A stretch of 64,000 nucleotides of DNA from Candidatus Shapirobacteria bacterium (lineage in GTDB: Bacteria > Patescibacteriota > Microgenomatia > UM-FILTER-40-11), in contig JAGVBK010000003.1 in the NCBI GenBank assembly GCA_020059745.1, forward strand, positions 1,123-65,122. Reading direction: 5' to 3'. Each line of letters starts with the position of its first letter. Positions within the stretch are counted from its first letter, which is position 1. The translations under genes were made by a program, and so were the position numbers. Shown here in pieces: positions 1 through 64,000 of this stretch. Below the pieces are notes generated by a model. The model was not told the DNA's origin, did not search any database, and worked only from the letters and a program-made list of their open reading frames with translations.

Positions 1-264
1 GAGGTTTGGTTTCCTTCGGAAGGGAAATATCGGGAAACTCACTCAACCAGTAACTGCACTGACTATCAGGCAAGAAGACTCAACATTAAATACCGGAAAA
101 GTGATGGAGGAACTGACTTTATCCATATTTTAAACGGTACGGTTTTTTCAGAAAGACCGATTCTGGCAATTTTAGAAAACTACCAAGAAGAAGATGGCTC
201 TGTCAAAGTGCCGGAAGTTTTAAGAGATTATTTAGATAAAGAAAAAATTTCTCCCAAAAGCTGA
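1..264 (+). CDS. serS: Seryl-tRNA synthetase, C-terminal fragment (5' end lies outside the window)
   Basis: Frame 1 reads [87 protein letters not shown] (TGA stop at 262-264). This matches the conserved class II SerRS C-terminus (motif 3 region, 'ILENYQ..DGS..IPEVL'). It is absent from the ORF track because it has no in-window start. Confidence 0.85.
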
Positions 265-1577
265 TCACTCTCAAAGTCGGTAATCTTAACCGGTAAAATT
301 TGCCCCTTAATCTCCATTGTTCCTTGTTCATGGTTCATTGTTTTAATCTTGATAGGCCAGTTATTTTTAGTTAAACCTTCAAAGCCACCTTTTGTTTTTC
401 TGACAATTAAAGTTTCCTGAATGGTGTTGATAAGATTTTTAGCCTCTTTTTTCTTGTTTTTAGAAACTGCCTCATTAATGCCCTTTGCCCTTTGTTTTTT
501 TATGTCTTCAGAAACTTCCTGCCACTTTTCCTCCTTAATGTTCTGGTAAGCTTTAGTTCCTTTTCTTTTAGAAAAAGTAAATACATGGGCAAAGGAAATG
601 CTTGTTTCTTTTATAAAACTAAGGGTTTTACTAAATTCTTCATTAGTTTCTTCAGGAAAACCGGCAATAAAATCTGCCCTGAAAGTAAAGCTTGGGTCTT
701 TTTTCTTTATTTCTTTTAGAGTTTTTTTAAGCTTATTAAGATTTTTATTCCTTCCCATTCTTTCAAGGACACTTTCCGAGGCGGACTGAATGGAAAGATG
801 AAATGATTTTGTGGTTCGGGGGGAGCCTAAGATTAGAGAGACAAATTCCTTAGTTAAAACCTCCGGGTAAATTGAGGATAATGTAATCCTTTCGACACCG
901 GTTTCATTCAGAATTTTTTTAATCAGTTGCCTTAAATCAGTCTTTTTTTTCAGATCTTTTCCATAAAGACTGATATTTATGCCGGTCAAAATAATTTCTT
1001 TAACCCCTTTGCTTAGCCAGAAATTAATTTCTTTGATAATTTCATCCGGGGGGGTACTTTTTGGTTTTCCCCTTAATAATGAAGTTATGCAGAAAGTGCA
1101 GAAGTTGGCACAACCTTCCTGTATTTTGATAAATTTTCTGCCGGAAAGCACATACTTATTTTCTAAGTCAATTTTGGGATTTTTATTTAGGTAAGAGGAA
1201 TAATTTTCTTCGATTAGAGATATTACTCGGTCTTTATCTTTATTGCTTATAAAAAGATCAGCTTCAGGAAGGGTAATTTTAAATTTTTCCCTTGCCGTAA
1301 CTCCGCAGCCCAGCACAACCAGCAAAGAGCCTGGATAAAGCCTTTTTAGCCTTCTTATCTTTTTTCTTGTTTCCTTTTCAGCTTTTTGGGTTACCACACA
1401 AGTGTTTAAAAGAATGAGATTTGGTACTTCCCCGATCTTGCCCTGCCGTAGCCCGCAGTCTGCAAGCCGCATATTGATAGCTTCTATCTCTGCCTGGTTT
1501 GTCCGGCAGCCCAAAGAATAGGATTTAAAAGTTTTTGGTGATAAAATTGAGTTTGTCATCGAGCCTAATTTTAACAA
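228..1577 (-). CDS. MiaB/RimO-family radical SAM methylthiotransferase (tRNA/ribosomal protein methylthiolation)
   Basis: 449 aa. N-terminal MTTase domain ([14 protein letters not shown]), radical-SAM CxxxCxxC cluster motif (CANFCTFC) and a C-terminal TRAM-like region. Its 3' end overlaps the serS 3' end convergently by ~37 nt. Confidence 0.75.
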
Positions 1578-1589
1578 AGAAAGAAAATA

Positions 1590-2246
1590 ATGTCATTTCT
1601 TAAAAAACTTATAAATGGCGGAGAGGTACTCGAAACATTTAATTCCCCGTTTAATGGGAAAATGGATGTTTTTAAGGACTTTTCCGGCCGGGTTTCTTTA
1701 AAATGCGACGGAGTGGTGCAATCAGGCGGTTTGGCTGAGAAACTTTGGCAAAAAGGAGTAAAAGAAATCTCCAAATTTAGAGGAAAAAGAGAGATAAGAG
1801 AATGTCTTATCTTAGGTTTGGGTGCCGGAACTTTAGTGAAACTGCTTTTAAAAGAATTTAAAGACTGTAAAATAACCGCAGTCGAGATTGACCCTTTAGT
1901 GATTAAAGCCGGAGAAAAGTATTTCAATCTCAAAAAAGGCAAGGCTCTTAAGATAATTAATTCCAACGCTTTTGAAGTCTTAGAAAAAGTAAAGGGAAAG
2001 TTTGATTTAATTGTGGTTGACCTATATAAAGGTCAGGAGTTTCCGGCCAAAGCCGAGGGCGAAGCTTTTTTTAAAACGCTTTTAGGTCTACTTGATAACA
2101 AAGGCATTGTTGTTTTTAACCGGCTTAACTATAGCCCTATTCATAAGGCCAAAACTCAGGTTTTTAGGCAAAAAGCGGAAAGAAGTTTTAAAAGGCTAAA
2201 AACAATTTCGGCAGTCACAAATTTGCTTCTTTTAGCTTCAAATTAA
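1590..2246 (+). CDS. Spermidine-synthase-like class I SAM-dependent methyltransferase-fold protein
   Basis: 218 aa. Has a glycine-rich nucleotide-binding stretch (ILGLGAGTLVKLL) and an acidic strand (AVEIDPLVI ... DLIVVDLY) typical of SpeE-fold enzymes. It lacks the N-terminal tetramerisation domain. Confidence 0.4.
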   Translation: MSFLKKLINGGEVLETFNSPFNGKMDVFKDFSGRVSLKCDGVVQSGGLAEKLWQKGVKEISKFRGKREIRECLILGLGAGTLVKLLLKEFKDCKITAVEIDPLVIKAGEKYFNLKKGKALKIINSNAFEVLEKVKGKFDLIVVDLYKGQEFPAKAEGEAFFKTLLGLLDNKGIVVFNRLNYSPIHKAKTQVFRQKAERSFKRLKTISAVTNLLLLASN

Positions 2247-2263
2247 TCCCCAAAAAGGGTATA

Positions 2264-4996
2264 ATGGTGACAATGCTTAATATATTCAAAAAAGTATTTG
2301 ATGTTAACCAAAAAGAGCTTGACAGCCTTCTTCCTTTAGTGGAAAGAATAAACAGCCAGGAAGAAAATCTTAAAGATTTTTCCGATAAAGAACTGGCCGC
2401 AAAAACTCCGGAATTTAAGCTAAGGCTTTCTAAGGGAGAAAGTCTTGACAGTCTTTTACCTGAGGCCATGGCGGTAGTTCGGGAAGCGATTAAAAGAACC
2501 GTTGGCCAAAGGGCATTTGATGTTCAGCTTATGGCAGCCGTTTGCCTTCACCAGGGAAAAATTGCCGAACAAAAAACAGGTGAAGGAAAAACTCAAGCAG
2601 CAGCTTTAGCTGCTTATGTAAATGCTCTTTCTGAAAAAGGTGTTCATGTGGTTACTCCTAACGATTATCTTACCAAGGTCGGTGCCGGTTGGTACGGCAG
2701 AGCGCTTGACATGCTTGGTCTTAAGGTGGCGGCAATTGTTCACGAACAAGCATATCTTTTTGATCCGGACTATAGGGATAAGAGCCAAATCGACGACAGG
2801 TTAGCTCACCTAAAACCGATTGAAAGGAAAGAAGCATATCTTTCTGATGTTACCTATGGAACAAACAACGAATTTGGTTTTGATTATCTTCGTGATAACT
2901 TAGTTTCAGACCTTATTGAAATGGTGCAAAGAGGCCACCATTTTGCCATTGTCGATGAGGTTGATTCAATTTTAATTGACGAGGCCAGAACTCCGCTTAT
3001 TATTTCTGCTCCTGACACTGAACCCACAAAAAAATATTATGAATTTGCCCGGCTTATTAGCGGCCTTTCTTCTGATACTGATTACTCTTCTGACGAAAAG
3101 ACCAAAACCGTCAGCTTGACCGAGCATGGCATTAAAAAAGTGGAGAAAATGCTTGGAGTTGATAATCTTTATGAAAAGGACTTTGACACCATTCACCACA
3201 TTGAAAACGCACTTAAGGCAAAGGTTCATTTTTTAAGAGATAGAGATTATGTTGTCAAAGACAATCAGATTGTGATTGTGGATGAGTTTACCGGCCGGCT
3301 GATGTTTGGAAGGCGTTGGTCTGAGGGCCTTCACCAGGCAATTGAGGCTAAAGAAAATGTTCCCATTCAACAGGAATCAAAAACCCTGGCGACAATTTCT
3401 TTTCAGAATTACTTCAGGATGTATGAGAAGCTTTCCGGTATGACCGGAACCGCGGCTACGGAAGCGGAAGAATTCAAAAAAATCTATAACCTTGATGTGG
3501 TGGTTATCCCCACCAATAAACCGATGGTAAGAAAAGACCACACCGATGTGGTTTATAAAAACCAGCGGGCAAAATACGCGGCTATTGTTAAAGAAATTGA
3601 AGAATGCTACAAAGGGGGTCAGCCTGTTTTAGTGGGTACTACTTCAGTTGCCAAAAACGAAATTATTGACCAGTTTCTAAACCATAAAAAAATACCCCAC
3701 CAGGTTTTAAATGCCAAGCAGCACGAAAAAGAGGCTCAAATCATTGCTAATGCCGGTGCTAAAGGTGCAGTTACCATTGCTACCAACATGGCCGGAAGGG
3801 GAGTTGATATTGTTTTAGGAGGAGCCGCACCTCAGCGGATTGACTTTGAAAACGAAGCCGCTTACAAAAAGGCAGTTTCCGAATGGAACAAAAAACACGA
3901 GGAGGTTATAAGTTTAGGTGGCCTTCATGTTATTGGCACAGAAAGGCACGAATCAAGAAGAATTGATAACCAGCTTAGGGGCCGTTCAGGAAGGCAGGGC
4001 GATCCCGGCTCTTCCCGCTTTTTTGTGGCTTTGGATGATGACCTGATGAGGGTTTTTGGTGGAGAACAAATCTCTTCATTGATGACCCGCTTTAACATGC
4101 CCGAGGATGTTCCCCTTGAGCACTCCATTGTTTCCCGCTCCATTGAGCAGGCCCAGGTCAAAGTTGAAGGCTTTAACTTTGATTTAAGAAAACAAGTGGT
4201 TGAATATGACGATGTCATGAACCGGCAAAGGGAAATTATCTATAAAATGAGAAAAAGAGTTTTGGAAAGAGGAGTCATTGGCAACGGAGAAGAAAGCATT
4301 GACACCCTAAAGGATGATTTGCTTGAAAAAATTGAACGGGAAATCTCAAACCTGGTTTTAATGTATTCCCCTGAAGGCTATTCAGAGCCTGAGTATGAAA
4401 AAATTGTGGTTAGCTTTAATGAAATTATTCCTTTTGACACCAGCTCTCAGGAAAGAATTAAAAGCCAGGTTTCCAAACTTAAGACCCCTGAAGAAGTAAC
4501 TGGGTTTTTATCTAAGCTTGTTAAAGATTTATATGAGCAAAGGGAAAAAACCTATGGTGAGCAAACCAGCCGCGACATTGAAAAATATGTGTATATTTCT
4601 ACCATTGACAAGCTTTGGGTAGATCATCTTACTGCAGTTGATGACTTAAGAAACGGAATCGGGCTTCGCGGTTATGCCCAAAAAGATCCTTTAGTGGAGT
4701 ACAAAAAAGAAGCTTTTGAAATGTTTGAAAGACTGGTTAACCAGATTGACTATGAAGTGGTGAGAAAAATCTTCAGGATTCAGGTAGTTTCTCAGCCACA
4801 GACAATTTCCCTGGAAAACTCAACCGAAAAAAGAGGCAGTGCTCCCCTTCCTAATGGAAAAACGAATTTTTCCGAGGAAGAGGAAAGGCCAAAAACAAGG
4901 CCAATCGTTTCCGGGCAGAAAGTGGGCAGAAATGACCCCTGCCCATGCGGTTCAGGCAAAAAATATAAAAAATGTTGTTACCCTAAATATGGATGA
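2264..4996 (+). CDS. secA: Preprotein translocase ATPase SecA
   Basis: 910 aa. DEAD-motor motifs (GEGKT Walker A, DEVDSILIDEARTPLIIS), conserved SecA scaffold/wing, and a C-terminal zinc-binding tail CPCGSGKKYKKCC. An AAGGG RBS sits 6 nt upstream. Confidence 0.97.
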   Translation: MVTMLNIFKKVFDVNQKELDSLLPLVERINSQEENLKDFSDKELAAKTPEFKLRLSKGESLDSLLPEAMAVVREAIKRTVGQRAFDVQLMAAVCLHQGKIAEQKTGEGKTQAAALAAYVNALSEKGVHVVTPNDYLTKVGAGWYGRALDMLGLKVAAIVHEQAYLFDPDYRDKSQIDDRLAHLKPIERKEAYLSDVTYGTNNEFGFDYLRDNLVSDLIEMVQRGHHFAIVDEVDSILIDEARTPLIISAPDTEPTKKYYEFARLISGLSSDTDYSSDEKTKTVSLTEHGIKKVEKMLGVDNLYEKDFDTIHHIENALKAKVHFLRDRDYVVKDNQIVIVDEFTGRLMFGRRWSEGLHQAIEAKENVPIQQESKTLATISFQNYFRMYEKLSGMTGTAATEAEEFKKIYNLDVVVIPTNKPMVRKDHTDVVYKNQRAKYAAIVKEIEECYKGGQPVLVGTTSVAKNEIIDQFLNHKKIPHQVLNAKQHEKEAQIIANAGAKGAVTIATNMAGRGVDIVLGGAAPQRIDFENEAAYKKAVSEWNKKHEEVISLGGLHVIGTERHESRRIDNQLRGRSGRQGDPGSSRFFVALDDDLMRVFGGEQISSLMTRFNMPEDVPLEHSIVSRSIEQAQVKVEGFNFDLRKQVVEYDDVMNRQREIIYKMRKRVLERGVIGNGEESIDTLKDDLLEKIEREISNLVLMYSPEGYSEPEYEKIVVSFNEIIPFDTSSQERIKSQVSKLKTPEEVTGFLSKLVKDLYEQREKTYGEQTSRDIEKYVYISTIDKLWVDHLTAVDDLRNGIGLRGYAQKDPLVEYKKEAFEMFERLVNQIDYEVVRKIFRIQVVSQPQTISLENSTEKRGSAPLPNGKTNFSEEEERPKTRPIVSGQKVGRNDPCPCGSGKKYKKCCYPKYG

Positions 4997-5139
4997 AAAA
5001 ATGTTTACCCCGTAAATGCGCCCTTGCGACGCAAACACGTAGTATTTGGGAGCAAGTAAGCATTTTCTGGGGTTGCTATCCCAAGTTTGGGTAAACCAAC
5101 CGCTTGACAAGCTTACCTAACTTCTTTTTTAATTAGTGT

Positions 5140-5589
5140 ATGGAAGAAAATCCATTGGCCGATTCTTTTCATGAGGAACCAAGTAAATACAAAAACTTTC
5201 TTTCTCCCCATTTTTTAGCGGCATTTTTGATTTTAACTGTTTGTACTTTATTTTTGGGTTTGTCTGTTGAAGAAGTAAAAGAAAAAAAGACTTTCCAGCC
5301 CAAGGCAAGTGTTAACGAGGAAACTCCCTTTTATGTTTATCTTGAAAGCCCTAAAGAGGATGCAGTAGTTATCGATGACAAAGTTCAGGTAATAGGAAGG
5401 ACACTTCCAGGCACGGTAATTTTTGTTTACACGGAAGACGATGTTTATTCTGCCGAGAGCGATAAAGACGGTAATTTTGCAATGGAGCTTTCGGTAAATG
5501 AGGGCATTAATACCATTACTTTGACTGCTTTTGGCGAGAACGGAGAGGAGCAAAGCATTTACTTTGATGTTGTATATGACAAATCATAA
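5140..5589 (+). CDS. Hypothetical membrane-anchored protein with Ig-like beta-rich C-terminal domain
   Basis: 149 aa with one N-proximal TM helix (FLAAFLILTVCTLFLGL). A TTGACA-N17-TTTTAAT promoter-like motif ends only ~5 nt before the ATG, so it is a leaderless candidate. Confidence 0.45.
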   Translation: MEENPLADSFHEEPSKYKNFLSPHFLAAFLILTVCTLFLGLSVEEVKEKKTFQPKASVNEETPFYVYLESPKEDAVVIDDKVQVIGRTLPGTVIFVYTEDDVYSAESDKDGNFAMELSVNEGINTITLTAFGENGEEQSIYFDVVYDKS

Positions 5590-6379
5590 AGCTCTTAAAA
5601 CAATATTTTTTGTTTTCATTTTAAGCTTTTTTTTAGCCCAGCCTCTTAAGGCCCAGTATTATATTGGTTCTGTTTTGGGAGTAAAATCTGAAAAACCAAA
5701 TTCAGCAAGTGAAAGCAAGAGAATGACAGTTGGGGAAGTTGAAGAAATTAAAGGCAACAAAATATCAGTTGAAGATAAAAAAGAAAAGAAGACAAAGGAA
5801 ATAATTCTTGAGGGAAAAACAAGGATTATTAACCAGAATAACAAAGCCATAAATTTAAACCAAGTAAAACCAAAAGATAAAGTGGCCATTATTGCCACCG
5901 AGGGGCCTTTGGCTACAGATACGGCCGGATTAACCAATAGGTTTAAAGTATATGTTAAGCAGCAAAGAGAAATTAGGGAAACAAGAAGAAGGGCGGTTCA
6001 TGGGGTTATTACTGCTGTCAGCGGAAGCAGTATTACCCTTACCCACCAGACCCAGAGAGACAGAATCTCAAATCTAATAGTAACCGAAAGTACAGAAATA
6101 AAGATAAAAGGAGCAGAAACAGGAACTTTGTCTGATCTGGCCCCGGGGTTAAGGATCGCAGCAGTGGGAGACGCAAATTCAGAAGGAGTCTTAGAAGCAG
6201 TAAGAATTCATGTTATCCCGGGTAAGGCAACGGGAATTTGGGAAAATAGGCCACTTCCTTCTCAATCCCAAGACGGAACAGGTTCAGCCATTATTACTGC
6301 CACAAATTTTCCAACGCCGACACAATCTTTAACGGTAACACCAAGCGCCACTCCCAGTGTTTCTTTTACCTTAGAATAG
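5567..6379 (+). CDS. Hypothetical secreted protein
   Basis: The track ORF starts at 5531 and overlaps the upstream gene. The likely start is an internal Met (MLYMTNHK...) followed by a signal peptide (IFFVFILSFFLAQPLKAQ). It has Lys-rich and repetitive beta-strand-like segments (ITAVSGSSITLTH... TESTEIKIKG). No family was recognised. Confidence 0.4.
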   Translation: MLYMTNHKALKTIFFVFILSFFLAQPLKAQYYIGSVLGVKSEKPNSASESKRMTVGEVEEIKGNKISVEDKKEKKTKEIILEGKTRIINQNNKAINLNQVKPKDKVAIIATEGPLATDTAGLTNRFKVYVKQQREIRETRRRAVHGVITAVSGSSITLTHQTQRDRISNLIVTESTEIKIKGAETGTLSDLAPGLRIAAVGDANSEGVLEAVRIHVIPGKATGIWENRPLPSQSQDGTGSAIITATNFPTPTQSLTVTPSATPSVSFTLE

Positions 6380-6444
6380 CTTTTTAATAATTCGCAATTT
6401 AAACAGGCTAGTTTTCAAAATGAGAAAAGGAGGTGAAGAAAGAG

Positions 6445-7119
6445 ATGAAAAAAAAGAGTTCCACTAATGGAAGTATTGGTTTAGTTACGATGATTCTTGC
6501 TTTAATTGGTGCCATTACTGCCGGTGTAATTTACGGAGTTGGCTATGAGCAAAGAAGATCTGTTACTTCAAGTGCCGCTGGCCACGGAGCTCCAAACGGA
6601 GCCCACTATAACTTAAATATTATTGGTGTTCCTAAAGGAAAAACTGCTGACATGACCAGTGGTCACAGGATTTTTGTTCCTTTAGTAGGGAAATGTTCTG
6701 TTGCTTTGAGCCAAGGAGAATTTTCCGTTTTAGACGGCAATTGCACTGACGGCAAGGGAAGTTTCCAGCTGCCAAATCCTGATCCTGACAATGACGGGGT
6801 AACTACCTATTCAGTTTGGGCTAGAGCTTTAGGTAAACCTGGAGGAAAATCTGAAACAACCACTTGTGCCACCGATGCCACCGGAGTTGAATATTGTTCT
6901 GTTAATACCATGATTCAGATAAGGAACAAGGGAAAGACCTCATTCTCTGATGTTTCCAGACAGCTGCTCTATGTGTATGTCGATCTTAACGGAGACGGAG
7001 TCTTGGAAAGAATTCCTTTGTTTGACGAAAGACTGAAGGATTATTACTGGAGTTACGACAACAACGGTTTAAAAATTGTGCAGTTTAGATTCTACGAAAT
7101 CCCCACTAACGTTAATTAA
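6445..7119 (+). CDS. Hypothetical membrane-anchored extracytoplasmic protein
   Basis: The track ORF starts at a GTG at 6433. The ATG at 6445 is preceded by a strong RBS (AAGGAGGTG). It has an N-terminal TM anchor (IGLVTMILALIGAITAGVIYGV) and a Cys-containing ~190-aa extracellular domain. Confidence 0.45.
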   Translation: MKKKSSTNGSIGLVTMILALIGAITAGVIYGVGYEQRRSVTSSAAGHGAPNGAHYNLNIIGVPKGKTADMTSGHRIFVPLVGKCSVALSQGEFSVLDGNCTDGKGSFQLPNPDPDNDGVTTYSVWARALGKPGGKSETTTCATDATGVEYCSVNTMIQIRNKGKTSFSDVSRQLLYVYVDLNGDGVLERIPLFDERLKDYYWSYDNNGLKIVQFRFYEIPTNVN

Positions 7120-7141
7120 ATTTTGACTTGGAGATTTTACT

Positions 7142-7169
7142 AAGCCCGAACTAAGCGGGCTTAGTTTTT
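7142..7169 (+). terminator. Rho-independent terminator (7-bp GC-rich stem AAGCCCG/CGGGCTT, 7-nt loop, T-run)
   Basis: Sequence aagcccgAACTAAGcgggcttagttttt lies directly after the 6445..7119 gene. Confidence 0.6.
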
Positions 7170-7210
7170 CGTCCTACGAAATTTTTTAAAAAAAGTTAAA
7201 ATAGTTTAAG

Positions 7211-8461
7211 ATGAGAACTTTTCGACACCCCCCTTTTTTATTAAAAAACCACAAGCTTGATCATCGTTCTCTTTATCTTGTTTCTTTAATGCTTTTTTTC
7301 TGGTGTATTTTTGACGGCATTGTTGCCTTCATGTCTCCTTTGGTAATTACCAATGCCGGTTTTAGCAAAGCTGCAATGGGTTTGATTATTTCCTGCTCGT
7401 CTTTAACGGGCGCGGTTTTTGATTTTTTACTCAGTAAGTTTCTAAGAAATGCCCAATTTAGAAGATCTTACCTTTTTATGTTTGCCATAAGCTTTGCAGT
7501 ACCGTTCTTGCTTTGGCAAGCAAATACGCTGTTTGTTTTTCTTGCTGCAATGGCTCTCTGGGGGATTTACTTTGATTTCCAGAATTTTGGTAATTTTGAA
7601 TTTGTAACCATGATGACAAAAGAAGAAGAGCATGCTTCAAGCTTTGGGGCCTTAAGTGTTTTTCGGTCTTGCGGCTATTTAATTGCGCCGATACTCTTAG
7701 GTTTTGTTTTAAGCGGCCTAAGTTTTTTACCTTTTATACTGGCCTGGTTTTTTTTGATAGTTTCTTTTTTTGTTTTTTTGTTTCTTTTAAAGACGGCAGG
7801 TAAGGGGGAAAATAAGGCTGAAAAAAGCATGGTCAAAAAGTCAAGGCTTCTTCCTGAGTTTACTTTGTGGAGAAGGGTGGGTAAACTTTTATTTCCGTTT
7901 CTTTTTTTAATGACAATAATGCATATATATAATGCGGTTTTCTGGACAATTGGCCCGATTTTTTCAGAGTCTTTTCCCGGGCTGGGAAATTTCAGCGGCA
8001 TTTTTCTGGCTGCTTTTTTGTTTAGCCCACTTATCTTTGGCTGGCTAGTCGGGCCAGCTGTGAAAGTTTTGGGAAAAAGAAACTCAGTTATTTTTTGCTT
8101 TTTGGCAGGTTCGCTTCTTCTTTCGCTGTTTTCCCTTTTCAGCAATTTATATTTTTTGATTGCCCTTATTTTTGTCTCTTCCGGCTTGGTCACTATCGCC
8201 TGGTCCTCAATTAATGGCATTTTTTCTGACTATCTTAGCGAGTCTGTTGTTTTGGATGGAGAAATTGAAGGCCTGGCTGATTTTTTTACCAACTTAGGTT
8301 ACATAATTGGTCCGGCATTGGCAGGTTTTTTGGCAGAGAAGGTTGGTTCTGGAAACGCTTTTACCGTTATCGGGCTTTTGGGTTTTTCGGCAACCCTTTT
8401 AGTTTTTCTTTTTCTTCCTAAAAGGATAAGATTTGTTGAGCCGTCGCTTCTGAAAGCTTAA
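7211..8461 (+). CDS. Major facilitator superfamily (MFS) transporter
   Basis: 416 aa with ~12 predicted TM helices in two 6-helix halves and a charged central loop (KTAGKGENKAEKSMVKKSR). Confidence 0.7.
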   Translation: MRTFRHPPFLLKNHKLDHRSLYLVSLMLFFWCIFDGIVAFMSPLVITNAGFSKAAMGLIISCSSLTGAVFDFLLSKFLRNAQFRRSYLFMFAISFAVPFLLWQANTLFVFLAAMALWGIYFDFQNFGNFEFVTMMTKEEEHASSFGALSVFRSCGYLIAPILLGFVLSGLSFLPFILAWFFLIVSFFVFLFLLKTAGKGENKAEKSMVKKSRLLPEFTLWRRVGKLLFPFLFLMTIMHIYNAVFWTIGPIFSESFPGLGNFSGIFLAAFLFSPLIFGWLVGPAVKVLGKRNSVIFCFLAGSLLLSLFSLFSNLYFLIALIFVSSGLVTIAWSSINGIFSDYLSESVVLDGEIEGLADFFTNLGYIIGPALAGFLAEKVGSGNAFTVIGLLGFSATLLVFLFLPKRIRFVEPSLLKA

Positions 8462-8463
8462 GG

Positions 8464-9807
8464 TTAGTTATTTAAAATTTCTCTAACTGCGCTTACAAGC
8501 TCAGGGGAATTAAAATATGCATTAAGATTTCTCTCCCAGTTTTTTTCTTCAATGTTTACTACCGGTTCTACCCCATTTCCTTCAATGGGTTGACCATCTT
8601 CACGAAGAGTCAGGCTGTGGACTAAAAACATAGAATACTTTTCCAAGGGGTCAATTTGCTGGTCAATTGAAAATACTTTTTCCACTGTTCCCCAGCCTTT
8701 TGTTTTTTTTCCAACCAAAACACCGGCATTATATTTTTTAAGGGTAGCAGCCATTACCTCTGCAGAAGACTGGGTGTTTTCATTAATCAAAACCACAACT
8801 TTTTTATAGCGGACAAGCCCGGGCAGCCAGCCGATTTTGGTTTTAAAGTCTTCTTTTTCTCCTTGGTGATAAAACTGGTAAGCATACTGGTCCATGCCGA
8901 TAAAAGGCCCTAAAAAGTAGGGCAGCCCGTCAATGGCACCGCCGACATTGTCACGAAGGTCAACAATAAGGGAATTTAAGGAATCATCTTTGCTGTCAAC
9001 TTTTTCCGTGACTTTTAAAAGTTCCTGTACCGTGGTTGGTGAAAATTTATCGATTTTAATATAGTAAACGCTTGGTTTAACTAGCCTGTGTTCCATAGTG
9101 GGTTCAATTCCGAACTGGTCATAGTTTTTTCTGTTATCTTCATCCGCCAAAGCCTGAAATGCTTTATTAAGTTGCGACAGCCTAAGTTCGGCTTCTGGCG
9201 AGGATTCCTTTTTAATCTCGTTTGATTTTTGCTCGAAAACCTGAGCGATTTCTTTGGCAGAAGCATCTTTGTCAACGCCAAGAACTTCATATTGGTCAAC
9301 TTCAGGGTTCCTGTTTTCAACAGTGTTTTTAAGATTAGTTTCTTCTTTGCGGCTGTAAAGCCTGCTTCGGCCGAAAGGCTGCAGGTTGGCCAAGACAATA
9401 TCGGCAAGGCTGACTGTAAACTGCTTTTTCTTTTCTTCACCCTCAAGGTCTTTAAGGATTTTTGTAAGCATTTTTATAAGACTTTGCTTGTCTTTTGGTT
9501 TTGTTGACTGCGGTTGTCCGGTTAGTTTTTCCGTGCCTAAAACAAAAATATTGGCAAGCTGTTCATCGGTGATGCTGTCCCAATAGTTTTCTTTTATTTT
9601 GTCGTAAACCTCAGAAAGAAAAGCCAGGTGCTTTTCTTTGGGAGAAGAAGGAGCTGTTATTTTTTTAAGGTCAATCTTTTTGTTGCCAATAAGATAGCCT
9701 CCAACCGAGCCGGAAATTACAAGAAGGGGAATTAAGAAAAAAAGAGAAATTTTGATAATGTTTTTAGGAAGAAGGCTTTTTTTGTCGAGAACTACTATTT
9801 CAGGCAT
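8464..9807 (-). CDS. S41-family C-terminal processing peptidase with N-terminal TM anchor and an inserted DnaJ-like (HPD-less) domain
   Basis: 447 aa. S41 catalytic region (TQSSAEVMAATL ... GKKTKGWGTVEKVF, Ser/Lys dyad context). It has an N-terminal TM helix. A segment DQYEVLGVDKDASAKEIAQVF...KNYDQFG resembles a J domain but lacks the HPD tripeptide. Confidence 0.7.
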   Translation of the reverse strand: MPEIVVLDKKSLLPKNIIKISLFFLIPLLVISGSVGGYLIGNKKIDLKKITAPSSPKEKHLAFLSEVYDKIKENYWDSITDEQLANIFVLGTEKLTGQPQSTKPKDKQSLIKMLTKILKDLEGEEKKKQFTVSLADIVLANLQPFGRSRLYSRKEETNLKNTVENRNPEVDQYEVLGVDKDASAKEIAQVFEQKSNEIKKESSPEAELRLSQLNKAFQALADEDNRKNYDQFGIEPTMEHRLVKPSVYYIKIDKFSPTTVQELLKVTEKVDSKDDSLNSLIVDLRDNVGGAIDGLPYFLGPFIGMDQYAYQFYHQGEKEDFKTKIGWLPGLVRYKKVVVLINENTQSSAEVMAATLKKYNAGVLVGKKTKGWGTVEKVFSIDQQIDPLEKYSMFLVHSLTLREDGQPIEGNGVEPVVNIEEKNWERNLNAYFNSPELVSAVREILNN

Positions 9808-9830
9808 AAAAACATTCTAGCAAAAAAACT

Positions 9831-11120
9831 TTAACTTTTTAAAGCCTGAGAATGCTTTTCTTTATAGTATTTTTGGGCAAAACGGTGGGATTCGTCTCGA
9901 ATTGCCTGGAGAAGCTGAAGCTCGGGATGCCTTCTTGAAAGACGAAGCGATTTCCAGGAAACGACCTTTCCGTTTAAAAATTTTGGAACAATTACAATTT
10001 CTTCCTTTTTAGCAATTCCCAATAGGGCAATTTGGTCCTCGAGATCTTTTTCTTTAATTGCTTCAAATGCGGCAGAAATCTGGGTTTTTCCTCCGTCTAC
10101 AAGAATAAGCTGGGGGTAGATCCATTCAGGGTGGTTAAGCCGGCGTCTGACTACCTGTTTTATTCCCTCCGGATCATTTTGACCAGAAAGGTTGTATTTT
10201 AAGTTAAATTTTCGGTAAAGAGATTTGTCGGGTTCTCCTTCGATAAAGGTTACCATGCTGCCGACAATAATGTCCCTACCTAGGTTTGAAACATCATAAC
10301 CCTCAATTTTCTTTAGGGTAATGGGGTCAGTTCCCTGGTATTTAGTTAAAAGTTTTCTTAATTCCAAAAAAACCTTTCCCATTTCTCTTTTTTCTTTAGG
10401 GATTCTCCACCCTTCTTTTAATCTTTTCAATGAATCAACTTTGTTTTTTAAACCCTGGGCTTCTTCAAATTTAAGATTGCGGCTTTCTTTTTTCATTTCC
10501 TTCTCCAACGATTTAATGATTTTATCAAGCATATTTGTTTTGCCGGAAAGAACTTTTCTTAGGGCTTTGATTGTTTCTTTGTATTCTCCTTCATTTTTCC
10601 CAATACAAACTCCAGGGCATAAGCCAAGTTGGTAGTAAAGGCAGGGAGCTTTATGTAAGTTCTTGCAGGAACGATATGGGAAAATCGGCCTTAAGGTTTT
10701 AAGGATTCTTCTGGCGTCTGAAGAAGAAGGGAAAGGTCCGAACCAGTCAAGCATGTTTTGGGAGTTAAGCTCTGTCCATCGGGCCAGGTAAACCCGGTTG
10801 GGAAAATCTTTGCCAATAACAATATAGAGGTAACTTTTGCTGTCTTTTTGGACAGTGTTAAACTTAGGCTTGTGCTGCTTTATCAGTCTTGCCTCAAGGA
10901 GAAGGGCTTCAAATTCCGAGTTGACTGCAAAATATTGTAAATCAGCAATATTGGAGACAAGCTCTTTAGTTTTTGGGTCCTTGCTGCTTTTTTGAAAATA
11001 ACTGGATACACGGTTCTTTAAGACTAGGGCTTTACCGATATAAATGATTTTACCTTTGTCGTTCTTAAGAATATAAACACCGGGTTTCTTAGGAAGTGAT
11101 TTTAGTTTCTCTTTTAGCAT
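9831..11120 (-). CDS. uvrC: Excinuclease ABC subunit C (short form lacking the C-terminal HhH domain)
   Basis: N-terminal GIY-YIG nuclease motif (GVYILKNDKGKIIYIGKALVLKNRVSSYF), a UvrB-interacting region, and an RNase H-like endonuclease region ending ...IRDESHRFAQKYY. At 429 aa it is ~170 aa shorter than typical UvrC. Confidence 0.8.
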   Translation of the reverse strand: MLKEKLKSLPKKPGVYILKNDKGKIIYIGKALVLKNRVSSYFQKSSKDPKTKELVSNIADLQYFAVNSEFEALLLEARLIKQHKPKFNTVQKDSKSYLYIVIGKDFPNRVYLARWTELNSQNMLDWFGPFPSSSDARRILKTLRPIFPYRSCKNLHKAPCLYYQLGLCPGVCIGKNEGEYKETIKALRKVLSGKTNMLDKIIKSLEKEMKKESRNLKFEEAQGLKNKVDSLKRLKEGWRIPKEKREMGKVFLELRKLLTKYQGTDPITLKKIEGYDVSNLGRDIIVGSMVTFIEGEPDKSLYRKFNLKYNLSGQNDPEGIKQVVRRRLNHPEWIYPQLILVDGGKTQISAAFEAIKEKDLEDQIALLGIAKKEEIVIVPKFLNGKVVSWKSLRLSRRHPELQLLQAIRDESHRFAQKYYKEKHSQALKS

Positions 11121-11152
11121 TTAAAAATTGTTTTAAAACTTAAAATTTAAAA

Positions 11153-13831
11153 TTAGATAATTTTGTTCTTAAGGTATTTCCCTGTCCACGAGTTTGGATT
11201 GGCGGTAATTTCTGCTGGTTTACCCTGGGCAATAATTTCTCCGCCTCTTTCTCCGCCTTCTGGACCAAGGTCAATAACCCAATCTGCGTTTTTAATCATG
11301 TCTAAATTGTGCTCAATGACAATAACCGTGTTTCCTCTTCCCACAAGCTCCCTTATTACCTGAAGAAGTTTATCAACATCAGCAAAATGAAGCCCGGTAG
11401 TCGGCTCGTCAAGCAAGTAGGCAGCGTGGTTTCTTGACGGCTTAACCAGTTCCCTTGCCAGTTTCAATCTTTGTGATTCTCCGCCCGAAAGCGTGGGAGA
11501 AGGCTGACCAAGCTCAAGGTAGTCAAGACCGATTTTTTGAAGAACTTTAAGCTTGTTAACAATTTTTGGGAAAGAAGCGAAAAATTCTAAAGCCTCGCCA
11601 ATGGTTAATTCTAAAACCTCATGGATATTTTTTTCTTTATATTGAACTTCTAAAATTTCTTCTTTAAACCTGGTGCCGTGGCATTCTTCGCACTCAACCC
11701 AGACATCAGGTAAAAACTGCATTTCCACTTTGTTAAATCCCTGGCCCTGACAGGCTTCGCAACGGCCGCCGTTAACATTAAAAGAAAAGTGGCTGGAGGT
11801 AAAGCCTCGCAGTCTGGCTTCCTCTGTTTGGGTAAAAAGCTCCCTGATATCAGTGAAAACGCCGGTGTAAGTGGCAGGGTTGCTTCTTGAAGTCCGGCCA
11901 ACCGGGGACTGGTCAACCAAAAGTACCTGGTCAAGCTGCTGTACCCCGTTTATGCTCTCAAATTTTCCCGGCTCAGTTTTTGAATAAATATCAAGAGATT
12001 TGGCCAAAGCGGGGTAAAGGGTGTCGTGAATCAAAGTTGATTTTCCAGAGCCGGAAACGCCGGTAATGCAAACATATTTTTTCAAAGGAAACTTAACATC
12101 AATGTTTTTAAGGTTATGCTCACTGCAGCCAAAAAGAGAAATGAAATAGCCGTTTGGTTTGGGCAAAAGCTCGGGGTTAACTTCGGGGCTTGTTACCTTT
12201 TTCCTGCCGCTTAAATAAAGGCCGGTTAAAGAGTTTTTATCTTTCATGATTTGTTCTGGGGTTCCTTCGGCAATTATCTGGCCACCTTTTTTGCCCGCTT
12301 CTGGGCCAAAGTCAATGATCCAGTCTGCGGCTAAAAGCACTTCTTCGTCATGTTCTACTACTACCACGGTGTTACCAAGATCCTTGAGTTTTTTTAATGT
12401 TTCAATCAATCTTTGGGTATCTCTTTGGTGAAGCCCGACAGTCGGTTCGTCTAAAACATAAAGCACTCCGGTTAAACCGGTCCCGATTTGGCTTGCCAAC
12501 CTGATTCTTTGTGCTTCGCCAACAGAAAGAGTAGAGGCGGTTCTTCCTAAAGTAAGATAGTCAACGCCAACGGCGATAAGAAAATTTAATCTGCTGGTGA
12601 TTTCGCGGAGTAAAGGATCGGCAACTTCTTTTTCTTTTTCAGTTGATAAAGTTGGGACTAAGTTTTCAAGCCATTTTAGCAAGGACTCCAAAGAAAGGGC
12701 AGAAATATCGGCAATTGATTTTTGATTAATCGTTACCGACAAAGCCTCTTCTTTTAGCCTGTCTCCATGGCAAAGGGGACAAACTTTTTTAATCATAAGT
12801 TTTTCAATTTCTTCTCTGACTGTGTCGGAGGTAGTGGTGTAATACTGCTTTTCCAGCATTTCCGCCCGCCAGCTTGAAACCTTGCTTCTGTCCACGGCAA
12901 GTTTTACCCCCAAACCATTACATTCAGGGCAAGCTCCCTGGGGAGAGTTAAAGGAAAAAAGCCGGGGCTCGATTTCCGGCAAATTAAGGTTGCAAACCGG
13001 ACAGACAAAACGCCTGGAAAAAAGAGTATCCCCCATTTCTTTTGGCTTTTCCGGAAAATTAAAGTCTTTATCTTTAACTTCAGAGAGAATAGCCAGTCCG
13101 TCTGACAAGTCTAAGGCGATTTCAATGTCGTTAAGTATTCTTGTTTTGTACTCTTCTTCTGAATACTTTCTGAAGATGTTTATCTTGTCAATTACCACCT
13201 CAATGTTATGGCGGTTGGTTTTTATAAGCAGGGGAACATCTCTGAGATAATAAATCTGGCCGTCAATTCTCACCATCTCGAAACCTTTACGCTGAAGGTT
13301 TAAAAAAAGCTGGGAAAACTCGCCTCTTTTGTCTCTTATAACCGGGGAAAGAATAAAAAACCTTGCGGTTTGTCCCCCTCCGACTTTTTTTGAAATAATG
13401 TTCATAACCTGCTCGGTAATGCTGGCGCTGGTTTGGTGGCTTATCTCTCGGCCGCACTTAGGGCAATGGGGATGGCCGATTCTCGCATAAAGCACCCTAA
13501 GATAATCGTAAATTTCAGTTACCGTGCCGACGGTTGAACGGGGATTGTGGGAAAGGCCGTGCTGGTCAATGGCAATGGCTGGAGAAAGTCCTTCAACACT
13601 GTCAATTTCCGGCCTCTTCATCATGCCCAAAAACTGGCGGGCATAGGAGGAAAGGCTTTCTACATACCGGCGCTGGCCTTCGGCATATAAAGTATCCATG
13701 GCTAATGAAGATTTTCCTGAGCCGGAAACGCCCGACAAAACCACCAGTTTATTTTTGGGGATTTTGACAGTAATATCAGCAAGGTTATGCTCCCTTGCTC
13801 CTTTGATAATGATATGGTCTTTATCTTCCAT
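11153..13831 (-). CDS. uvrA: Excinuclease ABC subunit A
   Basis: 892 aa. Has two ABC ATPase modules (GVSGSGKSS Walker A twice, LSGGE signature twice), zinc-finger CxxC pairs, and the characteristic UvrA N-terminus (IKGAREHNLADITVKIP). Confidence 0.97.
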   Translation of the reverse strand: MEDKDHIIIKGAREHNLADITVKIPKNKLVVLSGVSGSGKSSLAMDTLYAEGQRRYVESLSSYARQFLGMMKRPEIDSVEGLSPAIAIDQHGLSHNPRSTVGTVTEIYDYLRVLYARIGHPHCPKCGREISHQTSASITEQVMNIISKKVGGGQTARFFILSPVIRDKRGEFSQLFLNLQRKGFEMVRIDGQIYYLRDVPLLIKTNRHNIEVVIDKINIFRKYSEEEYKTRILNDIEIALDLSDGLAILSEVKDKDFNFPEKPKEMGDTLFSRRFVCPVCNLNLPEIEPRLFSFNSPQGACPECNGLGVKLAVDRSKVSSWRAEMLEKQYYTTTSDTVREEIEKLMIKKVCPLCHGDRLKEEALSVTINQKSIADISALSLESLLKWLENLVPTLSTEKEKEVADPLLREITSRLNFLIAVGVDYLTLGRTASTLSVGEAQRIRLASQIGTGLTGVLYVLDEPTVGLHQRDTQRLIETLKKLKDLGNTVVVVEHDEEVLLAADWIIDFGPEAGKKGGQIIAEGTPEQIMKDKNSLTGLYLSGRKKVTSPEVNPELLPKPNGYFISLFGCSEHNLKNIDVKFPLKKYVCITGVSGSGKSTLIHDTLYPALAKSLDIYSKTEPGKFESINGVQQLDQVLLVDQSPVGRTSRSNPATYTGVFTDIRELFTQTEEARLRGFTSSHFSFNVNGGRCEACQGQGFNKVEMQFLPDVWVECEECHGTRFKEEILEVQYKEKNIHEVLELTIGEALEFFASFPKIVNKLKVLQKIGLDYLELGQPSPTLSGGESQRLKLARELVKPSRNHAAYLLDEPTTGLHFADVDKLLQVIRELVGRGNTVIVIEHNLDMIKNADWVIDLGPEGGERGGEIIAQGKPAEITANPNSWTGKYLKNKII

Positions 13832-13840
13832 AATATTTAA

Positions 13841-13927
13841 AAACCCTAAACCTCAAATCCTAAATCCTAATTTCTACTGCTTAGAGTTTTGTGTTTTGAA
13901 TTTAGAGTTTTAGGTTGATTTGGGTTT
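13841..13927. repeat. Imperfect palindromic element built from degenerate heptamers (TTTAGRG family); copy 1
   Basis: Left arm aaaccctaaacctcaaatcctaaatcctaa. Right arm cttagagttttgtgttttgaatttagagttttaggttgatttgggttt, roughly its reverse complement. It lies in the divergent region between the uvrA start and the small ORF at 14008. Confidence 0.6.
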
Positions 13928-14007
13928 CCTTTGGGACTTTTAATTATATCACTTTTAAGGCCGGTTTGGGTATTGTAAAAAGGGTTTTTTTATACTATCT
14001 TAAAACC

Positions 14008-14295
14008 ATGTTAACAAAGGATGATTTAAAAGAAATAAGGGGTGTAGTTAACGAAGAAGTAAGGGCAGAAATTGACCCTTTAAAGAAAGATGTTTCAGGT
14101 TTAAAATCTGATGTTTCAGGACTAAAGGCTAAAACAGCAACGATAGAAAAAGGAATGAAGACTTTGCAATCTGATGTTACAAGTATAAGAAAAGATGTAA
14201 AATCAATTGTATCGTTTTTTGACAGTGAATATTTGGAGTTGCGGAAAAGGGTAGAAAAGATAGAGCTTCATCTGGGTGTGAATTTTTCTTCATAG
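14008..14295 (+). CDS. Hypothetical small coiled-coil protein
   Basis: The track ORF starts at 13915. The likely start is the ATG at 14008 (MLTKDDLKEIRGVVNEE...), ~11 nt downstream of a TATACT -10-like box. It has heptad-like repeats (KKDVSGLKSDVSGLKAKTATIEKGMKTLQSDVTSIRKDVKS). Confidence 0.4.
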   Translation: MLTKDDLKEIRGVVNEEVRAEIDPLKKDVSGLKSDVSGLKAKTATIEKGMKTLQSDVTSIRKDVKSIVSFFDSEYLELRKRVEKIELHLGVNFSS

Positions 14296-14357
14296 TTTCT
14301 TGTCTTTTGCTCACTGCTTTGCTCGCTATTTGAGGCTAAAGGTGGTAAAATTCAGGC

Positions 14358-16343
14358 ATGGATTTTGAACTTGAATCAAGTTTTCAACCCACCGGAGACC
14401 AGCCTCAGGCAATTGAAAAATTAACTGAAGGAATTAAAAAAGACTATCCTTTTCAGGTTTTGCTTGGGGTAACTGGTTCTGGTAAAACTTTTTCCATTGC
14501 CAATGTCATTAAAAACACCAAAAAGCCGACTTTGGTGATTTCCCATAATAAAACCTTGGCTGCCCAGCTCTATCAGGAATTTAAAGAATTTTTCCCGCAA
14601 AATGCTGTTTCTTACTTTGTTTCCTACTATGATTATTACCAGCCTGAGGCTTACATTCCCCAAACAGATACCTATATCGCTAAAGATGCCGATATAAACG
14701 AAGAAATCGATAAGCTAAGGCTTCTTTCCACCAGCCATATATTTTCCCGGAAAGATGTTATTGTGGTAGCTTCAGTTTCCTGTATTTATAATATTGGCTC
14801 GCCTGACCAATACCGGAACCGAATTTTACATATTGCTCCGGGCCAGAAAATAAAAAGGGAAGATTTCATGTATTCCCTGGTTTCCCTTTATTATCAAAGG
14901 TCCAGGCTTGAATTTAGCCGTGGTTTTTTCAGAATCAGAGGTGAAGTTGTAGAAATTTATCCTTCCTATGCGGACGAGATTATTAAGGTTGAATGGAAAG
15001 ATGATGAAATTATCTCTGTCACCGTCAGGCCGGTTATTGAGGGTGAGGAAAAAGTTTTGGAAAACTATTTCCTTTATCCGGCAAAGCACTTTTTGGCGGA
15101 CAAAAAGATTATGGATGAAGCCTTTAAGCAAATTAAAGCAGATTTAAAAATTAGACTTAGCCAGCTTAAAAAAGAAGGCAAAGACCTCGAGGCAAACCGT
15201 TTAAACCAGAGAGTTAACTATGACATGGAGATGATAAAGGAAGTCGGTTATGTCAACGGTATTGAGAACTATTCTCGCTATTTTGACGGCAGGCTGCCGG
15301 GAGAGCCGCCTTTTTCTCTTCTTGACTATTTTAAATATCAGTATAAAGATGATTTTTTGGTGGTTATAGATGAGTCGCACATGACTGTGCCGCAAATAAG
15401 AGGAATGTATTACGGTGATGCCTCAAGGAAAAAAACTTTGGTGGATTTCGGTTTCAGGCTGCCTTCTGCTTTAGACAACCGGCCGCTTAACTTTCAGGAA
15501 TTTTTAAAAAGGGTGCCGCAAGCGATTTTTGTTTCCGCTACTCCCGATAGTTGGGAAATTGAAAAATCAGAAAAAAGAGTTACAGAGCAATTAATTAGGC
15601 CAACCGGGTTAGTGGATCCGGTGGTTGAAGTAAGGCCGATTCAGGGGCAGGTAAAAGACTTGGTTAAAGAAATCCTTGAAAGAAAGAAAAAAGGAGAAAG
15701 AGTTTTAGTTACCACCTTAACCAAAAGAATGGCTGAAGACTTAAGCACTTACCTTGCAGACCCTGCCAATACCGGAGAAAGGATTTTAGTCCACTACCTT
15801 CATGCCGATATTGACACTTTGGAAAGAACCGATATTTTGGCCGATTTAAGAAGAGGTACTTATGATGTAATTGTGGGAATTAACCTCTTAAGAGAAGGTT
15901 TGGATTTGCCGGAAGTATCTTTGGTGGCAATACTTGATGCCGATAAAGAAGGTTTTTTGCGTTCCCGCGTTTCTTTAATTCAGACCATGGGAAGGGCAGC
16001 GAGAAATTCGGCAGGCAAAGTAATTCTCTATGCCGATTATCAGACAGAAGCAATGAAACAGGCTTTAGCCGAGGTTAAAAGAAGAAGAAAAATTCAGGAA
16101 GAGTACAATAAAAAACACGGCATTGTTCCCCAAACAATAAACAAACCAATAAGGGAAGCTTTGGTAATTGAAGAAGAAGAGGAAGAACTTTCAGAAGACG
16201 GCATGACCCCGGCTGATGCCAAAAAACTGGTGGCAAAGCTAGGCAGACAAATGAGGGAGTATGCCAAACTCATGGAATTTGAAAGGGCAGCGCAGCTTAG
16301 GGATAAAATAGAGGAAGTTAAAAAGAAATTTGATTTAAGCTAA
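14358..16343 (+). CDS. uvrB: Excinuclease ABC subunit B
   Basis: 661 aa. Has the UvrB N-terminus (FQPTGDQPQAIEKLTEGI...GVTGSGKTF), helicase motifs, a beta-hairpin region (YYDYYQPEAY) and a C-terminal UvrC-interaction coiled coil. Confidence 0.97.
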   Translation: MDFELESSFQPTGDQPQAIEKLTEGIKKDYPFQVLLGVTGSGKTFSIANVIKNTKKPTLVISHNKTLAAQLYQEFKEFFPQNAVSYFVSYYDYYQPEAYIPQTDTYIAKDADINEEIDKLRLLSTSHIFSRKDVIVVASVSCIYNIGSPDQYRNRILHIAPGQKIKREDFMYSLVSLYYQRSRLEFSRGFFRIRGEVVEIYPSYADEIIKVEWKDDEIISVTVRPVIEGEEKVLENYFLYPAKHFLADKKIMDEAFKQIKADLKIRLSQLKKEGKDLEANRLNQRVNYDMEMIKEVGYVNGIENYSRYFDGRLPGEPPFSLLDYFKYQYKDDFLVVIDESHMTVPQIRGMYYGDASRKKTLVDFGFRLPSALDNRPLNFQEFLKRVPQAIFVSATPDSWEIEKSEKRVTEQLIRPTGLVDPVVEVRPIQGQVKDLVKEILERKKKGERVLVTTLTKRMAEDLSTYLADPANTGERILVHYLHADIDTLERTDILADLRRGTYDVIVGINLLREGLDLPEVSLVAILDADKEGFLRSRVSLIQTMGRAARNSAGKVILYADYQTEAMKQALAEVKRRRKIQEEYNKKHGIVPQTINKPIREALVIEEEEEELSEDGMTPADAKKLVAKLGRQMREYAKLMEFERAAQLRDKIEEVKKKFDLS

Positions 16344-16597
16344 TGGGAAAAATTTTTGAAAGAATTTACGAAGAAGTAAAAAAAATCCCCAAAGGAGAGA
16401 CAAGAAGTTATGGCGAAATTGCCAGAAAAGCAGGTACTACTCCTCGCGTGGTTGGTTTTGCCTTACACGCTAACCCTGATCCCAAAAATATTCCTTGCCA
16501 CAGGGTAATTTTCAAAGACGGTAGGCTTTCTCCAGGTTATGTTTTTGGAGGAGAAGGAGTGCAAAGAAAAAAACTGGAAGAAGAAGGCGCTATTTAA
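16343..16597 (+). CDS. Methylated-DNA-protein-cysteine methyltransferase (MGMT/Ogt) DNA-binding/active-site domain protein, stand-alone
   Basis: 84 aa with an HTH region (YGEIARKAGTTPRVVGFAL) and active-site motif PCHRV. Its start codon overlaps the uvrB stop (TAATG). Confidence 0.7.
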   Translation: MGKIFERIYEEVKKIPKGETRSYGEIARKAGTTPRVVGFALHANPDPKNIPCHRVIFKDGRLSPGYVFGGEGVQRKKLEEEGAI

Positions 16598-17987
16598 CCA
16601 ATACCAATATTCTTTCCCCTTCTTTTTTAATAACTTGATAATCCTTTGGACTGATGTTTTCTCTGTCCAAGAGCCATTGTTTGGTCAAAAGCAAAAATGG
16701 CCTGTCTGATTTTTCAAAAGCTTGAGCTGAGGTTTTAATTGTTGTATCGGTTGAATGGGGCAGGCTGTAAACTTTTTTTCCTGAATAGAAAACTGCAGCC
16801 GGCCAATAATCATCTTCAAGGTAAATGGTTCCTTCGTATTCCCCTGCTTTTCTGGAAAGGCTGACTTCATCACTGAAAGACTGAGATTTAACCAAATCAT
16901 GAAAAAGACCTTTGACGATTCTTCCCGAATTCCAAACACAAAAGGCAAGCATTAAAAAAACCGCAAGTCTTTTATCAAATTTCGCTCCGATTTTATAAAT
17001 AAAAGCAGGAATAAAAAGAGAAAGTGTGGGATAAAGAATAATTAGGTGCCAAAGCTCAGCCTTAGGCGAGGTGGCAAAGACAAGGAAATACACGAAAAAC
17101 CATAGCCAGAGAAGTTGAAAAGATTTTTGTTTGATGAATAAAAGCGATCCCAATAAAGAGACTAAAAAGGGTTTATACCAAAGTAAAACTCCCATATGAA
17201 GCTCCCAAAGCGTGTTTTTAAGATAAAACCCCTTGCTTGAAGTTAAATTTCCCAAAGATTTCATACCCGGAAGTCTTAAGCCAATGACAAAAATATTGCG
17301 GTTAATAAATAAAAGTCCATAAGCCAGGTAATTAACAACATACCAAGGAAGAAAAATAGCAAAAAACGGAACAAAGAAAAAGAAAATATCTTTTATTTCC
17401 TTTTTTGGGCAGCCGAAATAAAGAAAAAAAAGAACCGGAATCAAGCCAACTCCGATAACTGTTTTGGTAAGCAAAGCCAGGGCAAAAGCCGTACCTGCTC
17501 CTATTAAAAAAAGCCGGCTCTCTTTTGCTTTAAGCATAAAAAAGAGGGCAAGAAGCATGTTAAAGGTAAGAACAATATCCAAATTACCTTCTCTTGCCCT
17601 TAACCAAAACCAGGGAAAGACACTAAGGGAAAGCCCGGCAGCAAAACCTACAGCTCGGTTAAAGAGTTTTTTGCCAATTAGGTAAGAAAGAAGTACAGAA
17701 CCAATACCTGCCAGTGCCGAAGGCAGTCGGGCTGACATCTCACTGACTCCAAAGAGTTTAAAAGAAAGCGAGGTAAGCCAAAAACCTAAAGGTGGGTGGT
17801 CAAAATAGGGAAGACCGTTCCATTTAAGCAAAAACCACTGATTGTCTTTAACAATATTGCGGGAAATTTCTGCATACCAGGCTTCGTCCCAGCTTTTTAA
17901 AGGAGTGTCTCCCAGTTTTGAGAGAAACAAAAGACCTGTTAAAACAACCAAAATTAAAGGCAGAAAAAAGAAGGCTTTGTTCTTCAC
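16590..17987 (-). CDS. GT-C fold membrane glycosyltransferase, ArnT/PMT_2 (GT39/GT83-like) family
   Basis: 465 aa and multi-pass. First extracytoplasmic loop SKLGDTPLKSWDEAWYAEISRNI carries the DE(A)xY acidic motif typical of polyprenol-phosphate-sugar-dependent GT-C enzymes. Confidence 0.65.
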   Translation of the reverse strand: MKNKAFFFLPLILVVLTGLLFLSKLGDTPLKSWDEAWYAEISRNIVKDNQWFLLKWNGLPYFDHPPLGFWLTSLSFKLFGVSEMSARLPSALAGIGSVLLSYLIGKKLFNRAVGFAAGLSLSVFPWFWLRAREGNLDIVLTFNMLLALFFMLKAKESRLFLIGAGTAFALALLTKTVIGVGLIPVLFFLYFGCPKKEIKDIFFFFVPFFAIFLPWYVVNYLAYGLLFINRNIFVIGLRLPGMKSLGNLTSSKGFYLKNTLWELHMGVLLWYKPFLVSLLGSLLFIKQKSFQLLWLWFFVYFLVFATSPKAELWHLIILYPTLSLFIPAFIYKIGAKFDKRLAVFLMLAFCVWNSGRIVKGLFHDLVKSQSFSDEVSLSRKAGEYEGTIYLEDDYWPAAVFYSGKKVYSLPHSTDTTIKTSAQAFEKSDRPFLLLTKQWLLDRENISPKDYQVIKKEGERILVLVK

Positions 17988-18060
17988 TAAATTTTATTAT
18001 AGCTCACTCTCTGGTGACAATTTGTCAAGAGCTTGAAATTTAGCTATTATGAAAATAAGT

Positions 18061-19443
18061 ATGGAAACCAAAGAACTGCCTAAAGCCCCTTCTTTTTGGA
18101 AAATAATCGGGCCTTCTTTTATCTTTCTTGGTTTATCTCTTGGTAGCGGCGAGCTTGTTTTGTGGCCGTATATGGCAGCCAATTATGGTTTGGGAATTTT
18201 ATGGGGGGCGCTTTTAGGAATTACTTTCCAGTTTATTATGAATATGGAAATTGAGCGATACGCTTTGGTGCGCGGGGAGAGTGTTTTTGTCGGTTTCTGG
18301 AAACTGGGGCGCTATTGGTCGCTTTGGTTTATTCTTTCCACTTTTATTGCCTGGGGATTACCCGGTTTTTCCGCTGCCGGCAGCCAGCTCTTAAACCAGC
18401 TTTTTGGTTTTGCCAACGAGACGCTGGTGGCGGTAATCTTGCTCTTGCTTACGGGTTTGATTTTAAGCATCGGCAAAACCCTATACCGGACCATGGAGGT
18501 TTTACAAAAATCAATTATTATTTTCGGGACGATTTTTATCTCGCTTTTGGTCTTTCTTTTAACAAAATTAACTGATTGGCAAGCAGCCGCTTTTGGTCTT
18601 ATCGGCCAGGGAGAGGGTTACCGCTTTCTTCCGGCGGGAATTTCTTTTATGAGTTTTTTGGGTGCCTTTGCTTACGCGGGAGCAGGCGGAAACCTCAACT
18701 TGGCCCAAAGCTATTATGTTAAAGAAAAAGGATACGGCATGGGAAAATACAGCCAAAAGATAAAAAGTCTTTTTGCCAAAGGCGGCAGCGATGTTAGCCT
18801 TAAGGGCACGACTTTTGAAAACAACAAAGCAAGCCGTTTTGAGTTTAAAAAATGGTGGAGGGTGATTAATTTAGAGCATTTTTTTGTTTTCTGGCTTTTG
18901 GGGTTTTTGACAATTACCCTACTTGCTGTTTTATCTTATTCACTTGTTCACGGAGAAGCAGGTGTTAAAGAGGGGATAAACTTTCTTTTTATGGAAAGCC
19001 AGATAATCGGCCAAAAAGTTACCCCTGTTTTTGGGTTTGTTTTTCTCCTTCTTGGCTTCATGATGCTTTATTCAACCCAAATCGGGGTACTCGAATCAAC
19101 TTCAAGGATAATTTCGGAAAATTTCTTTCTCCTTTCTCAGGGCAAAAGCAGCGAGCTTAAAGTGAACCTTTCCAAACTTTTTTATCTTGCTCTTTGGGGT
19201 CAGATAACTTTTGGCATCAGTGTTCTTCTTTTGGGCTTTAAAGAGCCAAGACTTCTTTTAACCTTAGCTGCAGTAATTAATGCTTTTTGCATGTTTGTTC
19301 ACCTTGGACTTACTTACTTTTTAAACAAGAAAATGCTTCCTTCAGAACTAAGACCGGCTCTTTGGAGAAAAGCAATATTGCTAATTGCTTTTATTTTCTT
19401 TGGTGTCTTCTCCTTTTTAACGCTCCGGCAAGGTTTGAGGTAA
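18061..19443 (+). CDS. Multi-pass membrane transporter, Nramp-like (tentative)
   Basis: The track start at 18049 overlaps a TATTAT -10 box. The second ATG at 18061 (METKELPKAP...) is the more likely start. It has ~11-12 TM helices, and the N-terminal GLSLGSGELVLWPYMAANYG motif is reminiscent of the Nramp/MntH first helix. Family assignment is uncertain. Confidence 0.4.
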   Translation: METKELPKAPSFWKIIGPSFIFLGLSLGSGELVLWPYMAANYGLGILWGALLGITFQFIMNMEIERYALVRGESVFVGFWKLGRYWSLWFILSTFIAWGLPGFSAAGSQLLNQLFGFANETLVAVILLLLTGLILSIGKTLYRTMEVLQKSIIIFGTIFISLLVFLLTKLTDWQAAAFGLIGQGEGYRFLPAGISFMSFLGAFAYAGAGGNLNLAQSYYVKEKGYGMGKYSQKIKSLFAKGGSDVSLKGTTFENNKASRFEFKKWWRVINLEHFFVFWLLGFLTITLLAVLSYSLVHGEAGVKEGINFLFMESQIIGQKVTPVFGFVFLLLGFMMLYSTQIGVLESTSRIISENFFLLSQGKSSELKVNLSKLFYLALWGQITFGISVLLLGFKEPRLLLTLAAVINAFCMFVHLGLTYFLNKKMLPSELRPALWRKAILLIAFIFFGVFSFLTLRQGLR

Positions 19444-19479
19444 GCTGGTATAATATTTATAGCTAAAAGCTAATTTAGT

Positions 19480-19920
19480 ATGGCCAGGAAAAGCAGTAAT
19501 TTTGATAAATTCAAAAGCTCGGTTTTGACAATTGTTTCCGGTGTTGCTTTTGTCTTTATTCTTTGGATGCTTTTATACGGTAAAATCAAAGCTACCGGGC
19601 TTCTCTCTCCAATTATAGGCAGGTTGCCTAAAAACGAGGAAGCCTTGGTGGATACAACCGAAGATATTTTAGGGACTGCGGTGCAAAAGGCCAAAGACGG
19701 TGGAGTAAAGCGGACAGTGGAAAGAGGAAGCGAAGTTTTTGAAGAATCAAAATACGCTGAGCCTGCCAGAGACTTAAGAGACGATGTAAGGGAAAAAATT
19801 GACGGTGCGGTTGAATCAGCCAAAGAATTGCCTGCCAAAGAGCTGAAGCTTGTTCAGAAGGAAATTTGCACACAATGGTTTGGGGACGAAATATTTATTG
19901 CCACTGATAGCGGCGAATGA
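19480..19920 (+). CDS. Hypothetical membrane-anchored protein
   Basis: 146 aa with an N-terminal TM helix (VLTIVSGVAFVFILWMLLYG) and a charged soluble domain. No family was recognised. Confidence 0.4.
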   Translation: MARKSSNFDKFKSSVLTIVSGVAFVFILWMLLYGKIKATGLLSPIIGRLPKNEEALVDTTEDILGTAVQKAKDGGVKRTVERGSEVFEESKYAEPARDLRDDVREKIDGAVESAKELPAKELKLVQKEICTQWFGDEIFIATDSGE

Positions 19921-20034
19921 AACCCTAAGTTCTAAATCCAAATCCTAAATAATTTTCAAAACCCAAAATTTATATTTAAAAATTTGAATTTGCTTAGAGT
20001 TTAGAATTTAGTGTTTAGGATTTCCCCAAAGGGG
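19921..20034. repeat. Imperfect palindromic heptamer-repeat element; copy 2, plus CCCCAAAGGGG mini-hairpin
   Basis: Left arm aaccctaagttctaaatccaaatcctaaat, then a 43-nt AT-rich spacer, then right arm cttagag TTTAGAA TTTAGTG TTTAGGA, then CCCCAAAGGGG. It sits immediately upstream of prfB. Confidence 0.6.
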
Positions 20035-20039
20035 ATTTT

Positions 20040-21125
20040 ATGGAAGAAATTGTCCAAAAAATTGAGGAACTTAAAAAAAGGCTTGAGTTTTTGGTAGCCA
20101 AGCTTAATGTTGAAGACAAAAGGAAAGAAATAAAAAGCTTGGAGGCGGAAGCGGCCCGGCCCGGTTTTTGGGATGACCCCGGTCAGGCGCAGGCCAAAAC
20201 AAAACTTCTCTCCTTATATAATGAAGAGCTGTCAAAGGTTCAAGAATATGAAGAAAAAATTAATTCCCTTAAAGAGCTTGCTTCTTCAGAAGATGCTTCA
20301 GAACTTCAGGAGGACTTGAAAAAAGAAGTTGACAGCCTCGAAAAAGCAATGGAAAAGCTTGAGATAAGCACTTATCTTAGCGGCCCTTATGATCGTTCTT
20401 CTGCCATTGTTTCCATTCATGCGGGTCAGGGCGGAACAGAAGCGATGGATTGGGCCCAGATGCTTGAAAGAATGTATGTTCGCTTCGCAGAAAAAAGGAG
20501 TTGGAAAGTTGATGTTGTCGACGAAATTGCCGGAGACGAGGCGGGAATTAAAAGCGCAACGCTTTCCGTAGAAGGACCTTTTGCCTACGGATACCTTAAA
20601 GGCGAAAGAGGAGCGCATCGCCTGGTCAGACAATCTCCTTTTAATGCCGACAAGCTAAGGCAGACTTCTTTTGCTTTAGTGGAGGTTTTGCCGGAAATCG
20701 AGGAAGCGGAAAAAATTCCCATTCCTGATTCTGATATTGAATGGGATTTTTTTAGGGCTTCTTCTCACGGCGGCCAAAATGTTCAAAAAGTTTCCACGGC
20801 TGTAAGATTAAGGCACCTTCCCACCGGAATTGTGGTAACCAGCCAAAGTGAACGCTACCAGGAAAGAAACAGAGAAATTGCCCTAAACCTTTTAAGATCA
20901 AAGCTCTGGCAGCTTGAAGAGGAAAAGAAAGAAAGAGAGAGAAAAGACCTCAAAGGCGAGTTTAAGCTGGCAGCCTGGGGAAACCAGATTCGCTCTTATG
21001 TGCTTCATCCTTATAAAATGGTTAAGGATTTAAGAACTGAGTATGAAGTCAATGACCCTTTCTCTGTTTTAGACGGAAACCTGGACGGATTTATTGAGGC
21101 TGAACTTAAAACTCTTAAAGATTAA
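20040..21125 (+). CDS. prfB: Peptide chain release factor 2 (single ORF, no programmed frameshift)
   Basis: 361 aa with an SPF tripeptide (stop-codon recognition, RF2-specific) and a GGQ motif (SSHGGQNVQKVSTAVRLRHLPTGIVV). The N-terminus aligns with full-length RF2 in one frame. Confidence 0.9.
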   Translation: MEEIVQKIEELKKRLEFLVAKLNVEDKRKEIKSLEAEAARPGFWDDPGQAQAKTKLLSLYNEELSKVQEYEEKINSLKELASSEDASELQEDLKKEVDSLEKAMEKLEISTYLSGPYDRSSAIVSIHAGQGGTEAMDWAQMLERMYVRFAEKRSWKVDVVDEIAGDEAGIKSATLSVEGPFAYGYLKGERGAHRLVRQSPFNADKLRQTSFALVEVLPEIEEAEKIPIPDSDIEWDFFRASSHGGQNVQKVSTAVRLRHLPTGIVVTSQSERYQERNREIALNLLRSKLWQLEEEKKERERKDLKGEFKLAAWGNQIRSYVLHPYKMVKDLRTEYEVNDPFSVLDGNLDGFIEAELKTLKD

Positions 21126-21215
21126 TTTTATACTTGTCCTTTCATTCTTTTCTGTGCTATTCTTTATTCAGCCAGGAGGTCGCCTTTATTAATTTTGGCC
21201 GACAAAAGGAGAAAA

Positions 21216-21668
21216 ATGCCAGAAGAAATTCCTAACCTTAATTCTGACGAGGTTTCTAAAAAAAGACCCAACCCAAAAATTCTTACCCCCTTGCTTTTAG
21301 TAGTGGCTTTAGGTTTAGGGGCTTTTACTGGTTATTGGTTTGCGGGAAGAAATCCTACTTCAGGTTCGGAAGAAATAACCGGAGTTATTTCTGAGGACAA
21401 AATCGAGAAAGGTGCAGAATTCGGAGTTAAAGACACTGAAAATTTCCCCGATAAGGCAATTGGTGTTATTGAGGCAGGCGGAGAAAACGGAGAAGGAACC
21501 CATAAGCTTATAAGAGAAGGCGGGCCAAGCCAAACAGTATATTTAACCTCTTCTGTTTTAGACTTGGATCAGTTTGTCGGTAAAAAAGTTGAAGTAAACG
21601 GCGCCACTACCAAGGCGCAAAAAGTGGCCTGGCTTATGGATGTCGGCAAAATTAAGGTTCTTGAATAA
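21216..21668 (+). CDS. Hypothetical membrane-anchored protein
   Basis: The track start is a TTG at 21195. The ATG at 21216 has an AAGGAG RBS. There is one TM helix (ILTPLLLVVALGLGAFTGYWFAG) followed by a Gly-rich soluble domain. Confidence 0.4.
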   Translation: MPEEIPNLNSDEVSKKRPNPKILTPLLLVVALGLGAFTGYWFAGRNPTSGSEEITGVISEDKIEKGAEFGVKDTENFPDKAIGVIEAGGENGEGTHKLIREGGPSQTVYLTSSVLDLDQFVGKKVEVNGATTKAQKVAWLMDVGKIKVLE

Positions 21669-21705
21669 ACGAAGAAAGTTATTCTTCGTGGCAGTTTAAA
21701 CTGCA

Positions 21706-22416
21706 ATGATTATTTTTGATAAAGTCAGCAAAAAATTTGGAAGCATTATTGCTTTAGAGGATGTTTCTTTCACTCTGGAAAAGGGTGAGTTTGTTTTTCT
21801 TACCGGTGCTTCCGGGGCCGGAAAAACCACTTTGATAAAACTTCTTTTAGGTGAGTACTTGCCTTCTGCCGGTGAAATTGAAATGAATGGCGAAAAAGTT
21901 TCCAAGGTTTCAAAGAAAAATCTTTATCTTTGGCGGAGAAAGCTTGGGGTTGTTTTTCAAGACTACAAGCTTTTTTGGGATAAAACAGTGGCTGAAAATG
22001 TTGCCTTGCCTTTGGAAATAATAAAAACGCCGGCAAAAGAAATTGGGGAAAAAGTGCAAAAAATACTTGAACTTGTAGGGCTGGAGGAAAGAAAAAGCCT
22101 CTTTCCCGCCCAACTTTCCGGCGGTGAACTGCAAAGGGTTTCTTTGGCCAGAGCGGTTATTACTGCTCCGGAGATTTTACTTGCAGATGAACCTACCGGC
22201 AACTTGGACCCCAAAACCTCAAAGGAAATGATAAGGCTCTTTAAAGAGATAAACGAAAAAGGAACAACCATCTTAATGGCTACCCATAACAATGAGATTG
22301 TTGATTCCTTTAAAGCTCGGGTAATTGAGCTTGAAAAAGGTAAGGTGGCAAGAGACGAAAAGGAAGGAAAATACTATAAAGATAAAAAGAAGGAAAAAGA
22401 GGAGGATGATGATTAA
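21706..22416 (+). CDS. ftsE: Cell division ATP-binding protein FtsE
   Basis: Walker A GASGAGKTT, ABC signature LSGGELQRV, Walker B LLADEPTGNLD. It has an unusual C-terminal Lys/acid-rich tail (KDKKKEKEEDDD). Confidence 0.9.
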   Translation: MIIFDKVSKKFGSIIALEDVSFTLEKGEFVFLTGASGAGKTTLIKLLLGEYLPSAGEIEMNGEKVSKVSKKNLYLWRRKLGVVFQDYKLFWDKTVAENVALPLEIIKTPAKEIGEKVQKILELVGLEERKSLFPAQLSGGELQRVSLARAVITAPEILLADEPTGNLDPKTSKEMIRLFKEINEKGTTILMATHNNEIVDSFKARVIELEKGKVARDEKEGKYYKDKKKEKEEDDD

Positions 22417-23278
22417 AACCGCTAAGGATCATATAGTAAGATCGCCCTACCAGTCTTTAGCTGCAATTTTTGTCTTAACGCTTTCGCTTTTTCTCTTAAG
22501 CGCCTTTTTTCTTATCGGCTCTGGCTCACAGGTAATTTTGCGCCATTTTGAGTCAAGGCCTCAGGTCAGCGCCTACCTAAAAGACGAGGCAGCAACACAA
22601 GACATCGATCTTGTTAAGGCAAAAATTCAAGGCAACCCTAAGGTTAAAAAAATTGAATTCATTTCCAAGGAGCAGGCGCTTGAGCTTTACAAAGAACAAA
22701 ACAAGGATAAGCCTTTGCTTTTGGAAATGGTTTCCGCAAAAATTCTTCCCGCCAGTCTTGAGGTTTCCACCTATGATCTTTCTTCCCTTAAAAGCGTTGC
22801 TGAAACCTTAAAACAGGAAGAGATGGTTGAGGATGTTGTTTACCATGAAGATGTTGTTTCTTCTCTTTCAAACTGGATGGCCACTGTAAGAAAGTTTGGT
22901 TTGGGGGTGGCGGTTTTTCTTTTAACCATTGCCATAATGACAATTCTTATCATTTTAGGGATGAAGATATCCCAAAGAAAAGAAGAGATTGAAATCTTAA
23001 AGCTTTTGGGGGCTTCACCGCTTCATATTTGCGCCCCTTTCTACTTTGAAGGGGTGATATACGGGGTTTTGGCGGCTTTTATTTCTTGGGGGTTAAGCTA
23101 TGGGGCAATTTTATTGTCAAGTTCATTTTTAACACAATTTTTAGCGGGAATACCGCTTTTGCCAGTTTCCCCGATTTTTATGCTTGAAGTTCTCGGCGGA
23201 TTGCTCTTTTTAGGAATTTTTGTGGGGTTTGTGGGTAGTGTCTTGGCGGTTTCTCGCTTCAGCAGAACAATTAGATGA
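22406..23278 (+). CDS. ftsX: Cell division permease FtsX
   Basis: The track ORF starts at 22325, but the ATG at 22406 follows a GGAGG RBS and overlaps the ftsE stop by 11 nt. Topology is TM1, a large extracytoplasmic loop, then 3 C-terminal TMs. Confidence 0.85.
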   Translation: MMIKTAKDHIVRSPYQSLAAIFVLTLSLFLLSAFFLIGSGSQVILRHFESRPQVSAYLKDEAATQDIDLVKAKIQGNPKVKKIEFISKEQALELYKEQNKDKPLLLEMVSAKILPASLEVSTYDLSSLKSVAETLKQEEMVEDVVYHEDVVSSLSNWMATVRKFGLGVAVFLLTIAIMTILIILGMKISQRKEEIEILKLLGASPLHICAPFYFEGVIYGVLAAFISWGLSYGAILLSSSFLTQFLAGIPLLPVSPIFMLEVLGGLLFLGIFVGFVGSVLAVSRFSRTIR

Positions 23279-24477
23279 AGCAGAAGATATTACTGATTCT
23301 TTTTTTTATTTTTCTCCAGATTTTTAGTTTCAGGATTGGAGTTTTTGCGGCCGAATGTACGACTCCAAGAGAGGGAGCTACCAGAGAGGAGCTTGAGGAT
23401 ATTATTCGTGCCTGTGAAGCCCAGATAGGCGAAACCAAAAAACAAGTAGACAGCCTTTCCAGAGAAATTGGCATTATTGACGGCCAAATCAGGGTAGCCC
23501 AGCTTAAAATTTCCCAAACAGAATACCAAATAAGAACGCTTGAGGAAGAAATAGTTAATCTTTCCGGAAAAATTGAGAGACTTGACGGTTCGCTTGACTA
23601 TCTTTCCAGAGTTCTTTTAGACCGGGTGGCCGAATCTTACAAAAGAAACAAAGTTGATGCCATAACCATCCTTTTTTCTTCAAGGAATGTTTCTGATTTT
23701 GTTGCCCGCTACCGGTATTTGCAAAAAATCCAGCTTCATGACCGGGAACTTCTTTTGTCAATGGAACAAACAAGGACCAGCTATGACGAGCAAAAAAGCC
23801 TGAAAGAGCAAAAGCAGGAAGAGCTGGAAAAGCTGCAAGCCCAGCTTTTGACGCAAAAAAAGCAGCTTGATATTCAAGTGGCAAACAGGAAAAGAATCCT
23901 TGAGGAAACCAGAGGAAAGGAAGCAGTTTACCAGCAATTTCTTGCTAGCGCCAAAGGAGAACTAGAGGCCATCCTGGGAATTTTGGAGGGCAAGGGAAGA
24001 GAAGAAAGAATAAAAGATGTTTCCGAAGGCGAAAAAATTGCCTCAGTTATTTACGGAGCCTCATGTAATTCAAATGGTACACACCTTCATTTTATGATCA
24101 CTAAAGACGGCAAGCCCTTAAACCCTTTTAGCTATCTTAAGGGAGGTATTAATTATGAAAACTGTTCCGGTTCTTCCTGCGGCAGCGCGGACGCTGATCC
24201 TTTTAATCCGCAAGGTGATTGGGGCTGGCCTTTAAATGAAAAAATCAGGCTCACTCAAGGTTACGGTTATACCTGGGCAATTCAACACATTCCCTGGTTA
24301 AGGGCAATTTATACTTTTCATAATGGTATTGATTTGCAGGGAGGAAGCTTAGATGTTAGAGCAACAAAAAAAGGTGCTCTTTATTGGGGAAGTTATGTGG
24401 GAAGGTGCACTTTAAAGTATGTTAAAGTGGAGCATGAAGACGGCTTCAGTTCCTACTATCTTCATGTAAACTACTGA
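23275..24477 (+). CDS. Coiled-coil M23-family peptidase (EnvC-like FtsEX partner)
   Basis: 400 aa with a signal peptide, a ~250-aa coiled coil, and a C-terminal M23/LytM-like domain with HxH (GTHLHFMITKDGKPLNPF). Gene order ftsE-ftsX-envC is conserved. Confidence 0.7.
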   Translation: MKQKILLILFFIFLQIFSFRIGVFAAECTTPREGATREELEDIIRACEAQIGETKKQVDSLSREIGIIDGQIRVAQLKISQTEYQIRTLEEEIVNLSGKIERLDGSLDYLSRVLLDRVAESYKRNKVDAITILFSSRNVSDFVARYRYLQKIQLHDRELLLSMEQTRTSYDEQKSLKEQKQEELEKLQAQLLTQKKQLDIQVANRKRILEETRGKEAVYQQFLASAKGELEAILGILEGKGREERIKDVSEGEKIASVIYGASCNSNGTHLHFMITKDGKPLNPFSYLKGGINYENCSGSSCGSADADPFNPQGDWGWPLNEKIRLTQGYGYTWAIQHIPWLRAIYTFHNGIDLQGGSLDVRATKKGALYWGSYVGRCTLKYVKVEHEDGFSSYYLHVNY

Positions 24478-25338
24478 TGAGCAGATTTTTAAATAAACTA
24501 CCTTTTTTAGTTTTTTTTCAACTCCTGTTCCTCTTTTCTTTAGCAAAAACTTCCTATGCTCAGGTAGTGATTAATGAATTTGTTTTTGATCCGACAAATG
24601 ACCAAAACGAGTGGGTGGAATTATATAATATGGGTACAGAGACAGTTAATCTTCAAGGTTGGCAAATTTCCGATAAGCTTAGTTCTCCCCATGTTCACTC
24701 TCTTGATAGTCTCGGCTCCATTCCTTCTGATGGGTTTGTAGTTTTTGAATACCAATCTGGAGACGGTTGGCTTAATAATGATGCCGATACGGTTATTCTT
24801 AGGGATAAACGAGGGTAATATCTTGGATGAAAAAGAGTATTCCTCAAATCCGGGAGAAGGAAAATCTTACGGTAGAAGCCCAAATGGTACAGGAGGTTTT
24901 ATTGTTTATGATGCTGCTTCGGTTTCAAAAGGTGTGGTAAACCCTACTCCTACAGAAGTTCCTACCCCCACCCCAACTCCCCAGCCAACGGAGGTTCCGA
25001 CTGAAGCACCAGAGCCAACAGCAACCCCAACCCCTGAGCCGACTTTAACCCCTACTCCCACGACAAAGCCGACAACTAAGCCTTCACCGACTCCAACACC
25101 AGATAAAGAACCGGAAATGGTAACTACCAGCTTCGACGGACCTCAGGGCGAAGTTTTGGGTAGCGAGTCCTCTCCAACAGGACCAGACGAACTCGAAGAC
25201 ATAAAAGCTCTTTATTCCCCTCCGGAAAAGAAAAAATCAATTCTTCTTCCGATTTTTTTAATCGGTGGCGGCGGAGTATCTATTTTCTTTTCAGTTCTTT
25301 CTTTTCTTAAAAAGGAAGAAGGTGAGGAAGTTGCTTAA
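24477..25338 (+). pseudogene. Lamin-tail-domain (LTD) surface protein with Pro/Thr-rich stalk and C-terminal TM anchor, interrupted by a 1-nt frameshift
   Basis: Frame A (24477..24818) holds the signal peptide plus the LTD N-half (VVINEFVFDPTNDQNEWVELYNMGTETVNLQGWQISD...DTVILRD). The +1 frame continues from ~24802 ([27 protein letters not shown]), then [25 protein letters not shown]..., then a TM ([23 protein letters not shown]). The junction is in the A-run gggataaacgagg. Confidence 0.6.
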
Positions 25339-25382
25339 TTTCTTGTCTTTTAAACTAATAAATAATATAGTTAATTTTACCA

Positions 25383-25799
25383 ATGGTTAAAGTTCTTAAA
25401 GATATTTTATATATCTTGCCTCCGCTTTTATGGATGGCTTTAATTTATTACCTTTCTTCGTTTAACAGGCTTCAGGCTTCCGAAATAGGCTGGCAGGATT
25501 TTGTTCTAAGAAAAGGGGCTCATTTTGCCGAATATGCAATTCTTTTTGTTTTAATTTACCGGGCCTTTAATTTTATGACCAGGCTTTCTTTAGCTGACAA
25601 GCTTTTTTTTACCTTTTTCCTAACAGTTTTGTATGCCCTGACAGACGAATATCACCAAACCTGGGTTTTGGGGAGAACCGGAAAGCTTTTTGATGTTATG
25701 GTGGACACTTCGGGGGCAGTTTTTGGCTTTGTTTTTTCTGCTAAATTAATTTACCGCTTGCCAATAAGTATGCAAAGATTTATTCTAAAAAAGTCATGA
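25383..25799 (+). CDS. VanZ-like family membrane protein
   Basis: 138 aa, 4 TM. Motif YALTDEYHQTWVLGRTGKLFDVMVDTSGAVFGF matches VanZ-like (DE.HQ...GR...D...D..G). Confidence 0.7.
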   Translation: MVKVLKDILYILPPLLWMALIYYLSSFNRLQASEIGWQDFVLRKGAHFAEYAILFVLIYRAFNFMTRLSLADKLFFTFFLTVLYALTDEYHQTWVLGRTGKLFDVMVDTSGAVFGFVFSAKLIYRLPISMQRFILKKS

Positions 25800-26779
25800 A
25801 AGTTTTAGTTACCGGTGGCGCCGGGTACATAGGTTCACATACGGTTGCCGAGCTGCAAAAGCAAAACATTGAAGTAGTGGTTTTTGACAATTTGATTTGC
25901 GGCCATAAAGAAGCGGTTACGTGTCCTCTAATTGTCGGCGATCTTCTTAAAAAAGATGAGATTAAAAAAGTTTTTAAGGAGAATAAGTTTGACGGGGTAA
26001 TCCATTTTGCCGCTTATGCCCTGGCCGGAGAATCGATGAAAGAGCCGGCAAAATATTTTGAAAACAATCTCCAGGGCGGGCTTAATCTTCTTGAAGCTAT
26101 GAGAGAGGGTGAAGTTAATAAAATTGTTTTTTCTTCCACTTGTGCAATTTACGGCTATCCGGATAAACTGCCGGTTATTGAAGAGGAAAGCAAAAAGCCG
26201 GTCTCTGTTTATGGGGAATCTAAGCTTATGTTTGAAACCATTCTTCGCTGGTATGACCAGCTTTTCGGAATAAAAAATGTTTGTCTTAGATACTTTAACG
26301 CCAGCGGCGATTCTTTGGACGGCTCAATTGGTGAAGACCACAAACCGGAAACTCATATTATTCCTATTGCCATGCAAGCTGCCTTAGGCCAAAGGGAAAA
26401 ATTCTCAATTTTCGGGGAAGACTACAATACTCCTGACGGCACCTGTATTCGCGACTACATTCATGTTTTGGATTTGGCCTCTGCCCACATAAAAGCGCTT
26501 GATTATTTATCTAAAGAAGGAGAAAGCAATTATTTTAATGTCGGTACCGGCCAGGGCTATTCAAACAAAGAAATTCTCAACATGGTTAAAGAGGTAACAG
26601 GGGTTGATTTTCCGGTTGAAGTTGGGCCGAGAAGAGAGGGAGACCCGGATGCAATTTTTGCGGACAGTTCAAAGGCAAAAACGGTTTTAGGCTGGGAGCC
26701 AAAGCACTCTGATCTTAAGACAATTATTGAGTCAGCCTGGAAATGGCACAAAAGCCACCCCAAGGGCTATTCTTCCTAA
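25796..26779 (+). CDS. galE: UDP-glucose 4-epimerase
   Basis: 327 aa. Has the Rossmann motif [13 protein letters not shown], the SSTCAIYG region and the YGESK catalytic motif (YxxxK). Confidence 0.9.
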   Translation: MKVLVTGGAGYIGSHTVAELQKQNIEVVVFDNLICGHKEAVTCPLIVGDLLKKDEIKKVFKENKFDGVIHFAAYALAGESMKEPAKYFENNLQGGLNLLEAMREGEVNKIVFSSTCAIYGYPDKLPVIEEESKKPVSVYGESKLMFETILRWYDQLFGIKNVCLRYFNASGDSLDGSIGEDHKPETHIIPIAMQAALGQREKFSIFGEDYNTPDGTCIRDYIHVLDLASAHIKALDYLSKEGESNYFNVGTGQGYSNKEILNMVKEVTGVDFPVEVGPRREGDPDAIFADSSKAKTVLGWEPKHSDLKTIIESAWKWHKSHPKGYSS

Positions 26780-26870
26780 GCAAGCGCTTTCTTCTTACCA
26801 AGTTATTACTTCTTTTTAAGAAGCTTCATAAACCGTTAAGGTTTAATGAATTTTGAAGCTAAAAACACTC

Positions 26871-26898
26871 TTGACAAGAAAATTTTTTTTGGTATTTT
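26871..26898 (+). promoter_or_regulatory. Sigma70-like promoter with extended -10 (TTGACA-N16-TGgTATTTT) upstream of hsp20
   Basis: TTGACA at 26871-26876, TG at 26890-26891, TATTTT at 26893-26898. An AGGAGGTG RBS sits 8 nt before the ATG at 26922. Confidence 0.45.
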
Positions 26899-26921
26899 TT
26901 AAATTAAAGGAGGTGATATAG

Positions 26922-27344
26922 ATGGCGATAGTAAGATGGGAACCATCAGGTTTAACCAGAAGAATTTTAGATTGGCCTTTTTTATTCAGTGATGAGGAAA
27001 TGCCAATGGCAATAAGGCAGGGCCTTGACATTTATGAAACAGAAAACGAGGTAGTTGTTAAAGCTCCTGTTCCCGGAGTTTTGGAGGACGAGGTTGATGT
27101 GACTTTTGAAAACGGAGTTTTAAGAATTCAGGCCAGGCACGAAGAAACCGACAAGGAAAAGGAAGAAAAAAGAACTGTTTACCAGCAGCAAAGAATTGTA
27201 TCTTTTGACTACACAACTACTCTGCCGCGTTCGGTTGATCCAGACAAAATTTCAGCTGAAGTGGAGAACGGCGTTGTCGTTGTTAAGGCGCCAATTGCCG
27301 AAGAAGCAAAGCCGAGAAAAATTGCCATTAAAGGAAGAAGATAA
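26922..27344 (+). CDS. Hsp20/alpha-crystallin family small heat-shock protein
   Basis: 140 aa. Alpha-crystallin domain (LDIYETENEVVVKAPVPGVLEDEVDVTFENGVLRIQARHEE...) and a C-terminal I-x-I-like motif (KIAIKG). Confidence 0.9.
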   Translation: MAIVRWEPSGLTRRILDWPFLFSDEEMPMAIRQGLDIYETENEVVVKAPVPGVLEDEVDVTFENGVLRIQARHEETDKEKEEKRTVYQQQRIVSFDYTTTLPRSVDPDKISAEVENGVVVVKAPIAEEAKPRKIAIKGRR

Positions 27345-27365
27345 ACTACCTTTTTTTCTGTGATA

Positions 27366-27395
27366 AGCAGGAAGGATTTCCTTCCTGCTTTTAAA
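27366..27395. terminator. Bidirectional rho-independent terminator (10-11 bp stem AGCAGGAAGG/CCTTCCTGCT, T-run)
   Basis: Sequence aagcaggaaggatttccttcctgcttttaaaa lies between the convergent hsp20 (+) and small membrane ORF (-). Confidence 0.65.
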
Positions 27396-27537
27396 ATGCC
27401 AAAATGCCTAGACCGATAAGACCGATAAGAATAAGATAAATCCCTACTAAAGTTGAAAGCAGTCTGGGATTAAACAGAATTAGAACTCCGAAAACAAGGG
27501 ATAAAATCGGGCTTAAATTCACTAAGGTTAATCTCAT
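27391..27537 (-). CDS. Small hydrophobic membrane protein (48 aa), not in the ORF track
   Basis: Minus strand encodes MRLTLVNLSPILSLVFGVLILFNPRLLSTLVGIYLILIGLIGLGILAF*. It has an AAGGGGG RBS 6 nt upstream and a TTGACT-N16/17-CATAAT promoter (forward coordinates 27584-27589 and 27562-27567). Confidence 0.45.
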   Translation of the reverse strand: MRLTLVNLSPILSLVFGVLILFNPRLLSTLVGIYLILIGLIGLGILAF

Positions 27538-27683
27538 TTAGCCCCCTTTCTTTTAGAGAAATTATGAATGGCTGCCAAACGAGAGTCAAGCAATCTTCTT
27601 TCTTGACAGCAGTTAGTAAAAAATTATATATCATAAAATATAGCAATTAATTTCTTCTGCCCAATCATTACTTACGAAAGGAG

Positions 27684-28040
27684 GTGAAAGAAATGACTTC
27701 AACTGAAAGACGTATCCCTGACGATGGAGTTGCAGAAACACTAAGCCCCATTGCTAGAATGAAAGATTTGAAAGAAAGATTAGGAACAGCGGTTAAAAGC
27801 CCGGAATGGGAAATTGCTGACGATGAAGGAAGAAAGGAAATAATGGAAGGAGTGCTTGGTCAATCTTTGGAGTACTATACCGAAAACGGATACCGAGATA
27901 AAACTGAAGAACTAACCAGGATTCTTGGCCAGTTTAAGGAAGGAGCTATTGGAGTTGAGGTAATTGTTGATACTGCCATGCCGCAAGAAAATAATGGTGT
28001 CAAAAAGAAGGGTTTTTTGACTCTTTTTAGACGCCGTTAA
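27684..28040 (+). CDS. Hypothetical cytoplasmic protein
   Basis: 118 aa with a strong RBS (AAGGAGGTG). A TTGACA(27603-27608)-N16-TATATA promoter lies upstream. No family was recognised. Confidence 0.45.
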   Translation: MKEMTSTERRIPDDGVAETLSPIARMKDLKERLGTAVKSPEWEIADDEGRKEIMEGVLGQSLEYYTENGYRDKTEELTRILGQFKEGAIGVEVIVDTAMPQENNGVKKKGFLTLFRRR

Positions 28041-28105
28041 ACTGGCTTTGTTAATATTATAGAGGGCTTTGGCAAGCTCTCTGTAATATGGAGTAAAATG
28101 GATTT

Positions 28106-28732
28106 ATGATCCATCTTCCTGCAAAAAAAATTGTTAATGTCTTTTCTTTGTTAATTATTTTTTTAGGAATTGGAATTTTGCTTCTTACTTTTGGCAGCCC
28201 TCTTTTTTATGAAGTTCAATATCAGGCAAAAACCATTGCCAAGCCTGGAGCGCAAGAACAAAAGAATAAAGAGATAGTTCCTGTGAATGCAGACTTTTCA
28301 ATTGTAATTCCTAAAATTAACGCTAATGCTCCGATTTTTCCCAACGTTAACCCTTTTGAAGAAAAAGAATTTTCTCCAGTTTTAAAAAAGGGAGTTGCCC
28401 ATGCCAAAGGAACTTCTTTTCCCGGCAACAACAAAAACATTTATCTTTTTGCCCATTCAACTGATGTTTTTTTTAATGTCGGCCGATATAATGCCGTTTT
28501 TTATCTTATTGGAAAACTTGAAAACGGAGATGAAATCGACATTTATTATAGGGAGGGACTTTTTAAATATAAGGTGTTTGAGAAAAAGATTGTTTCTCCG
28601 GAAGCAGTAAATTATCTGGAAATCGGAGATGAAGAAATACTTACTCTTCAGACTTGTTATCCTCCGGGAACAACTCTCAAAAGGCTGGTAGTAAGAGCCA
28701 GTCCCTCGGAAGCACTAAATTCAAAATACTAA
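28106..28732 (+). CDS. Sortase (transpeptidase) family protein
   Basis: 208 aa with an N-terminal TM anchor. It has a His-containing motif (LFAHSTD), the signature TLQTC catalytic Cys motif and a downstream Arg (LKRLVVRA). Confidence 0.8.
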   Translation: MIHLPAKKIVNVFSLLIIFLGIGILLLTFGSPLFYEVQYQAKTIAKPGAQEQKNKEIVPVNADFSIVIPKINANAPIFPNVNPFEEKEFSPVLKKGVAHAKGTSFPGNNKNIYLFAHSTDVFFNVGRYNAVFYLIGKLENGDEIDIYYREGLFKYKVFEKKIVSPEAVNYLEIGDEEILTLQTCYPPGTTLKRLVVRASPSEALNSKY

Positions 28733-28749
28733 GCTCTAAATAAACACAA

Positions 28750-29106
28750 ATGGCCCAAACTCAAAAAACAAAATTTGATTTAGATGAAAGAACATTTAAG
28801 TTTGCGAAGGAAGTTGTTAATTTTGTTAAAGGTTTGCCTCATAATATTTCTAATATTGAAATTGTAAAACAATTAGTCAGGTCTTCCGGATCGGTTGGGG
28901 CAAATTACATTGAAGCAAGCGAATCTTTAAGCAGGAAAGATTTTCTAATGAGGATCAAAATTTGTAGGAAAGAAGCCAAAGAAAGCGTTTATTGGTTAAG
29001 GTTATTGACTTGTTTGGCTGAACAAGAAACAGAAAGAGAGGCTTTGATAATAGAGGGAATCGAGTTAACGAAAATTTTCGGCTCAATTGTCGAGAAATCA
29101 AAATAA
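28750..29106 (+). CDS. Four-helix-bundle protein (23S rRNA intervening-sequence protein family)
   Basis: 118 aa. The pattern FKFAKEVVNFVKGLPHN...QLVRSSGSVGANYIEA...RKDFLMRIKICRKEAKESVYWLRLL is typical of the family. Confidence 0.85.
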   Translation: MAQTQKTKFDLDERTFKFAKEVVNFVKGLPHNISNIEIVKQLVRSSGSVGANYIEASESLSRKDFLMRIKICRKEAKESVYWLRLLTCLAEQETEREALIIEGIELTKIFGSIVEKSK

Positions 29107-29130
29107 TTTGAACTTTTGGTTTTGAAATTA

Positions 29131-29165
29131 TTTAGAGTTTAGGATTTAGGGTTTAGTGTTTAATA
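29131..29165. repeat. Tandem heptamer array TTTAGAG TTTAGGA TTTAGGG TTTAGTG TTTAATA; copy 3 of the intergenic repeat family
   Basis: Five head-to-tail heptamers lie directly upstream of the promoter of the giant adhesin gene. An adjacent aatttgaacttttggttttgaaatta segment resembles the spacer of copy 2. Confidence 0.6.
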
Positions 29166-29174
29166 AAATAGTTC

Positions 29175-29203
29175 TTGACAAGTCCTATAATCTCCTCTAT
29201 ATT
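29175..29203 (+). promoter_or_regulatory. Sigma70-like promoter TTGACA-N17-TATATT for the giant surface protein gene
   Basis: TTGACA at 29175-29180 and TATATT at 29198-29203. No obvious SD precedes the ATG at 29235. Confidence 0.45.
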
Positions 29204-29234
29204 AAGGTAAGCGCTTGCCTGTGCTTTTTATTAC

Positions 29235-32200
29235 ATGAATAAAATTAAGTTTCTTCAAAAAATATTTTCCCTAATCACTTCTTTTAGCTTGCTTATTCAG
29301 TCATCTTTTGGATTTTTAACAACCTACAATTTTGCTTATGCCCAGGAAGAACCAACCCCGACTCCTGAAGTTACGGTTACGGTTGTTCCTCCCCAAGAAG
29401 AACCTACCCCAGAACCAACAATAGTAGTGACAGAAATACCTTTGCCAGAACCAACAGAAACGCCAACTGTAACAACAAATGTAACAGAGCCGGAAACCAC
29501 TCCAACACCTACCCCAGCAGAAACACTTCAGCCTGATTTAAACGAGCCTGAAATAAACGAGCCAAGTGCAGCTCTTAACCCTTCTATTTCAACAGATAAA
29601 GATGATTACCCCCCTACAGGAACAGTAGTTCTTACCGGAAAAGATTTTCCGGCAAACACGGAATTAAGAATTAAGGTAACTTGGCCGGATGGGCAGGTAA
29701 GAAGCGCTTCAGGCGAAATAGGCCAGACAGATACAGCAAAAACAGACGATCAAGGGAACCTTACTTTCTTTTATCCCCTAAGAGGAGAAGGACAGGAAGG
29801 GGAATACCTAGTTGAAATTATTAATGGTGAAACAGTTTTAGCAATTACAAATTTTACAGATCAACATCCCGAGCAGTCTTCGCCAATTGTACTTAATGAA
29901 ATTTTACCTGATCCAATGGGGAATGTTGGAGCGCAAGAGGCAGATGAATTTATTGAAATATACAACAAAGGAACTGAGGTAATCGATCTTTCGGGTTTTA
30001 CCCTGACCGATACCCAGGGCGCAAATCCGTCTCCATTTTCGCTTTCCGGCACGATAGGGGCTGGAGGTTTTATTTCTTATCCTAAAACTGTTTCCCAAAT
30101 AACTCTTAATAACGACGGGGATACTGTGCAGCTTCTTTATAATAGTGTGGTAGTTGATTCGTATAGTTATACTTCTTCGTCAATTACTGAAGGCCGCAGT
30201 TACGGACGGTGTGGTGACGGAGAGGATAATTGGGTTGAGTTGGCGAACCTAACTCCAGGAAGCGCTAATGACTGCTCTTCGCTAGACGATAATCAGACTT
30301 TATCTCAAGAGGTTTGTCCTGAAGGTGAGGGCGGTTGGGTAAAGGTGGATGGTCTAAGTAGTTTATATTATTTTTACACGGCCCCAACAGGCAAACTTGT
30401 ATCTAATACTTGCTACAAAGCAGGAAATACTGTTGTTTATGGGGAAATTACTCCTCCTGCTTCTCCAGTTACAGTTTCCTCAACTGTTTTTAACCAAGAT
30501 GGTTGCACGGAAATTGGTTCGGGATGTAATTATCAGAATTTGTCTCATGCATCTTTTAAGCTTGTTGACGAACCTCTCCCTGATCCGTATTTTAATCTGG
30601 CTGTATGCTATGAAGGTTCTCTTGGTACCCAAGCAACAGAAGCAAGATTTGGGTATTTGGCAAGAGATCTTTCTCTTGAATCAGTAGTGGAAAGAAATAC
30701 ATTGACTAACGGGGGTTCCCTGCCGCAAGGAATTCCTTTAGGTCAGAATTCTGAAAGAGTATGGTCTACAAACACTTACGTATTGAATTCAAACAATTAT
30801 GTTTGGACAGTAAAAATTAACGGAAAACAAAAAACTGCAACAATTGATAAGTTGGGAGGTAAAAATAGTATTGTTACTGAGCAAAACCAATGTCCATTAC
30901 CTGAACCGGTTTGCGGTAATGGAATCTTGGAAGGAGACGAAGAATGTGATGATGGAAATACACTAGATGGTGATAATTGCAATTCCAATTGCCAGTGGGA
31001 ATTAATATGTGATCCTGAAAAAGAACTTGCCATTAACGGTGGGTTTGAAACACCGGTTGTTGGTTCTCAAAAATGGGATATTTTTGAATCAGGAACTTCA
31101 GGCCTTAGTTGGACGGTAAACTGGCGCGAAAGTTTTGGTAACTACAGAGGTTGGGAACTTCCTGATCCAGCTCATCTTGAGCTACATAGGAGTGTTAATG
31201 GATGGTTGCCAAGAGAAGGATCACAGCATGCGGAACTTGATTCAGATTGGAATGATCACTCAGGGAATCTTAATAACGAACCAGCCTCAACGGTCATTTA
31301 TCAAGATATTCCTACAATTCCAGGCAATCAATACACAATTAAGTTTTACTTTTCCCCAAGGCCAAATACACCTCAGACAGACAATGTTCTTGAGTTTAGT
31401 TGGGGGGGAGAAGTTAAGGAAACTATTTCCAGGGCAGGGGGTAGTAATACAGACTGGTCAGAGCATACTTATACTTTTACAGCAACAACAACACCAACAA
31501 GACTTCAATTTAAAGATTTGGGAACGGCAAATTCTTTAGGTACGCTGATTGATGGAGTAAGTGTTCGCTGTCTTGGTCCGGAAAAAGGTTCATTAACAAT
31601 TTGTAAATATAATGATTTAAACAAAGACGCACAAATAACTGAAGGTGAGCCAAAAATTTGGTGGGAAATGACAGTTGTTGATATGGATGGAGCAGATGCA
31701 GGGGAAACCTGGAATAAAGCTACTCCGGCAAATGACTGTTTAACACTTGAAGGGATGGATTTTGGGGAATACGAAGTAACTGAAACTGAAACGTCGGGGT
31801 GGACTCGATCTTATCCTACGGATAGTAATTCTCAAACAGCAGTCTTAAACGTAAGCAATTCGGATGTGATCGTGAATTTTCTAAACTATGAAACACCTCC
31901 GGTTTGTGGAGACGGAGTGATTAATCAAGATTCTGAAGAATGTGACGGAGATGATTTGGGAGATGCTGATTCGGAGAGTAATTTTTGCACCACTGAATGT
32001 AAACTAGTCCCTGTTTATTATGGCGGTAATTCTTGCCCTCCTGAGTATCCGGTTCCAAAGCTTCTTGGGACATACACTGTTTCCAGTACGGATGCTGATG
32101 GGATTTTGGTTCCGGTAACCACGGGAGGAAGATATCTCTTTGAGGCTCTAGGGACTTATCGCCCGACCCAAAGAGATGCTGTGCCGGCAATGTGGTTTGC

Positions 32201-35200
32201 CGATGCCGGTTATTCAACTGATAATAATTGGGACTCATTAAAAACTCAATATGGGATTGGGGGGAGTGGTATTGACAAGGGAGCACATGCGCTTTTGGGA
32301 AACTTGGGTAGCGGAGTGGGGATTGTCGAATGGGGGGATTACAACCAAGATCACGAATATCGTTTTTATCATGAACCAACTCTTTCTTCTTTGCAATTTG
32401 TTATTGGTGACCGTTGGGACTCTTGGTATGGGACAAAATGGGATAACCAGGAGGGAATGTATGATAACAGCGGAGAACTGACTTTAAAATTATATGAGTG
32501 CCTTCCTCAAAAACCTCAATATCTTTGTGACGATACAATTTATACTGCCAATAATCAGAGCAGCTTAACCTGGCTTGACAGCAGCAATGGCAGCACCCAT
32601 GAACTTACTACTATGAATTTTGGTTCTTCGGCCAGTGCAGACGACCCCTTTATGCATATAACTTATTATGTAAATAGATATGGAAACAGTGATGAGTTAG
32701 CTTACTACGACCATGATAGTGATACTCATACTACGGTTGGCAATTTGAATGTTTCATCATTCTTCACAAAACTTGCTTTTGACATTTATGGGAGGTTATA
32801 CGGTCTTACCGATGAACACTCTTTATACCTAATAGATAAAGAAAACGCCTCGGTTGAGAAAAAGGGAGTTATAAGCGGAATTAACAGTGGCGGCGACATA
32901 ATTTTTGATGAAAATAACGATTTATATCTCATTGGAACAAACGGATGGCTCTACACTATTGATCTTTCGACTCTAGTTGCTAGCTTAGTTAAAAAAACAG
33001 GACTAAGCAGCGTAACAGGGATTGCTTACAGGCAGGGGGTCTTTTATGTATCCACTGTAAATAGCGGAAAGTCCAATATTTACACTATGGATAAGTTAGG
33101 TAACGCTTCGGGCCCTCTCAATCAGGAACCGGTTGACCCCATTAATGACCTTAGCTCATGTCTTCCGGGAACCCCGCCTATTTGCGGCGATGGGGTGGTC
33201 AATCAAGCTTCAGAGCAATGTGACGGCGTAGAGGGGACAGCGGGTGATGGCAGTAATTTCTGTACTGATACTTGTAAGTTGATTCCGGTTTATTCAGGAG
33301 ACAATACTTGTCCTGATGGAAAAGTAAAGGCTGCTTCTCCTGTTTTTTCCCAATTTGTGAATGTTAGTCCCACAGCAAGTGAATACATGGTTGTTAATGG
33401 TTTAACAGAAGGAGAAGATTATCTTGTTGAAGTTTCAGGAAAGTATCAATTTGATCCTGGTGTTGCGACCAAATGGGCAGACGCAGCTTATGCCTCTTAT
33501 GCGGCGGATGGAGCAGGTTCACTTCCATGGAACTTCAGAACTGATTTAGGAATTCATCCAACAACAGGTAAAGACGCGGTGGGCAATTATAAAAGCAGGG
33601 GAATTACTTCTTTACTTTCCGACTTGGGAACTGGAGTTATGGGAGTGGTTGATTGGGGAGATTTCGATGAAGGTCATAATTATTCGTTCCTTTATAAGGC
33701 ACTTGCAAGTTCTCCAAAGTTTATTGTTTCTGAATGGTATGGGGATTGGTATAAAACAAGCCAGAGTAATTTTAATACCTTTAATAATCTTGGCAGTTTG
33801 AATCTTGAAGTTTATGAATGTGTGGAGCCGGGCATAATTAAAGGAACTAAGTATCTTGACGAAAACGCTAATGGTATTCATGATTATAATCTTTCTTTAT
33901 CCGATGTTTACGAAAGTCAGCTCCTGAATGGGTGGAAAATTAGGCTTTATGATTCTGGCTGGAACAAGATTGACGAAACTGAAACGGCGAATTTAGGAAA
34001 TAAAGGCCAGTATATATTTAACAATGTCGTCCCCGGAACCTATTATGTTTGCGAGGTAATGGAGAATGGTTGGGAACAAACAGGACCGAACGAGGGAGAT
34101 GGAAGTATAAACAATAATTGGCAGCAGACTGGCAATGGATTGGCGGTAGAGAATGAATCTCCTAATAAAGAGGAAGAAGGTTCAGTTTGTTGGAAAGCTG
34201 ATGTTGAGCCGGGCGAAGAAGATAAATGGCTTAAGTTTGGCAATACGCAATATGGTTCAATTTTGGGGGTTAAATGGGAAGATGTTAATGGAGATGGAGA
34301 CCGAGACGAAGGTGAGGATGGGCTTTCCGGTTGGACAATTCAATTAAAACAAGGAGAAAATACTATTGAAACCACTACTGGCGAAGGCGGAGTCTATTCT
34401 TTTGAGAATGTAATTTCCGGAGAATATGAAGTTTGTGAAGTCATGAAAGATGGTTGGGAAAACACTGCTGGCGGGGTTTGCCGGGAAATAACTTTATCTG
34501 CTGGCGAAGATAAGTCTGGCGTTGATTTTGGGAACTTTGAGCTCGGAAGAATTTTTGGTTACAAGTACAACGATATTAATGATGACAGCAACTTAGATGT
34601 TGGCGAGACCGGGGTTAACGGCTGGCAGATTTGCATTGAGAAACAGGAGGATCAGTTTTCACTACCTGATTTAGCAGCTGAGGTTGCTTCAGAAAATGAT
34701 GAAGGAAATTGTGTTTATACTGATGAAACTGGTTATTACGAATTTACGGGATTAACTGCCGGTATATATACTATTATTGAAGAAGACAGAAGCAGCGAAG
34801 GCTGGAGAGCAAGCAACCCTGAATCGGGAAAATATGAAGGAATTGAAATTCTCTCAGGAACAGGCTACGGTGAAGAAAGCAATTATGACTTTTATAATGC
34901 TCCTCCGCCCAGCATTCTTTTAAATAAAAGCAATAACAATTCTTCAGCCGGAGTTGGAGATACCGTAGGTTACATTTTAACCATTACAGTTGGCGAAAGA
35001 ACTCTTTCAGATATGACTTTGGTTGATAATCTTCCTGAAGGTTTTACCTATCAGGCTGGATCTTCCAAAATTAACGGGAATTCGGTTGAGCCGGCAATTT
35101 CCAATGAGGATAAAACATTAACCTGGACTTGGGGAGAAGTTTTAGCAGGGTCTGTGATAGTTGTAACTTATGATATTAAGATTGAGCCTTCAAACCAGCC

Positions 35201-35462
35201 TGCAGCTTATACAAACTATGCTCAGGTATCCGGGCACGGGTCTCCTACGGTAGTAACCAGCGATATTGTTCAATCAGAAGTTTGGATTGGCAATGTTTAT
35301 GCCTATAATGGCACGGTCGGAGGCCAGGTTTTAGGAACAAGCACAGGCCAGGTTTTAGGCGCTTCCACTTTGCCTGCAGCCGGTTCTGAGACTTGGTATT
35401 TACTGGCAGCCTTTAGCTTAATCGGAACAGGCCTTTTTATTAGAAAAAAGTATTTACATTAA
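29235..35462 (+). CDS. Giant (2075 aa) multidomain cell-wall-anchored adhesin, a probable sortase substrate
   Basis: Signal peptide and PT-rich linker, then an LTD (IVLNEILPDPMGNVGAQEADEFIEIYNKGTEVIDLSGFTLTD...GDTVQLLYNS). Three Myxococcus-type Cys-rich repeats follow (CGNGILEGDEECDDGN.., CGDGVINQDSEECDG..FCTTECK, CGDGVVNQASEQCDG..FCTDTCK). Next come two homologous ~210-aa domains ending LxLYEC, a beta-propeller-like segment, three SdrD/Cna-B-type repeats (GWE..G) and DUF11. The C-terminal sorting signal is LPAAG plus a hydrophobic helix and RKKYLH. Confidence 0.8.
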   Translation: MNKIKFLQKIFSLITSFSLLIQSSFGFLTTYNFAYAQEEPTPTPEVTVTVVPPQEEPTPEPTIVVTEIPLPEPTETPTVTTNVTEPETTPTPTPAETLQPDLNEPEINEPSAALNPSISTDKDDYPPTGTVVLTGKDFPANTELRIKVTWPDGQVRSASGEIGQTDTAKTDDQGNLTFFYPLRGEGQEGEYLVEIINGETVLAITNFTDQHPEQSSPIVLNEILPDPMGNVGAQEADEFIEIYNKGTEVIDLSGFTLTDTQGANPSPFSLSGTIGAGGFISYPKTVSQITLNNDGDTVQLLYNSVVVDSYSYTSSSITEGRSYGRCGDGEDNWVELANLTPGSANDCSSLDDNQTLSQEVCPEGEGGWVKVDGLSSLYYFYTAPTGKLVSNTCYKAGNTVVYGEITPPASPVTVSSTVFNQDGCTEIGSGCNYQNLSHASFKLVDEPLPDPYFNLAVCYEGSLGTQATEARFGYLARDLSLESVVERNTLTNGGSLPQGIPLGQNSERVWSTNTYVLNSNNYVWTVKINGKQKTATIDKLGGKNSIVTEQNQCPLPEPVCGNGILEGDEECDDGNTLDGDNCNSNCQWELICDPEKELAINGGFETPVVGSQKWDIFESGTSGLSWTVNWRESFGNYRGWELPDPAHLELHRSVNGWLPREGSQHAELDSDWNDHSGNLNNEPASTVIYQDIPTIPGNQYTIKFYFSPRPNTPQTDNVLEFSWGGEVKETISRAGGSNTDWSEHTYTFTATTTPTRLQFKDLGTANSLGTLIDGVSVRCLGPEKGSLTICKYNDLNKDAQITEGEPKIWWEMTVVDMDGADAGETWNKATPANDCLTLEGMDFGEYEVTETETSGWTRSYPTDSNSQTAVLNVSNSDVIVNFLNYETPPVCGDGVINQDSEECDGDDLGDADSESNFCTTECKLVPVYYGGNSCPPEYPVPKLLGTYTVSSTDADGILVPVTTGGRYLFEALGTYRPTQRDAVPAMWFADAGYSTDNNWDSLKTQYGIGGSGIDKGAHALLGNLGSGVGIVEWGDYNQDHEYRFYHEPTLSSLQFVIGDRWDSWYGTKWDNQEGMYDNSGELTLKLYECLPQKPQYLCDDTIYTANNQSSLTWLDSSNGSTHELTTMNFGSSASADDPFMHITYYVNRYGNSDELAYYDHDSDTHTTVGNLNVSSFFTKLAFDIYGRLYGLTDEHSLYLIDKENASVEKKGVISGINSGGDIIFDENNDLYLIGTNGWLYTIDLSTLVASLVKKTGLSSVTGIAYRQGVFYVSTVNSGKSNIYTMDKLGNASGPLNQEPVDPINDLSSCLPGTPPICGDGVVNQASEQCDGVEGTAGDGSNFCTDTCKLIPVYSGDNTCPDGKVKAASPVFSQFVNVSPTASEYMVVNGLTEGEDYLVEVSGKYQFDPGVATKWADAAYASYAADGAGSLPWNFRTDLGIHPTTGKDAVGNYKSRGITSLLSDLGTGVMGVVDWGDFDEGHNYSFLYKALASSPKFIVSEWYGDWYKTSQSNFNTFNNLGSLNLEVYECVEPGIIKGTKYLDENANGIHDYNLSLSDVYESQLLNGWKIRLYDSGWNKIDETETANLGNKGQYIFNNVVPGTYYVCEVMENGWEQTGPNEGDGSINNNWQQTGNGLAVENESPNKEEEGSVCWKADVEPGEEDKWLKFGNTQYGSILGVKWEDVNGDGDRDEGEDGLSGWTIQLKQGENTIETTTGEGGVYSFENVISGEYEVCEVMKDGWENTAGGVCREITLSAGEDKSGVDFGNFELGRIFGYKYNDINDDSNLDVGETGVNGWQICIEKQEDQFSLPDLAAEVASENDEGNCVYTDETGYYEFTGLTAGIYTIIEEDRSSEGWRASNPESGKYEGIEILSGTGYGEESNYDFYNAPPPSILLNKSNNNSSAGVGDTVGYILTITVGERTLSDMTLVDNLPEGFTYQAGSSKINGNSVEPAISNEDKTLTWTWGEVLAGSVIVVTYDIKIEPSNQPAAYTNYAQVSGHGSPTVVTSDIVQSEVWIGNVYAYNGTVGGQVLGTSTGQVLGASTLPAAGSETWYLLAAFSLIGTGLFIRKKYLH

Positions 35463-35463
35463 A

Positions 35464-36426
35464 ATGAAAAAAATATTTTTAACAATTTTATTTTTAATTA
35501 GCCTCTGCTTTTTTTCAGTAAACAAGGCTTTTGCCGGGGATTTAGTACTTTCTTTATCAAAACTGCCTGATTATAGGAAGGGTTCTTCTTTCCGGCTTTA
35601 TTACACCTATTTTGAAACTGACGGAAAGACTGCAACAGTTAATCTTTTTATCCAAAAGGACGGCAAAGATTGGAGGCAGACAAACCAAAAAGACAAGACT
35701 ACTGTTTCAGGATACTTTGAAGTGGGCGGCTCTGATTTTTATGACGGTGAAGGAAAGTATCACTTTTATGCAACTGCAAAAACTGACGAAGACACAGTTA
35801 CCAGCGAAACTGTCAGCACTATTCTTGATTCAACTTCGCCGGGAAAAGTGACTGATTACAATAAAGAAAGGCTTAATGCGGCTAGCTTCAGATTAAAGTG
35901 GAAAAATCCTGAAGATTCCGATCTTGACCGGGTTCATATTTACCGTTCAAAAGAAAGAAGCTTTACTGCTGATTCAGGAACTAGGGTAGCGGTAATGCAT
36001 GGTGCTCCCGGGGAAAAGATGATTTGGGAAAATGGTGTTCCTGAAAACGATATTGAATTTTACTATGCTTTTATTGCCTTTGACCACGCCGGCAATCATT
36101 CAGAAATTGTGACTGATGCTCCGGGAGAAGTGACCCCTGGCGCTGTTTTAGGCACACAAACCGAGCTTGGCACAGGAGGGCCTTTAACTTATGATGAAGA
36201 AACAGTAACTTTGCCAGAGGAAGAGGAGACTGAAACGGAAGAGGAAGAAGGACAATTGGGAGGAGGAATTTCCACTGAAGCGGGCGATGTAATGGGCGAC
36301 CAAACTGAGAAGAAATCAAAAACTCCTTACTTTCTTGCCGGTTTGGGAGCTTTGGCAGTGCTTGTTTTTTCCTACTTTAGATTTGTTAAAAGAAATAAAA
36401 GAAGGATAAAACCCAGCAAATGGTAA
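35464..36426 (+). CDS. Secreted, C-terminally membrane-anchored surface protein with Fn3-like domain and acidic stalk
   Basis: 320 aa. Signal peptide, a beta-rich domain, an Fn3-like segment (FRLKWKNPEDSDLDRVHIYRS), an acidic linker (LPEEEETETEEEEGQLGGG), and a C-terminal TM plus basic tail (RFVKRNKRRIKPSKW). There is no canonical LPxTG. Confidence 0.5.
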   Translation: MKKIFLTILFLISLCFFSVNKAFAGDLVLSLSKLPDYRKGSSFRLYYTYFETDGKTATVNLFIQKDGKDWRQTNQKDKTTVSGYFEVGGSDFYDGEGKYHFYATAKTDEDTVTSETVSTILDSTSPGKVTDYNKERLNAASFRLKWKNPEDSDLDRVHIYRSKERSFTADSGTRVAVMHGAPGEKMIWENGVPENDIEFYYAFIAFDHAGNHSEIVTDAPGEVTPGAVLGTQTELGTGGPLTYDEETVTLPEEEETETEEEEGQLGGGISTEAGDVMGDQTEKKSKTPYFLAGLGALAVLVFSYFRFVKRNKRRIKPSKW

Positions 36427-36455
36427 ATTTTTCGTACAAAGGATAACTAAAAAAA

Positions 36456-36478
36456 CTCACCGGTTTGGTGGGTTTTTT
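36456..36478 (+). terminator. Rho-independent terminator (CTCACC/GGTGGG stem, T6)
   Basis: Sequence actcaccggtttggtgggtttttt follows the 35464..36426 gene. The next gene has a strong RBS GGAGGTG. Confidence 0.55.
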
Positions 36479-36503
36479 CTTTTCTGGAAAGGAGGTGAGA
36501 TAA

Positions 36504-37070
36504 ATGAAAAGGATTTTAAGTAGCTTAATAATAATTGCCCTGCTTGCCTCTACCGCTGTTGGGGCAACCCAGGCTTTTTATCATGATGAGGTGGTTTTAG
36601 GAACTAATACTTTTGCTTTAGGTACAGTTGACTTGGAAAATGCTTGGACTAGCGGTTTTCCGTTTAGCTTAAATAATTTAGCCCCAGGGCAAGTCTCGTC
36701 AACTGGTGTTTTAGGTGTTGGCTATGGAGGCTCTCTTACGGCCGATCTTTATTTTGGAGTTAAGGCTGATACAGGGGAGAATCTAAAAGACTATTTAGAA
36801 TATTACATTGAGGAAGTGACAGCAGGAGGTACTCACATTAGGAATGTTTTTGGATGGAGGGATGTAAGCGATGCTTTTACCAACTGGAACTTGGTGGCAG
36901 ACAATGTCACCAAGAGTCAATGGAAATATTATAGGTTACATGTAAGAGTTAAGGATTCAGCTGATAATGGTACTCAAGGCATGTCTGCTACCAATTATGT
37001 AATAATTTATGCTGTTCAAGACGGGGGAACCGCTCCTGGTACAGCTCCATGGCAGTATCCAACTCCATGA
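36504..37070 (+). CDS. TasA/camelysin-like secreted protein with SipW-cognate-type signal peptide
   Basis: N-terminus MKRILSSLIIIALLASTAVGATQAFYHDEVVLGTNTFALGTVDLE fits the SipW-dependent signal-peptide pattern (h-region, then A-x-AFF/Y-x-D, N-T-F-x-A/L-G-T-l-D-L). The body is beta-rich and ~160 aa. Confidence 0.65.
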   Translation: MKRILSSLIIIALLASTAVGATQAFYHDEVVLGTNTFALGTVDLENAWTSGFPFSLNNLAPGQVSSTGVLGVGYGGSLTADLYFGVKADTGENLKDYLEYYIEEVTAGGTHIRNVFGWRDVSDAFTNWNLVADNVTKSQWKYYRLHVRVKDSADNGTQGMSATNYVIIYAVQDGGTAPGTAPWQYPTP

Positions 37071-37133
37071 AAATCTAATTTAGATTCTCAGGTCACCTAA
37101 GCTAGGCTTGGGTGACCAATAGAGGTTAAATAA

Positions 37134-37793
37134 ATGATTAAGACAAAAAAAGTTGGAAGAGTTCTTTATTGGTTTTTAATTGCTTTTCTGGCGCTTGTGG
37201 CTGGGGTGGTGGCGGTATCAATTTTAGACATTCCCGGAGGGATTAAGCTGTTTACGGTTCAGAGCGGGTCAATGTCTCCTAAAATCAGAGCCGGGAGTAT
37301 TGTTGTAGTTAAGCCTGCTGATCATTATCGTACGGGAGATGTAATCACCTTTAGGTCCGAACCTGAGAGGGAAGTCAAAATACCAAAGCTCACAATAACC
37401 CACAGAATTGATGAAGTGAAGTTAAAAGATGAAGGTCTTTTTTATCAAACAAAAGGGGATGCTAACCCAGACCCAGATGTTGACCTGGTTGCAGCAGACT
37501 TGGTTTTAGGCAGGGTCATTTTTTCTTTACCCCTAATTGGATATCCGGTTTCTTTTGCAAAAACGCAAGTTGGACTAATCGTTCTTATTATTGTTCCTGC
37601 GACAGTAATTATATATTCAGAACTTCTGACTATTAAAAACGAAGCAAAAAAACTCATAAAAGAAAGGAAAAGGAGAAAACTTTCCTCTCTCGAAAAAGCG
37701 GAGGTAACAATCGGGGAGGGAATGGTATCAGTAGAAGAAGGGCTCGAAAAAGTGGGGGAAGAAATTAAGGAAAAAATGTCAAATGAAGAATAG
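37134..37793 (+). CDS. Signal peptidase I, SipW/archaeal type (S26B)
   Basis: 219 aa with an N-terminal TM. Catalytic Ser motif SGSMSPKIRAGSIVVVK, His region ITHRIDEV, a second TM near the C-terminus, and a charged tail. Confidence 0.75.
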   Translation: MIKTKKVGRVLYWFLIAFLALVAGVVAVSILDIPGGIKLFTVQSGSMSPKIRAGSIVVVKPADHYRTGDVITFRSEPEREVKIPKLTITHRIDEVKLKDEGLFYQTKGDANPDPDVDLVAADLVLGRVIFSLPLIGYPVSFAKTQVGLIVLIIVPATVIIYSELLTIKNEAKKLIKERKRRKLSSLEKAEVTIGEGMVSVEEGLEKVGEEIKEKMSNEE

Positions 37794-38418
37794 ATTGCTA
37801 AAAGTCTTACTTTTAATTTTTTTAATTGGAATTACCAGAATTCAGGAAACAAATTCATATTATCTTGACACAATAATACTTTCAGACAACACGATATCGA
37901 CAGGTTGTTGGGAAGATGATGAGCCTGGGCTTGGAGATGTGGTTATAAATGAGGTTTATTATGATGTTAGAAATGACGACAGCAAGGGAACGGAAAATAA
38001 AAATGAGTGGATTGAGCTTTACAATAGTTTGGATTATTCAGTCAGCCTTAAAAACTGGACAATAACTGATGGTCAGGGAAATATTAAAACAGTTCATCTC
38101 GAGGTATCGATTCCGGCTAAGGGGTTCGCCGTTTTGTCCCATGACCATTCTACCTGGAGTTTATATTGGCCCCTTCCGGCCGAAACAGTCACAATACAGT
38201 TGGGTGGTTCTTTGGCTTGGTTAAATAATAGCGGAGATGCTCTTACCCTAAAAGATAGTAACGGCAATGAAATAGACCTGGTTTCTTGGAAAAACTTTAT
38301 TGATGGATGGAGTTTGAACGCAACAGAGGGTGAATCGATTGTTCGCAAAGAGAAGGGAAAGGACACAAACAGTCCAGACGACTGGGAGGTATCAAGTGAG
38401 CCTAACCCTGGAGCTTAA
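37783..38418 (+). CDS. Lamin-tail-domain (LTD) secreted protein with SipW-cognate-like signal peptide
   Basis: N-terminus MKNRLLKVLLLIFLIGITRIQETNSYYLDTIILSDNTISTG. LTD motif VVINEVYYDVRNDDSKGTENKNEWIELYNSLDYSVSLKNWTITDGQGN...GDALTLKDSNGNEIDLVSW. Confidence 0.65.
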   Translation: MKNRLLKVLLLIFLIGITRIQETNSYYLDTIILSDNTISTGCWEDDEPGLGDVVINEVYYDVRNDDSKGTENKNEWIELYNSLDYSVSLKNWTITDGQGNIKTVHLEVSIPAKGFAVLSHDHSTWSLYWPLPAETVTIQLGGSLAWLNNSGDALTLKDSNGNEIDLVSWKNFIDGWSLNATEGESIVRKEKGKDTNSPDDWEVSSEPNPGA

Positions 38419-38460
38419 CTCTTTACTTTTTCGAGCCTCTCATGCTTAAATAGAATTACT

Positions 38461-39381
38461 ATGTCTGCCCTTTGGCATTTATTCTTACCTCATCACAAAA
38501 ACAATCACAAAGCTAACTTACTAAAGCCTTATTCAATTCTTTTAGTTTCCGTATTTTTTGTCTTTTTTCAGGTTTTTTTGAGCTTTTTTATGATGGCCAA
38601 TCCGGCGGTTTTGGGATATTCGGCCAATATTTCTCCTGAAAAAATAATTGAACTTACGAACCTGGAAAGAGCTGGTTTGGGCCTTTCTCCGCTTAAACAT
38701 AACGGCTTGCTTTCGGAGGCAGCCAGACAAAAGGCGGCTGACATGTTTGCCTTTAATTACTGGGCTCATGTTTCCCCTTCAGGAAGAACGCCCTGGTCTT
38801 TTTTCTCAGATGTAGGCTATAAATATCAATATGCGGGCGAAAACCTGGCCCGGGATTTTAGAGACCCTGATTCAGTAGTTCGGGCTTGGATGAACTCGCC
38901 TTCTCACCGGGAAAATATTGTCAATGGGAAATATTCGGAAATCGGGGTTGCGGTTGTAGACGGCAGCCTTCAAGGAGCGGAAACTACGCTGGTAGTCCAG
39001 CTTTTCGGCACTCCTTACGGTGCTTCTGTTCCAAAGGTTGAACAACAGCCTAAACCCGCAGAAAAACCGGCAAAGCAGCCTGAGGCTGTAGCTCAGAAGC
39101 CTGAGGAAGTTTCTGAATTAGAGCAAAGACCGGTTGCCTCAAAAGAGGTTTTATCTCAGGGAGAAAAGCTTAAGCTTTCTCCTGTTGCCAGCCCGCTTGA
39201 CCTTACTAAAGCCATGGTAATCTTTATTGTCGGCATTCTAATTGGCGCTTTTGCCGCTGATTTGATTCTTGTTTCCCATAATCACACTCCCAGGCTATCA
39301 AGCAGAAGCTTGGCACAAATGCTCTTCCTTTTCTTTGTTCTGGTTGCCACATTATTTATTAAGCAAGGAGCAATTTTATGA
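38461..39381 (+). CDS. CAP/SCP/PR-1 (YkwD-like) domain protein with N- and C-terminal TM helices
   Basis: CAP motifs (LTNLERAGLGLSPLKHNGLLSEAARQKAADM; YAGENLA; AWMNSPSHRENIVNGKYSEIGVAV). Also a Pro/Lys/Glu-rich linker and a C-terminal TM. Confidence 0.7.
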   Translation: MSALWHLFLPHHKNNHKANLLKPYSILLVSVFFVFFQVFLSFFMMANPAVLGYSANISPEKIIELTNLERAGLGLSPLKHNGLLSEAARQKAADMFAFNYWAHVSPSGRTPWSFFSDVGYKYQYAGENLARDFRDPDSVVRAWMNSPSHRENIVNGKYSEIGVAVVDGSLQGAETTLVVQLFGTPYGASVPKVEQQPKPAEKPAKQPEAVAQKPEEVSELEQRPVASKEVLSQGEKLKLSPVASPLDLTKAMVIFIVGILIGAFAADLILVSHNHTPRLSSRSLAQMLFLFFVLVATLFIKQGAIL

Positions 39382-39650
39382 AAAAACTTATTGCTGATAT
39401 GAGGGAGCACTCAAACCATTACCTGGTTTTAGTTTTTATCCTTGCTTTCGGCGCTTTGGCTTTTTTCTATTTTCAAAGAATACCCCAAGTTCAGATTCTT
39501 TCTGTTTTTATTACCGCAGTTTTTTATGTTGTTTGGGGGGTGGTCCACCATCACCTTGAGGGTGATCTTCATTTGAGGGTTGTTTTAGAGTATGCGGCGG
39601 TGGCTTTATTGGGTTTTTTAATTTTATTAACTCTAATTAAGAGGGTTTAG
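39378..39650 (+). CDS. Small membrane protein (2-3 TM)
   Basis: 90 aa, hydrophobic with an HHH cluster. Start overlaps the upstream stop (ATGA). Confidence 0.4.
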   Translation: MKKLIADMREHSNHYLVLVFILAFGALAFFYFQRIPQVQILSVFITAVFYVVWGVVHHHLEGDLHLRVVLEYAAVALLGFLILLTLIKRV

Positions 39651-39651
39651 G

Positions 39652-40368
39652 ATGAAAGGGGTTATTTTAGCCGGCGGTTTAGGCACCAGACTTTATCCTT
39701 TAACTCATGTAACCAATAAACATCTTCTTCCCGTCTACGACAAACCAATGATTTATTATCCTATTCAAACTTTAGTTAAGGCTGGGATTAATGAAGTAAT
39801 TATCGTTACCGGCGGCCCTTTTGCCGGCCATTTTTTAAATGTGCTTAAAAACGGTGGGGAATTAGGGCTTAAACATCTTGAGTATGCATACCAACAAGGA
39901 GAGGGGGGTATTGCTGCCGCCTTGGCTTTAACAGAGGATTTTGCTGACGGTGATTCAATAGCAGTTATTCTAGGCGACAATACCACTGACGCCGATATTT
40001 CCGGAGCAGTAAAAAATTTTAAAGACGGTGTTCTGGTTTTTTTAAAAAAAGTGCCTGATCCCCAGCGTTTCGGGGTAGCTGTTTTTGACCAAAATGACAA
40101 AAAAAGACTAATAAAGATTGAGGAAAAACCCAAAAAGCCAAAATCAAATTTTGCCGTAACCGGTCTTTATCTTTATGATAACAGTGTCTTTGACATCATT
40201 AAAACTTGTCGGCCTTCGGTCAGAGGAGAGCTTGAAATTACGGATGTTAACAACTGCTATCTAAAAGAGGGAAAGCTTAATTGGTCTGAGCTCAAAGGCT
40301 TTTGGTCAGATGCCGGCACTTTTGAGAGCCTATTTCGTTCCAACGCCTATTGGGCTAGTAAAAAATGA
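39652..40368 (+). CDS. Sugar-phosphate nucleotidyltransferase (glucose-1-phosphate thymidylyl/uridylyltransferase-like, short form)
   Basis: N-terminal motif MKGVILAGGLGTRLYPLTHVTNKHLLPVYDKPMIYYPIQTLVKAGI (G-x-G-T-R-L nucleotide-binding signature). 238 aa. Confidence 0.7.
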   Translation: MKGVILAGGLGTRLYPLTHVTNKHLLPVYDKPMIYYPIQTLVKAGINEVIIVTGGPFAGHFLNVLKNGGELGLKHLEYAYQQGEGGIAAALALTEDFADGDSIAVILGDNTTDADISGAVKNFKDGVLVFLKKVPDPQRFGVAVFDQNDKKRLIKIEEKPKKPKSNFAVTGLYLYDNSVFDIIKTCRPSVRGELEITDVNNCYLKEGKLNWSELKGFWSDAGTFESLFRSNAYWASKK

Positions 40369-41309
40369 CTGTTTTTAAAAGACATCCTGAAAATCCACTT
40401 ATAAAACCTAACCCCAAGCATTATTGGGAAGATGAAGCTGTTTTTAACCCCGGCGCTACTTATTTTAATAATAAGTTTTACATGCTTTACCGGGCAATTG
40501 GGGAGTATGACCACTATATTTCTTTTGTCGGGTTGGCAGTTTCAGAAGACGGGGTGCATTTTGAAAGGCAGGAAGAGCCGCTCCTAAAGCCGGAACGAGT
40601 TTATGAACAACATGGCATTGAGGACTTGCGCATTAACCCTCTTGACGGTAATTATTACCTTACCCACACAGCTTTAAGCAGGCCTGCCACCCAGGGAGGA
40701 GAACCGCACCAGGTGGGGCTTATTAGAACAGCTGATTTTGTTAAATTTGAGAGAATTGGGGTTATTACCCCAAAGGAGTTTTGCAGTCGAAATGCAGTTT
40801 TATTGCCCAGAAGGATTGACGGAAATTATGTGATGCTTCACCGCCCCCTTTATTTGACTAAGGAAAGGTATCCTAAAAACGGATATTATCCTACTGAGCC
40901 CGGAATTTGGATTTCCTATTCCAAAAATTTGGTTGATTGGGTTAATCACCAATTACTTATGGAATCTTGGTTTCCCTGGGAAAGCTTTAAGATTGGGGGT
41001 GGTCCGCCGCCGATAAGGACAGAGAGGGGTTGGCTTTTTATTTATCACGGAGTTGACCAAAACCGCTGTTACCGGGCCGGAGCAGTCCTTCTTGACCTTA
41101 ACGACCCAAGAAAGGTGATTGCCCGTTCCCGCTACCCGATTTTAGAGCCGGAGGAAGAGTATGAAAGAAAAGGAGATGTTCCCAATGTAGTTTTTCCAAC
41201 CGGGCTTGTTGAAAAAGACGGACTTCTTTATCTTTATTATGGCGCGGCAGATAAAACCTGCTGCCTGGCAACTGCGCCTCTTACAGAGTTTCTGGATTCG
41301 ATTGGCTGA
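40365..41309 (+). CDS. GH130-family glycoside hydrolase/phosphorylase (DUF377 beta-propeller glycosidase)
   Basis: 314 aa. Motifs VFNPGATYFNNKFYMLYRA, GLAVSEDGVHFER, GIEDLRINPLDGNYYLTHTA, GGGPPPIRTERGWLFIYHG are typical of GH130 mannoside phosphorylase-like five-bladed propellers. Confidence 0.6.
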   Translation: MTVFKRHPENPLIKPNPKHYWEDEAVFNPGATYFNNKFYMLYRAIGEYDHYISFVGLAVSEDGVHFERQEEPLLKPERVYEQHGIEDLRINPLDGNYYLTHTALSRPATQGGEPHQVGLIRTADFVKFERIGVITPKEFCSRNAVLLPRRIDGNYVMLHRPLYLTKERYPKNGYYPTEPGIWISYSKNLVDWVNHQLLMESWFPWESFKIGGGPPPIRTERGWLFIYHGVDQNRCYRAGAVLLDLNDPRKVIARSRYPILEPEEEYERKGDVPNVVFPTGLVEKDGLLYLYYGAADKTCCLATAPLTEFLDSIG

Positions 41310-42315
41310 CTTTTTCTTCCACAATATCAAGTTTAATTGCGGAAATATAGGCAAAAAGGAAACAGATGTTCGATTCTGCCCCCCTGTTTAGGTTAACACC
41401 ATAAGAAGTTAAACCGTCATAACAAGCAAAGTCTTCAGTAACCATGCAGGCTTTTTTAAGGTTGTTGCCAAAAAACCAGCTCCACCACATGGCTGCCTCT
41501 TTGAGGTATTTGGGGTCTTTGGTTGCTTTATAAGCCTTTTCAAGACAGCAAACCATGTAGGCAGGGTCAATTGGCTGCTGGTCGTAAAGGGCTTTTTCTC
41601 CTCCCTTGGGATACCAGCCGTTGCAGCCGATAGGGGCAGGGATATTATTGACCTTTGAAGTTTCAAGGAGAAAATCAGTTGTTCTTTGGGCAATTTCAAA
41701 AGCTTTTTTGTCTTTTCTTTTTAAGAAAACTTCCCACATTGCCCAGGGAAAAATGGCGTTTGCATAAGTTAAAATGTTTTCGAACCAGGGCCAGTCTTTG
41801 GTGGCATTTTTTTCAAACAAATCAACAAGCTTTTCAAAAAGTGTTTTTTCAAGCGGGCTTGCTTTTTCTTCTACGGTTAGGCCGATTAGGGCTTCGGACA
41901 TGGCCCGCGGAGAGTTCCAGGTCAATGCGTTTTCAGAAATACTTTTAACAATTGGGGCAAAATCTTCTTTCTTATAATTTCCGGTCTTATAAAGAGCCCA
42001 GAGAGTCATAGCGTAAGCTTCCTGAGCAGATATTGTCTTTTCGGAAGAGGAGTTGTCTTCATGCCCGCCCTTTTTTTCGTAGTAGAACTGATGTAAAAGA
42101 CCGTCTTTTCGTTTTGCTTTAGCAATAAAATCAAGGTAAATACCGCAAAGTTCCTGGTTATTGAAGGTGTGGGCTACTAAAAGCGCACGAGCCTGGTCTT
42201 CCAAAGCAAAGCCGTGAACCGGGTCAATGCGGTCGTATTTGGTGTGCTGATATATTCCCAAAGGACTGGTTAGTTGTTTAATCCGTTTTAGAGGATCAAT
42301 ACTTTCACTTTCCAT
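41281..42315 (-). CDS. Hypothetical protein, possibly an (alpha/alpha)6-barrel glycoside-hydrolase-like enzyme
   Basis: 344 aa, Trp/Tyr-rich, helical. Its 3' end overlaps GH130 convergently. Assignment is tentative. Confidence 0.25.
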   Translation of the reverse strand: MESESIDPLKRIKQLTSPLGIYQHTKYDRIDPVHGFALEDQARALLVAHTFNNQELCGIYLDFIAKAKRKDGLLHQFYYEKKGGHEDNSSSEKTISAQEAYAMTLWALYKTGNYKKEDFAPIVKSISENALTWNSPRAMSEALIGLTVEEKASPLEKTLFEKLVDLFEKNATKDWPWFENILTYANAIFPWAMWEVFLKRKDKKAFEIAQRTTDFLLETSKVNNIPAPIGCNGWYPKGGEKALYDQQPIDPAYMVCCLEKAYKATKDPKYLKEAAMWWSWFFGNNLKKACMVTEDFACYDGLTSYGVNLNRGAESNICFLFAYISAIKLDIVEEKVSQSNPETL

Positions 42316-43513
42316 AAACAGTTCTTAAGAACCTAAAGATGTCGGTGTAGGCATCTGCTACCTTGACCCAGGTCATTTTTCGTCCTAAAAGATAAGAGCT
42401 ATGGGCCATTTTTTCCCTTTCTTCCGGATTTTCAATAAGGAAGTTTAAGGCTTCAGCCAGTTTTTCGGAATTGTTAAAAGGAACTAAAATACCCCTTTTG
42501 TCGTTTAGGTGTTCTTTGGCATAGGCAAAAGGAGTGGCAACACATGCCCTGCCGCAGCCTATGGCGTAAGCAAGCGCGCCTGAAGAAATTTGCTGAGGGT
42601 TAGTGTAGGGCGCGACATAAATGTCCATGGCCTGGATAATTGAGGTGAGCTCCTGAAGCGACAGGTATTTGTTAAGGAAGTAAACTTTGTTTTTTATACC
42701 CAGTTTTTCTGTCAGCTCCACTAGGCTTTCCCTGTATTTTTCTCCCATGCTCTCCTTAACTTTAGGGTGGGTTTCTCCGGCAATAAGGCCAATGACCTCA
42801 GTGTGCTTTTCTATTACCGCAGGCAATGCCTTAATTAAATGTTCATAACCCTTATTGGGGCTAAGTAAACCAAAGCTGCCGATAATAAACTTGCCCTCAG
42901 CGTCAAGCAGGCTTTTCCAGAGTTCGGAAGAGCTGAAAGGCAAATCGGGAATTCCGTGGGGAATAATCACGATTTTACCGGGTTCAACCTCATGCTTTTT
43001 TATCAGCCTTTCTTTTGGAGTCTGCCCCATGACTACCATTACCTTAGCAATCTCAGAAAGCTCTTTCAGGATTCTTTTTTGGTTTTCTGAGGGGGTATCA
43101 AGGACTGTGTGCAGGGTAACAACAAGAGGCACTTCTAAATGCTTGGCAAAATTAAGAATATATTCTCCGTCTTTTCCTCCGAAAATGCCGTACTCGTGTT
43201 GTATGCAAACAGCGTCAAAGCCTTCTTTGTTTACGTACTGGGCAGCTTTGACATAATCTTCTTTGTTGTCGTATTCAATTTTATAAGAAACTTCCCACGG
43301 GTAGTTTGGCTTTTCCCCCCAAGGGGTAACGGCAATAATTTCAGAAAGCTTATTAGGGTTAAGAAGGTTAACGGCCGTGGTTAAGTCCTTGGTGAAAGTG
43401 GCAATTCCGCACTTGACCGGGGGATAAGTACCGACAAAAACATTTCTAATGTCTTCCTGGTTTTCCAAAACAACCGGCATTTTGTTTTTAGTGATTTTGA
43501 TTTTTGTTTCCAT
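42305..43513 (-). CDS. Glycosyltransferase family 4 (GT-B, 'glycosyl transferase group 1')
   Basis: 402 aa with a C-terminal GT4 core (GSFGLLSPNKGYEHLIKAL...E-x7-E region). GGAGG RBS and TATAAT -10 upstream on the minus strand. Confidence 0.75.
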   Translation of the reverse strand: METKIKITKNKMPVVLENQEDIRNVFVGTYPPVKCGIATFTKDLTTAVNLLNPNKLSEIIAVTPWGEKPNYPWEVSYKIEYDNKEDYVKAAQYVNKEGFDAVCIQHEYGIFGGKDGEYILNFAKHLEVPLVVTLHTVLDTPSENQKRILKELSEIAKVMVVMGQTPKERLIKKHEVEPGKIVIIPHGIPDLPFSSSELWKSLLDAEGKFIIGSFGLLSPNKGYEHLIKALPAVIEKHTEVIGLIAGETHPKVKESMGEKYRESLVELTEKLGIKNKVYFLNKYLSLQELTSIIQAMDIYVAPYTNPQQISSGALAYAIGCGRACVATPFAYAKEHLNDKRGILVPFNNSEKLAEALNFLIENPEEREKMAHSSYLLGRKMTWVKVADAYTDIFRFLRTVYGK

Positions 43514-43595
43514 AAAAAAACCTCCATAATTACTATAAGGTATTTAATTATATCAAATTAGTTCAAAAGAACAAAGTTTTAAGGCTAGTTTGAGG

Positions 43596-44327
43596 CTATC
43601 TTTCAAACTGCAAACTTAAGCCGCCGTCAACAGTTATGGTTTCACCGGTGATATAACCGGACAAAGTAATGTTGGACAAAAAGGCAACTGTGTCGGCAAT
43701 GTCTTCAGGAGCGCCGGTTTGCATGTTAAGGGGAATTCTTGGGTCTTCAACTTTTTTTTCAGTGATTCTTCCGGGAGCAATGCCGTTAACCCTGATTCCG
43801 TATTTTCCCAAATCATAAGCCAGTTCTTTTACCGTCATAATAACCGCGCTTTTGGTAGAAGAGTAATCAGCGTTTCCGCTGGGGATTTTTCCGTGGATGG
43901 AGGAGATAAAGATAATGGTGCCTTTTATCTTTTTTTCAATCATTATTTTAGCTGCTTCCTGGGAAAGAAAAAAAGGAGCAATTAAGTTGGTTTTGACTGA
44001 TTTTTCTAAGTCTTTAAGCTCCATTTCTAAAAATTCTTTCCCTGAACCAATGCCTACATTATTAACAAGAATGTCAAGCCTGCCGAATTTTTCCAGAGCC
44101 CCACTTGTAAGTTCTTTGCGGTATTCTTCTGAGGTAATATCTCCACAGGAGAAATAAAGGCTCTTTTCTTTGGTTTCACTTTTAAAAGCATCTATTAAAT
44201 CTTCATTAATGTCATTTACCAAAACAACGGCTCCCTTATCTATAAGTTTTAAGGCAATTTTTTTGCCAATGCCGCTGCCACCTCCGGTGACTATGGCAAC
44301 TTGGTTTTTAAGGCTTTTATCCTCCAT
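43596..44327 (-). CDS. SDR-family oxidoreductase (FabG-like)
   Basis: Motifs VAIVTGGGSGIGKKIA (TGxxxGxG), NNVG, and catalytic S...YxxxK (YSSTKSAV). Confidence 0.85.
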   Translation of the reverse strand: MEDKSLKNQVAIVTGGGSGIGKKIALKLIDKGAVVLVNDINEDLIDAFKSETKEKSLYFSCGDITSEEYRKELTSGALEKFGRLDILVNNVGIGSGKEFLEMELKDLEKSVKTNLIAPFFLSQEAAKIMIEKKIKGTIIFISSIHGKIPSGNADYSSTKSAVIMTVKELAYDLGKYGIRVNGIAPGRITEKKVEDPRIPLNMQTGAPEDIADTVAFLSNITLSGYITGETITVDGGLSLQFER

Positions 44328-44365
44328 ATATTGATTTTACCATTTGTTGTATAATTGCTACACCA

Positions 44366-45409
44366 ATGAACGTTTTAGTTACCGGCGGCGCTGGTTTTAT
44401 AGGTTCAAACTTCATTTCTTTTTGGCTTGAAAAATATCCCCAAGATAAAATTATTAACCTTGATAAGCTTACATATGCCGGCAACCTTTCTTCTTTAAGG
44501 GAAGCACAAAAAAACAAAAACTACAAATTTGTTAAAGGTGACATTTGTGAGGCAAACCTAATTGATAAACTAACAAAAGATATTGACTTAATTGTTCATT
44601 TTGCTGCTGAATCGCATGTTGACCGTTCCATACTTGGGCCTCAGGTTTTTGTGCAGACTAATGTAATCGGCACTCAGGTGCTTTTGGATGCTGCTCTGCG
44701 CAACAAAGTAAAACGGTTTCATTATGTCAGCACTGATGAGGTTTTTGGCGCTTTGCCGGACAAAGGGGAAGAGAAGTTCTGCGAAGACTGGCCTTTTCGG
44801 CCTAACTCTCCTTACGCAGCTTCAAAAGCTGCAGCCGACTGCTTGGTTAGGGCTTATTGCCAAACTTTTGGTTTGCCGGTAAGCGTTACTAACTGTTCAA
44901 ATAATTACGGTCCATACCAGTTTCCGGAAAAACTAATTCCTTTGGCAATTACAAACCTTATGGAGGAGAAAAAAGTGCCTGTTTACGGCGATGGTATGCA
45001 GGTTAGGGATTGGCTTTATGTTAAAGATCACTGCCAGGCAATTGATTTAATAGTTCATGATTCTGATTCAGTTGGAGAAACTTATTGTATTGGCGGCTTA
45101 AACAAAGACATTCCCAATCTTGAAGTAATAAAAAAAATTTTGAAAATTATGGAGGCAAAGGAGTCTGAGATTGAATATGTAAAAGACAGGCCTGGTCACG
45201 ACAGAAGATATAGCGTTGATTGGATAAAAGTTTCAAAAAAGCTGGGGTGGAGACCGGAAAACGATTTTGACACTTGGCTTGAGAAAACCGTTAAGTGGTA
45301 CAGAAACAACACTAACTGGTGGAAACCACTTAAGGAAAAACAAAAAGAATACTTTAAAAAACAATACTCTTCAGAGGAAAAGAAAAAAATTAAGAATTGT
45401 CGTTTTTAA
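44366..45409 (+). CDS. rfbB: dTDP-glucose 4,6-dehydratase
   Basis: [16 protein letters not shown]..., extended-SDR YAASKAAAD (YxxxK), 347 aa. A TATAAT -10 box at 44350-44355 lies only 10 nt before the ATG. Confidence 0.88.
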
Positions 45410-46118
45410 GAAGATCGGGCCGGTTTTCTTTTGTTTTTTCCAGGGCTTTTTGTTTTCTCCACTTTTCTATTTCAGCATGATTGCCGGAAAGAAGCACTTT
45501 GGGCACTTTAAGGCCACGGAAATCCTCAGGATGGGTGTATTGGGGATACTCTAACATTAATTTTAAATCTTGCCTGTCGGCAGACAGGTTTTTAATTTTT
45601 AATTTTAAACTATCAGAGAATGATTCATTTTGGGTTGCTTCGGGTTTTTCAAGAACTCCGGGAATTAATCTCACGATTGAATCAACTAAAACCATGGCTG
45701 GGATTTCGCCGCCGGTTAAAACATAGTCGCCGATACTGATTTCCTCATCAATAAAATTCATTACTCTTTCGTCAATCCCTTCATAACGGCCACAAATTAG
45801 GATTAAATGTTTTTTTTGGGAATATTCTTTGGCTTTTTTTTGTTGCCAGACTTTCCCCCTTGGACTAAGAAGAACCACTAAAGATTCTTTGGTTTTTAGC
45901 TCCTCAATTGCCTTAACGATAGGCTCTGCCATCATTACCATGCCGACCCCTCCGCCGTAAGGCCGGTCATCAACAGTTCCCCTTTTGTCGGTGGTCCATT
46001 TTCTTAAGTTGTGAAGGTTTATTTCTGCCAGTGATTTTTCCTGCGCCCGTTTAACAATGCTTTCGCCAAAAGGACCTTTAAACATTTCCGGAAACAGGGT
46101 AATGATATCTATTTTCAT
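45390..46118 (-). CDS. trmD: tRNA (guanine37-N1)-methyltransferase
   Basis: [13 protein letters not shown]...; SPOUT-fold motifs ([24 protein letters not shown]). 242 aa. Confidence 0.92.
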
Positions 46119-46161
46119 CTCTTGTTTATTTTAACACGGCAGTTATGCTATATTTAAATTA

Positions 46162-46177
46162 TGGAGGCAATATTGCC
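46162..46177. promoter_or_regulatory. Perfect 16-bp palindrome GAGGCAATATTGCCTC in the trmD/GT2 divergent region (candidate operator)
   Basis: Perfect dyad symmetry, read directly from the sequence. It lies between the trmD start (46118, -) and the GT2 start (46202, +). Confidence 0.4.
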
Positions 46178-46201
46178 TCTATAGTTCTTGAAAGGAAAAA
46201 A

Positions 46202-47344
46202 ATGAGAGTAGTCAACATGCTGGCCACCTATAATGAAAAAGATAATGTTGGCCCGATGGTGGAAACCCTGGAGAGGATTGCCAAAGACCTTTCTGAGGGG
46301 CAAAACCCTAAGTATGAATTTGTTAATTTGGTGGTGGATAGTCATTCTCCTGACGGGACCGGAGATGTAGTTAGAGAACTTGCTAAAAAGAGAAAAAACC
46401 TTTTTCTTCTGGAGACTCCAAGAGGGCTAGGGGTTTCTCTTATCCACGGCTACCGTTATGCCATGGAAGAGCTTAAGGCTGATGTGGTTATCCCTAACGA
46501 TTGTGACTTTCAGTGGGATCCGGAATTGATTCCGCAAATGCTTGAAAAAATTGAGGAAGGCTATGATGTGGTTGTTCCTTCCAGACATATTAAAGGAGGC
46601 AAAGATAATTTTAATTCCTTCAGAAAACTTACCCATTTTGTTTCCAACACTCTTTTTAACTACTACTGGGCAGGCATAAGGGAAGTAAAAGACCTAGCTG
46701 GAAATTTTAAGGCCATAAGAGTTAAAAATGTGCTTGATAAAGTGGAGCTCGACAAGCTTAATGTTAAGGGCTTTGTCATTCAGTCAACCATGATTTATGA
46801 GCTTTCCAAAACCGGAGCAAAGTTTGTAGAAATTCCGGCAGTTTTTGGGAATAGGAGAGCCGGAGAAAGCAAAGTCGGTTTAAGCAAACAATTTTTTAAG
46901 GATATTTTCGAAACCGTAAAAAACGCCACAAGAATAAGAATTGAGCGCTCGCGCCAATTTATTAAATTTGGAACAGTCGGCTTTATTGGTTTTATAGTTA
47001 ATTCTCTTGGGCTTGAGCTTTTTTACAGGATTGGCCTTGCTCCCGGAGTAGCCGCTGCTTTTGGCGCAGAGTTGGCAATTATTTCAAACTTCACCTTAAA
47101 CAATCTCTGGACTTTTTCCGAAAGAAAAATATTTAAACCGGCAGATATTGTTAAAAAGTTTTTAATGTTTAACCTGACTTCAGCAGGTGCGATTGCTATC
47201 CAGTTTATTGTAGTTGGCTTTGGAACCAGATTAACCGGGGACAGCCTAAGGCAGCTTTGGTTGGTGATTGCCATCGGCTTTTTTATCATTCCATACAACT
47301 GGTTTATGTATAACCGGGTTATTTGGAAGAAAAAAAGTGCTTAA
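46202..47344 (+). CDS. GT2 polyprenol-phosphate sugar synthase (Dpm1-like) fused to a C-terminal GtrA-like 4-TM domain
   Basis: The track start at 46145 is probably too far upstream. MRVVNMLATYNEKDNV follows an AAAGGA RBS. GT-A motifs (SHSPDGTGD, DxD-like PNDCD). The C-terminus FIKFGTVGFIGFIVNSLGLELFYR matches GtrA-family helices. Confidence 0.7.
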   Translation: MRVVNMLATYNEKDNVGPMVETLERIAKDLSEGQNPKYEFVNLVVDSHSPDGTGDVVRELAKKRKNLFLLETPRGLGVSLIHGYRYAMEELKADVVIPNDCDFQWDPELIPQMLEKIEEGYDVVVPSRHIKGGKDNFNSFRKLTHFVSNTLFNYYWAGIREVKDLAGNFKAIRVKNVLDKVELDKLNVKGFVIQSTMIYELSKTGAKFVEIPAVFGNRRAGESKVGLSKQFFKDIFETVKNATRIRIERSRQFIKFGTVGFIGFIVNSLGLELFYRIGLAPGVAAAFGAELAIISNFTLNNLWTFSERKIFKPADIVKKFLMFNLTSAGAIAIQFIVVGFGTRLTGDSLRQLWLVIAIGFFIIPYNWFMYNRVIWKKKSA

Positions 47345-48370
47345 TGATTTAGCACAAAAAATTAAATCCCAAAAATTATTTAAAAAGGAAAATTTCCTTT
47401 TATTTTTTTGGCCTTTTCAATTCCTTATTATTGGTTTAGTAATAGGCTATTTTGTCTCAAGAATTACTGTGGATAGATCCCATGATGTGGTCGGCGAGGT
47501 TCACCAATTCCAGGCTGAATATCCTTTTATTAACTCTTTAATGGCCTGTGATTTTTCAGAACAGAAAGCCTTAAAACCGTTTAAGGAAAAGATTAAAGAC
47601 TATATTGAAAACAGTAAAAAAAGAAATAAAGTTTCTCATGTTTCAGTCATTTTTAGAGACTTAAAAAAAGGAGACTGGTTCGGTGTGGAGGAAAACAGCG
47701 AGTTTATCCCCGCCAGTCTTCTGAAAGTTCCTCTTATGATGGCGTATTTAAAAGAAGCTGAAGAAAACCCGGGGATTTTAAGTGAAAAAATATACTTTGA
47801 TGGTGTGCATGAGTACACTACCACCAGAAACATAATTCCCACAGCCATTTTGGAAGAAGGAGACTACACAGTCGAAGAGTTAATAATGATGATGATTATC
47901 TATTCCGATAACGATGCTCTTGAGGTTTTGTTTAAACACATAAATAATTATAAGGAACTAGGTTCTTTTTACTTCAATTTGGGTCTCGGTCTTTTTGACG
48001 CGACACTTAAAGAAGGAGACGGTGCTGTTTCGGTCAGGTCATATTCCTCACTTTTTAGAATACTTTACAACGCCTCTTATCTTAACAAAAGAATGTGTCA
48101 AACAAAGCACTTGAAATTCTTTCAACGGTAGAATTTCGTGACGGTTTAAGAGCAAAATTACCTCCGGAAATAAAAATTGCCCATAAATTTGGAGAAAGAG
48201 GAACACGCGATGGTTTCCAACTTCACGACTGCGGCATTGTGTATTATCCGGAAAGGCCGTATCTTTTATGTGTTATGACCAGGGGCCAGGATATGGATAG
48301 CTTAAAAGAAGTGATCCAAGATATTTCATTTATGGTTTACAGCGAAGTATCAAAAAGCACTTACAAATAA
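47334..48370 (+). pseudogene. Class A beta-lactamase-like serine hydrolase (membrane-anchored), split by a 1-nt frameshift
   Basis: The first frame (to 48131) has an N-terminal TM, SxxK (PASLLK) and SDN (YSDNDALEV). Frame +1 from ~48086 continues SNKALEILSTVEFRDGLRAKLPPEIKIAHKFGE (KTG-like KFG). The junction is in the cttaacaaaagaatg A-run. Confidence 0.55.
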
Positions 48371-49545
48371 GGAGTCCAATCTGCAACCGGCGCAGTATTT
48401 TGGGCAATAAAGTTAATTGCAAAAAGGTAAACTGCGGGAATAATAATAAAAAGGGCAATTTTAAATTCTTTCTTTTGTAAAAACTCGTCAAAAGCAATAA
48501 GGCTGAAAGGAATTAAAGGAAGGCTGTAGCGGGCAAGATCACGGTGGGCTACAAATAATGTGGCACTGAAAAAAACTCCGGCAAAACTTGCCAAAGCGAA
48601 AAGCTTTTTCTTTATCAAAAAAACCACGGTTAAAGCTCCTAGCAGATATTGCCAAACCATGTCTTCTCTCCAAAAGTCTCCCAGCCAGCTTCTTTGGGGA
48701 GAAAAAGCTTGGTAAGGAGGGAAAAAGAGATGAAAATTATCACCGGAATGAAAATACGCCCAAAAATTTCCGGTTCTTATCTGGTAGAATCCGAAAACCA
48801 GCAATGCGGACAGGGGAATTAAAAGCAAAGGCAAAGACGGTTTTGCAATGTGGTTAAAAAGGTTTTTAAATGAAAAAGCTTTGCCTTTTTCTTTAATCAT
48901 TTTGTAAAAAAGGAAAATTTCAAAACCTGCAAAAAGAAGAATGCCCGGGCTTTTTGTTATTTGAGCCAATCCTCCGAAAATCCCTGCTAAAAGCAAATCA
49001 AGATAAACGTTTTTCTTTTTGGAAAAGAGATTGTTTTCTACCTTATCAAAAGCACTTTTGAAAAAATATATTGAGCTTAAGACAAAGAAAAGAAACATTG
49101 GTTCCGGGCTGCCGACTGCTTTGACTGCCACCCAGCGGGCCGGGAAAATAAGAAATAATAGGCTGAGGGAAAAAGGATCTTTTGAAAGTTTAAATTTATA
49201 AACCAAAAGATAAAAAGAAAAAAGGCAAAGTATAGAAAAAATCAAAGTAGAGCCAAGCATTGCCCAAGTTCCCGGCAGGAAAAGATCAAATACAAAGATT
49301 GAAAAAGGGTAACCGGGAAGGTGGGCCGGGTAATACTCCAGAGGTGTTGGCAAAGAGAACCTGCTTGCGATTTGAGCTTGATCATACCAGGTTTTGGCAA
49401 TGACAATATAATTTGGGCCGTCGTAGTTTTTAAAGACCGTTGTTATTCCTTCTTTTAGGTCGAAGAAAAAAGGCAGCCAGACAAATAAAGTTGCCAAAAA
49501 GGCAGCCAGAGTTAAGAAAAAAAGGTCTTTTTTTACTTTGCCCAC
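48361..49545 (-). CDS. Multi-pass membrane protein, putative GT-C-like glycosyltransferase (DUF2029/PIG-V-like)
   Basis: 394 aa with ~10 TM helices and a loop NYDGPNYIVIAKTWYD. GTG start in the track. Assignment is tentative. Confidence 0.35.
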   Translation of the reverse strand: MGKVKKDLFFLTLAAFLATLFVWLPFFFDLKEGITTVFKNYDGPNYIVIAKTWYDQAQIASRFSLPTPLEYYPAHLPGYPFSIFVFDLFLPGTWAMLGSTLIFSILCLFSFYLLVYKFKLSKDPFSLSLLFLIFPARWVAVKAVGSPEPMFLFFVLSSIYFFKSAFDKVENNLFSKKKNVYLDLLLAGIFGGLAQITKSPGILLFAGFEIFLFYKMIKEKGKAFSFKNLFNHIAKPSLPLLLIPLSALLVFGFYQIRTGNFWAYFHSGDNFHLFFPPYQAFSPQRSWLGDFWREDMVWQYLLGALTVVFLIKKKLFALASFAGVFFSATLFVAHRDLARYSLPLIPFSLIAFDEFLQKKEFKIALFIIIPAVYLFAINFIAQNTAPVADWTPYL

Positions 49546-49604
49546 TAGGTAAATGATAACAAAAACACGGTGTTTATGCTAATATTTTAATAAAGGAGAG
49601 GTGT

Positions 49605-50309
49605 ATGAAAAAACTTAGAGAACTTTCTTTGTTCTTTCCGGCTTATAACGAGCAGGAAAATATAGAAAACACAGTGGAAAAGGCTATCCCCGTGCTTTCT
49701 CAGGTTGCTGAAAAGTACGAGCTTATTATTGTCAATGACGGTTCGAAAGACAATACCGGGAAAATTGCCGCAAAACTGGCCCAAAAATACCCCTTTATCA
49801 GCGTAATTACCCATAACCCCAACCGCGGTTACGGTGGAGCGGTAAAATCAGGGCTTTACCATAGTAAGTATGAATGGATAGTTTTTACAGATTCAGACGG
49901 ACAGTTTGATTTTTCAGAAGTTGTCAAATTTATAGAAAAGCAAAAAGAGACAGGTGCTGATCTTGTAATCGGATATTATCTTAAAAGAGCGGTTAGTCCG
50001 ATAGTGATTTTTACTTCTAAATTGTGGGAATTTTTGGTATTCTTTCTTTTTGGTTTGAAAGTTACTGACACTGACTGTGGATTTAAGATGATAAGAAAAG
50101 AAGTTGTAGAAAAGATCCCGAAGCTTGAGGCGGAAAGAGGCCCTTTTATTACCAGCGAATTTTTAATTAAAGCTAAAAAAGCGGGTTTTAAATTTGCCGA
50201 GGTGGGGGTGAATCACTATCCAAGAAAAGGGGGCAAGGCTACAGGCAGAAGCTTTAAGGTTATCCTTTCCGGATTATCTGATCTTTTAAGGCTGCGCTTT
50301 TCAATATAA
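49605..50309 (+). CDS. GT2 polyprenol-phosphate mannose/glucose synthase (Dpm1-like)
   Basis: LSLFFPAYNEQENI...YELIIVNDGSKDNTG...RGYGGAV...DSD. 234 aa. RBS AAAGGAGAGGTG. Confidence 0.8.
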   Translation: MKKLRELSLFFPAYNEQENIENTVEKAIPVLSQVAEKYELIIVNDGSKDNTGKIAAKLAQKYPFISVITHNPNRGYGGAVKSGLYHSKYEWIVFTDSDGQFDFSEVVKFIEKQKETGADLVIGYYLKRAVSPIVIFTSKLWEFLVFFLFGLKVTDTDCGFKMIRKEVVEKIPKLEAERGPFITSEFLIKAKKAGFKFAEVGVNHYPRKGGKATGRSFKVILSGLSDLLRLRFSI

Positions 50310-50311
50310 AT

Positions 50312-51859
50312 ATGGAAAAGGTTTTTAGTGAGCTCAAACGCTACTGGCCGATTATTCTTATTGTTTTAATTTCTCTTACCCTCAGGCTTTATAGAATTTC
50401 TTCTTACATGACCTTTTTAGGAGACGAAGGGAGGGATGCCTTGGTTTGGCTGAGAATGGTAAGAAACGGAAAGCTGACGCTTATTGGCCCCCAAACCTCA
50501 ATCGGCAACATGTATTTAGGTCCTCTTTTTTACTATTTAATGCTTCCCTTTTATTTTGTTTTAGGAACGGCCGGTCCCTCGGTTGGGACAGCTCTTTTTG
50601 GCGGAGCAACCACTTTTCTTCTTTGGTATGTAGGGAAAAACTGGTTTTCTTTCCGGGTTGGCTTGTTTGCCGCTTTACTTTATGCTCTTTCTCCGGTAGC
50701 CATTGTCCTTTCGCGTTCTGCCTGGAACCCTAATATTATGCCCTTTTTTGCCTTGCTTTCTGCCTGGGGAATTTGGCAGTTTTGGCAAAAAGAAAACTTT
50801 CAGTGGTTGGCTTTGGAGGGGATAATCCTTTCCATAATTGTCCAGTCCCACTATCTTGGTTTGTTAATCATTCCCTTGGTGGGAGTTTTTTTTACAATTA
50901 AGTTTGTAAGCCTTATTAAGAATAAAGATAAAAACTTGAAAAAATACCTTTTAAATTTTTTCCTTTGTGTTTTTGTTTTTGTTTTCCTCACCTTTGTGCC
51001 GCTTCTTTGGTTTGATTTAAGACATGGCTTTATAAATTATAATTCGTTTTACAAGTTTTTTTCAGAAAGACAGACAACGGTTAATTTTAAGCCCTACAAG
51101 GCCATTCCAAATTTTTGGCCTCTTTGGAAAATGTTTGTAACCAGGCTGCTTGCGGCAAAAGATGAGCTCGTCGGGCTTTGGCTTTCAATTGCAATTATCC
51201 TAGGAGGAATTTTCATTGCTGCTTTTAATTTTAAAAGCGAACTAAAAAGGATATTAAAAAACAAAAACTTAAAACCGCTTCCTCCGGGCGTTGCCATTAT
51301 TCTTGCTTGGTTAGGGATAGGGCTTTTGGGTATGGGCCTTTACAAACAGCACATTTATGACCACTACTTTGGCTTTCTTTTTCCGGCTTTGTTTTTATTC
51401 ACTGCAGCTTTGCTCTCCAGGGTTTGGAAGCTTCAGTACCCGGGAAAGCTTTTGGCTTTGGTTTGTTTTTCAATTATTCTCCTTTACTCTTTAAAAGAAT
51501 CTCCCCTCAAAGATGAGCCGGGTTTTCAAATGCAGAAAACCAGGGAAATTAGCAAAAAAATAATTGAAGAATCGAAAGGGGAGCCTTTTAACTTGGGTTT
51601 AATTGCCAAACAAAATTATGATGCAGGCTACCGCTATTTCTTGGAAAAAGAAGGCCGCAAGGCAGTTGAGATTAATGCCTTAAAGCCTGAGGAAACAATA
51701 ACCAAGCAGCTTTTTGTTGCCTGTGAAGACGAAAAATGCGAGCCAATAGGCCACCCCAATGCTGAGATTGCCAATTTTGGCTGGGCAAAAATAGAAGAAG
51801 AATGGACCTTTCCCTGGGGAACAAAACTCTTTAAGCTGGTTCATTATGAGAAACAATAA
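50312..51859 (+). CDS. GT-C-like multi-pass membrane glycosyltransferase, paralogous family B (member 1)
   Basis: 515 aa. Conserved first-loop motif FLGDEGRDALVWLRMVRNGKLTLIGPQTSIGNMYLGPLFYY, shared with the 51869 and 55598 genes. Confidence 0.55.
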   Translation: MEKVFSELKRYWPIILIVLISLTLRLYRISSYMTFLGDEGRDALVWLRMVRNGKLTLIGPQTSIGNMYLGPLFYYLMLPFYFVLGTAGPSVGTALFGGATTFLLWYVGKNWFSFRVGLFAALLYALSPVAIVLSRSAWNPNIMPFFALLSAWGIWQFWQKENFQWLALEGIILSIIVQSHYLGLLIIPLVGVFFTIKFVSLIKNKDKNLKKYLLNFFLCVFVFVFLTFVPLLWFDLRHGFINYNSFYKFFSERQTTVNFKPYKAIPNFWPLWKMFVTRLLAAKDELVGLWLSIAIILGGIFIAAFNFKSELKRILKNKNLKPLPPGVAIILAWLGIGLLGMGLYKQHIYDHYFGFLFPALFLFTAALLSRVWKLQYPGKLLALVCFSIILLYSLKESPLKDEPGFQMQKTREISKKIIEESKGEPFNLGLIAKQNYDAGYRYFLEKEGRKAVEINALKPEETITKQLFVACEDEKCEPIGHPNAEIANFGWAKIEEEWTFPWGTKLFKLVHYEKQ

Positions 51860-51868
51860 CTTTTTAAA

Positions 51869-53338
51869 TTGTCTTTTATGAAAAAAAGCCCTACCAACTT
51901 TCTTCTTTTTTTAATCCTTGGTGCTTCAGCTTTTTTTAGGCTTTATCGGCTGGGCGATCTTTTAGGCTTTTGGTATGACCAGGGCAGGGATGCTTTAGTC
52001 ATTTGGGATCTTTTAAACTATGGAAAGTTTTTTTTAATCGGTCCGGTAACCGGAATAGACGGCATTTATCTGGGCCCTTTTTATTACTACCTTATTGCTC
52101 CTTTTTACTGGCTCGGAAAAGGGAACCCGGTTTTCCCGGCTGCAGGAATAGTTTTTCTTACCCTTGGCTCAATTTACCTAATCTTTTATTTAGCTAAAAA
52201 AATATACAACCCGCAAGTTGGTGTTTTGGCGGCATTTTTATATGGTTTCTCTTACAGCTTGGTTACTTTTTCAAGATGGCTTTCCAACCCAACGCCTTTA
52301 CCCTTTTTTACCATGGTTGTTCTTATTGGTCTTTTTCTCTTTATTAACGGCAAGAAAAAAGCTTTGCTTTGGACTGCTTTTATAATTGGCTTGTGCCTTC
52401 AGCTTGAAGCTGCTTCAGCTGTCTTTTTTCTTCCTGCCACTCTGGCAATTTTATTTTTGGAAAAAGAAGTTTTTAAAGATAAAAGGATTTTAATTCTTTC
52501 TTTTCTTGCTTTTTTTATTACCTTGCTGCCGCAAATTTTATTTGATATCCGCCACGAGGGGGTGCTTCGGGCTGCTTTTAATAAATTTTTAGTGACGGAG
52601 AAAAGTTTTAAGCTTTCTTTATGGCAAACCTTTAGATTAAGGCTTTTGACCTATTATGATGTGTTTTTTGCAAAGCTTTTTCCCGGCAGCAAAATTTTAA
52701 AATTAGTTTCTTTAGCCTCGTTTTCCGCAGGTTTTCTTTTCTTTAGAAAAAGGGTATTAACAAAAGGAGGGAAGATGCTTGCGATTTGGCTGGCTGCTCC
52801 TTTAGTTGGTTTTTTGTTTTATCAAGGTAATAATGGCTATGTCTGGGACTATTATTTTACCGGCGTTGTTCCGGCGTTTATTATCCTTTTTGCCGCTTCT
52901 TTAGGTTTTCTTTTGGAAAAAAGAGCTTACCAAATTGCGGTGATGGTCTTTTTGCTTCTTTTTGCTGTTTCCAATGTCAGACAGATCGGTAATTATCACA
53001 AAACCGGTATTGGCATTACTTTAAAAGCGCAGAAATGGGCTATTGACTGGATATATAAAGACGCAGACGGCAGTGAGTTTAATATTGACGCTTATGTGCC
53101 CCCCCAGATTTATTATTCCTATTCATATCTTTTTAAATGGTATGGAAAAAGTAAATACGGTCGGGAACCCGAGACAAACCTGGTTAAAAACCTGTATACT
53201 TTATATGAGCCGGACGGTGAGCATCCCCAGTTTTTAGAAGGTTGGCTTTTAAGGCAGGATACAATCGGCAAAGTGGTTAAAAGCGACTTTTGGGGAGACA
53301 TTACTGTCCAAAAAAGAGAAAGAGTAATGTATGAATAA
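51869..53338 (+). CDS. GT-C-like multi-pass membrane glycosyltransferase, paralogous family B (member 2)
   Basis: 489 aa. LLGFWYDQGRDALVIWDLLNYGKFFLIGPVTGIDGIYLGPFYYY is a paralog of the 50312 gene. Confidence 0.55.
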   Translation: MSFMKKSPTNFLLFLILGASAFFRLYRLGDLLGFWYDQGRDALVIWDLLNYGKFFLIGPVTGIDGIYLGPFYYYLIAPFYWLGKGNPVFPAAGIVFLTLGSIYLIFYLAKKIYNPQVGVLAAFLYGFSYSLVTFSRWLSNPTPLPFFTMVVLIGLFLFINGKKKALLWTAFIIGLCLQLEAASAVFFLPATLAILFLEKEVFKDKRILILSFLAFFITLLPQILFDIRHEGVLRAAFNKFLVTEKSFKLSLWQTFRLRLLTYYDVFFAKLFPGSKILKLVSLASFSAGFLFFRKRVLTKGGKMLAIWLAAPLVGFLFYQGNNGYVWDYYFTGVVPAFIILFAASLGFLLEKRAYQIAVMVFLLLFAVSNVRQIGNYHKTGIGITLKAQKWAIDWIYKDADGSEFNIDAYVPPQIYYSYSYLFKWYGKSKYGREPETNLVKNLYTLYEPDGEHPQFLEGWLLRQDTIGKVVKSDFWGDITVQKRERVMYE

Positions 53339-54089
53339 AAAGCCTTATCTTTCTGTTGTTATTCCTTGTTATAACGAGAAAGAGAATCTTGAACGCGGTG
53401 TTTTGGATGAAGTTTACGACTTTTTAAGAAAACAGGATTTTTTATGGGAAGTGATTATTTCCGATGACGGTTCAACTGATGAGAGCCGGGAGTTGGTGGC
53501 AAAACAAATTAAAGGAAAAAACAATTTCCGGCTAATTGAAAATCCTCACGGAGGAAAGCCGTCGGCGGTTTGGGGAGGAATAAAAAACGCAAACGGAGAG
53601 TATGTTCTTTTTACTGATATGGACCAGTCGGCTCCAATTGAGGAACTTAAGAAGCTGATGCCTTTTTTTGATGAATATGATGTGATTATCGGCTCACGAG
53701 GCATGGAAAGGGAGAACTTTTCTCTTTTGAGGAAAGTCGGTTCAAATGTTTTCAGGTTGGTAAGGAAAAGCCTTATGCTAAGGAGAATAAACGACACTCA
53801 GTGTGGTTTTAAAGCTTTTAAAACCAAAGTGGCTAAAGAGATTTTTCCTTTGCTTCAGTTTTTTAAAACCAACGAAACAATCAAAGGCTGGAAAGTTACT
53901 TCTTTTGATGTTGAACTTTTATTTATTGCCGAGAAGTTCGGTTATAAGATAAAAGAGGTTAAGGTGACCTGGAAAGACAGAGATGTAAGCACAGGCAAGA
54001 AAAAAAGCTATTTAAAAGAATCCCAAGATATGCTAAAGCAAATTTTTAGGGTTAAGCTTAATGATATCAAAGGAATGTACCACCTGTAA
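53331..54089 (+). CDS. GT2 polyprenol-phosphate sugar synthase (Dpm1-like)
   Basis: LSVVIPCYNEKENL...VIISDDGSTDES...FTDMDQS (DxD). 252 aa. Confidence 0.8.
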   Translation: MNKKPYLSVVIPCYNEKENLERGVLDEVYDFLRKQDFLWEVIISDDGSTDESRELVAKQIKGKNNFRLIENPHGGKPSAVWGGIKNANGEYVLFTDMDQSAPIEELKKLMPFFDEYDVIIGSRGMERENFSLLRKVGSNVFRLVRKSLMLRRINDTQCGFKAFKTKVAKEIFPLLQFFKTNETIKGWKVTSFDVELLFIAEKFGYKIKEVKVTWKDRDVSTGKKKSYLKESQDMLKQIFRVKLNDIKGMYHL

Positions 54090-54093
54090 TTAA

Positions 54094-55614
54094 ATGCTCA
54101 AAGAACTTCAGTTTTTGCACAAAGACTATCCATTAATACTTTTTTGCTTTATCTTGGTAGTTTTGTATTTTATCTCCAGGTTTTTAAACCTGACCATAAT
54201 TCCCGTTTTTGCCGATGAGGCAATTTACGTTCGTTGGGCGCAAGTGATGAGGGCGGTCAGCTCGCTTCGTTTTTTACCCCTATCAGACGGAAAACAGCCT
54301 CTTTTTATGTGGACTGTTATTCCTTTTTTAAAGATTATTAACGACCCTCTGGCTGCCGGAAGAACGGTATCTGTTTTTTTGGGGATGGGAACAATGGCAG
54401 GCGTTTTTACTTTAAGCCTTAGCCTTTTTAGGGATAAAAAGGCAGCTTTGCTTGCTTCCCTTTTTTATTTAATTACCCCCTTTGTTTTATTTTTTGACCG
54501 CATGGCTTTGGCAGACGCCATGCTTTCTTTTTTTATGGTCTGGTCCTTAATTCTTTTTATCTGGCTGGCAAAGTCACCCAGGCTGGATTTGGCAATGATT
54601 GCCGGAATTTTGACAGGTTTAGGTTTACTGACAAAATCTCCTGCCCTTTTTTTGCTTATCCTGCTTCCTTTTTCTCTGTTGGCCTTTTCTTTTAAAAATA
54701 AAAGCTTGCTTTCTTTGATAAAACTGGTGGGTTTTTGGCTGGTAATTTACGCTTTTGGATTTGCTATTTATAACATTCTAAGATTAGGTCCGGAGTTCCA
54801 TATGATTGGAATAAGGAATAAAGACTATGTGTTTTCTTTGGCCGAGATAATTAAGCATCCTTTTAATCCTTTAGTGGGGAACCTTAAAAGCGCTTTAAGC
54901 TGGTATTTTATCTTAATGACCCCCCCGGTTTTTTTCTCTTCCATTTTAGGGTTACTTATTTCTCTTAAGAAAAAATTTAGAGAAGGTTTGGTTCTTTTTC
55001 TCTTTTTCTTTGCCCCCCTTTTTGGCCAAAGCCTGATTGCCAAGGTTTATACGGCCAGATATATTCTATTTACCGTTCCTTTGCTTATTGTTTTTGCTTC
55101 TTTTTTTGTCTCTTTACTTTTTCAGAAAACAAAAAACAAAGTTCTTGCTACCTTTTTGCTAACGGCATTGTTTATCTTTCCCCTATATGAATCCTTGCTT
55201 TTAATTATCAAGCCTGAAAAGGCTTGGTTGCCGGAAAACGAAAGGAGCGGTTATCTTGAACAATGGACGGCAGGCTACGGCATCAAAGAATCTGCCAATT
55301 ATTTAAAAAAAGTAGCTAAAGAGGAAAAAGTTTTGGTCGGCACAGAGGGTTACTTTGGCACTCTGCCAGACGGCCTTTTAATTTACCTTGAAAAAGTTCC
55401 CAATATAACAGTAGTGGGGGTTGATTTTCCCGTAAGAAGCATTCCTGAGAAACTGGAGGACGGCAAAAAAGATAATCGGGTGTTTTTAATGGTAAACGAT
55501 TCTCGTTTTGAAGGGCCAGAAGATAATCTGAGGCTTGTAGCCAAGTATCCAAAGCCAAAAAATTTACTTACTGACAAAGCGGAAAATCTTTTGTTGTTTG
55601 AGATTCTTAAATAA
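54094..55614 (+). CDS. GT-C membrane glycosyltransferase, ArnT/PMT_2-like
   Basis: 506 aa. First loop IPVFADEAIYVRWAQ carries the DE motif. ~12 TM helices and a C-terminal periplasmic domain. Confidence 0.65.
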   Translation: MLKELQFLHKDYPLILFCFILVVLYFISRFLNLTIIPVFADEAIYVRWAQVMRAVSSLRFLPLSDGKQPLFMWTVIPFLKIINDPLAAGRTVSVFLGMGTMAGVFTLSLSLFRDKKAALLASLFYLITPFVLFFDRMALADAMLSFFMVWSLILFIWLAKSPRLDLAMIAGILTGLGLLTKSPALFLLILLPFSLLAFSFKNKSLLSLIKLVGFWLVIYAFGFAIYNILRLGPEFHMIGIRNKDYVFSLAEIIKHPFNPLVGNLKSALSWYFILMTPPVFFSSILGLLISLKKKFREGLVLFLFFFAPLFGQSLIAKVYTARYILFTVPLLIVFASFFVSLLFQKTKNKVLATFLLTALFIFPLYESLLLIIKPEKAWLPENERSGYLEQWTAGYGIKESANYLKKVAKEEKVLVGTEGYFGTLPDGLLIYLEKVPNITVVGVDFPVRSIPEKLEDGKKDNRVFLMVNDSRFEGPEDNLRLVAKYPKPKNLLTDKAENLLLFEILK

Positions 55615-56917
55615 GTTCTTGAAATTGAATTGTTTGATGTCCGCAATTAAAAAAGTTCTGCAAAAAAGCGAATTAATTGTTTTTTTAGTCATTACTTTCC
55701 TTTCTTTTTATCTTCGTTTTGCTGATTATCCTCGCTTGTTGAATTTTCATCACGATCCGGCATTTTACTTTCATGAGGTTAAAGATATGGTTGATTCGGG
55801 AAAACCAAGGCTAACAGGCCCTATTGTTTTAAGTAAGATGGTTGACGGAAGAGGGTTTTTTACCGGGCCCACGCATTATTACTTTTTGGCAGCATTGGGC
55901 CTTCTTTCAAATTGGGATGTAGTCTTTATGAGCGCGGTTTACACTTCCTTTTGGCTACTGGCTTATATTATCCTTTTTTTCTGGTTAAGATTTAGATTTG
56001 GAAAGGCGATTGCCTTACTTATTTATGGATTGCTTTCTTTTTACCCGGCAGTGGTTCCGATATCAAGAATGATATGGAATCCCCATTTTCTTCCTTTTTT
56101 CGGAAGCTTGTTTTTAGTGTTTCTGGATTTGAGAAAGAAGAAACCTTTTTTTTATTTTTTATCAGGCTTATTTTTTGGCCTAGCTTTTAGCGCTCACTAT
56201 GCTGCTGTTCTTTGGCTGCCGATAATCTTATGTGTTTTTGTTAACGACTATATTAAAGAGCGTTCTTTGCTTAGAAACTGGATTCTTTTTATACTTGCTG
56301 TAATCATTGCCGAATCGCCATTTATTTTATTTGAATTGAGGAATAATTTTTACAATTTAAGGACTTTTTATTTCCAATTACAAAACTATAAACCGTCAGC
56401 AGGATATACACTTGCCCTTTCCTACTATTATGTTTTTCCTTATATCCCGGTGGCAGCATTTTTGCTGGCTGCAATTTTGAAACGATTAAAAAGCTCGCCC
56501 TTATTTCCCTTTGTTAATACTTTACTTGTGGTTTTGATTTTTGTTTTTTTAATTGACTCGTTTTACGGAGAAGGCAAAAAAACTCTATACCCTTATTCCT
56601 GGAATTTGAGTACCCAGAGAAAAGTTACTCAAATGATCATTGATGATAATGAACCAAGTTTCGAGGTAGCAGAGACAATTAATTCCGACACCCGGGCTTT
56701 GGATCTTCGCTGGTGGTTACGCATGGAGGGGGTAAGGCCAATGGATGTAACTCAATATGACAAAGCGGAAGTTTTGTATTTGGTAGCTCCTAATGAGAGA
56801 CCTCCGGAAGAAGAAACTGTTTGGGAAGTAATTAGCCTAAGGCCGTTTGAAATCAAGAAAAAGGAAAATTTGGGAGGAGGCCTGATTTTTTACAAGCTAG
56901 TAAAAATGGTAAAATAG
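55598..56917 (+). CDS. GT-C-like multi-pass membrane protein, paralogous family B (member 3, divergent)
   Basis: 439 aa. Motif DPAFYFHEVKDMVDSGKPRLTGPIVLSKMVDGRGFFTGPTHYYF parallels the family B first-loop motif. The true start may be an internal Met. Confidence 0.45.
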   Translation: MRFLNKFLKLNCLMSAIKKVLQKSELIVFLVITFLSFYLRFADYPRLLNFHHDPAFYFHEVKDMVDSGKPRLTGPIVLSKMVDGRGFFTGPTHYYFLAALGLLSNWDVVFMSAVYTSFWLLAYIILFFWLRFRFGKAIALLIYGLLSFYPAVVPISRMIWNPHFLPFFGSLFLVFLDLRKKKPFFYFLSGLFFGLAFSAHYAAVLWLPIILCVFVNDYIKERSLLRNWILFILAVIIAESPFILFELRNNFYNLRTFYFQLQNYKPSAGYTLALSYYYVFPYIPVAAFLLAAILKRLKSSPLFPFVNTLLVVLIFVFLIDSFYGEGKKTLYPYSWNLSTQRKVTQMIIDDNEPSFEVAETINSDTRALDLRWWLRMEGVRPMDVTQYDKAEVLYLVAPNERPPEEETVWEVISLRPFEIKKKENLGGGLIFYKLVKMVK

Positions 56918-56923
56918 CCTCAC

Positions 56924-58591
56924 ATGCTTAAAAAAATTTACCCTTGGATTTTACTGTTGCTGCTTTCCTTTTTTTCTTTTAAATCCCTTCTTCGGCCGGG
57001 ATATTTTCCGATGCACGACGACATGCAGGCAATGCGCCTGCTTCAGCTTGATAAATGCCTTAGAGACGGCCAGTTTCCCTGCCGCTGGGTGCCTGACATG
57101 GGTTATGGTTATGGCTATCCTCAGTTTGTTTATTATTCTCCCTTGCCATATTATGTGATGGAGCTTTTCCATCTTTCAGGGTTATCTTTTCTTGATTCAG
57201 TTAAAGCCGGTTTTGCTTTGAGCTTTATTCTTTCGGGTTTGGCAATGTTTTTACTGGGCAAGTCTCTATGGGGGAAGCTTGGCGGGCTTGTCAGCGCGAT
57301 TTTTTATGTTTATGCTCCCTACCGGGCTTCAGACGCTTTTAGCAGGGGGGCAGTGGGAGAGTTTTGGGCTTTGGTATTTTTGCCGTTAATTTTCTGGTCG
57401 GTTCATGAATATGTTAAAACCGAGAAAAGTAAGTACCTTGTCTTTTTGGCTCTTTCTTATGGCAGCCTTCTTGTTACTCACAACATTACCTCCCTTGCTT
57501 TTACTCCCTTTTTAGCCTTATGGTCACTTTTTTTGCTTTATCTTTACAAAAAATGGAAATTGGTTTTAAAGCTTGTCCCTGGAGGGCTTTGGGGAATTGG
57601 TTTGGCATCATTTTTTCTTCTGCCGGTTATTTTTGAGAAAAAGTTTGCCCATACCGAAACCATGATTATGGGTTATTTTAACTATTTAGCTCATTTTGTC
57701 TCCTTAAAACAGCTTTTCTGGTCAGGCCACTGGGGTTTTGGCTCAAGCGAGCTTGGGCCAAATGACGATCTTTCTTTTAGTATTGGAGTTTTGCACTGGC
57801 TTTTTGCCTTAGTTGCTTTGGTTCTTTTCTTTATTAAAGAAAGAAAAGAAAAAATCTTTAAAATTGCAAGTTTTCTTTTTTTGACCGGGCTGATAGCGGT
57901 GTTTATGGCTCACCAACGGTCGGTCTTTATATGGAACAGGCTTCCATTTCTTGAGTACTTCCAGTTTCCCTGGAGGTTTTTAACCATTGTCACTTTTAGT
58001 TTTTCTTCTTTGGCCGGAGCCTTGATATATTTTGTAAAATCAGAGGCAAATAAAAAAACCTTGGCCTTTTTCTTGATTGTTTTAGGAATTTTCTTTAACA
58101 GTTTTTATTTTAATCCAAGGGAATGGTATGACCTTTCTGATGAGGAAAAGTTTTCTGGCGAGCTTTGGCAAAAACAGCTTACCATAAGCATTTTTGACTA
58201 TCTTCCAATTTTTGCGAAGATGCCGCCTAGCAGCGAGGCGCCTGGACTTCCATTGGTGGTTCAGGGGCAGGCGGAAATTTTGGATTACCAAAAAGGCTCA
58301 AATTGGCAAAAAGGAAAAATAAAAGTGTTTTCCGAAAATTCGAAAATTCAAATTCCCTCTTACTATTTTCCCGGTTTTAAGGTTTGGGTTAATGGAAGAG
58401 AAACGGAAATTGACTATAATAATGACCTAGGATTAATAAGAATAACCCTTTCCAGGGGCGAAAACGAAGTTATGCTTAAGCTTACCAAAACACTGCCGAG
58501 AAAAGCGGGGGATTTTTTAACCCTTTTTAGTGTTGGGGCCTTAATTTATTTTTTGTTTTATGAAAAGAATTTTTTCAAAAGAAAATCTTAA
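56924..58591 (+). CDS. GT-C-like membrane glycosyltransferase, tandem triplicated family A (copy 1)
   Basis: 555 aa. N-terminal TM then LLRPGYFPMHDDMQAMRLLQLDKCLRDGQFPCRWVPDMGYGYGYP. Eleven or more TM helices and a ~150-aa C-terminal soluble domain. Confidence 0.55.
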   Translation: MLKKIYPWILLLLLSFFSFKSLLRPGYFPMHDDMQAMRLLQLDKCLRDGQFPCRWVPDMGYGYGYPQFVYYSPLPYYVMELFHLSGLSFLDSVKAGFALSFILSGLAMFLLGKSLWGKLGGLVSAIFYVYAPYRASDAFSRGAVGEFWALVFLPLIFWSVHEYVKTEKSKYLVFLALSYGSLLVTHNITSLAFTPFLALWSLFLLYLYKKWKLVLKLVPGGLWGIGLASFFLLPVIFEKKFAHTETMIMGYFNYLAHFVSLKQLFWSGHWGFGSSELGPNDDLSFSIGVLHWLFALVALVLFFIKERKEKIFKIASFLFLTGLIAVFMAHQRSVFIWNRLPFLEYFQFPWRFLTIVTFSFSSLAGALIYFVKSEANKKTLAFFLIVLGIFFNSFYFNPREWYDLSDEEKFSGELWQKQLTISIFDYLPIFAKMPPSSEAPGLPLVVQGQAEILDYQKGSNWQKGKIKVFSENSKIQIPSYYFPGFKVWVNGRETEIDYNNDLGLIRITLSRGENEVMLKLTKTLPRKAGDFLTLFSVGALIYFLFYEKNFFKRKS

Positions 58592-60266
58592 AAAAGACAT
58601 TTTTTCCCTAGGACTTGTCTTGCTTTTATCTGTTCCCGCTTTTTTGCCATTGCTAAGGCCCGGGTATTTTCCAATGCATGATGATATGCAGGTAATAAGG
58701 CTAGAGCAGATGGAAAAATGCTTTCTTGACGGCCAGATTCCCTGCCGCTGGTCGCCAGACCTGGGAGCCGGTTTTGGCCAGCCGATGTTTAATTATTATT
58801 CTGCCTTTCCTTATTACTTTGGCGTTTTTTTCAGGATTTTTGGCTTTCAGTTTATTGACATTGTAAAGCTTCTCTTTCTTTTTTCTCTTGCTCTTTCCGG
58901 TGTCTTTATGTACTTTTTAGGCAAGCAATTTTTCGGGAAGCTGGGAGGAATAACGGCAGCGGTTTTTTATGTTTATGCGCCTTATCATGCGGTTGATATT
59001 TATGTTAGGGGAGCTTTGGCTGAATCCTGGGCAATAACATTTTTCCCCTTGGTCTTTTTACTGGTTTATAAACTTATTAAAGAAGGGAAACCAATATTTT
59101 TGGTTGGGTCGGTTTTATCTTTATTTCTTGTTTTTACCTCTCATAATGTTATGACCCTGATCTTTACTCCGGTTTTGCTTTTGTGGTCATTTTTTGCTAT
59201 GGCCGTTACGGGCCAAAAACGCCTTAAAGAGGTTTTGCTTTTTTTCTTTTGGTCGTTTTGTCTTTCTGCCTTTTTTATATTGCCGGCTTTTTTTGAAAAA
59301 GGGTATGTACTGATTGATTCTTTAAAAGCCGACTATTTTGATTTTCGTTTGCACTTTGCCAGTAAAAAACAGCTTCTTTGGTCAAGGCATTGGGGTTTTG
59401 GCGGCTCACTCGGGCCTGACAGCGATATGTCGCTCCAGATTGGCTGGCCGCACTGGCTTTTAGCCTGTTTTTCGGCTTTGTCTTTAGCGGCATATACTCT
59501 TAAAAAAAACTTATTAAGGAAAAGCGAAACTCTTTTAATCCCTGTCTTTTTTTTAAGTCTTTTTCTGGTTTCAGTTTTTTTTACTCACCGGCTGTCTTTG
59601 TTTTTTTGGGAAAATCTTCCTCTTCTTTCCTATGCCCAGTTTCCGTGGCGGTTTTTAGCGCTTGTTATTTTCAGTTCATCATTCTTGGCTGGGTTTATCT
59701 CCTTTTGGTTAAAAGACAAGGTAAAAGGAAAGCTTGGAATTTTACTTAGTCTCTTTATAATATTTAGCGCCATTTTTTTAAATTATTCTTATTTTAAACC
59801 CCAGGTGATGTACGGTTTTGCTACAGATGATTGGAAGTTGAGCGGAGAAGAGCTTAATAAGCAGAAAAAATCCGCTCTTTTTGACTATCTGCCTAAGCAG
59901 GTAAAAGACGCTCCTTTGCAAATTGCCCCCGATTCTCCCTGGATTGTTTCCGGCGAGGCCGAAATTTCCGAGTTTGAAAAAAGGACAAATTTTTTCAGAA
60001 TGACCGTTTCCGCAAAAGGAGATCTGCCTGCTACAATAAGGGTACCGGTTTTTGATTTTCCTAATTGGGAAATTTATGCAGATCAAAAAGTAATTCCCCA
60101 TAATTCGGAAAACAAACAAGGAGTGATTGAGTTTGAGATTGGCAGCGGCAAACACACCGTGGTCGGCTGGTTCAGAAATACCCCGCTAAGGGATCTTGCT
60201 AATGCGGTCACGCTTTTTTCTTTTGGCTCGCTGATTGTTTATTTTATTCTTAAAGAAGAAAGATGA
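58560..60266 (+). CDS. GT-C-like membrane glycosyltransferase, tandem triplicated family A (copy 2)
   Basis: 568 aa. LLRPGYFPMHDDMQVIRLEQMEKCFLDGQIPCRWSPDLGAGFGQP. Colinear with copy 1. Confidence 0.55.
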   Translation: MKRIFSKENLKKDIFSLGLVLLLSVPAFLPLLRPGYFPMHDDMQVIRLEQMEKCFLDGQIPCRWSPDLGAGFGQPMFNYYSAFPYYFGVFFRIFGFQFIDIVKLLFLFSLALSGVFMYFLGKQFFGKLGGITAAVFYVYAPYHAVDIYVRGALAESWAITFFPLVFLLVYKLIKEGKPIFLVGSVLSLFLVFTSHNVMTLIFTPVLLLWSFFAMAVTGQKRLKEVLLFFFWSFCLSAFFILPAFFEKGYVLIDSLKADYFDFRLHFASKKQLLWSRHWGFGGSLGPDSDMSLQIGWPHWLLACFSALSLAAYTLKKNLLRKSETLLIPVFFLSLFLVSVFFTHRLSLFFWENLPLLSYAQFPWRFLALVIFSSSFLAGFISFWLKDKVKGKLGILLSLFIIFSAIFLNYSYFKPQVMYGFATDDWKLSGEELNKQKKSALFDYLPKQVKDAPLQIAPDSPWIVSGEAEISEFEKRTNFFRMTVSAKGDLPATIRVPVFDFPNWEIYADQKVIPHNSENKQGVIEFEIGSGKHTVVGWFRNTPLRDLANAVTLFSFGSLIVYFILKEER

Positions 60267-61984
60267 AAAAAATAATTGAGAAAGAGTTTTTTTGGATTGT
60301 TCTTCTTTTAGGGCTTTCCTTTCTTTTAATTTTACCAATTTTTAAAAGAGGTTTTTACCCTTTTCATGATGAGTCTCATGTGGCTAACCTTTACCAAATG
60401 GTGAGAGCTGTTTCTTCAGGCCAAATACCGCCGCGTTGGGCGCCTGACTTTAGTTTTAACTATGGATATCCTTTTTTTAATTTTAACTATCATTTGCCTT
60501 TTTACCTTGGTGCCTTTTTCAATCTTGTTTTCGGCCTTAGCCTGGTTTGGTCTTTGAAAATCGTTTTTGCCTTAAGCGTTCCTTTGTCAGCCCTTGCTTT
60601 TTACAAGCTTGGAAGAAAGTTTTCCTCTTCTGGTTTTTCGTTTTTTGCGGCCATGATTTACTGCCTTGCTCCTTATCGGGCAGTTGATCTTTATGTTAGA
60701 GGAGCGGTGGGAGAGCTTTGGGGGTTTGTTTTCATGCCCTTGGTTTTGCTTTCTTTTATAAACCTCATTGAGAAAAGAAGCCTTAAAAAAATAATTTTTG
60801 CCGGGCTTTCCCTGGCGGGGCTGGTTATTTCCCACAGCTTAACCACCATTGTTTTTATGCCTTTTGCGGCCTTGTTTCTTTTTTCGTGTATTCTTTTTGG
60901 GAAAGATAAAAAAAACGCCATTATTTCTTCTTTTTTTGGGCTGGTTTTAGGCTTGTCTTTAAGTGCTTACTACTGGCTGCCTGCTTTTCTGGAAAAAAAG
61001 CTAATGCAGCCCGGTACGCCTTTTAATCCTTTTGACCATTTTCCTTTTATTAAGCAGTTAGTTATTCCTTCCTGGGGATACGGAGCTTCCGTTTGGGGGC
61101 CGGGCGACGGCATGTCTTTTCAGATCGGAATTATCAATATCTTTTTTATTTTATTTTCTTTATTTTTGCTTTTGTTTTTCAGGAAAAAAACGGAAAAGTT
61201 TAATCTTAAGCTTTTTTTTGTTTCCTTAACTTTGTTTTTTTTAAGTCTTTTTTTAATGAATATTCGCTCGGGCTTTATTTGGTCTGCTTTTCCTTTGGGT
61301 GAATATGTTCAATTTCCCTGGAGATTTTTAATTATTTCCACTTTTTTTAGCTCGCTTTCTTTAGTGTTTGTGGAAAGGGTTATTGACCTTGAAAAAAAGG
61401 CGATTAGTAAATACGGGATACTGGCTCTTGTCTTTTTTTCCTTTTTTATAAACAAGCCTTATTTTAAACCTGAAAAAGAAGTTTTTACCGACGATGATTA
61501 CTTTTTAAAAAGATTTTTTATTGACCGGATTTCAACCGGGAAAAGCAAGGAACTCTCCGAAGCCTACTTTTTTTTAAGTGAGGATTATCTGCCTTTACCG
61601 GTTTGGGTTGAGAAAAGGCCCGACTCTTTGCCGGAAGAAAAAGTTGAGTTTTTGGCCGATCAGCCAAATGGGAAAATTACCTACAAAGAGATAACCCCGG
61701 TTAAATATGAAATTCAAGTTGTTTCTGAAAAGGAAGGCAAGGTAATAATTAATAACTACAACTATCCAGGCTGGACAGCAAAGGTAAACGGAAAAATTGC
61801 AGAGATAAAAACTGAAAAGCCTTATGGCAACATGTCAATTGAGGTACCTGCCGGGGCAAGCTCGATTTTGCTTTTCTTTAAGGAAACGCCGCTTCGGCTT
61901 GCAGCAGATTTAGTTAGTCTTTTCTCTTTTTTATTTTCAGCCCTAGCCCTTCTTTTAATAAAAAAAGTGGATTTTAAAAAATGA
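60263..61984 (+). CDS. GT-C-like membrane glycosyltransferase, tandem triplicated family A (copy 3, most divergent)
   Basis: 573 aa. FKRGFYPFHDESHVANLYQMVRAVSSGQIPPRWAPDF. Same architecture as copies 1 and 2. Confidence 0.5.
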   Translation: MKKIIEKEFFWIVLLLGLSFLLILPIFKRGFYPFHDESHVANLYQMVRAVSSGQIPPRWAPDFSFNYGYPFFNFNYHLPFYLGAFFNLVFGLSLVWSLKIVFALSVPLSALAFYKLGRKFSSSGFSFFAAMIYCLAPYRAVDLYVRGAVGELWGFVFMPLVLLSFINLIEKRSLKKIIFAGLSLAGLVISHSLTTIVFMPFAALFLFSCILFGKDKKNAIISSFFGLVLGLSLSAYYWLPAFLEKKLMQPGTPFNPFDHFPFIKQLVIPSWGYGASVWGPGDGMSFQIGIINIFFILFSLFLLLFFRKKTEKFNLKLFFVSLTLFFLSLFLMNIRSGFIWSAFPLGEYVQFPWRFLIISTFFSSLSLVFVERVIDLEKKAISKYGILALVFFSFFINKPYFKPEKEVFTDDDYFLKRFFIDRISTGKSKELSEAYFFLSEDYLPLPVWVEKRPDSLPEEKVEFLADQPNGKITYKEITPVKYEIQVVSEKEGKVIINNYNYPGWTAKVNGKIAEIKTEKPYGNMSIEVPAGASSILLFFKETPLRLAADLVSLFSFLFSALALLLIKKVDFKK

Positions 61985-62679
61985 AACTTTCTGTGGTTGT
62001 CCCTGTTTTTAACGAAGAAAAAACCATTAAAAAGATACTTGAAAAAGTATTGTCTGAAAAAACTCCGAAAGAGGTGATTGTGGTTGATGACGGCTCTTGT
62101 GACAAAACAAAAGAAATTCTTAAAGATATTAAAGACGAAAGAGTGAAAATAATCTTTCATGAGCAGAACAAAGGCAAAGGAGCGGCAGTGAGAACAGGTA
62201 TTAAAAATGCCGAAGGAGATTTTTTGATTATTCAAGACGCAGATTTGGAGTACGATCCGGAATGTTACCAGAAATTGGTCAATATTGTTTCTAAAGATAT
62301 AAAAGTTGTTTACGGAACAAGATTAAAAAATTTAAAATTCAGGCTTTTTGGAAAAAATAAAACTCCCATGCCACTGCATTTTGCCGCCAATCGTTTTTTG
62401 ACTTTACTGACAAATTTTCTTTACGGTTCAAAAATTACCGACATGGAAACCTGCTATAAACTCATGGCCAAAGAAGTTTACCAAAGTCTTGAGCTTGTTT
62501 CCGATAAATTTGAAATTGAGCCGGAAATAACGGCAAAAATATTAAAAAAAGGATTTAAAATTATTGAGATGCCAATTGTCTTTAAGCCAAGAACTTATAA
62601 GCAAGGGAAAAAAATAAAAACCAAAGACGCTTTTGCTGCTGTTTGGTCGCTTGTTAAATATAGAATAGTAAACAAATGA
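61981..62679 (+). CDS. GT2 polyprenol-phosphate sugar synthase (Dpm1-like)
   Basis: LSVVVPVFNEEKTI...VIVVDDGSCDKT...QDADLEYD. 232 aa. Confidence 0.8.
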   Translation: MKLSVVVPVFNEEKTIKKILEKVLSEKTPKEVIVVDDGSCDKTKEILKDIKDERVKIIFHEQNKGKGAAVRTGIKNAEGDFLIIQDADLEYDPECYQKLVNIVSKDIKVVYGTRLKNLKFRLFGKNKTPMPLHFAANRFLTLLTNFLYGSKITDMETCYKLMAKEVYQSLELVSDKFEIEPEITAKILKKGFKIIEMPIVFKPRTYKQGKKIKTKDAFAAVWSLVKYRIVNK

Positions 62680-64000
62680 GAACCAAACTTCTTTTATTAT
62701 TAATTTTCATTATTGCAATCTTTCTTTTTTCTTCTACCCTTTCTTGCTTTTTTGTTCAGGATGACTTTTTCCAGTTTAAGATGGCGGAGGTTGAAAAAGC
62801 AGGGGACTTTTTTGCATTTTTTCTTCCGGGAAATAAATTCGGTTACAGGTTTTACCGTCCTTTGACGCATCAGGGCTTTTTCTTTCTCGGCAGAAGTCTT
62901 TTTGGCCTGAATCCTCTTGGTTTTAGATTAATAATGACAGGGTTTTTCTTAGCCAACATTTATTTGGTTTACCGTTTGGCGGAAAAGATGGTTTCAGAGA
63001 AAGTTGGCCTTATTGCCGGCTTTCTTTATGCAATTTGTTCCTGCCATTTTACCTCTTTATCTTATATTTCCACTTTTGGGAGTATTGCCGTTGCATTTTT
63101 TATCTTTTTGACAATTCATTTTTATCTTAAGGAAAAAAAGCTTGCTCCCATTATTTTTGTTTTGGCTTTATTGTCTTGGGAAACGGCAGTTACTCTCCCC
63201 CTGGTCCTTTTGCTGGCTGAAATGTTTGGCGAAAAAAGATGGGAAAGGCTGATTATATATTTTTTAATTGCCGCAGGATATGTTGCTTTTCGTTTGTCGT
63301 TTTTTGCTTTTCCGAAAGGGGACAGCTATCAAATGTCCCTGACCGTTAAAAGTATTTTGAATACTTTGGCTTGGTATGTTTTTTGGGCGCTAGGAGCTCC
63401 TGAAAACATGGTTGATTTTGTTGGCTCAGGATTCAGGCCCACGGAGCGTTTTAACGAAGTATTTGGCTTAAGCGGTAAGCTTATTGTTGCCGGAGCAATG
63501 CTCGTCTTAATAGCGGTTGGCATCAGGTTTTTTCAGCTTTTGCTTCAAAAAAACAATAAACAAATCCGGGCTGAAATAATTGTCTTCTCCGGCTGGTTTT
63601 TGATTTTTCTTTTGCCTTTTCTTTTTTGGCCGCAGCACAAATTTGCGTATTATCTTGAAGCACCCCTTTTCGGGTTTTGCGTTCTAATTTCTTTGGCTAT
63701 CACTAAACTTCCCAAACTTTTTGCTTATTTGGTTTTTCTTTCTTTTATTACCACTTCACTTTTAACTGTCAACTTTTACAGAAATAACTATTGGACGGTA
63801 GGCAGGTCTAAACTTGCCAAAGAGTTAATTGACGATTTAAAAGTTAATTTCCCTGATGTTCAAAAAGGTTCTATTTTTTATTTTAAAAATGACCCTGAAT
63901 ATAAATTTATTTCCAAGGAATGGGGAGGATCAAGCTCTCAAGCAAAAATTGCAATTTCAGGCTGCAATGCGCCCCAAATAATTTATGGCGATAAAACTCT
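62676..64000 (+). CDS. GT-C membrane glycosyltransferase (PMT_2/ArnT-like), 3' end beyond the window
   Basis: The ATG at 62676 overlaps the upstream stop (ATGA). Translation MRTKLLLLLIFIIAIFLFSSTLSCFFVQDDFFQFKMAEV... has a DD motif in the first loop. The multi-TM ORF stays open to the window end, so it is absent from the ORF track. Confidence 0.6.
   Translation, partial: MRTKLLLLLIFIIAIFLFSSTLSCFFVQDDFFQFKMAEVEKAGDFFAFFLPGNKFGYRFYRPLTHQGFFFLGRSLFGLNPLGFRLIMTGFFLANIYLVYRLAEKMVSEKVGLIAGFLYAICSCHFTSLSYISTFGSIAVAFFIFLTIHFYLKEKKLAPIIFVLALLSWETAVTLPLVLLLAEMFGEKRWERLIIYFLIAAGYVAFRLSFFAFPKGDSYQMSLTVKSILNTLAWYVFWALGAPENMVDFVGSGFRPTERFNEVFGLSGKLIVAGAMLVLIAVGIRFFQLLLQKNNKQIRAEIIVFSGWFLIFLLPFLFWPQHKFAYYLEAPLFGFCVLISLAITKLPKLFAYLVFLSFITTSLLTVNFYRNNYWTVGRSKLAKELIDDLKVNFPDVQKGSIFYFKNDPEYKFISKEWGGSSSQAKIAISGCNAPQIIYGDKT

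Follow-up and report, generated by a model that had tools for sequence, protein, structure and literature searches.

The window analysed here, a stretch of DNA of 64,000 nucleotides, carries arrays of four to five degenerate TTTAG-type heptamers at three loci, arranged as internal inverted pairs between housekeeping genes. The original prediction had pointed to these arrays and they are indeed present in the sequence. In a period-7 TTTAG scan of the window, every site scoring 17-20 out of 20 falls at the three loci. With a score of at least 15 the scan gave 24 sites (overlapping ones counted), against 2-9 per first-order Markov randomisation. The six arms of the window align in register, and they were the six best matches of an arm HMM trained solely on the right arms of cassettes from 29 other genomes (E = 1e-10, 5e-9, 4e-6, 7e-4, 1.5e-3, and 0.34). 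The features are as follows.

13841-13916, orientation undecidable: ORF-less copy 1, two heptamer arrays only; the relative L116 has an empty site
19921-20026, minus strand: ORF-less copy 2 (arm HMM E = 1e-10 and 4e-6); the relative L093 is without the palindrome
28699-29173, plus strand: complete cassette of about 475 bp, consisting of left arm, ORF, and right arm
28699-28749, plus strand: left (upstream) arm of the complete cassette; left boundary approximate, 28699-28717
28750-29106, plus strand: cassette gene for a 118-aa four-helix-bundle protein (PF05635 23S_rRNA_IVP; TIGR02436)
29107-29173, plus strand: right (downstream) arm of the complete cassette, copy 3 of the original prediction
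29175-29203, plus strand: host promoter of the adhesin gene, TTGACA-17-TATATT, outside the element

The complete cassette and the ORF-less copies

Copy 3 had been described as a lone head-to-tail array. However, an inverted counterpart lies at 28706-28749, where 41 nt are 78% complementary to 29121-29161, and this pair encloses the ORF of 118 amino acids. In the left arm the CTAAA-type heptamers GCACTAA ATTCAAA ATACTAA GCTCTAA are followed by ATAAACACAA immediately 5′ of the ATG. The right arm has TTTGAACTTTTGGTTTTGAAATTA as its inner part and then TTTAGAG TTTAGGA TTTAGGG TTTAGTG TTTAATA. The neighbours of the cassette are a sortase gene and the adhesin gene. The left arm overlaps the sortase gene and supplies its final codons and stop (28730-28732); therefore, the copies are not strictly intergenic, contrary to what had been proposed. 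The right arm ends one base 5′ of the adhesin promoter region.

What the repeats are becomes clear from the four-helix-bundle gene that the arms of copy 3 enclose, which the original prediction had overlooked. The gene product belongs to PF05635 (E = 1.9e-14; 54.2 bits, cutoff 33.8) and to TIGR02436 (73.7 bits, cutoff 24), and it has thousands of homologues. The closest solved relative is PDB 2RLD, a structure of five chains (E = 5e-14). Compared with the filled relative L094, pN is 0.011 and pS is 0.139, and the gene is under purifying selection. This protein is the sole product of the cassette, which has no recognisable mobility gene. Neither the cassette nor the rest of the 64 kb showed a transposase, an integrase, or a HUH gene in the domain scan of window ORFs; the scan also gave no Y1 (RAYT) transposase and no reverse transcriptase domain, and the window had no Rfam match to rRNA. 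No promoter-like match lies ahead of the ORF in the window copy, and no Shine-Dalgarno motif is visible before its ATG in the flanks inspected.

Copies 1 and 2 derive from a larger element but have no ORF. They are imperfect palindromes of 76-106 nt between genes, with about four TTTAGNN heptamers per arm. Their earlier description as palindromes of inverted arrays holds, but copy 1 had been drawn too long: it ends at about 13916, and "GATTTGGGTTTCC" from about 13917 is host sequence, which is found also at the empty site of the relative and lies outside the element. The two arrays of copy 1 are separated by about 9 nt. This copy sits in the 5′ leader of uvrA, within the spacer that separates the divergent starts of uvrA (13831, minus strand) and of a 95-aa ORF (14008). 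Copy 2 is set antisense to its neighbours; it follows the stop codon of a 146-aa ORF (19918-20) and precedes the ribosome-binding site of prfB. On the minus strand it has an upstream-type arm (...CTCTAAGCAAATTCAA), 15 nt, and a downstream-type arm (TTTTGGGTTTTGAAAATTATTTAGG...). This order of arms shows that copy 2 is a cassette with its gene deleted.

Folding had been suggested at the outset as a check on cruciform potential. For copy 3, the MFE and the centroid RNA fold agree in pairing the two arms with each other and enclosing the ORF. The stems predicted for the ORF-less copies exceed those of shuffled sequences in stability by a modest margin only (z from -1.3 to -3.4). Copy 2 is predicted to fold more stably on the minus strand (-29.8 kcal/mol, z = -3.4).

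Filled and empty sites in related genomes

Comparison of orthologous loci, also suggested originally, revealed presence/absence polymorphism at all three sites. The site of copy 1 is empty in L116 (CAT-TTAA-GATTTGGG), and L114 has an AT-rich TTTAAAA-type array at this position. At the site of copy 2, L093 has 15 nt alone and no palindrome. The site of copy 3 is empty in L096 and filled in L094, and the boundaries of the complete cassette were set by comparison with these two. Since relatives are empty at all three positions, all three copies are insertions.

The statement that the arrays lie directly upstream of genes is therefore true by position but misleading in meaning, because the arrays are the ends of insertions. 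One could still ask whether they are slippage-born simple repeats or operators controlling uvrA, prfB, and the adhesin gene, as a regulatory role had been among the original proposals. The arrays are indeed only 6-15 nt from the uvrA start codon and the prfB ribosome-binding site, and their repeat number varies among relatives. However, in relatives that have the same genes without arrays, the promoter or ribosome-binding site is still the same; cassette arms of unrelated phyla are homologous to the arrays; and the array of copy 3 lies upstream of the adhesin promoter as part of the cassette. We regard this explanation as largely refuted and very improbable. A role of copy 3 as regulatory region of the adhesin gene is not supported: the promoter at 29175-29203 is outside the element, where it stays intact next to the right arm, and in the relative whose site is empty it is conserved.

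Among the original candidates a REP/MITE-like mobile element came closest, with three indel polymorphisms in its favour and the lack of a RAYT or transposase against it. As short non-coding sequences with terminal inverted repeats that are present or absent between relatives, copies 1 and 2 correspond to MITEs. The suggestion of a recombination hotspot also retains some value, as the arrays are unstable. In L094 the right heptamer array is deleted and the ORF intact, so the array is dispensable in the short term; ORF-less internal deletions occur in several genomes.

The same insertions could be ascribed to a DNA-level transposon. The arrays would then be terminal inverted repeats, made of rows of binding sites for a recombinase or transposase that acts in trans or is unrecognised; the four-helix-bundle protein would have a cargo or accessory role, and each ORF-less copy would represent a true MITE that moves by enzymes supplied in trans. 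All three copies being indel polymorphisms speaks for such a model, which we consider unlikely but worth weighing. Against it stands the absence of a transposase, integrase, or HUH gene noted above. Moreover, no target-site duplication is visible in the three filled/empty comparisons, in which neighbouring proteins are only 60-88% identical. Identical cassette proteins were never found at two different sites; their gene context was always the same, and hence no recent transposition has been caught.

Homologous cassettes in other bacteria

Homologous ORFs with the same flanking architecture were found at 80 genome loci from many phyla, with proteins 56-71% identical. In bacteria of more than 15 phyla the element sits between ordinary genes and shares one layout. 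On the 5′ side there are about four CTAAA-type heptamers, then AAACAAATTCAA-ATG and the ORF; after the ORF stop come TTTGAATTTG and about four TTTAGNN heptamers. The number of repeats per arm has a mode of 4 and a range of 3-5. The heptamers of other genomes include TTTCGGA, TTTGGAA, TTTGTTA, and TTTTGAA, and a Nostoc plasmid homologue, 39% identical, has the structure (AATTCAA)4 ... ORF ... (TTTTGAA)4. A link to telomeres, proposed from the likeness to TTTAGGG repeats, was rejected: in place of long uniform arrays at linear replicon ends there are internal inverted pairs of 4-5 degenerate units, and the heptamer differs in other hosts.

The two arms of a cassette vary together. Their complementarity exceeds the 95th percentile of shuffled controls in 68 of 83 loci, and the heptamer type (TTTAG, TTTCG, TTTGG, TTTGT) is concordant between both arms in 55 of 59. 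Stem pairs changed on both sides number 28 of 42, against 19.1 +/- 1.8 in shuffles, and none of 500 shuffles reached 28. This co-variation could also stem from shared descent of both arms. When mismatches between the arms are scored symmetrically, G.U (85) and A.C (91) occur equally often. The arms thus have no RNA-specific signature, and selection on sense-transcript pairing alone is not visible. Heptamer positions 6-7 pair at 51% and 66%, barely above the 38% and 41% expected from composition, and only the TTTxG core is conserved. Such conservation fits a motif that is recognised, or repeats that are homogenised, no less than a stem.

The transposon model gains from several of these observations, namely the conserved TTTxG core with free positions 6-7, the equal numbers of G.U and A.C mismatches, and the protein identity over many phyla, which implies horizontal spread. 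It gains also from ORF-less derivatives that have the heptamer type of the ORF-bearing cassette at the same locus (L051, L075, and L018). On the other hand, a pure DNA model does not require the strong orientation bias: cassettes are sense to both neighbours in 55 of 60 cases, against a background of 57% (p = 4e-9), and sit within co-directional gene strings. In the window, copy 2 is antisense and copy 1 lies between divergent genes, so this orientation rule fails for the relics. ORF-less versions stand beside ORF-bearing ones in other genomes too, and loss of the ORF by internal deletion yields MITE-like palindromes. None of 11 related loci tested had rRNA adjoining the cassette. The one Y1_Tnp gene found, a faint match near L106, is without flanking heptamers; the arrangement of REP/RAYT systems, a Y1 transposase flanked by repeats, was not encountered.

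How much of the variation in heptamers is connected with the protein? Heptamer class goes with protein phylogeny: in 55 of 67 cases the nearest neighbour in the protein tree is of the same class (expected fraction 0.43). Protein position 115 also tracks the class (MI 0.89, null 0.51). It may be supposed that the four-helix-bundle protein, as a pentamer, recognises the heptamer arrays of its own cassette on DNA or RNA, with about one repeat per subunit; binding would then serve autoregulation, RNA protection, or recruitment of a host enzyme, and the palindromic arrangement would be secondary. Besides these correlations, such recognition agrees with the mode of four repeats per arm, with the five chains of 2RLD and the homopentamer Xcc0516 (cited in PMC4990558), and with a conserved core motif between free spacer positions. 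Yet the position-115 signal comes together with a K118E exchange and seems to mark a clade, similar proteins occur with widely differing heptamers (TTTAGGA, TTTGTTA, TTTTGAA, and GACAGAT in Coxiella), and ORF-less copies persist where no cassette gene is nearby. We consider this explanation doubtful, more so than the transposon.

Cassette identity, known systems, and mechanism

Taken together, the evidence argues strongly that the heptamer repeats are the arms of a four-helix-bundle cassette and of its ORF-less derivatives (probability about 0.9). We read the cassettes as intervening-sequence-like selfish elements outside rRNA, with MITE-like derivatives.

The nearest known systems are the intervening sequences of 23S rRNA in Leptospira and Coxiella burnetii. 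They have the same PF05635/S23p protein family and a similar length (about 430-480 nt), and in both cases terminal inverted repeats enclose the ORF and fold into a long stem. In Coxiella the S23p ORF is bounded by terminal inverted repeats whose 28-bp stem is cleaved by RNase III; tandem heptameric repeats of variable copy number precede the start codon, and there is no evident functional ribosome-binding site (PMC4990558). ORF-less forms exist there as well (PMC4990558; CPR rRNA insertions). In contrast, the cassette lies between or slightly into protein-coding genes, not in a 23S (or 16S) rRNA gene at helix 25/45 of 23S rRNA, and its heptamer sequence is different.

The ORF-less copies resemble MITEs and REP/BIME elements in their presence/absence between relatives and their origin by internal deletion from a longer element. 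Here, however, the parent cassette is not an autonomous transposase-encoding element and has no RAYT, no target-site duplication was seen, and the arms are tandem heptamer arrays, not unique terminal sequence. Integron gene cassettes with attC are likewise promoterless single ORFs, co-oriented with their neighbours and provided with an imperfect palindrome. In our cassette, however, the ORF lies between the two halves of the palindrome and has no single attC at its 3′ end, and there is neither integrase nor cassette array. Avd of diversity-generating retroelements shares the fold superfamily of the cassette protein; it is a four-helix bundle, forms pentamers, and binds nucleic acid (PMC10053308). 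Its setting differs: Avd belongs with an adjacent reverse transcriptase and with template and variable repeats, whereas the cassette gene stands alone between heptamer arms and the scanned window ORFs gave no reverse transcriptase domain.

Heptamer arrays have been described in Xanthomonas (GGGAATC), in Nostoc (GGGGAYT), and as cyanobacterial STRR repeats (Rehm et al. 2015, PMC4692102). They are mostly intergenic and transcribed, form 70-75 convergent array pairs per genome, and their function was stated to be unknown (PMC4692102). These heptamers differ in sequence from those of the cassette, being G-rich and quadruplex-forming. Both genera also encode PF05635 proteins, and one Nostoc plasmid has a four-helix-bundle gene between inverted heptamer arrays. 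That paper draws no connection between the arrays and such a gene, and we found no paper linking heptamer palindromes to a four-helix-bundle cassette.

As a working mechanism we tentatively propose arm pairing in the transcript followed by RNase III cleavage. Read-through from the upstream host gene would transcribe the cassette, and both arms would pair in this transcript as a long imperfect stem. By analogy with the rRNA-borne relatives, RNase III might cut the stem and release the cassette RNA from the host message. Cutting of rRNA-borne intervening sequences by RNase III has also been shown experimentally in Leptospira and Salmonella. The ORF-less copies would be relics leaving a hairpin in the uvrA and prfB leaders. 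Against this reading count the equal numbers of G.U and A.C mismatches, the weak pairing at heptamer positions 6-7, the modest stem stability and the orientation of the ORF-less copies, the intact ORF of L094 without its right array, and the fact that neither a recent transposition nor a target-site duplication was seen. This mechanism by itself is somewhat less than an even prospect; given one blended estimate together with cassette identity, the joint reading is probable. A wider proposal, which seems improbable at present, is that these single-gene mobile cassettes, widespread in more than 15 phyla and thousands of protein clusters, spread without a recognisable transposase. Their Avd-like pentameric protein would act on the heptamer arms, as DNA or RNA, and bring about insertion, excision, or maintenance by an undescribed mechanism; this class would then also lie behind the intervening sequences of 23S rRNA and behind the puzzling inverted arrays of Xanthomonas and cyanobacteria.

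What looked like an odd repeat can thus be described as an element whose parts, boundaries, and empty sites are defined. For annotation, the cassette explains altered C-termini of neighbouring proteins (here the sortase tail) and hairpins in 5′ leaders, and such arrays should not be taken for regulatory sites or telomere relics. The results suggest that 23S rRNA intervening sequences with their mystery ORF and the stand-alone genes for a "four helix bundle protein", which bacterial genomes contain in their thousands and in some cases inside cas operons, form one element family, to which the inverted heptamer arrays of Xanthomonas and cyanobacteria possibly belong. If this is true, the function of PF05635 and the spread of intervening sequences, open questions since 1993, would become testable in ordinary operons of cultivable hosts and not only inside essential rRNA genes.

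Heptamer arrays and the complete cassette

The repeats noticed at three regions of the window are, at a probability of roughly nine in ten, the arms of a gene-bearing cassette together with derivatives of it that have no ORF. The arrays themselves were confirmed by reading the sequence and by scanning both strands of the window for (TTTAGNN)4 at period 7, with a maximum score of 20. All windows scoring 17-20 of 20 fall at the three copy loci, and 24 windows (overlaps counted) reached 15 or more, where each first-order Markov randomisation gave 2-9. Copy 1 reads AAACCCTAAACCTCAAATCCTAAATCCTAA, about 9 nt, then CTTAGAGTTTTGTGTTTTGAATTTAGAGTTTTAGG; in copy 2 a short AT-rich spacer separates AAACCCTAAGTTCTAAATCCAAATCCTAAATAATTTTCAAAACCCAAAAT from TTTGAATTTGCTTAGAGTTTAGAATTTAGTGTTTAGGATTT. 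Copy 3 has the units TTTAGAG TTTAGGA TTTAGGG TTTAGTG TTTAATA, as originally described, but it is not a lone array: the scan detected a fourth array at 28706-28740 on the minus strand, the inverted partner that had been overlooked. These features are as follows.

13841-13916: copy 1, palindrome without an ORF, in the uvrA leader
19921-20026: copy 2, palindrome without an ORF, before prfB
28699-29173: complete cassette between the sortase and adhesin genes, with copy 3 as its right arm
28710-28750 and 29121-29161: cassette arms, inverted, 41 nt, 78% complementary
28750-29106: cassette ORF, 118 aa, enclosed by the copy 3 arms

The six window arms align in register with the consensus TTTGAAATTAnTTAGAGTTTAGGATTTAGAGTTTAGGGTTTC, and a profile of them had no further match in the 64 kb. 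An HMM trained exclusively on right arms from 29 other genomes has precisely these six arms as its best window matches (E 1e-10 to 0.34); therefore, the window palindromes are homologous to cassette arms of unrelated phyla. The Markov randomisations and this independent HMM rule out a compositional artefact, which the original prediction had named among the outcomes that would refute it. A telomere relic is ruled out as well: the arrays are short, internal and set in inverted pairs, and the heptamer differs between hosts. No known RNA family was found in the window at Rfam gathering thresholds.

The 118-aa protein matches two family profiles: TIGR02436, "four helix bundle protein", at 73.7 bits, and PF05635, "23S rRNA-intervening sequence protein", at E 1.9e-14 and above the cutoff. 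Its nearest solved structure is 2RLD, a five-chain entry from Bacteroides. It had no match in PADLOC, and a defence-system reading was rejected. The Avd protein of diversity-generating retroelements (DGR) was also ruled out, there being no reverse transcriptase nearby; the window ORFs scanned included no gene for a transposase, integrase, reverse transcriptase or RNase III. Purifying selection acts on the 118-aa protein, with pN 0.011 and pS 0.139 between window 28750-29106 and positions 1613-1969 of L094, a related locus from another genome. In the same comparison synonymous divergence rises from the cassette (0.139) to the sortase (0.385) and the adhesin (0.70), which suggests that the cassette either passed between lineages later on or is under additional sequence constraint.

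No promoter-like site precedes the cassette ORF in the window, and inspection of the printed flanks by eye showed no Shine-Dalgarno motif ahead of the ATG. In the window ORF (28750-28775), and in most ORFs of the compared loci L010-L088, the heptamer pattern runs on through about eight codons from the start: ATGACCGAAATTCAAAATTCAAAA. When the RNA of 28695-29180 was folded, the minimum-energy and centroid structures agreed in pairing the arms into a single long outer stem that encloses the ORF.

Distribution and shared architecture in other genomes

Homologues of the 118-aa protein are numerous: there were about 8000 scored matches, the best 120 at 57-96% identity, and 7027 clusters (50% identity) at E<=1e-3, 1423 of these at E<=1e-10. 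The named sources include Wolfebacteria, Scalindua, Omnitrophica, Deltaproteobacteria and one bin labelled Euryarchaeota. Among viral contigs (IMG/VR) this four-helix-bundle (4HB) subfamily had no relative, and a phage origin was rejected. For comparison of the surroundings we took 80 loci from one-genome-per-species contigs, with proteins 56-71% identical to that of the window, from Ignavibacteria, Desulfobacterota, Chloroflexi, Omnitrophota, Patescibacteria, Planctomycetota, Bacteroidota, Nitrospirota, Verrucomicrobia and others, and compared 75 nt upstream and 85 nt downstream of each ORF.

Nearly all loci have ...AAATCCTAAATCCTAAACAAATTCAA-ATG upstream and stop-...TTTGAATTTGTTTAGGATTTAGAGTTTAGGATTT downstream, and the complementarity of left and right flanks exceeded the 95th percentile of shuffled controls in 68 of 83 loci. 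Each arm holds 3-5 repeats, most often four. The type of heptamer depends on the lineage (TTTAGNN, TTTCGNN, TTTGGNN or TTTGTNA), and left and right arms were of the same type in 55 of the 59 classifiable loci. Even a homologue on a Nostoc flagelliforme plasmid, at 39% identity, is flanked by (AATTCAA)4 and (TTTTGAA)4. The nearest protein neighbour belonged to the same heptamer class in 55 of 67 cases; the heptamer class thus follows the protein tree, and the arms are inherited together with the gene. The residue at protein position 115 tracks the heptamer class as well, but it goes along with a K118E swap and resembles a clade signature, so it was rejected as a heptamer-reading residue.

Several loci have particularities of their own. 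L058, L069, L083 and L091 either carry an upstream-type array (CTAAA/CCAAA) behind the stop codon or have flanks in direct instead of inverted orientation, and may represent tandem or nested elements. Locus L106 carries a long extra TTTGTTA array (2854-3075), 150-220 nt after its cassette. The same locus held the single faint Y1_Tnp neighbour (185-784, 199 aa, 1.7 kb upstream), without heptamer flanks, and a RAYT link was rejected. On an Omnitrophota contig (L043) a c-di-GMP-I-GGC riboswitch (5762-5850, 62.5 bits) lies about 400 nt downstream of the cassette.

Filled sites, empty sites and copies without the gene

Comparison with orthologous sequences shows that all three window copies are insertions. 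The check for presence or absence at orthologous loci, proposed with the original prediction, did find polymorphism: L093, L096 and L116 have empty sites, while L094 and L095 are filled at the site of copy 3. At copy 2, L093 (its 146-aa ORF 80% identical) has only ...GAAAACTAACAATGAAGGGGCTTT-ATG between this ORF and prfB, and no palindrome; a metagenome scan with the 146-aa ORF gave a single relative. At copy 1, L116 reads CAT-TTAA-GATTTGGGTTTTGTTTGG, where the window has CAT-AATATTTAAAAA-[palindrome]-GATTTGGGTTTCCTTTGG. In L114 (376-440) the orthologous site reads AATTTGAATTTGA followed by about four TTTAAAA units, an AT-rich array in which the element may survive in decayed or AT-shifted form.

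At copy 3 the empty site of L096 (sortase 79% identical) has the sortase stop, 6 nt, and then CTTGACA...TATATT, the adhesin promoter. In L094 and L095 (sortase 88% identical) the left arm and ORF are intact and the right heptamer array is deleted; the junction left by this loss (L094 1969-1998, orthologous to 29107-29173) reads GGTTTTGAAATT-GTTG-CTTGACA. The sortase ends in ...VVRAKPE* at the empty site and in ...VVRASPSEALNSKY* in the window; the respective tails are KPE* and, encoded within 28699-28732, SPSEALNSKY*. Since the C-termini differ between filled and empty sites, the tail and stop codon of the window sortase are encoded by the left arm of the cassette. No target-site duplication was seen in the filled/empty comparisons, in which the relatives are too diverged for certainty. 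The pattern AAAAC(C/T)A..AATGA occurs at the empty sites of both L096 (735-760, GCAAAACCAGAATGA) and L093 (1025-1050, GAAAACTAACAATGA); it could reflect a target preference, or chance given only two cases.

Immediately beyond the element is the promoter of the adhesin gene (TTGACA-17-TATATT, 29175-29203), which is conserved where the site is empty. Therefore, the arrays are not upstream regulatory regions of uvrA, prfB or the adhesin gene. As to the neighbouring genes, prfB (20040-21125) is a single uninterrupted ORF of 361 aa with PCRF and RF-1 domains, needing no programmed +1 frameshift, and 46145-62679 is an extended series of membrane glycosyltransferase genes (PMT/PMT_2, GT2 and PTPS-related), all on one strand. 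The best matches of the sortase and the small ORF point to a member of the Patescibacteria, Woesebacteria/Shapirobacteria-like.

The copies without an ORF correspond to the cassette minus its gene. Along the minus strand of copy 2 comes first an upstream-type arm, with CTCTAAGCAAATTCAA, the conserved sequence before the ATG, at its end; after 15 nt there follows a downstream-type arm whose start, TTTTGGGTTTTGAAAATTATTTAGG, closely matches what stands behind the stop codon at copy 3, CTTTTGGTTTTGAAATTATTTAGAG. The minus strand folds at -29.8 kcal/mol (z -3.4), against -23.6 for the other. Copy 1 has retained only the heptamer arrays. Three similar derivatives were found in other genomes.

L051, 2730-2884: derivative without the ORF, ATG and five codons kept
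L075, 2595-2737: derivative without the ORF, ATG kept
L018, 2975-3090: derivative without the ORF

Each lies within a few kb of an ORF-bearing cassette and has the heptamer type of that local cassette, from which we conclude that such palindromes arise from cassettes by internal deletion. MITEs likewise come from transposons by internal deletion; the ORF-less copies behave alike, but have no transposase-encoding parent and no visible target-site duplication. Recent multi-site transposition was not found: the identical proteins P0103 and P0107, present in 18-19 contigs, always stand in the same gene context.

Stem, motif and relation to known elements

The cassette gene points the same way as both of its neighbours in 55 of 60 loci; among ordinary gene triplets of these loci the figure is 57% (p = 4e-9). 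The gaps to the neighbours, about 76 and 80 nt, leave just room enough for the arms. The best explanation is an intervening-sequence-type selfish element that resides in operons rather than in rRNA. By analogy, the cassette would be transcribed by read-through, its arms would pair within the transcript, and RNase III would cut the paired arms; we regard this stem mechanism as tentative, its chances being somewhat below even.

A register-anchored alignment of 24 mini-elements bears on the stem. Of 42 stem pairs, 28 had changed on both sides, where shuffles gave 19.1 +/- 1.8 (0 of 500 reached 28), and sliding the partner by 1-3 columns reduced pairing from 81% to 22-54%. Since related sequences were compared, in an alignment made to fit the stem, the result demonstrates that the arms co-evolve but does not prove a functional helix. 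The signature of a sense-strand RNA was absent from the arm mismatches under symmetric scoring (85 G.U against 91 A.C). Within the heptamer the TTTxG core, positions 1-5, is paired in 88-99% of cases (position 4 in 90%, 48% expected), and positions 6 and 7 in only 51% and 66% (38% and 41% expected). Each 7-nt unit thus consists of a conserved core of 5 nt and two positions that are almost free. A helix accounts for this no better than recognition by a protein, or homogenisation of the repeats, would.

The closest known element is the 23S rRNA intervening sequence (IVS). In Coxiella burnetii it is an element of 428-444 nt with an S23p (PF05635) ORF, and "three tandem heptameric repeats (GACAGAT)", variable in number between strains, directly precede the start codon (PMC4990558). 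In CPR bacteria PF05635 ORFs occur in rRNA insertions as well. No rRNA was found beside the 11 related loci tested. The cassette is not a strict 23S IVS because it is not in rRNA; every other feature that was tested is shared.

Two distant 4HB genes lie among cas genes on cyanobacterial plasmids, in the order cas2, 4HB, cas1 in Anabaena cylindrica pANACY.01 (L090) and csx2, 4HB, cas1 in Pseudanabaena galeata pPg_04 (L092), the latter with longer-period repeats in its flanks. This arrangement matches the 4HB genes inside cas loci that have been noted and left unexplained (PMC3936711). Unexplained inverted heptamer arrays, with 70-75 convergent pairs per genome, have been reported from Xanthomonas and Nostoc (PMC4692102). 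In the literature searched, in which subscription journals are mostly uncovered and novelty is thus unproven, no paper links stand-alone 4HB genes to flanking inverted heptamer arrays.

The original prediction was real, and of more interest than described, for other reasons. What appears new is an IVS-like element outside rRNA, residing in operons, with MITE-like derivatives and a very wide host range.

What the first reader, a model, noticed from the sequence alone, without database searches (positions are those of the whole stretch)
36504..38418. TasA/camelysin-like protein, SipW-type signal peptidase and an LTD protein: a second, distinct surface-protein processing module
Two proteins flank a SipW/archaeal-type signal peptidase I. 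The TasA-like one begins ...ASTAVGATQAFYHDEVVLGTNTFALGTVDL and the LTD one begins ...ITRIQETNSYYLDTIILSDNTISTG. Both N-termini fit the SipW-cognate signal-peptide class (aromatic pair, Asp, then N-T-[FI]-x-x-G). In Bacillus the equivalent tapA-sipW-tasA unit builds extracellular fibres. Here the second cargo is a lamin-tail-domain protein, a pairing I have not seen described. It sits directly beside the sortase module, so two different secretion/anchoring chemistries are co-located.
Basis: partly seen in the sequence, partly recalled or inferred. Interest (0 to 1): 0.75.

Follow-up and report, generated by a model that had tools for sequence, protein, structure and literature searches.

The report
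TasA-type fibre operon with LTD partner
This three-gene unit in a Candidate Phyla Radiation bacterium looks like a divergent version of the Bacillus tapA-sipW-tasA fibre operon, in which a small lamin-tail-domain protein takes the place of TapA; the arrangement recurs across this radiation but I found no paper describing it.

Summary
Three co-oriented ORFs sit exactly at 36504-38418. They encode a 188-aa TasA/camelysin-like protein, a 219-aa ER/archaeal-type (SipW-type) signal peptidase I, and a 211-aa lamin-tail-domain (LTD) protein.

- **Peptidase:** it passes TIGR02228 and keeps the Ser/His/Asp residues.
- **188-aa protein:** it is below threshold for PF12389 and gives no TIGR04088 hit. Its relatives pass both models, its family profile aligns to B. 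subtilis TasA (97.8%), and its predicted fold is closest to TasA.
- **LTD protein:** it shares only its first ~49 residues with the TasA-like family, namely the signal peptide plus the segment that forms the donor strand in TasA. A disordered linker and a complete Ig-like LTD follow.
- **Spread:** the order TasA-like, SipW, LTD recurs in at least 24 other loci from many CPR lineages. In five of them SipW and LTD are one ORF.
- **Hairpin:** a strong hairpin follows the TasA-like gene in all six loci checked.

Best reading: this is a TasA-superfamily donor-strand fibre module whose LTD protein is a TapA analogue (nucleator, cap or adhesin). This is inferred, not shown. I rate it a new variant of a known kind, of moderate interest. 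The sortase genes next door form a separate transcription unit.

The parts
36450..36478 (+). Terminator-like hairpin (13-pair stem followed by a T run) that closes the upstream 2075-aa/320-aa surface-protein unit.
   Evidence: scan; sequence. Folding the whole 36430-36503 spacer gave only z = -1.25.
36490..36498 (+). Shine-Dalgarno-like AGGAGGTGA, 5 nt upstream of the ATG of the TasA-like gene.
   Evidence: Read directly from the sequence.
36504..37070 (+). 188-aa TasA/camelysin-superfamily protein, the predicted major fibre subunit. Residues 1-24 are the predicted signal peptide, with cleavage TQA|FY placed by alignment to TasA A27|A28. Residues 25-44 (FYHDEVVLGTNTFALGTVDL) correspond to the TasA donor strand. 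Residues ~53-172 form the jelly-roll core.
37091..37117 (+). 12-bp GC-rich stem-loop in the spacer after the TasA-like gene, with no U tract. Inferred to be an mRNA-stabilising or attenuating hairpin that sets a high major-to-minor gene expression ratio.
   Evidence: -25.9 kcal/mol, z = -5.6, 0 of 200 shuffles fold as well. Hairpins at the same position in L001, L002, L003, L006 and L028 give z = -4.7 to -5.2 with unrelated sequences.
37134..37793 (+). 219-aa ER/archaeal-type (SipW-type) signal peptidase I. It has TM1 (~9-34), a catalytic domain with invariant S46 (SGSM), H90 (THR), D109 (KGDAN) and D115, TM2 (~144-162), and a charged cytoplasmic tail.
   Evidence: (TIGR02228 108.1 bits against 51.85; NF046067 114.9 bits against 190), and (invariant columns in 23 homologues; hydropathy).
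37783..38418 (+). 211-aa LTD protein, the predicted TapA-like minor subunit. Residues 1-25 are the signal peptide, with predicted cleavage TNS|YY. Residues 26-43 (YYLDTIILSDNTISTGCW) are the donor-strand-like motif. Residues 44-52 are a linker and residues 53-204 a complete Ig-like lamin-tail domain. The start overlaps the SipW stop by 11 nt, which suggests translational coupling.
38461..39381 (+). 306-aa membrane protein with a CAP/YkwD-like domain. It is a recurrent neighbour of the module, and its role is unknown.
   Evidence: Homologues lie in the SipW loci L003/L004, L008, L015, L016, L028 and L049.
28106..28732 (+). Sortase gene of the neighbouring, separate unit.
   Evidence: PF04203, 85.2 bits. 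A sortase also lies near the module in L017, L020, L028 and L049.
29235..35462 (+). 2075-aa surface protein (LTD, SdrD_B, SpaA and DUF11 domains) ending in LPAAG, a hydrophobic stretch and RKK. This is the likely sortase substrate and is not part of the SipW module.
   Evidence: (sequence).

Best explanation
The region 36504-38418 is a three-gene operon for a TasA-superfamily extracellular fibre in a Candidatus Microgenomates (CPR) bacterium.

Proposed mechanism:
1. The 188-aa protein is exported by Sec.
2. The dedicated ER/archaeal-type signal peptidase (SipW-like, Ser46/His90) cleaves it after T-Q-A24.
3. It polymerises outside the cell by donor-strand exchange. Its new N-terminal strand (FYHDEVVLGTNTF...) completes the jelly-roll of the next subunit, as in B. 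subtilis TasA.
4. The 211-aa LTD protein is processed by the same peptidase, after T-N-S25.
5. That leaves a TasA-like N-terminal strand on a flexible linker in front of an already complete Ig-like lamin-tail domain. The protein can donate a strand but cannot accept one.
6. It therefore acts like TapA, at one end of the fibre, as nucleator or cap. Its LTD serves as an anchoring or adhesive head.
7. A hairpin after the first gene keeps SipW and LTD expression low relative to the major subunit.

Shown here: the gene identities, the shared N-terminal homology, the predicted folds, the conserved synteny and the gene fusions.

Inferred: the cleavage positions, polymerisation, the TapA-like role of the LTD protein, and the function of the hairpin.
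For: **Peptidase.** TIGR02228 scores 108 bits against a cutoff of 51.85. S46, H90, D109 and D115 are invariant in 23 homologues, and two TM segments flank the catalytic domain.

**188-aa protein.**
- Its family has 1513 representative relatives at E <= 1e-3.
- 59 of 70 full-length relatives match PF12389.
- The positional orthologue in L002 scores 64.7 bits on PF12389.
- The family profile aligns to B. subtilis TasA residues 3-80 with 97.8% probability, E 1.1e-12.
- The AF2 core has block-mean pLDDT of about 73-92. TasA is the top Foldseek hit, and AbpA and CanA are also listed.

**LTD protein.**
- hhalign links only residues 1-49 to the TasA-like family (75.6%, E 2.4e-5).
- AF2 gives a signal helix at 2-18, a disordered stretch at 24-50, and a confident beta-sandwich at 53-204. 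The sandwich matches the lamin Ig folds.

**Literature.** The TasA donor strand is residues 28-38, directly after the SipW cleavage site. TapA has a similar N-terminus and a complete Ig fold, and can sit only at the filament start (PMC9674648, PMC10151520).

**Comparative evidence.**
- The order TasA-like, SipW, LTD is found in 24 other loci, across Saccharibacteria, Kerfeld-, Vogel-, Chisholm-, Campbell- and Gottesmanbacteria, CPR3 and others.
- In L015, and more weakly in L021, the LTD-bearing protein has a TasA-like domain in front of the LTD. Some of these long proteins also carry CBM96.
- The SipW-LTD fusions keep a third hydrophobic segment and the AFFxD...N.F..G motif. In L001 a (TP)n linker follows the motif.
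- The hairpin after the major-subunit gene is present in 6 of 6 loci tested.
Against: - The window's own 188-aa protein is below the PF12389 cutoff, and neither window protein registers on TIGR04088.
- Sequence similarity to TasA is confined to the first ~80 residues.
- The donor-strand region has pLDDT below 50 in both models, so no structural evidence for strand exchange was obtained.
- The conserved motif could serve only as a SipW recognition element.
- No anchor (LPXTG or C-terminal TM) is present on either protein, so attachment of the fibre to the cell is unexplained.
- No expression or protein data exist for this organism.
Confidence: 0.58

Rival explanations
1. Two independent cargos. 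The TasA-like protein and the LTD protein are simply two separate secreted substrates of the same dedicated peptidase. The shared N-terminal motif is only a SipW recognition and cleavage determinant, and the LTD protein works as a free secreted or surface-binding protein with no physical link to a fibre.
For: - TIGR04088 is defined as a signal-peptide class found on several unrelated protein families, and it hits orthologues of both proteins.
- The strict motif is tied to SipW adjacency, which a pure recognition role would also predict.
- No structural evidence for a complex was obtained.
Against: - In TasA the homologous segment is retained in the mature protein and is the donor strand (PMC9674648).
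- In sister lineages the LTD is attached to a TasA-like domain in the same polypeptide (P0024 weakly).
- The motif is separated from the LTD by a disordered or (TP)n linker, as expected for a strand on a leash.
- The gene is translationally coupled to SipW and sits downstream of a conserved hairpin, as for a low-abundance accessory subunit.
Confidence: 0.25
2. Peptidase accessory or membrane anchor. The LTD protein is not cleaved. It stays in the membrane through its N-terminal hydrophobic segment as a permanent partner of the signal peptidase, analogous to the accessory subunits of eukaryotic or archaeal SPase complexes, or as a membrane-tethered base for the fibre.
For: - SipW and LTD are one ORF in L001, L008, L009, L016 and L020.
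- The two genes overlap in the window, L002 and L003.
- The window LTD signal has a short hydrophobic core and charged residues (R19, E22) before the putative site.
- Accessory modules fused to SPase I are reported in other TasA-superfamily loci (bioRxiv 10.64898/2026.01.04.697558).
Against: - Four of the five fusions retain the full TasA-type cleavage and donor motif right after the third hydrophobic segment, and L016 has a degenerate copy. This would be unnecessary for a permanent subunit.
- Orthologues pass the cleavable-signal model TIGR04088.
- In most loci the two genes are separate.
Confidence: 0.12
3. Protease. The 188-aa protein is a camelysin-type (Peptidase_M73) secreted metalloprotease rather than a structural fibre subunit.
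For: The only Pfam match is to PF12389, 'Camelysin metallo-endopeptidase'.
Against: - The match covers only the signal and N-terminal strand region.
- No HExxH or other metalloprotease motif is present in the sequence.
- The experimentally solved members of this family (TasA, AbpA, CanA) are donor-strand fibres.
- The predicted fold is a jelly-roll with no protease-like neighbours.
Confidence: 0.03

Closest known systems
Bacillus subtilis tapA-sipW-tasA operon (TasA fibres, TapA nucleator, SipW peptidase)
   Same: It has the same three functional classes in one operon:
- a jelly-roll subunit with a SipW-class signal followed by a donor strand;
- a dedicated ER/archaeal-type Ser/His signal peptidase;
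- a minor protein with a TasA-like N-terminal strand in front of a complete Ig-like domain.
   Different: - The gene order is tasA-like, sipW, accessory, rather than tapA, sipW, tasA.
- The accessory domain is a lamin-tail domain with no similarity to TapA. TIGR04087 (the TapA/YqxM model, named from my own knowledge) is not among the hits; there was no NCBIfam hit at all.
- The major subunit is smaller (164 aa mature against ~234) and is alignable with TasA only over its first ~80 residues.
- The peptidase fails the Bacillus SipW equivalog model (115 bits against a cutoff of 190).
- In some relatives the peptidase and the accessory protein are fused.
- The host is a CPR bacterium.
Archaeal TasA-superfamily filaments (AbpA/AbpB bundling pili, AbpX, Tafi, CanA)
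   Same: - They are donor-strand-complemented jelly-roll filaments.
- Their loci often hold a TIGR02228-type SPase I plus accessory tip, adhesin or anchor proteins.
- AbpA and CanA appear among the fold neighbours of the 188-aa model.
   Different: - In sequence the 188-aa family is closer to bacterial TasA/camelysin (PF12389) than to AbpA or CanA.
- None of the described loci has an LTD accessory protein.
- The AbpX-associated peptidase has ten TM helices, whereas this one has two.
Bacillus cereus CalY/camelysin with SipW
   Same: It is a PF12389 member next to SipW. From my memory of the CalY sequence, not tested here, its N-terminus (AYFSD...NTF..GTLDL) is almost identical to the consensus of the 188-aa family (ATVAYFSDTAV.G.NTFAMGTVDL).
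   Different: - The B. cereus locus has two TasA paralogues and no TapA-like or LTD partner.
- The body of the window protein is not alignable by sequence with it.
Chaperone-usher pilus tip adhesins and terminators (FimH-type logic)
   Same: This is a functional analogy only. A minor subunit with one-sided donor or acceptor capability defines an end of a donor-strand fibre and carries a binding domain.
   Different: There is no homology, no usher or chaperone, and the envelope context is monoderm-like.

Membership tests
TasA/camelysin family (Pfam PF12389 Peptidase_M73; TasA superfamily) | Scores at or above the Pfam gathering threshold on PF12389. | tested here: not met
   The window protein scores 17.9 bits against a cutoff of 22.5, over residues 2-64 only. 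However, 59 of 70 full-length relatives match at E <= 0.01 (best 6e-21), and the positional orthologue in L002 scores 64.7 bits.
TasA/camelysin family (Pfam PF12389 Peptidase_M73; TasA superfamily) | Profile-level homology to experimentally characterised TasA. | tested here: met
   hhalign of the 70-sequence family profile against B. subtilis TasA gives probability 97.8%, E 1.1e-12, over TasA residues 3-80.
TasA/camelysin family (Pfam PF12389 Peptidase_M73; TasA superfamily) | Jelly-roll beta-sandwich fold like TasA. | tested here: met
TasA/camelysin family (Pfam PF12389 Peptidase_M73; TasA superfamily) | Polymerises by N-terminal donor-strand exchange. | not testable with these tools
The N-terminal 52 residues have pLDDT below 50 in the monomer model.
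SipW-cognate signal peptide class (TIGR04088) | Scores at or above the 19-bit cutoff on TIGR04088. | tested here: not met
   Neither window protein gives a hit, even at E <= 10. Orthologues of both pass (19.9-29.2 bits), and the TasA control scores 38 bits. By eye and by hhalign the motif is present but divergent.
ER/archaeal-type signal peptidase I (TIGR02228; SipW-type) | Scores at or above the TIGR02228 cutoff. | tested here: met
   108.1 bits against 51.85, covering residues 5-164 of the protein and positions 1-155 of 158 in the model.
ER/archaeal-type signal peptidase I (TIGR02228; SipW-type) | Ser/His (plus Asp) catalytic residues rather than the Ser/Lys dyad of bacterial-type SPases. 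| tested here: met
   S46 (SGSMxP), H90 (THR), D109 (KGDAN) and D115 are invariant in 23 aligned homologues. Their assignment as catalytic residues rests on established knowledge of B. subtilis SipW (Ser47/His87/Asp106, from my own knowledge), not on a test here.
Bacillus SipW equivalog (NF046067) | Scores at or above the 190-bit equivalog cutoff. | tested here: not met
   114.9 bits. It is the same type of enzyme but not an orthologue under NCBI's equivalog rule.
TapA/YqxM (TasA anchoring/assembly protein) | Sequence homology to TapA. | tested here: not met
   The LTD protein has no NCBIfam hit at all at E <= 1. I file it as a functional analogue only.
TapA/YqxM (TasA anchoring/assembly protein) | TasA-like N-terminal strand preceding a complete Ig-like domain, encoded together with sipW and tasA. 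| tested here: met
   hhalign matches residues 1-49 to the TasA-like family. AF2 shows residues 24-50 disordered and 53-204 as a confident beta-sandwich that matches the lamin Ig folds. The synteny is conserved.
TapA/YqxM (TasA anchoring/assembly protein) | Nucleates or accelerates polymerisation of the major subunit. | not testable with these tools
   This needs in vitro assembly assays or multimer modelling.
Lamin tail domain (PF00932) | Scores at or above the Pfam gathering threshold and has the Ig-like fold. | tested here: met
   70.8 bits against 34.3. Foldseek top hits are lamin A/C and B1 Ig folds, E 6e-6, TMt 0.67-0.74.
Sortase-anchored surface protein system (neighbouring unit) | The LTD or TasA-like protein carries an LPXTG-type sorting signal. 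| tested here: not met
   No sorting signal with a C-terminal hydrophobic segment occurs on any TasA-like or LTD protein in 25 loci. Isolated LPxxx matches have no hydrophobic segment after them. Only the 2075-aa neighbour ends in LPAAG, a TM segment and RKK.

The most novel reading that the evidence does not exclude
CPR/Patescibacteria widely encode an undescribed TasA-type donor-strand fibre. Its nucleator or tip is a lamin-tail-domain protein, in some lineages made as a self-processing SipW-LTD fusion and in others extended with carbohydrate-binding modules. This fibre would be a host- or surface-attachment organelle of these episymbiotic ultrasmall bacteria, distinct from their type IV pili.
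Probability: 0.3. Interest if true: 0.7.

Novelty: new variant of a known kind. Interest (0 to 1): 0.5.

Why it matters
TasA-superfamily fibres are emerging as a cross-domain way to build extracellular matrix. So far the accessory nucleator has been characterised mainly in Bacillus (TapA) and proposed for a few archaea.

Here a different Ig-like domain (LTD) carries the same kind of N-terminal strand, across many CPR lineages. That suggests the rule 'donor strand plus any complete Ig-like head' is general for capping or nucleating these fibres.

It would also give the bacterial lamin-tail domain, whose role is unknown, a concrete context to test.

For CPR bacteria, whose host attachment is so far attributed mainly to type IV pili, it points to a second candidate surface appendage.

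The natural SipW-LTD fusions offer a simple self-processing assay.

Tried and rejected
- **PDB sequence searches.** The 188-aa protein and the peptidase gave only chance-level hits (LpmO10A at E 0.33; an antifreeze-protein repeat at E 0.08), so no solved close relative exists.
- **TIGR04088 on the two N-termini alone** at E <= 10 gave nothing.
- **Linked chimera for AF2.** I built mature 188-aa, a GS linker, then mature LTD, with an unpaired alignment, to test strand complementation.
- **Sortase link.** I looked for LPXTG or C-terminal TM anchors on all TasA-like and LTD proteins of the SipW loci and found none. The idea that the adjacent sortase anchors this fibre is therefore not supported.
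- **Promoter scan.** Hits were no more frequent than in shuffles (12 against 7.7 +/- 2.9) and were not used.
- **Spacer after the LTD gene.** It has no significant structure (z = -0.08), so the 3' end of the operon is undefined and the CAP gene may be co-transcribed.
- **P0024 as a TasA-like plus LTD fusion.** hhalign probability is only 17.5%, so I treat it as suggestive only.
- **Literature.** 'SipW' with 'lamin tail domain' returned 0 papers. LTD with TasA, Patescibacteria or donor strand returned none. LTD with bacteria and signal peptidase returned only an unrelated Corynebacterium paper.
Full report
**What is there**

The window comes from a Candidatus Microgenomates (CPR) contig. The best database match to the 188-aa protein is NCBI C4578_03260 from that organism.

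Three co-oriented ORFs lie at exactly the reported coordinates: 36504-37070 (188 aa), 37134-37793 (219 aa) and 37783-38418 (211 aa).

The transcription-unit signals are these:
- A 13-pair hairpin followed by a T run (36450-36478) lies between the preceding 320-aa gene and the 188-aa gene.
- A strong AGGAGGTGA ribosome-binding site lies 5 nt upstream of the ATG at 36504.
- The second and third genes overlap by 11 nt.

The three genes therefore look like their own transcription unit, separate from the sortase (28106-28732) and the LPAAG-ending 2075-aa protein upstream.

**The peptidase**

The 219-aa protein scores 108.1 bits on TIGR02228, the archaeal/ER-type signal peptidase I model (cutoff 51.85). 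It scores 114.9 bits on the Bacillus SipW equivalog model, below that model's 190-bit cutoff.

In an alignment of 23 homologues from related loci, S46 (SGSMxP), H90 (THR), D109 (KGDAN) and D115 are invariant. Two hydrophobic segments flank the catalytic domain.

This is the Ser/His type of enzyme to which SipW belongs. The catalytic assignment is by homology, from my own knowledge of B. subtilis SipW. I call it SipW-type rather than a SipW orthologue.

**The 188-aa protein**

On its own it is a weak match. PF12389 gives 17.9 bits (cutoff 22.5) over residues 2-64, and no NCBIfam model hits it.

Its relatives settle the matter:
- Thirteen close homologues (52-63% identity) share the N-terminus ATVAYFSDTAV.G.NTFAMGTVDL.
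- Two of them pass TIGR04088 at about 29 bits.
- A profile search of 1.84 billion representatives found 1513 relatives at E <= 1e-3.
- 59 of 70 full-length relatives match PF12389.
- The 70-sequence profile aligns to B. subtilis TasA residues 3-80 with 97.8% probability.

I conclude that it is a divergent TasA-superfamily jelly-roll protein. It has no HExxH motif, so the 'camelysin protease' label carries no weight.

**The LTD protein**

PF00932 scores 70.8 bits. AF2 (mean pLDDT 81.9) gives a signal helix at 2-18, a disordered stretch at 24-50, and a confident beta-sandwich at 53-204. The nearest solved structures to the sandwich are the lamin A/C and B1 Ig folds.

The TasA-like family profile matches only residues 1-49 of this protein (75.6%, E 2.4e-5). 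The LTD protein thus shares the signal peptide and the following strand motif with the fibre subunit, and nothing else.

Homologues at 40-46% identity pass TIGR04088. IMG names two of them 'predicted ribosomally synthesized peptide with SipW-like signal peptide', which I recall as the older name for TIGR04088.

**Where the motif sits**

TIGR04088 covers TasA residues 11-44. By my own knowledge, SipW cleaves TasA at A27|A28. The TasA donor strand is residues 28-38, with F29, I32 and F39 buried in the next subunits (PMC9674648).

The hhalign register puts the equivalent cut at TQA24|F25 in the 188-aa protein. By motif alignment the cut in the LTD protein is at TNS25|Y26.

The conserved 'aromatic pair, Asp, N-T-[FI]-x-x-G' block is therefore mostly mature-side sequence. 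It corresponds to the strand that TasA donates.

TapA has a similar N-terminus ahead of a complete Ig fold. It donates that strand to TasA and can sit only at the start of a filament (PMC10151520, PMC9674648). The window's LTD protein has this same anatomy.

**Comparative evidence**

Look-ups of homologues and a scan of GTDB species representatives with the LTD alignment gave 84 loci. In 24 of them, besides the window, a SipW-type gene lies next to the LTD gene. The usual order is one or two TasA-like genes, then SipW, then the LTD protein.

These loci come from Saccharibacteria, Kerfeld-, Vogel-, Chisholm-, Campbell- and Gottesmanbacteria, CPR3 and other CPR groups.

Further findings from these loci:
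- The strict N-terminal motif is found on 12 of 24 SipW-linked LTD ORFs but only 2 of 62 others (p = 1.2e-6).
- In L001, L008, L009, L016 and L020, SipW and LTD are a single ORF. The order is TM1, catalytic domain, TM2, a basic linker, a third hydrophobic segment, the AFFxD...N.F..G motif and then the LTD. In L001 a (TP)n linker separates the motif from the LTD, and in L016 the motif is degenerate.
- In L015 the LTD-bearing protein begins with a TasA-like domain (80.5%, 167 aligned columns). L021 gives a weaker match.
- L010 and L015 add a CBM96 carbohydrate-binding module.
- None of these proteins has a sortase signal or a C-terminal anchor.

**A conserved hairpin**

The spacer after the TasA-like gene folds into a 12-bp GC-rich stem (37091-37117) with no U tract. 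The fold is -25.9 kcal/mol, z = -5.6, and 0 of 200 shuffles fold as well.

The corresponding spacers in L001, L002, L003, L006 and L028 each fold into an equally strong stem (z = -4.7 to -5.2). Their sequences are unrelated.

A hairpin conserved in position but not in sequence, placed after the major-subunit gene, fits a mechanism that keeps downstream SipW and LTD expression low. TasA:TapA is reported at about 100:1 in Bacillus (PMC10151520). This function is inferred.

**Interpretation**

The best-supported reading is a TasA-superfamily donor-strand fibre operon with three parts:
- a major subunit;
- a dedicated SipW-type peptidase;
- an LTD protein that supplies a strand but cannot accept one, and so nucleates or caps the fibre while presenting an Ig-like head.

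I am about 85% confident in the gene identities and in both proteins being SipW substrates. I am about 50% confident in the TapA-like role.

The rivals are these:
- The two proteins are independent cargos (0.25).
- The LTD protein is an uncleaved peptidase partner or membrane tether, which the fusions suggest but the retained motif argues against (0.12).
- The 188-aa protein is a protease (0.03).

**Neighbours**

A CAP/YkwD-like membrane protein (38461-39381) recurs beside the module in six other distinct SipW loci (L003/L004 being the same locus). A 90-aa protein (39378-39650) recurs in L028 and L049. A sortase recurs in four loci.

The sortase association may reflect a general cell-surface gene neighbourhood. 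It is confounded by taxonomy, because the loci without SipW are mostly not from CPR bacteria.

**Novelty**

PF12389 homologues were already noted in Patescibacteria (PMC9245690). TasA-superfamily loci with SPase I and accessory tip or anchor proteins have been described.

I found no paper that links a lamin-tail domain to SipW or TasA, or that describes SipW-LTD fusions. I therefore rate this as a new variant of a known kind, of moderate interest. Cheap decisive tests exist: multimer modelling, co-expression with N-terminal mapping, and EM.

Noticed in passing
window 24477-24818 and 24745-25338 (+): A 113-aa ORF carries a lamin tail domain that stops at profile position 99 of 109 (59 bits). 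It overlaps the next ORF (197 aa, no Pfam hit). This may be a third LTD gene split by a frameshift or an assembly error. With the 2075-aa protein and the 211-aa protein, that makes three LTD-bearing genes within 14 kb.
   Followed up: partly
L001 632-1894; L008 4425-5702; L009 4362-5699; L016 4305-5636; L020 4335-5648: These are natural single-ORF fusions of the SipW-type peptidase with the LTD protein. They keep a third hydrophobic segment and the TasA-type motif at the junction, which suggests self-processing precursors.
   Followed up: partly
window 37091-37117; also L001 572-634, L002 5350-5417, L003 4225-4297, L006 4353-4432, L028 4212-4269: A strong GC-rich stem-loop without a U tract lies in the spacer after the TasA-like gene in all six loci examined (z = -4.7 to -5.6). 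The sequences are unrelated.
   Followed up: yes
window 38461-39381 and 39378-39650 (+): A CAP/YkwD-like membrane protein and a 90-aa DUF5656-like protein follow the module. The same pair follows it in L028 and L049, and the CAP protein alone lies near it in L003, L008, L015 and L016. Its function is unknown.
   Followed up: partly
L010 3741-5957; L015 3825-6032: In some CPR lineages the SipW-adjacent LTD protein is about 735 aa and includes a CBM96 carbohydrate-binding module between the N-terminal TasA-like region and the LTD. This hints at glycan binding by the accessory subunit.
   Followed up: partly
window 29235-35462 and 35464-36426 (+): The 2075-aa protein (LTD, DUF4215, DUF642, SpaA, SdrD_B, DUF11) ends in LPAAG, a hydrophobic stretch and RKK, so it is a likely sortase substrate. 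The next gene (320 aa, signal peptide plus C-terminal TM) starts 2 nt after its stop.
   Followed up: partly
window 36504-37070: The NCBI record holds this protein only as a 120-aa 'partial' entry (P0001, 100% identity over 63% of the query), although the ORF is intact in the window.
   Followed up: no
L011, L049, L072 and other loci: Several loci with the CPR-type module, or close LTD relatives of it, come from MAGs labelled Gammaproteobacteria. These may be mis-binned CPR contigs or horizontal transfers.
   Followed up: no

Follow-up and report, generated by a model that had tools for sequence, protein, structure and literature searches.

Four GT2 synthases and nine GT-C-like proteins in a gene cluster conserved among Microgenomates point to probable glycosylation outside the cytoplasmic membrane

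We identified an 18-kb tightly packed cluster containing exactly four GT2 and nine GT-C-like genes (counted from ORF calls and Pfam matches) in a 64-kb window, i.e., the whole stretch of DNA that was analyzed. It is probably the local copy of a Microgenomates-wide cluster whose enzymes use lipid-carried sugars to glycosylate an envelope component outside the cytoplasmic membrane. We hold this reading with moderate confidence on the basis of protein families and folds, conserved motifs, the operon layout, naturally fused genes and conservation across the related genomes examined. The arrangement is far beyond chance: it recurred in these genomes, and nine of the 14 genes scored above the curated Pfam cut-offs of GT2 or GT-C-clan families. 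Gene content and order agreed with the initial annotation, whereas two of its gene models were corrected: g03 lies on the minus strand, and the beta-lactamase-like gene is split by a frameshift. The genes are:

g01, 46145-47344, plus strand: GT2 with GtrA_DPMS_TM domain, 399 aa (RJR23690)
g02, 47268-48370, plus strand: Beta-lactamase2; class-A beta-lactamase-like serine hydrolase, membrane-anchored, frameshifted
g03, 48361-49545, minus strand: PMT; short GT-C, 394 aa, divergently placed
g04, 49605-50309, plus strand: GT2, Dpm1/ArnC-like, 234 aa; opens the g04-g14 operon
g05, 50312-51859, plus strand: PMT_2/PMT; GT-C class B, 515 aa
g06, 51869-53338, plus strand: PMT_2; GT-C class B paralogue, 489 aa
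g07, 53331-54089, plus strand: GT2, Dpm1/ArnC-like, 252 aa
g08, 54094-55614, plus strand: PMT/PMT_2; GT-C, PMT_2/ArnT-like, 506 aa
g09, 55598-56917, plus strand: GT-C class B', 439 aa; accessory member, assigned by BLAST to g05/g06
g10, 56924-58591, plus strand: GT-C class A, trio position 1, 555 aa; YfhO/PTPS-related
g11, 58560-60266, plus strand: GT-C class A, trio position 2, 568 aa
g12, 60263-61984, plus strand: GT-C class A, trio position 3, 573 aa (RJR23678, annotated as hypothetical)
g13, 61981-62679, plus strand: GT2, Dpm1/AglJ-like, 232 aa
g14, 62676 to beyond 64000, plus strand: GT-C, ArnT-like fold (C4578_03950, annotated as hypothetical)

Genes g04 to g14 form a single translationally coupled operon, with intergenic gaps of -32 to +9 nt and an overlap of the g13 stop and the g14 start codon (ATGA). 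The end of the window cuts g14, of which 441 of 470 aa are present; the full-length protein is P0121. The frameshift in g02 separates ORFs 47268-48131 and 48095-48370, over which the Beta-lactamase2 profile is directly continuous (profile positions 1-158 in the first ORF and 157-214 in the second); SxxK (SLLK) and SDN motifs are found in the first ORF and KFG in the second. No g02 homolog was present in any of 80 related loci, and this gene is not part of the conserved cluster.

All four synthases passed the GT2 Pfam threshold, and each has a DxD motif (DCD at residue 119 of g01, DSD at 96 of g04, DMD at 96 of g07 and DAD at 86 of g13). With pairwise identities of 23-30% in BLAST, they are old, diverged paralogs; since sequence does not reveal their sugar specificity, the four or more different sugar donors of the initial annotation are not shown by this divergence. 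Pfam detected GT2 (E 1.8e-19) and a C-terminal GtrA/DPMS domain with four transmembrane segments (GtrA_DPMS_TM, E 2e-14) in g01, which aligned with Pyrococcus furiosus DPMS (5mlz) over its full length including the membrane domain (residues 17-357, E 1.6e-38). The best PDB matches of g04 (GT2 E 1.1e-30) were ArnC, near full length (residues 4-227), GtrB and DPMS; those of g07 (E 3.5e-27) were ArnC and DPMS. For g13 (E 7.1e-38), the best PDB match was DPMS 5mlz over residues 1-219, and the best NCBIfam match was AglJ (E 7e-29, under its cut-off). P. furiosus DPMS, ArnC and GtrB, the best-matching proteins of solved structure, support enzymes of the polyprenyl-phosphate-sugar synthase type, in line with the Dpm1-like nature first proposed for them. 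No transmembrane segment was found in g04, g07 or g13, so their membrane association is assumed; only one GtrA-like domain, that of g01, accompanies the four synthases.

Assignment of the nine membrane proteins to GT-C is supported, and they fall into five subfamilies: g03; g05, g06 and g09; g08; the g10-g11-g12 trio; and g14. All-against-all BLAST reproduced the paralog classes A, B and B' described earlier. Four proteins passed Pfam PMT or PMT_2 thresholds: g03 (PMT, E 3.9e-10, 40.1 bits against a cut-off of 22.7; named phospholipid carrier-dependent glycosyltransferase by PGAP), g05 (PMT_2, 33.0 bits against 26.1, plus PMT), g06 (PMT_2, 30.2 bits against 26.1) and g08 (PMT, E 8.8e-11; PMT_2, E 3.9e-10). 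The class B members g05 and g06 share 27% identity (E 1.7e-33). Neither g09 nor g14 matched Pfam. The former was related by BLAST to g05 (E 4.5e-11) and g06 (E 1.2e-10), aligned inside class B and retained its invariant Asp; the structural model of full-length g14 (pLDDT 89) had ArnT (5f15/5ezm), ALG12, AglB, STT3 and PglB as its top Foldseek matches. Profile comparison with hhalign linked class B to the g08 class (99.4% probability) and g14 to the g08 class (91%, with DD aligned to DE); links to PMT_2-like classes were weaker for class A (84%) and g03 (78%).

Each subfamily alignment of sequences from related loci showed an invariant Asp shortly after the first transmembrane segment: N40, D42 and G43 of the NYDG motif of g03 (25 orthologs), D38 of the class-B GDEG motif (g05 numbering, 39 sequences), and D41 and E42 of FADEAIY in g08 (25 orthologs); in g14, D29 and D30 (QDDFF) were invariant in six orthologs and nearly invariant in 23 homologs. 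The N-termini of the membrane proteins are rich in K/R, and natural proteins in which a cytoplasmic GT2 domain is fused to this end fix it on the inside and the first loop on the outside. These data support a conserved acidic residue that opens the first outer loop. Could these proteins instead be transporters, flippases or structural proteins? The absence of significant Pfam matches for g09, g11 and g14, the lack of a PDB match for the sequence profiles of all five subfamilies, and weak NCBIfam matches to "flippase activity-associated protein Agl23" would fit such functions. Nevertheless, this explanation is highly improbable and largely refuted: HMM searches placed four proteins in PMT/PMT_2, all subfamilies retain the Asp of the first loop, and fusions to GT2 synthases exist. 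Pfam detected neither a PMT_4TMC nor a MIR domain, hence none of the proteins is a bona fide GT39. Membership in GT39 PMT, GT83 ArnT or mycobacterial Emb/Aft was established for no gene, and these families remain analogies only.

We analyzed conservation in species-representative genomes, among which 424 tblastn-confirmed matches were found; 80 loci, mostly from named Microgenomates, were fetched. Parts of the gene order recurred in all 80, the common order being S1 C3 S4 B5 S7 C8 A10 A11 A12 (labels follow g-numbers; e.g., S1 is the g01 ortholog, and C3- denotes the g03 type on the minus strand). The cluster also occurred on complete chromosomes of 0.6-0.9 Mb. A pathway of this size had been thought unusual for a CPR genome; its recurrence with conserved gene order in the related loci contradicts this, and the cluster is not unusual for its lineage. 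Given its conserved synteny and the absence of a tRNA and of a composition break, it is not an island in the mobile-element sense either. The organism that carries the cluster is a tiny-genome bacterium (CPR, Microgenomates). Orthologs are 30-50% identical, and the core order is fixed across deep divergence. The g08 type was present in 66 loci and S1 in 26, usually beside g03; g13-g14-type pairs were found in few loci, and a best-hit homolog of g09 in only one. Given its recurrence in related genomes, the cluster probably makes a major surface sugar coat of this lineage. Our literature search turned up no description of the cluster.

A Wzx-like flippase (Polysacc_synt_3, E 3e-55) was present in 63 of the 80 loci, including a position 3' of g14-type genes in L004 and L069, the closest relatives with flanking sequence. 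The trio was usually followed by this flippase and a membrane protein lacking Pfam matches, neither of which was seen in the 64-kb window; that the source genome also encodes Wzx is an extrapolation from its relatives. Neither the window nor the recurrent neighbors yielded an initiating phosphoglycosyltransferase, LCP ligase or Wzy-type polymerase, which weakens a polymer-assembly version of the pathway. With regard to lipid supply, most Microgenomates have kept a mevalonate pathway clustered with a cis-prenyltransferase (PMC6107057).

The trio is an anciently triplicated set of YfhO/PTPS-related GT-C proteins. Its members are 31-41% identical in BLAST (g11 and g10, 41%, E 9e-133; g12 to either, 31-33%), and sequences from related loci formed three exact clades by gene position, with g11 in the position-2 and g12 in the position-3 clade. 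Class-A homologs are labeled YfhO/PTPS_related in Pfam; matches of the trio itself to PTPS_related were weak (g12, 27.1 bits against a cut-off of 26.4; g10 just below and g11 well below it). The conserved first-loop Asp is D32 in g10, and the acidic motif is HDD (residues 40-42) in g11 and HDE (residues 35-37) in g12. Class A comprised 6,807 cluster representatives at E<=1e-30. Where its soluble domain begins, the class has an invariant D425-Y-L-P motif, presumably in the place where oligosaccharyltransferases carry WWDxG. This position, the 29 cases in which Wzx directly followed A10, A11 or A12, the presence of STT3B, PglB and AglB among the best structural matches, and class-A fusions to GT2 domains that are not of Dpm1 type (P0176 and others) might suggest that the trio and the protein after Wzx are oligosaccharyltransferase- or polymerase/ligase-like enzymes acting on a Wzx-flipped Und-PP glycan and not on monophosphate sugars. 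We regard this as unlikely: the WWD motif is absent, the structural scores are as compatible with Pmt or ArnT as with oligosaccharyltransferases, Wzx was not seen in the window, and a monophosphate-sugar donor is favored by P0195, a natural fusion of a class-A GT-C to a g07-type GT2 (45% identity over 245 aa).

The pairing of GT2 with GT-C genes, noted earlier from repeated adjacency, is real, based on its conservation and on natural gene fusions. Of 129 plus-strand GT2 genes in related loci, 110 had a GT-C-like gene downstream at a distance of no more than 400 nt; specific adjacencies included S7 C8 (41 loci), S4 B5 (23), S1 C3- (17) and S7 A10 (10). P0122 is a natural fusion of g13-type (72% identity to g13, N-terminally) and g14-type (52% identity to g14) proteins, and P0123 and P0131 have the same architecture as judged by length and Pfam. 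The modules are g01-g03, g04-g05/g06, g07-g08 and g13-g14, and g07 is probably also paired with the trio. Such recurring, sometimes fused pairs, along with accessory ones that come and go (g13-g14 and g09 types), are compatible with parallel modifiers, in which each pair would add a single sugar to a pre-existing peptidoglycan, teichoic-acid-like polymer or membrane glycolipid in the manner of the Gtr, CsbB-YfhO and ArnC-ArnT systems; known multi-component transmembrane glycosylation systems operate by such modules (PMC8035078; PMC5836110). However, this possibility is rather doubtful. The core order has stayed fixed while orthologs diverged to 30-50% identity, all three trio paralogs are retained, each in its own clade, and tight translational coupling points to one integrated product, not optional decorations. 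Moreover, with GT-C proteins outnumbering synthases, some donors must be common to several transferases, as expected of stepwise assembly.

In the glycosylation pathway that we favor, g01, g04, g07 and g13 would each load a nucleotide-sugar-derived sugar onto polyprenyl phosphate on the cytoplasmic face, and the lipid-linked monosaccharides would then be flipped across the membrane, for which the GtrA/DPMS-type membrane domain of g01 is the sole recognizable candidate in the window. On the outer face, the nine GT-C transferases of five subfamilies would consume these donors, each having its N-terminus in the cell and, where the first outer loop begins, a conserved and presumably catalytic Asp. 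The preferred acceptor would be a wall- or lipid-anchored envelope heteropolysaccharide, whose lipid-linked primer may be exported by the Wzx-type flippase located 3' of the cluster in most relatives. From homology, we infer all functional aspects of this scheme, i.e., enzyme activities, flipping, sugar identities, order of steps and acceptor. Its logic is similar to that of mycobacterial LM/LAM and arabinogalactan assembly and of Gram-positive wall-polymer decoration outside the membrane.

The main rival is protein O-glycosylation, which we consider a tentative possibility. Here the GT-C proteins would move polyprenyl-phosphate sugars to Ser/Thr of secreted, membrane- or sortase-anchored proteins, as in actinobacterial Ppm1/Pmt and in streptococcal PgfS/PgfM1 and GtrB/PgtC2 (YfhO family), which glycosylate Ser/Thr-rich disordered regions, and the many paralogs would extend or diversify O-glycans. 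PMT/PMT_2 membership of g03, g05, g06 and g08 is consistent with this function, as are the YfhO/PTPS_related labels of class-A homologs, given that YfhO-family enzymes O-glycosylate streptococcal surface proteins (PMC12041528). Pro/Thr- or Ser/Thr-rich secreted proteins are encoded in the window, with a sortase and a SipW-like peptidase 8-18 kb upstream of the cluster; however, Pro/Thr-rich linkers are common and unspecific, and no surface-protein gene was conserved beside the cluster in related loci, a synteny test of limited reach that did not extend as far as the sortase/SipW surface proteins. In addition to the missing PMT_4TMC and MIR domains, nine transferases and a conserved Wzx-type flippase exceed the needs of known bacterial O-mannosylation or Pgf systems.

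Several other genes in the window have related predicted functions:

16590-17987, minus strand: tenth GT-C, PMT_2/ArnT-like, 465 aa, WDEAWY motif (PMT_2, E 1.5e-25, 90.7 bits)
39652-40368, plus strand: RmlA-like (NCBIfam RmlA, 240 bits, below cut-off)
40365-41309, plus strand: GH130, resembling beta-1,2-mannobiose phosphorylase (NCBIfam, E 7e-82, below cut-off)
42305-43513, minus strand: GT4 (Pfam)
43596-44327, minus strand: SDR (Pfam)
44366-45409, plus strand: RmlB, dTDP-glucose 4,6-dehydratase (NCBIfam, 458.9 bits against a cut-off of 365)

The sugar-activation and glycan genes at 39652-45409 may be suppliers of the cluster; their linkage to it was weak in related loci (RmlB in 6 and RmlD in 13 of 80). 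Among the secreted proteins, Pro/Thr- or Ser/Thr-rich stretches were located in those at 24745-25338 and 5531-6379 and at the N-terminus of a 2075-aa surface protein (29235-35462). Homologs of the tenth GT-C were found inside cluster flanks in four related loci.

We identified 14 tightly spaced genes (g01–g14) within positions 46145–64000 by ORF analysis. Four of these genes encode GT2 proteins, each with a PF00535 match above the Pfam threshold, and a fifth, g02, encodes a class-A beta-lactamase-like (bla-like) protein:

46145–47344: g01, GT2 with a C-terminal GtrA/DPMS transmembrane domain (Pfam)
47268–48370 (+): g02, class-A beta-lactamase-like, two overlapping ORFs (47268–48131 and 48095–48370) separated by a frameshift
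49605–50309: g04, GT2 (Pfam threshold passed)
53331–54089: g07, GT2 (Pfam threshold passed)
61981–62679: g13, GT2 (Pfam threshold passed)

The products of the other nine genes (g03, g05, g06, g08, g09, g10, g11, g12 and g14) are polytopic membrane proteins. All-against-all BLAST among the cluster proteins grouped g10, g11 and g12 (class A, 31–41% mutual identity) as well as g05 and g06 (class B, 27% identity), with g09 as a remoter relative of both class-B proteins (E about 1e-11); g14 had a weak link to g06 only. The initial annotation had described a glycosylation island of four GT2 and about nine GT-C-like genes, and both this content (by ORFs and Pfam) and the paralogue classes (by BLAST) were borne out. 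The layout was also as described, except that g03 is on the minus strand, the bla-like gene is frameshifted and a tenth GT-C gene lies outside the cluster at 16590–17987. Intergenic distances from g04 to g14 range from −32 to +9 nt, which makes this stretch a single translationally coupled operon of about 14.4 kb; the g13 stop codon overlaps the g14 start in an ATGA. No gap in the cluster exceeds 59 nt, which leaves no space for a free-standing GtrA gene, and the only GtrA element detected by Pfam in the cluster was the C-terminal domain of g01.

The two ORFs of g02 directly continue each other on the Beta-lactamase2 profile (positions 1–158 in the first and 157–214 in the second). Of the motifs, SxxK and SDN fall in the first ORF, which also has an N-terminal TM anchor, and the KFG part falls in the second. 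The gene is either a pseudogene or an assembly error. Its frameshift, together with the absence of a homologue from all 80 related loci discussed below, ruled it out as a working member of the pathway.

In the public annotation (RJR23677–RJR23690), g03, g05 and g08 are named phospholipid carrier-dependent glycosyltransferases, and the class-A proteins and g14 are labelled hypothetical. The public g10 entry (P0001, 526 aa) begins at Met30, the Met of a conserved MHDD motif, and thereby loses TM1; many 520–526-aa database homologues apparently have the same short start. These short gene calls are probably wrong, since the long g10 ORF starts 6 nt past the g09 stop and agrees with homologues of 551–558 aa. 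The region 54000–62000 was also characterized by a strongly negative AT skew over the GT-C genes (−0.19 to −0.24), which probably reflects T-rich codon usage of highly hydrophobic proteins (Phe, Leu, Ile).

When compared with sequences of solved structures, all four GT2 proteins had Pyrococcus DPMS (5mlz), ArnC and the GtrB homologue sll0501 as first matches. These matches covered residues 1–219 of g13, 4–227 of g04, 7–171 of g07 and 17–357 of g01, the latter including the membrane domain (E 1.6e-38 against DPMS); chondroitin synthase and like enzymes matched only the N-terminal ~100 residues. A DxD motif was present in each of the four (DCD, DSD, DMD and DAD). By homology, these proteins are predicted to be lipid-phosphate sugar synthases. 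None reached the equivalog level of NCBIfam models (ArnC, AglJ, PgfS, PpgS and Dol-P-hexose transferase; 44–101 bits versus cut-offs of 325–529), and their sugars therefore cannot be named. Membrane segments, for which the counts of a simple hydropathy scan overlapped and are taken qualitatively only, included the GtrA_DPMS_TM domain of g01 and one hydrophobic stretch (130–151) in g04; g07 and g13 had none. The four proteins are only 23–30% identical to each other, whereas each has orthologues of up to 71–76% identity in other genomes; they are old, separately kept paralogues. Such divergence would be compatible with different donors or different partners.

Among the membrane proteins, g03, g05, g06 and g08 passed the curated Pfam thresholds for PMT or PMT_2, and no Pfam match was found for g09 and g14. 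Within class A, g12 narrowly passed the PTPS_related threshold (27.1 bits versus 26.4), g10 fell just short of it (25.6 bits) and g11 was far below. PTPS_related and YfhO are families of the Pfam GT-C clan, and the precomputed Pfam labels of close class-A homologues were PF10131, PF09586 or none. Class A looks like a divergent sister group of YfhO/PTPS_related rather than a clear member. Profile–profile comparison of subfamily alignments, made from orthologues in related genomes, matched class B, class A and the g03 class to the g08 class at 99.4%, 84% and 78%, respectively; the g14 class matched it at 91% over the full length, with its DD opposite the DE of g08. Sequence-profile searches of PDB gave nothing usable for any of the five GT-C subfamilies, class A included, and fold searches on AlphaFold models of two proteins were used instead. 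The full-length g14 model (pLDDT 89) had ArnT as its top match, followed by ALG12, AglB, STT3 and PglB, with transporters at low probability only. The features of the GT-C fold, namely an N-terminal multi-TM region, juxtamembrane helices in the first outer loop and a C-terminal soluble domain, were present; in the class-A proteins (about 560 aa), the C-terminal part comprises a beta-sandwich and a terminal TM helix.

Multiple alignments revealed invariant acidic residues in every subfamily: D32 (class A, 46 sequences), D41/E42 (g08 class, 25), D38 (class B, 39), D42 (g03 class, 25) and D29/D30 (g14 class), the last pair being invariant among 6 orthologues and almost so among 23 homologues. The conserved Asp is located 5–15 residues past TM1 in all subfamilies, within the motifs HDD/HDE (class A), ADE (g08), GDE/YDQ/HHD (class B), NYDG (g03) and QDD (g14). 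On these alignments and models, the nine membrane proteins are predicted GT-C glycosyltransferases. An identity as transporters or as unrelated families lacking acidic-loop motifs, which would have contradicted the initial annotation, disagrees with the PMT/PMT_2 matches, the Asp invariant within each subfamily alignment and the ArnT fold of g14.

Assignment to established GT families was more restricted. GT39 is defined by a PMT N-terminal domain and a C-terminal PMT_4TMC domain, and in eukaryotes by MIR as well. Neither PMT_4TMC nor MIR was detected in any cluster protein at E≤0.01, and the PMT/PMT_2 matches were partial (positions about 60–240), so that by sequence no cluster protein appears to be a bona fide GT39 enzyme. 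The NCBIfam ArnT model was reported for none of the membrane proteins, which leaves ArnT as a fold match and not as evidence of GT83 membership. The window proteins likewise did not qualify for GT53 (Emb), GT85 (AftA), GT89 (AftB) or GT87.

Natural domain fusions link the two groups of enzymes. One example is P0122 (697 aa), in which a g13-type synthase (72% identical) is fused with a g14-type GT-C (52%); P0123 and P0131 have the same architecture as judged from length and Pfam. Another example, P0195, combines a g07-type synthase (45% identical over 245 residues) with a class-A GT-C. Thus, at least two combinations of Dpm1-type GT2 and GT-C occur as single chains in public collections. In four additional class-A proteins (P0176, P0181, P0184 and P0237), a different, non-Dpm1-type GT2 was present at the N-terminus. 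A cytoplasmic GT2 fused before TM1 places the N-terminus inside and the Asp loop outside, and all nine GT-C proteins have short K/R-rich N-termini ahead of TM1; from both features, the Asp loop is predicted to face outward. Some class-A relatives, namely P0174 (1093 aa), P0175 (1116 aa), P0183 (3329 aa, six matched stretches), P0230 and P0321, are predicted as very long chains with several class-A copies each. They could reflect genuine fusion of trio members in tandem or gene calls that read through stops.

Recurring or fused pairs were g01–g03, g04–g05, g07–g08 and g13–g14, and the natural fusions are direct evidence that the synthases and transferases involved in them cooperate. From this adjacency and fusion to Dpm1-type synthases, the GT-C donor would be a polyprenyl-phosphate-linked sugar. 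In the proposed mechanism, the four synthases would load sugars onto polyprenyl phosphate at the cytoplasmic side of the membrane, the lipid-linked sugars would be flipped (the only candidate seen for this step is the GtrA-type domain of g01), and the nine GT-C enzymes would transfer the sugars on the outer face. Since g07-type synthases are paired with g08 and also adjoin, or are fused to, class A, g07 may supply both g08 and the class-A trio. We consider this general lipid-carrier/GT-C mechanism likely.

We further checked the occurrence of the cluster by running the class-A alignment against prokaryotic genomes, one for each species, which yielded 424 confirmed matches. The best 80 of these were mostly in named Microgenomates (Woesebacteria, Daviesbacteria, Shapirobacteria, Collierbacteria and Amesbacteria), and the ORFs in these 80 loci were classified against the window proteins. 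A gene order recurred in the related loci: g01-type, g03-type (on the opposite strand), g04-type, g05-type, g07-type, g08-type and the class-A trio. The 48 loci with full flanks had a median of six GT-C-like and two GT2 genes per 21 kb, and L004, the closest relative with complete flanks, had the same gene order as the window, including the g13- and g14-type genes. The accessory genes are g02, g09 and the g13–g14 pair, which few or none of the other loci contain. A neighbour-joining tree of 46 sequences resolved the trio into three exact clades, one for each gene position; the groups were assigned via best BLAST hit, agree with gene position in the locus and are not fully independent of it. 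The class-A triplication is ancient. The class-A family is also very large in metagenomes: at E≤1e-30, its profile retrieved representatives of 6,807 clusters built at 50% identity.

The cluster is a lineage trait. It occupies about 16–18 kb, or roughly 2–3% of genomes of 0.6–0.9 Mb, and its presence on complete chromosomes of 615 kb and 902 kb contradicts, for this lineage, the earlier expectation that such a pathway would be unusual in a reduced CPR genome. Rfam and tRNA scans over the window were empty, and the GC content of 54000–62000 was continuous with the remaining window; a mobile genomic island was excluded by the lack of a composition break, the lack of a tRNA and the kept synteny. 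Many loci, such as L003, L005 and L006, carry the title uncultured Gammaproteobacteria bacterium or Pseudomonadales (one is titled Clostridia). The cluster order in these contigs is the same as in the named Woesebacteria, Daviesbacteria and Shapirobacteria MAGs, and the titles are apparently placeholders or name the wrong taxon.

A Wzx/MOP-type flippase (Polysacc_synt_3, E 3e-55) was found on the same strand in 63 of the 80 loci, usually straight behind the class-A genes. Next to it there is typically a downstream gene for a Pfam-less multi-TM protein of 600–1100 aa, also in 63 of the 80 loci, which is labelled hypothetical everywhere and is weakly GT-C-like (hhalign 94% to class B). Examples are:

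L004, 18706–20196: Wzx flippase
L004, 20193–21632: Pfam-less protein
L023, 15015–16472: Wzx flippase
L023, 16468–19674: Pfam-less protein

In L004 and L069, Wzx is located just downstream of the g14-type gene. The window itself ends inside g14, and by extrapolation from these two loci, Wzx may lie just past position 64000 in this genome. The class-A trio could use diphosphate-linked donors flipped by Wzx; the fusion of a Dpm1-type synthase to class A argues against this reading. Other recurring neighbours included a GT87-like GT-C (32 related loci), another PMT_2-like family, GT2, GT4, RmlD and a methyltransferase. L004 also encodes a 519-aa GT-C-like membrane protein between the g14-type gene and Wzx (17092–18651, minus strand), with an NFDEYDH motif past TM1, a C-terminal soluble domain and no Pfam match; no homologue was found in the other loci.

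With regard to the acceptor, we tentatively prefer an envelope glycopolymer, because transferases outnumber synthases, the gene order is fixed over deep divergence and a Wzx-type flippase is co-conserved. Protein O-glycosylation has to be taken seriously as an alternative. In streptococci, YfhO-type GT-Cs glycosylate surface proteins within Ser/Thr-rich regions (PMC12041528), class A has protein-modifying enzymes as its best structural matches, and Pro/Thr-rich stretches occur in several secreted proteins of the window; on the other hand, none of the cluster proteins has the domains of a bona fide GT39 enzyme. The low-complexity stretches, Pro/Thr- or Ser/Thr-rich and in predicted secreted proteins, are:

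5531–6379 (+): low-complexity stretch
24745–25338 (+): low-complexity stretch
29235–35462 (+): low-complexity stretch at the N-terminus

If the protein-glycosylation reading holds, they would be candidate O-glycosylation sites. The modules may also work separately, each decorating a molecule in the manner of Gtr or CsbB/YfhO systems (PMC8035078). A bolder and rather unlikely reading is that the cluster, Wzx and the Pfam-less protein form the locus for a lineage-defining envelope glycoconjugate of Microgenomates, with class A as a hetero-oligomeric transferase/polymerase. If so, the 2–3% share of the genome would suggest that the product is central to the surface of these ultra-small, probably host-attached cells, and it would correspond, in CPR, to teichoic acids or lipoarabinomannan, or be a surface-layer glycan.

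The cluster resembles several known systems. One group comprises the multi-component Gram-positive CsbB/GtcA/YfhO and GtlA/GtlB systems, which modify lipoteichoic acid (reviewed in PMC8035078; PMC5836110, PMC7389260). There, C55-P-sugar is made by a cytoplasmic GT2, flipped by a GtrA-family protein and used outside by a GT-C. The genes are adjacent, and class A of the cluster falls in the YfhO/PTPS_related neighbourhood of GT-C. However, such systems have one synthase and one GT-C, whereas four synthases and nine GT-Cs from five subfamilies are present here in one operon; the sole GtrA element is fused to a synthase, class-A proteins of about 560 aa have a C-terminal beta-sandwich and terminal TM helix, and the host is a reduced-genome CPR bacterium. 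The window showed no genes for teichoic acids. The streptococcal PgfS/PgfM1/PgfE/PgfM2 and GtrB/PgtC2 systems (PMC5856776; PMC12041528) also combine a GT-A synthase with a YfhO-type GT-C. PgfS was among the NCBIfam matches of all four GT2 proteins, below cut-off (55–72 bits versus 500), and Ser/Thr/Pro-rich surface proteins and a sortase are nearby in the window. In contrast to Pgf, no adhesin genes are present inside the cluster, transferases are many more and Wzx is co-conserved in relatives.

In the mycobacterial and corynebacterial Ppm1- or DPA-dependent pathways (Pmt, PimE, MptA–C, EmbA–C, AftA–D), transferases also outnumber donor synthases, and GT-Cs consume lipid-monophosphate sugars outside for lipoglycans, wall polysaccharide and O-mannosylated proteins. 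AftD, AftA, AftB and Emb were among the structural matches of the cluster GT-Cs. However, window genes had no Arabinose_trans/GT87 Pfam match, no decaprenyl-phosphoarabinose pathway was seen in the window, and the mycobacterial genes are scattered, whereas the cluster is one compact operon of much smaller enzymes. As for the ArnC/ArnT system of lipid A modification (GT2 and GT83), g04 and g07 have ArnC as their closest or almost closest solved relative, ArnT is the top structural match of g14, and JGI names g05 and g08 ArnT-like; unlike in that system, neither the ArnT nor the ArnC equivalog level was reached, and ArnA- or ArnB-like genes were absent from the window. To our knowledge, CPR bacteria have no lipid A. 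Among archaeal Dol-P-hexose synthases and Agl GT-C enzymes (AglJ, Pyrococcus DPMS and AglB), DPMS matched g01 over its full length, AglJ was the best NCBIfam match of g13 and AglB was among the structural matches. Most Microgenomates also retain a mevalonate pathway clustered with cis-prenyltransferase (PMC6107057), which would be the source of the polyprenyl carrier. As differences, all NCBIfam scores were far under equivalog cut-offs, there was no STT3 or WWDxG signature, and the host is a bacterium, the window encoding FtsEX and M23 peptidoglycan-hydrolase-type proteins.

Each part of the cluster is of a familiar kind, and the whole follows the principle of multi-component transmembrane glycosylation systems. 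It departs from them in scale, as a single operon encodes four synthases and at least nine transferases, and also in its architecture, conserved within a CPR lineage, in the ancient class-A trio, in the Pfam-less Wzx partner and in two families labelled hypothetical. No description of the cluster was found in the literature on glycosyltransferases or glycosylation in CPR, Patescibacteria, Microgenomates and Woesebacteria, an absence of evidence only, as the search mostly did not extend to subscription journals. CPR/Patescibacteria represent a large portion of bacterial diversity, are mostly uncultured and have genomes that lack many standard pathways, and we know of essentially no information on the chemistry of their cell envelope. 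It is well supported that the cluster is a real, conserved system and a good entry point into this chemistry: it names candidate envelope enzymes, including the two hypothetical families, predicts modules with synthase-to-transferase assignments backed by natural fusions, and accounts for the retained isoprenoid pathway linked to cis-prenyltransferase. Should the cluster make a surface coat of glycopolymer or glycoprotein, this coat would be a prime candidate for mediating host attachment and phage recognition, and a possible target for lectin- or antibody-based enrichment of these cells.

Additional genes were found elsewhere in the window. Upstream of the cluster are RmlA-like, RmlB, GalE, GH130 and GT4 genes. 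The GH130 protein is beta-1,2-mannobiose phosphorylase-like (E 7e-82, below cut-off) and hints at mannoside metabolism near the cluster; it adjoins a 344-aa protein with a faint GH88-like match, both genes being located between the RmlA-like and GT4 genes. A surface-protein cluster further upstream encodes a sortase, a 23S-rRNA-IVP-family protein, a 2075-aa protein, a 320-aa TM-anchored protein, a camelysin-like protein, a SipW-like S26 peptidase and an LTD protein, and is possibly a fibre or pilus assembly unit. The 2075-aa protein contains LTD, SdrD_B, SpaA and DUF11 domains and ends with LPAAG, a TM segment and KK, which looks like a variant sorting signal. The sortase gene is 29 kb from the class-A gene in the window, and the flanks of related loci span 10 kb from the class-A gene. 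The tenth GT-C, encoded between uvrB and the gene of a 464-aa membrane protein, has homologues in the cluster flanks of 4 related loci. The positions of these features are as follows:

16590–17987 (−): tenth GT-C, strong PMT_2 match (E 1.5e-25), WDEAWY motif
28106–38418 (+): surface-protein cluster
40365–41309 (+): GH130 protein
41281–42315 (−): 344-aa protein, faint GH88-like match
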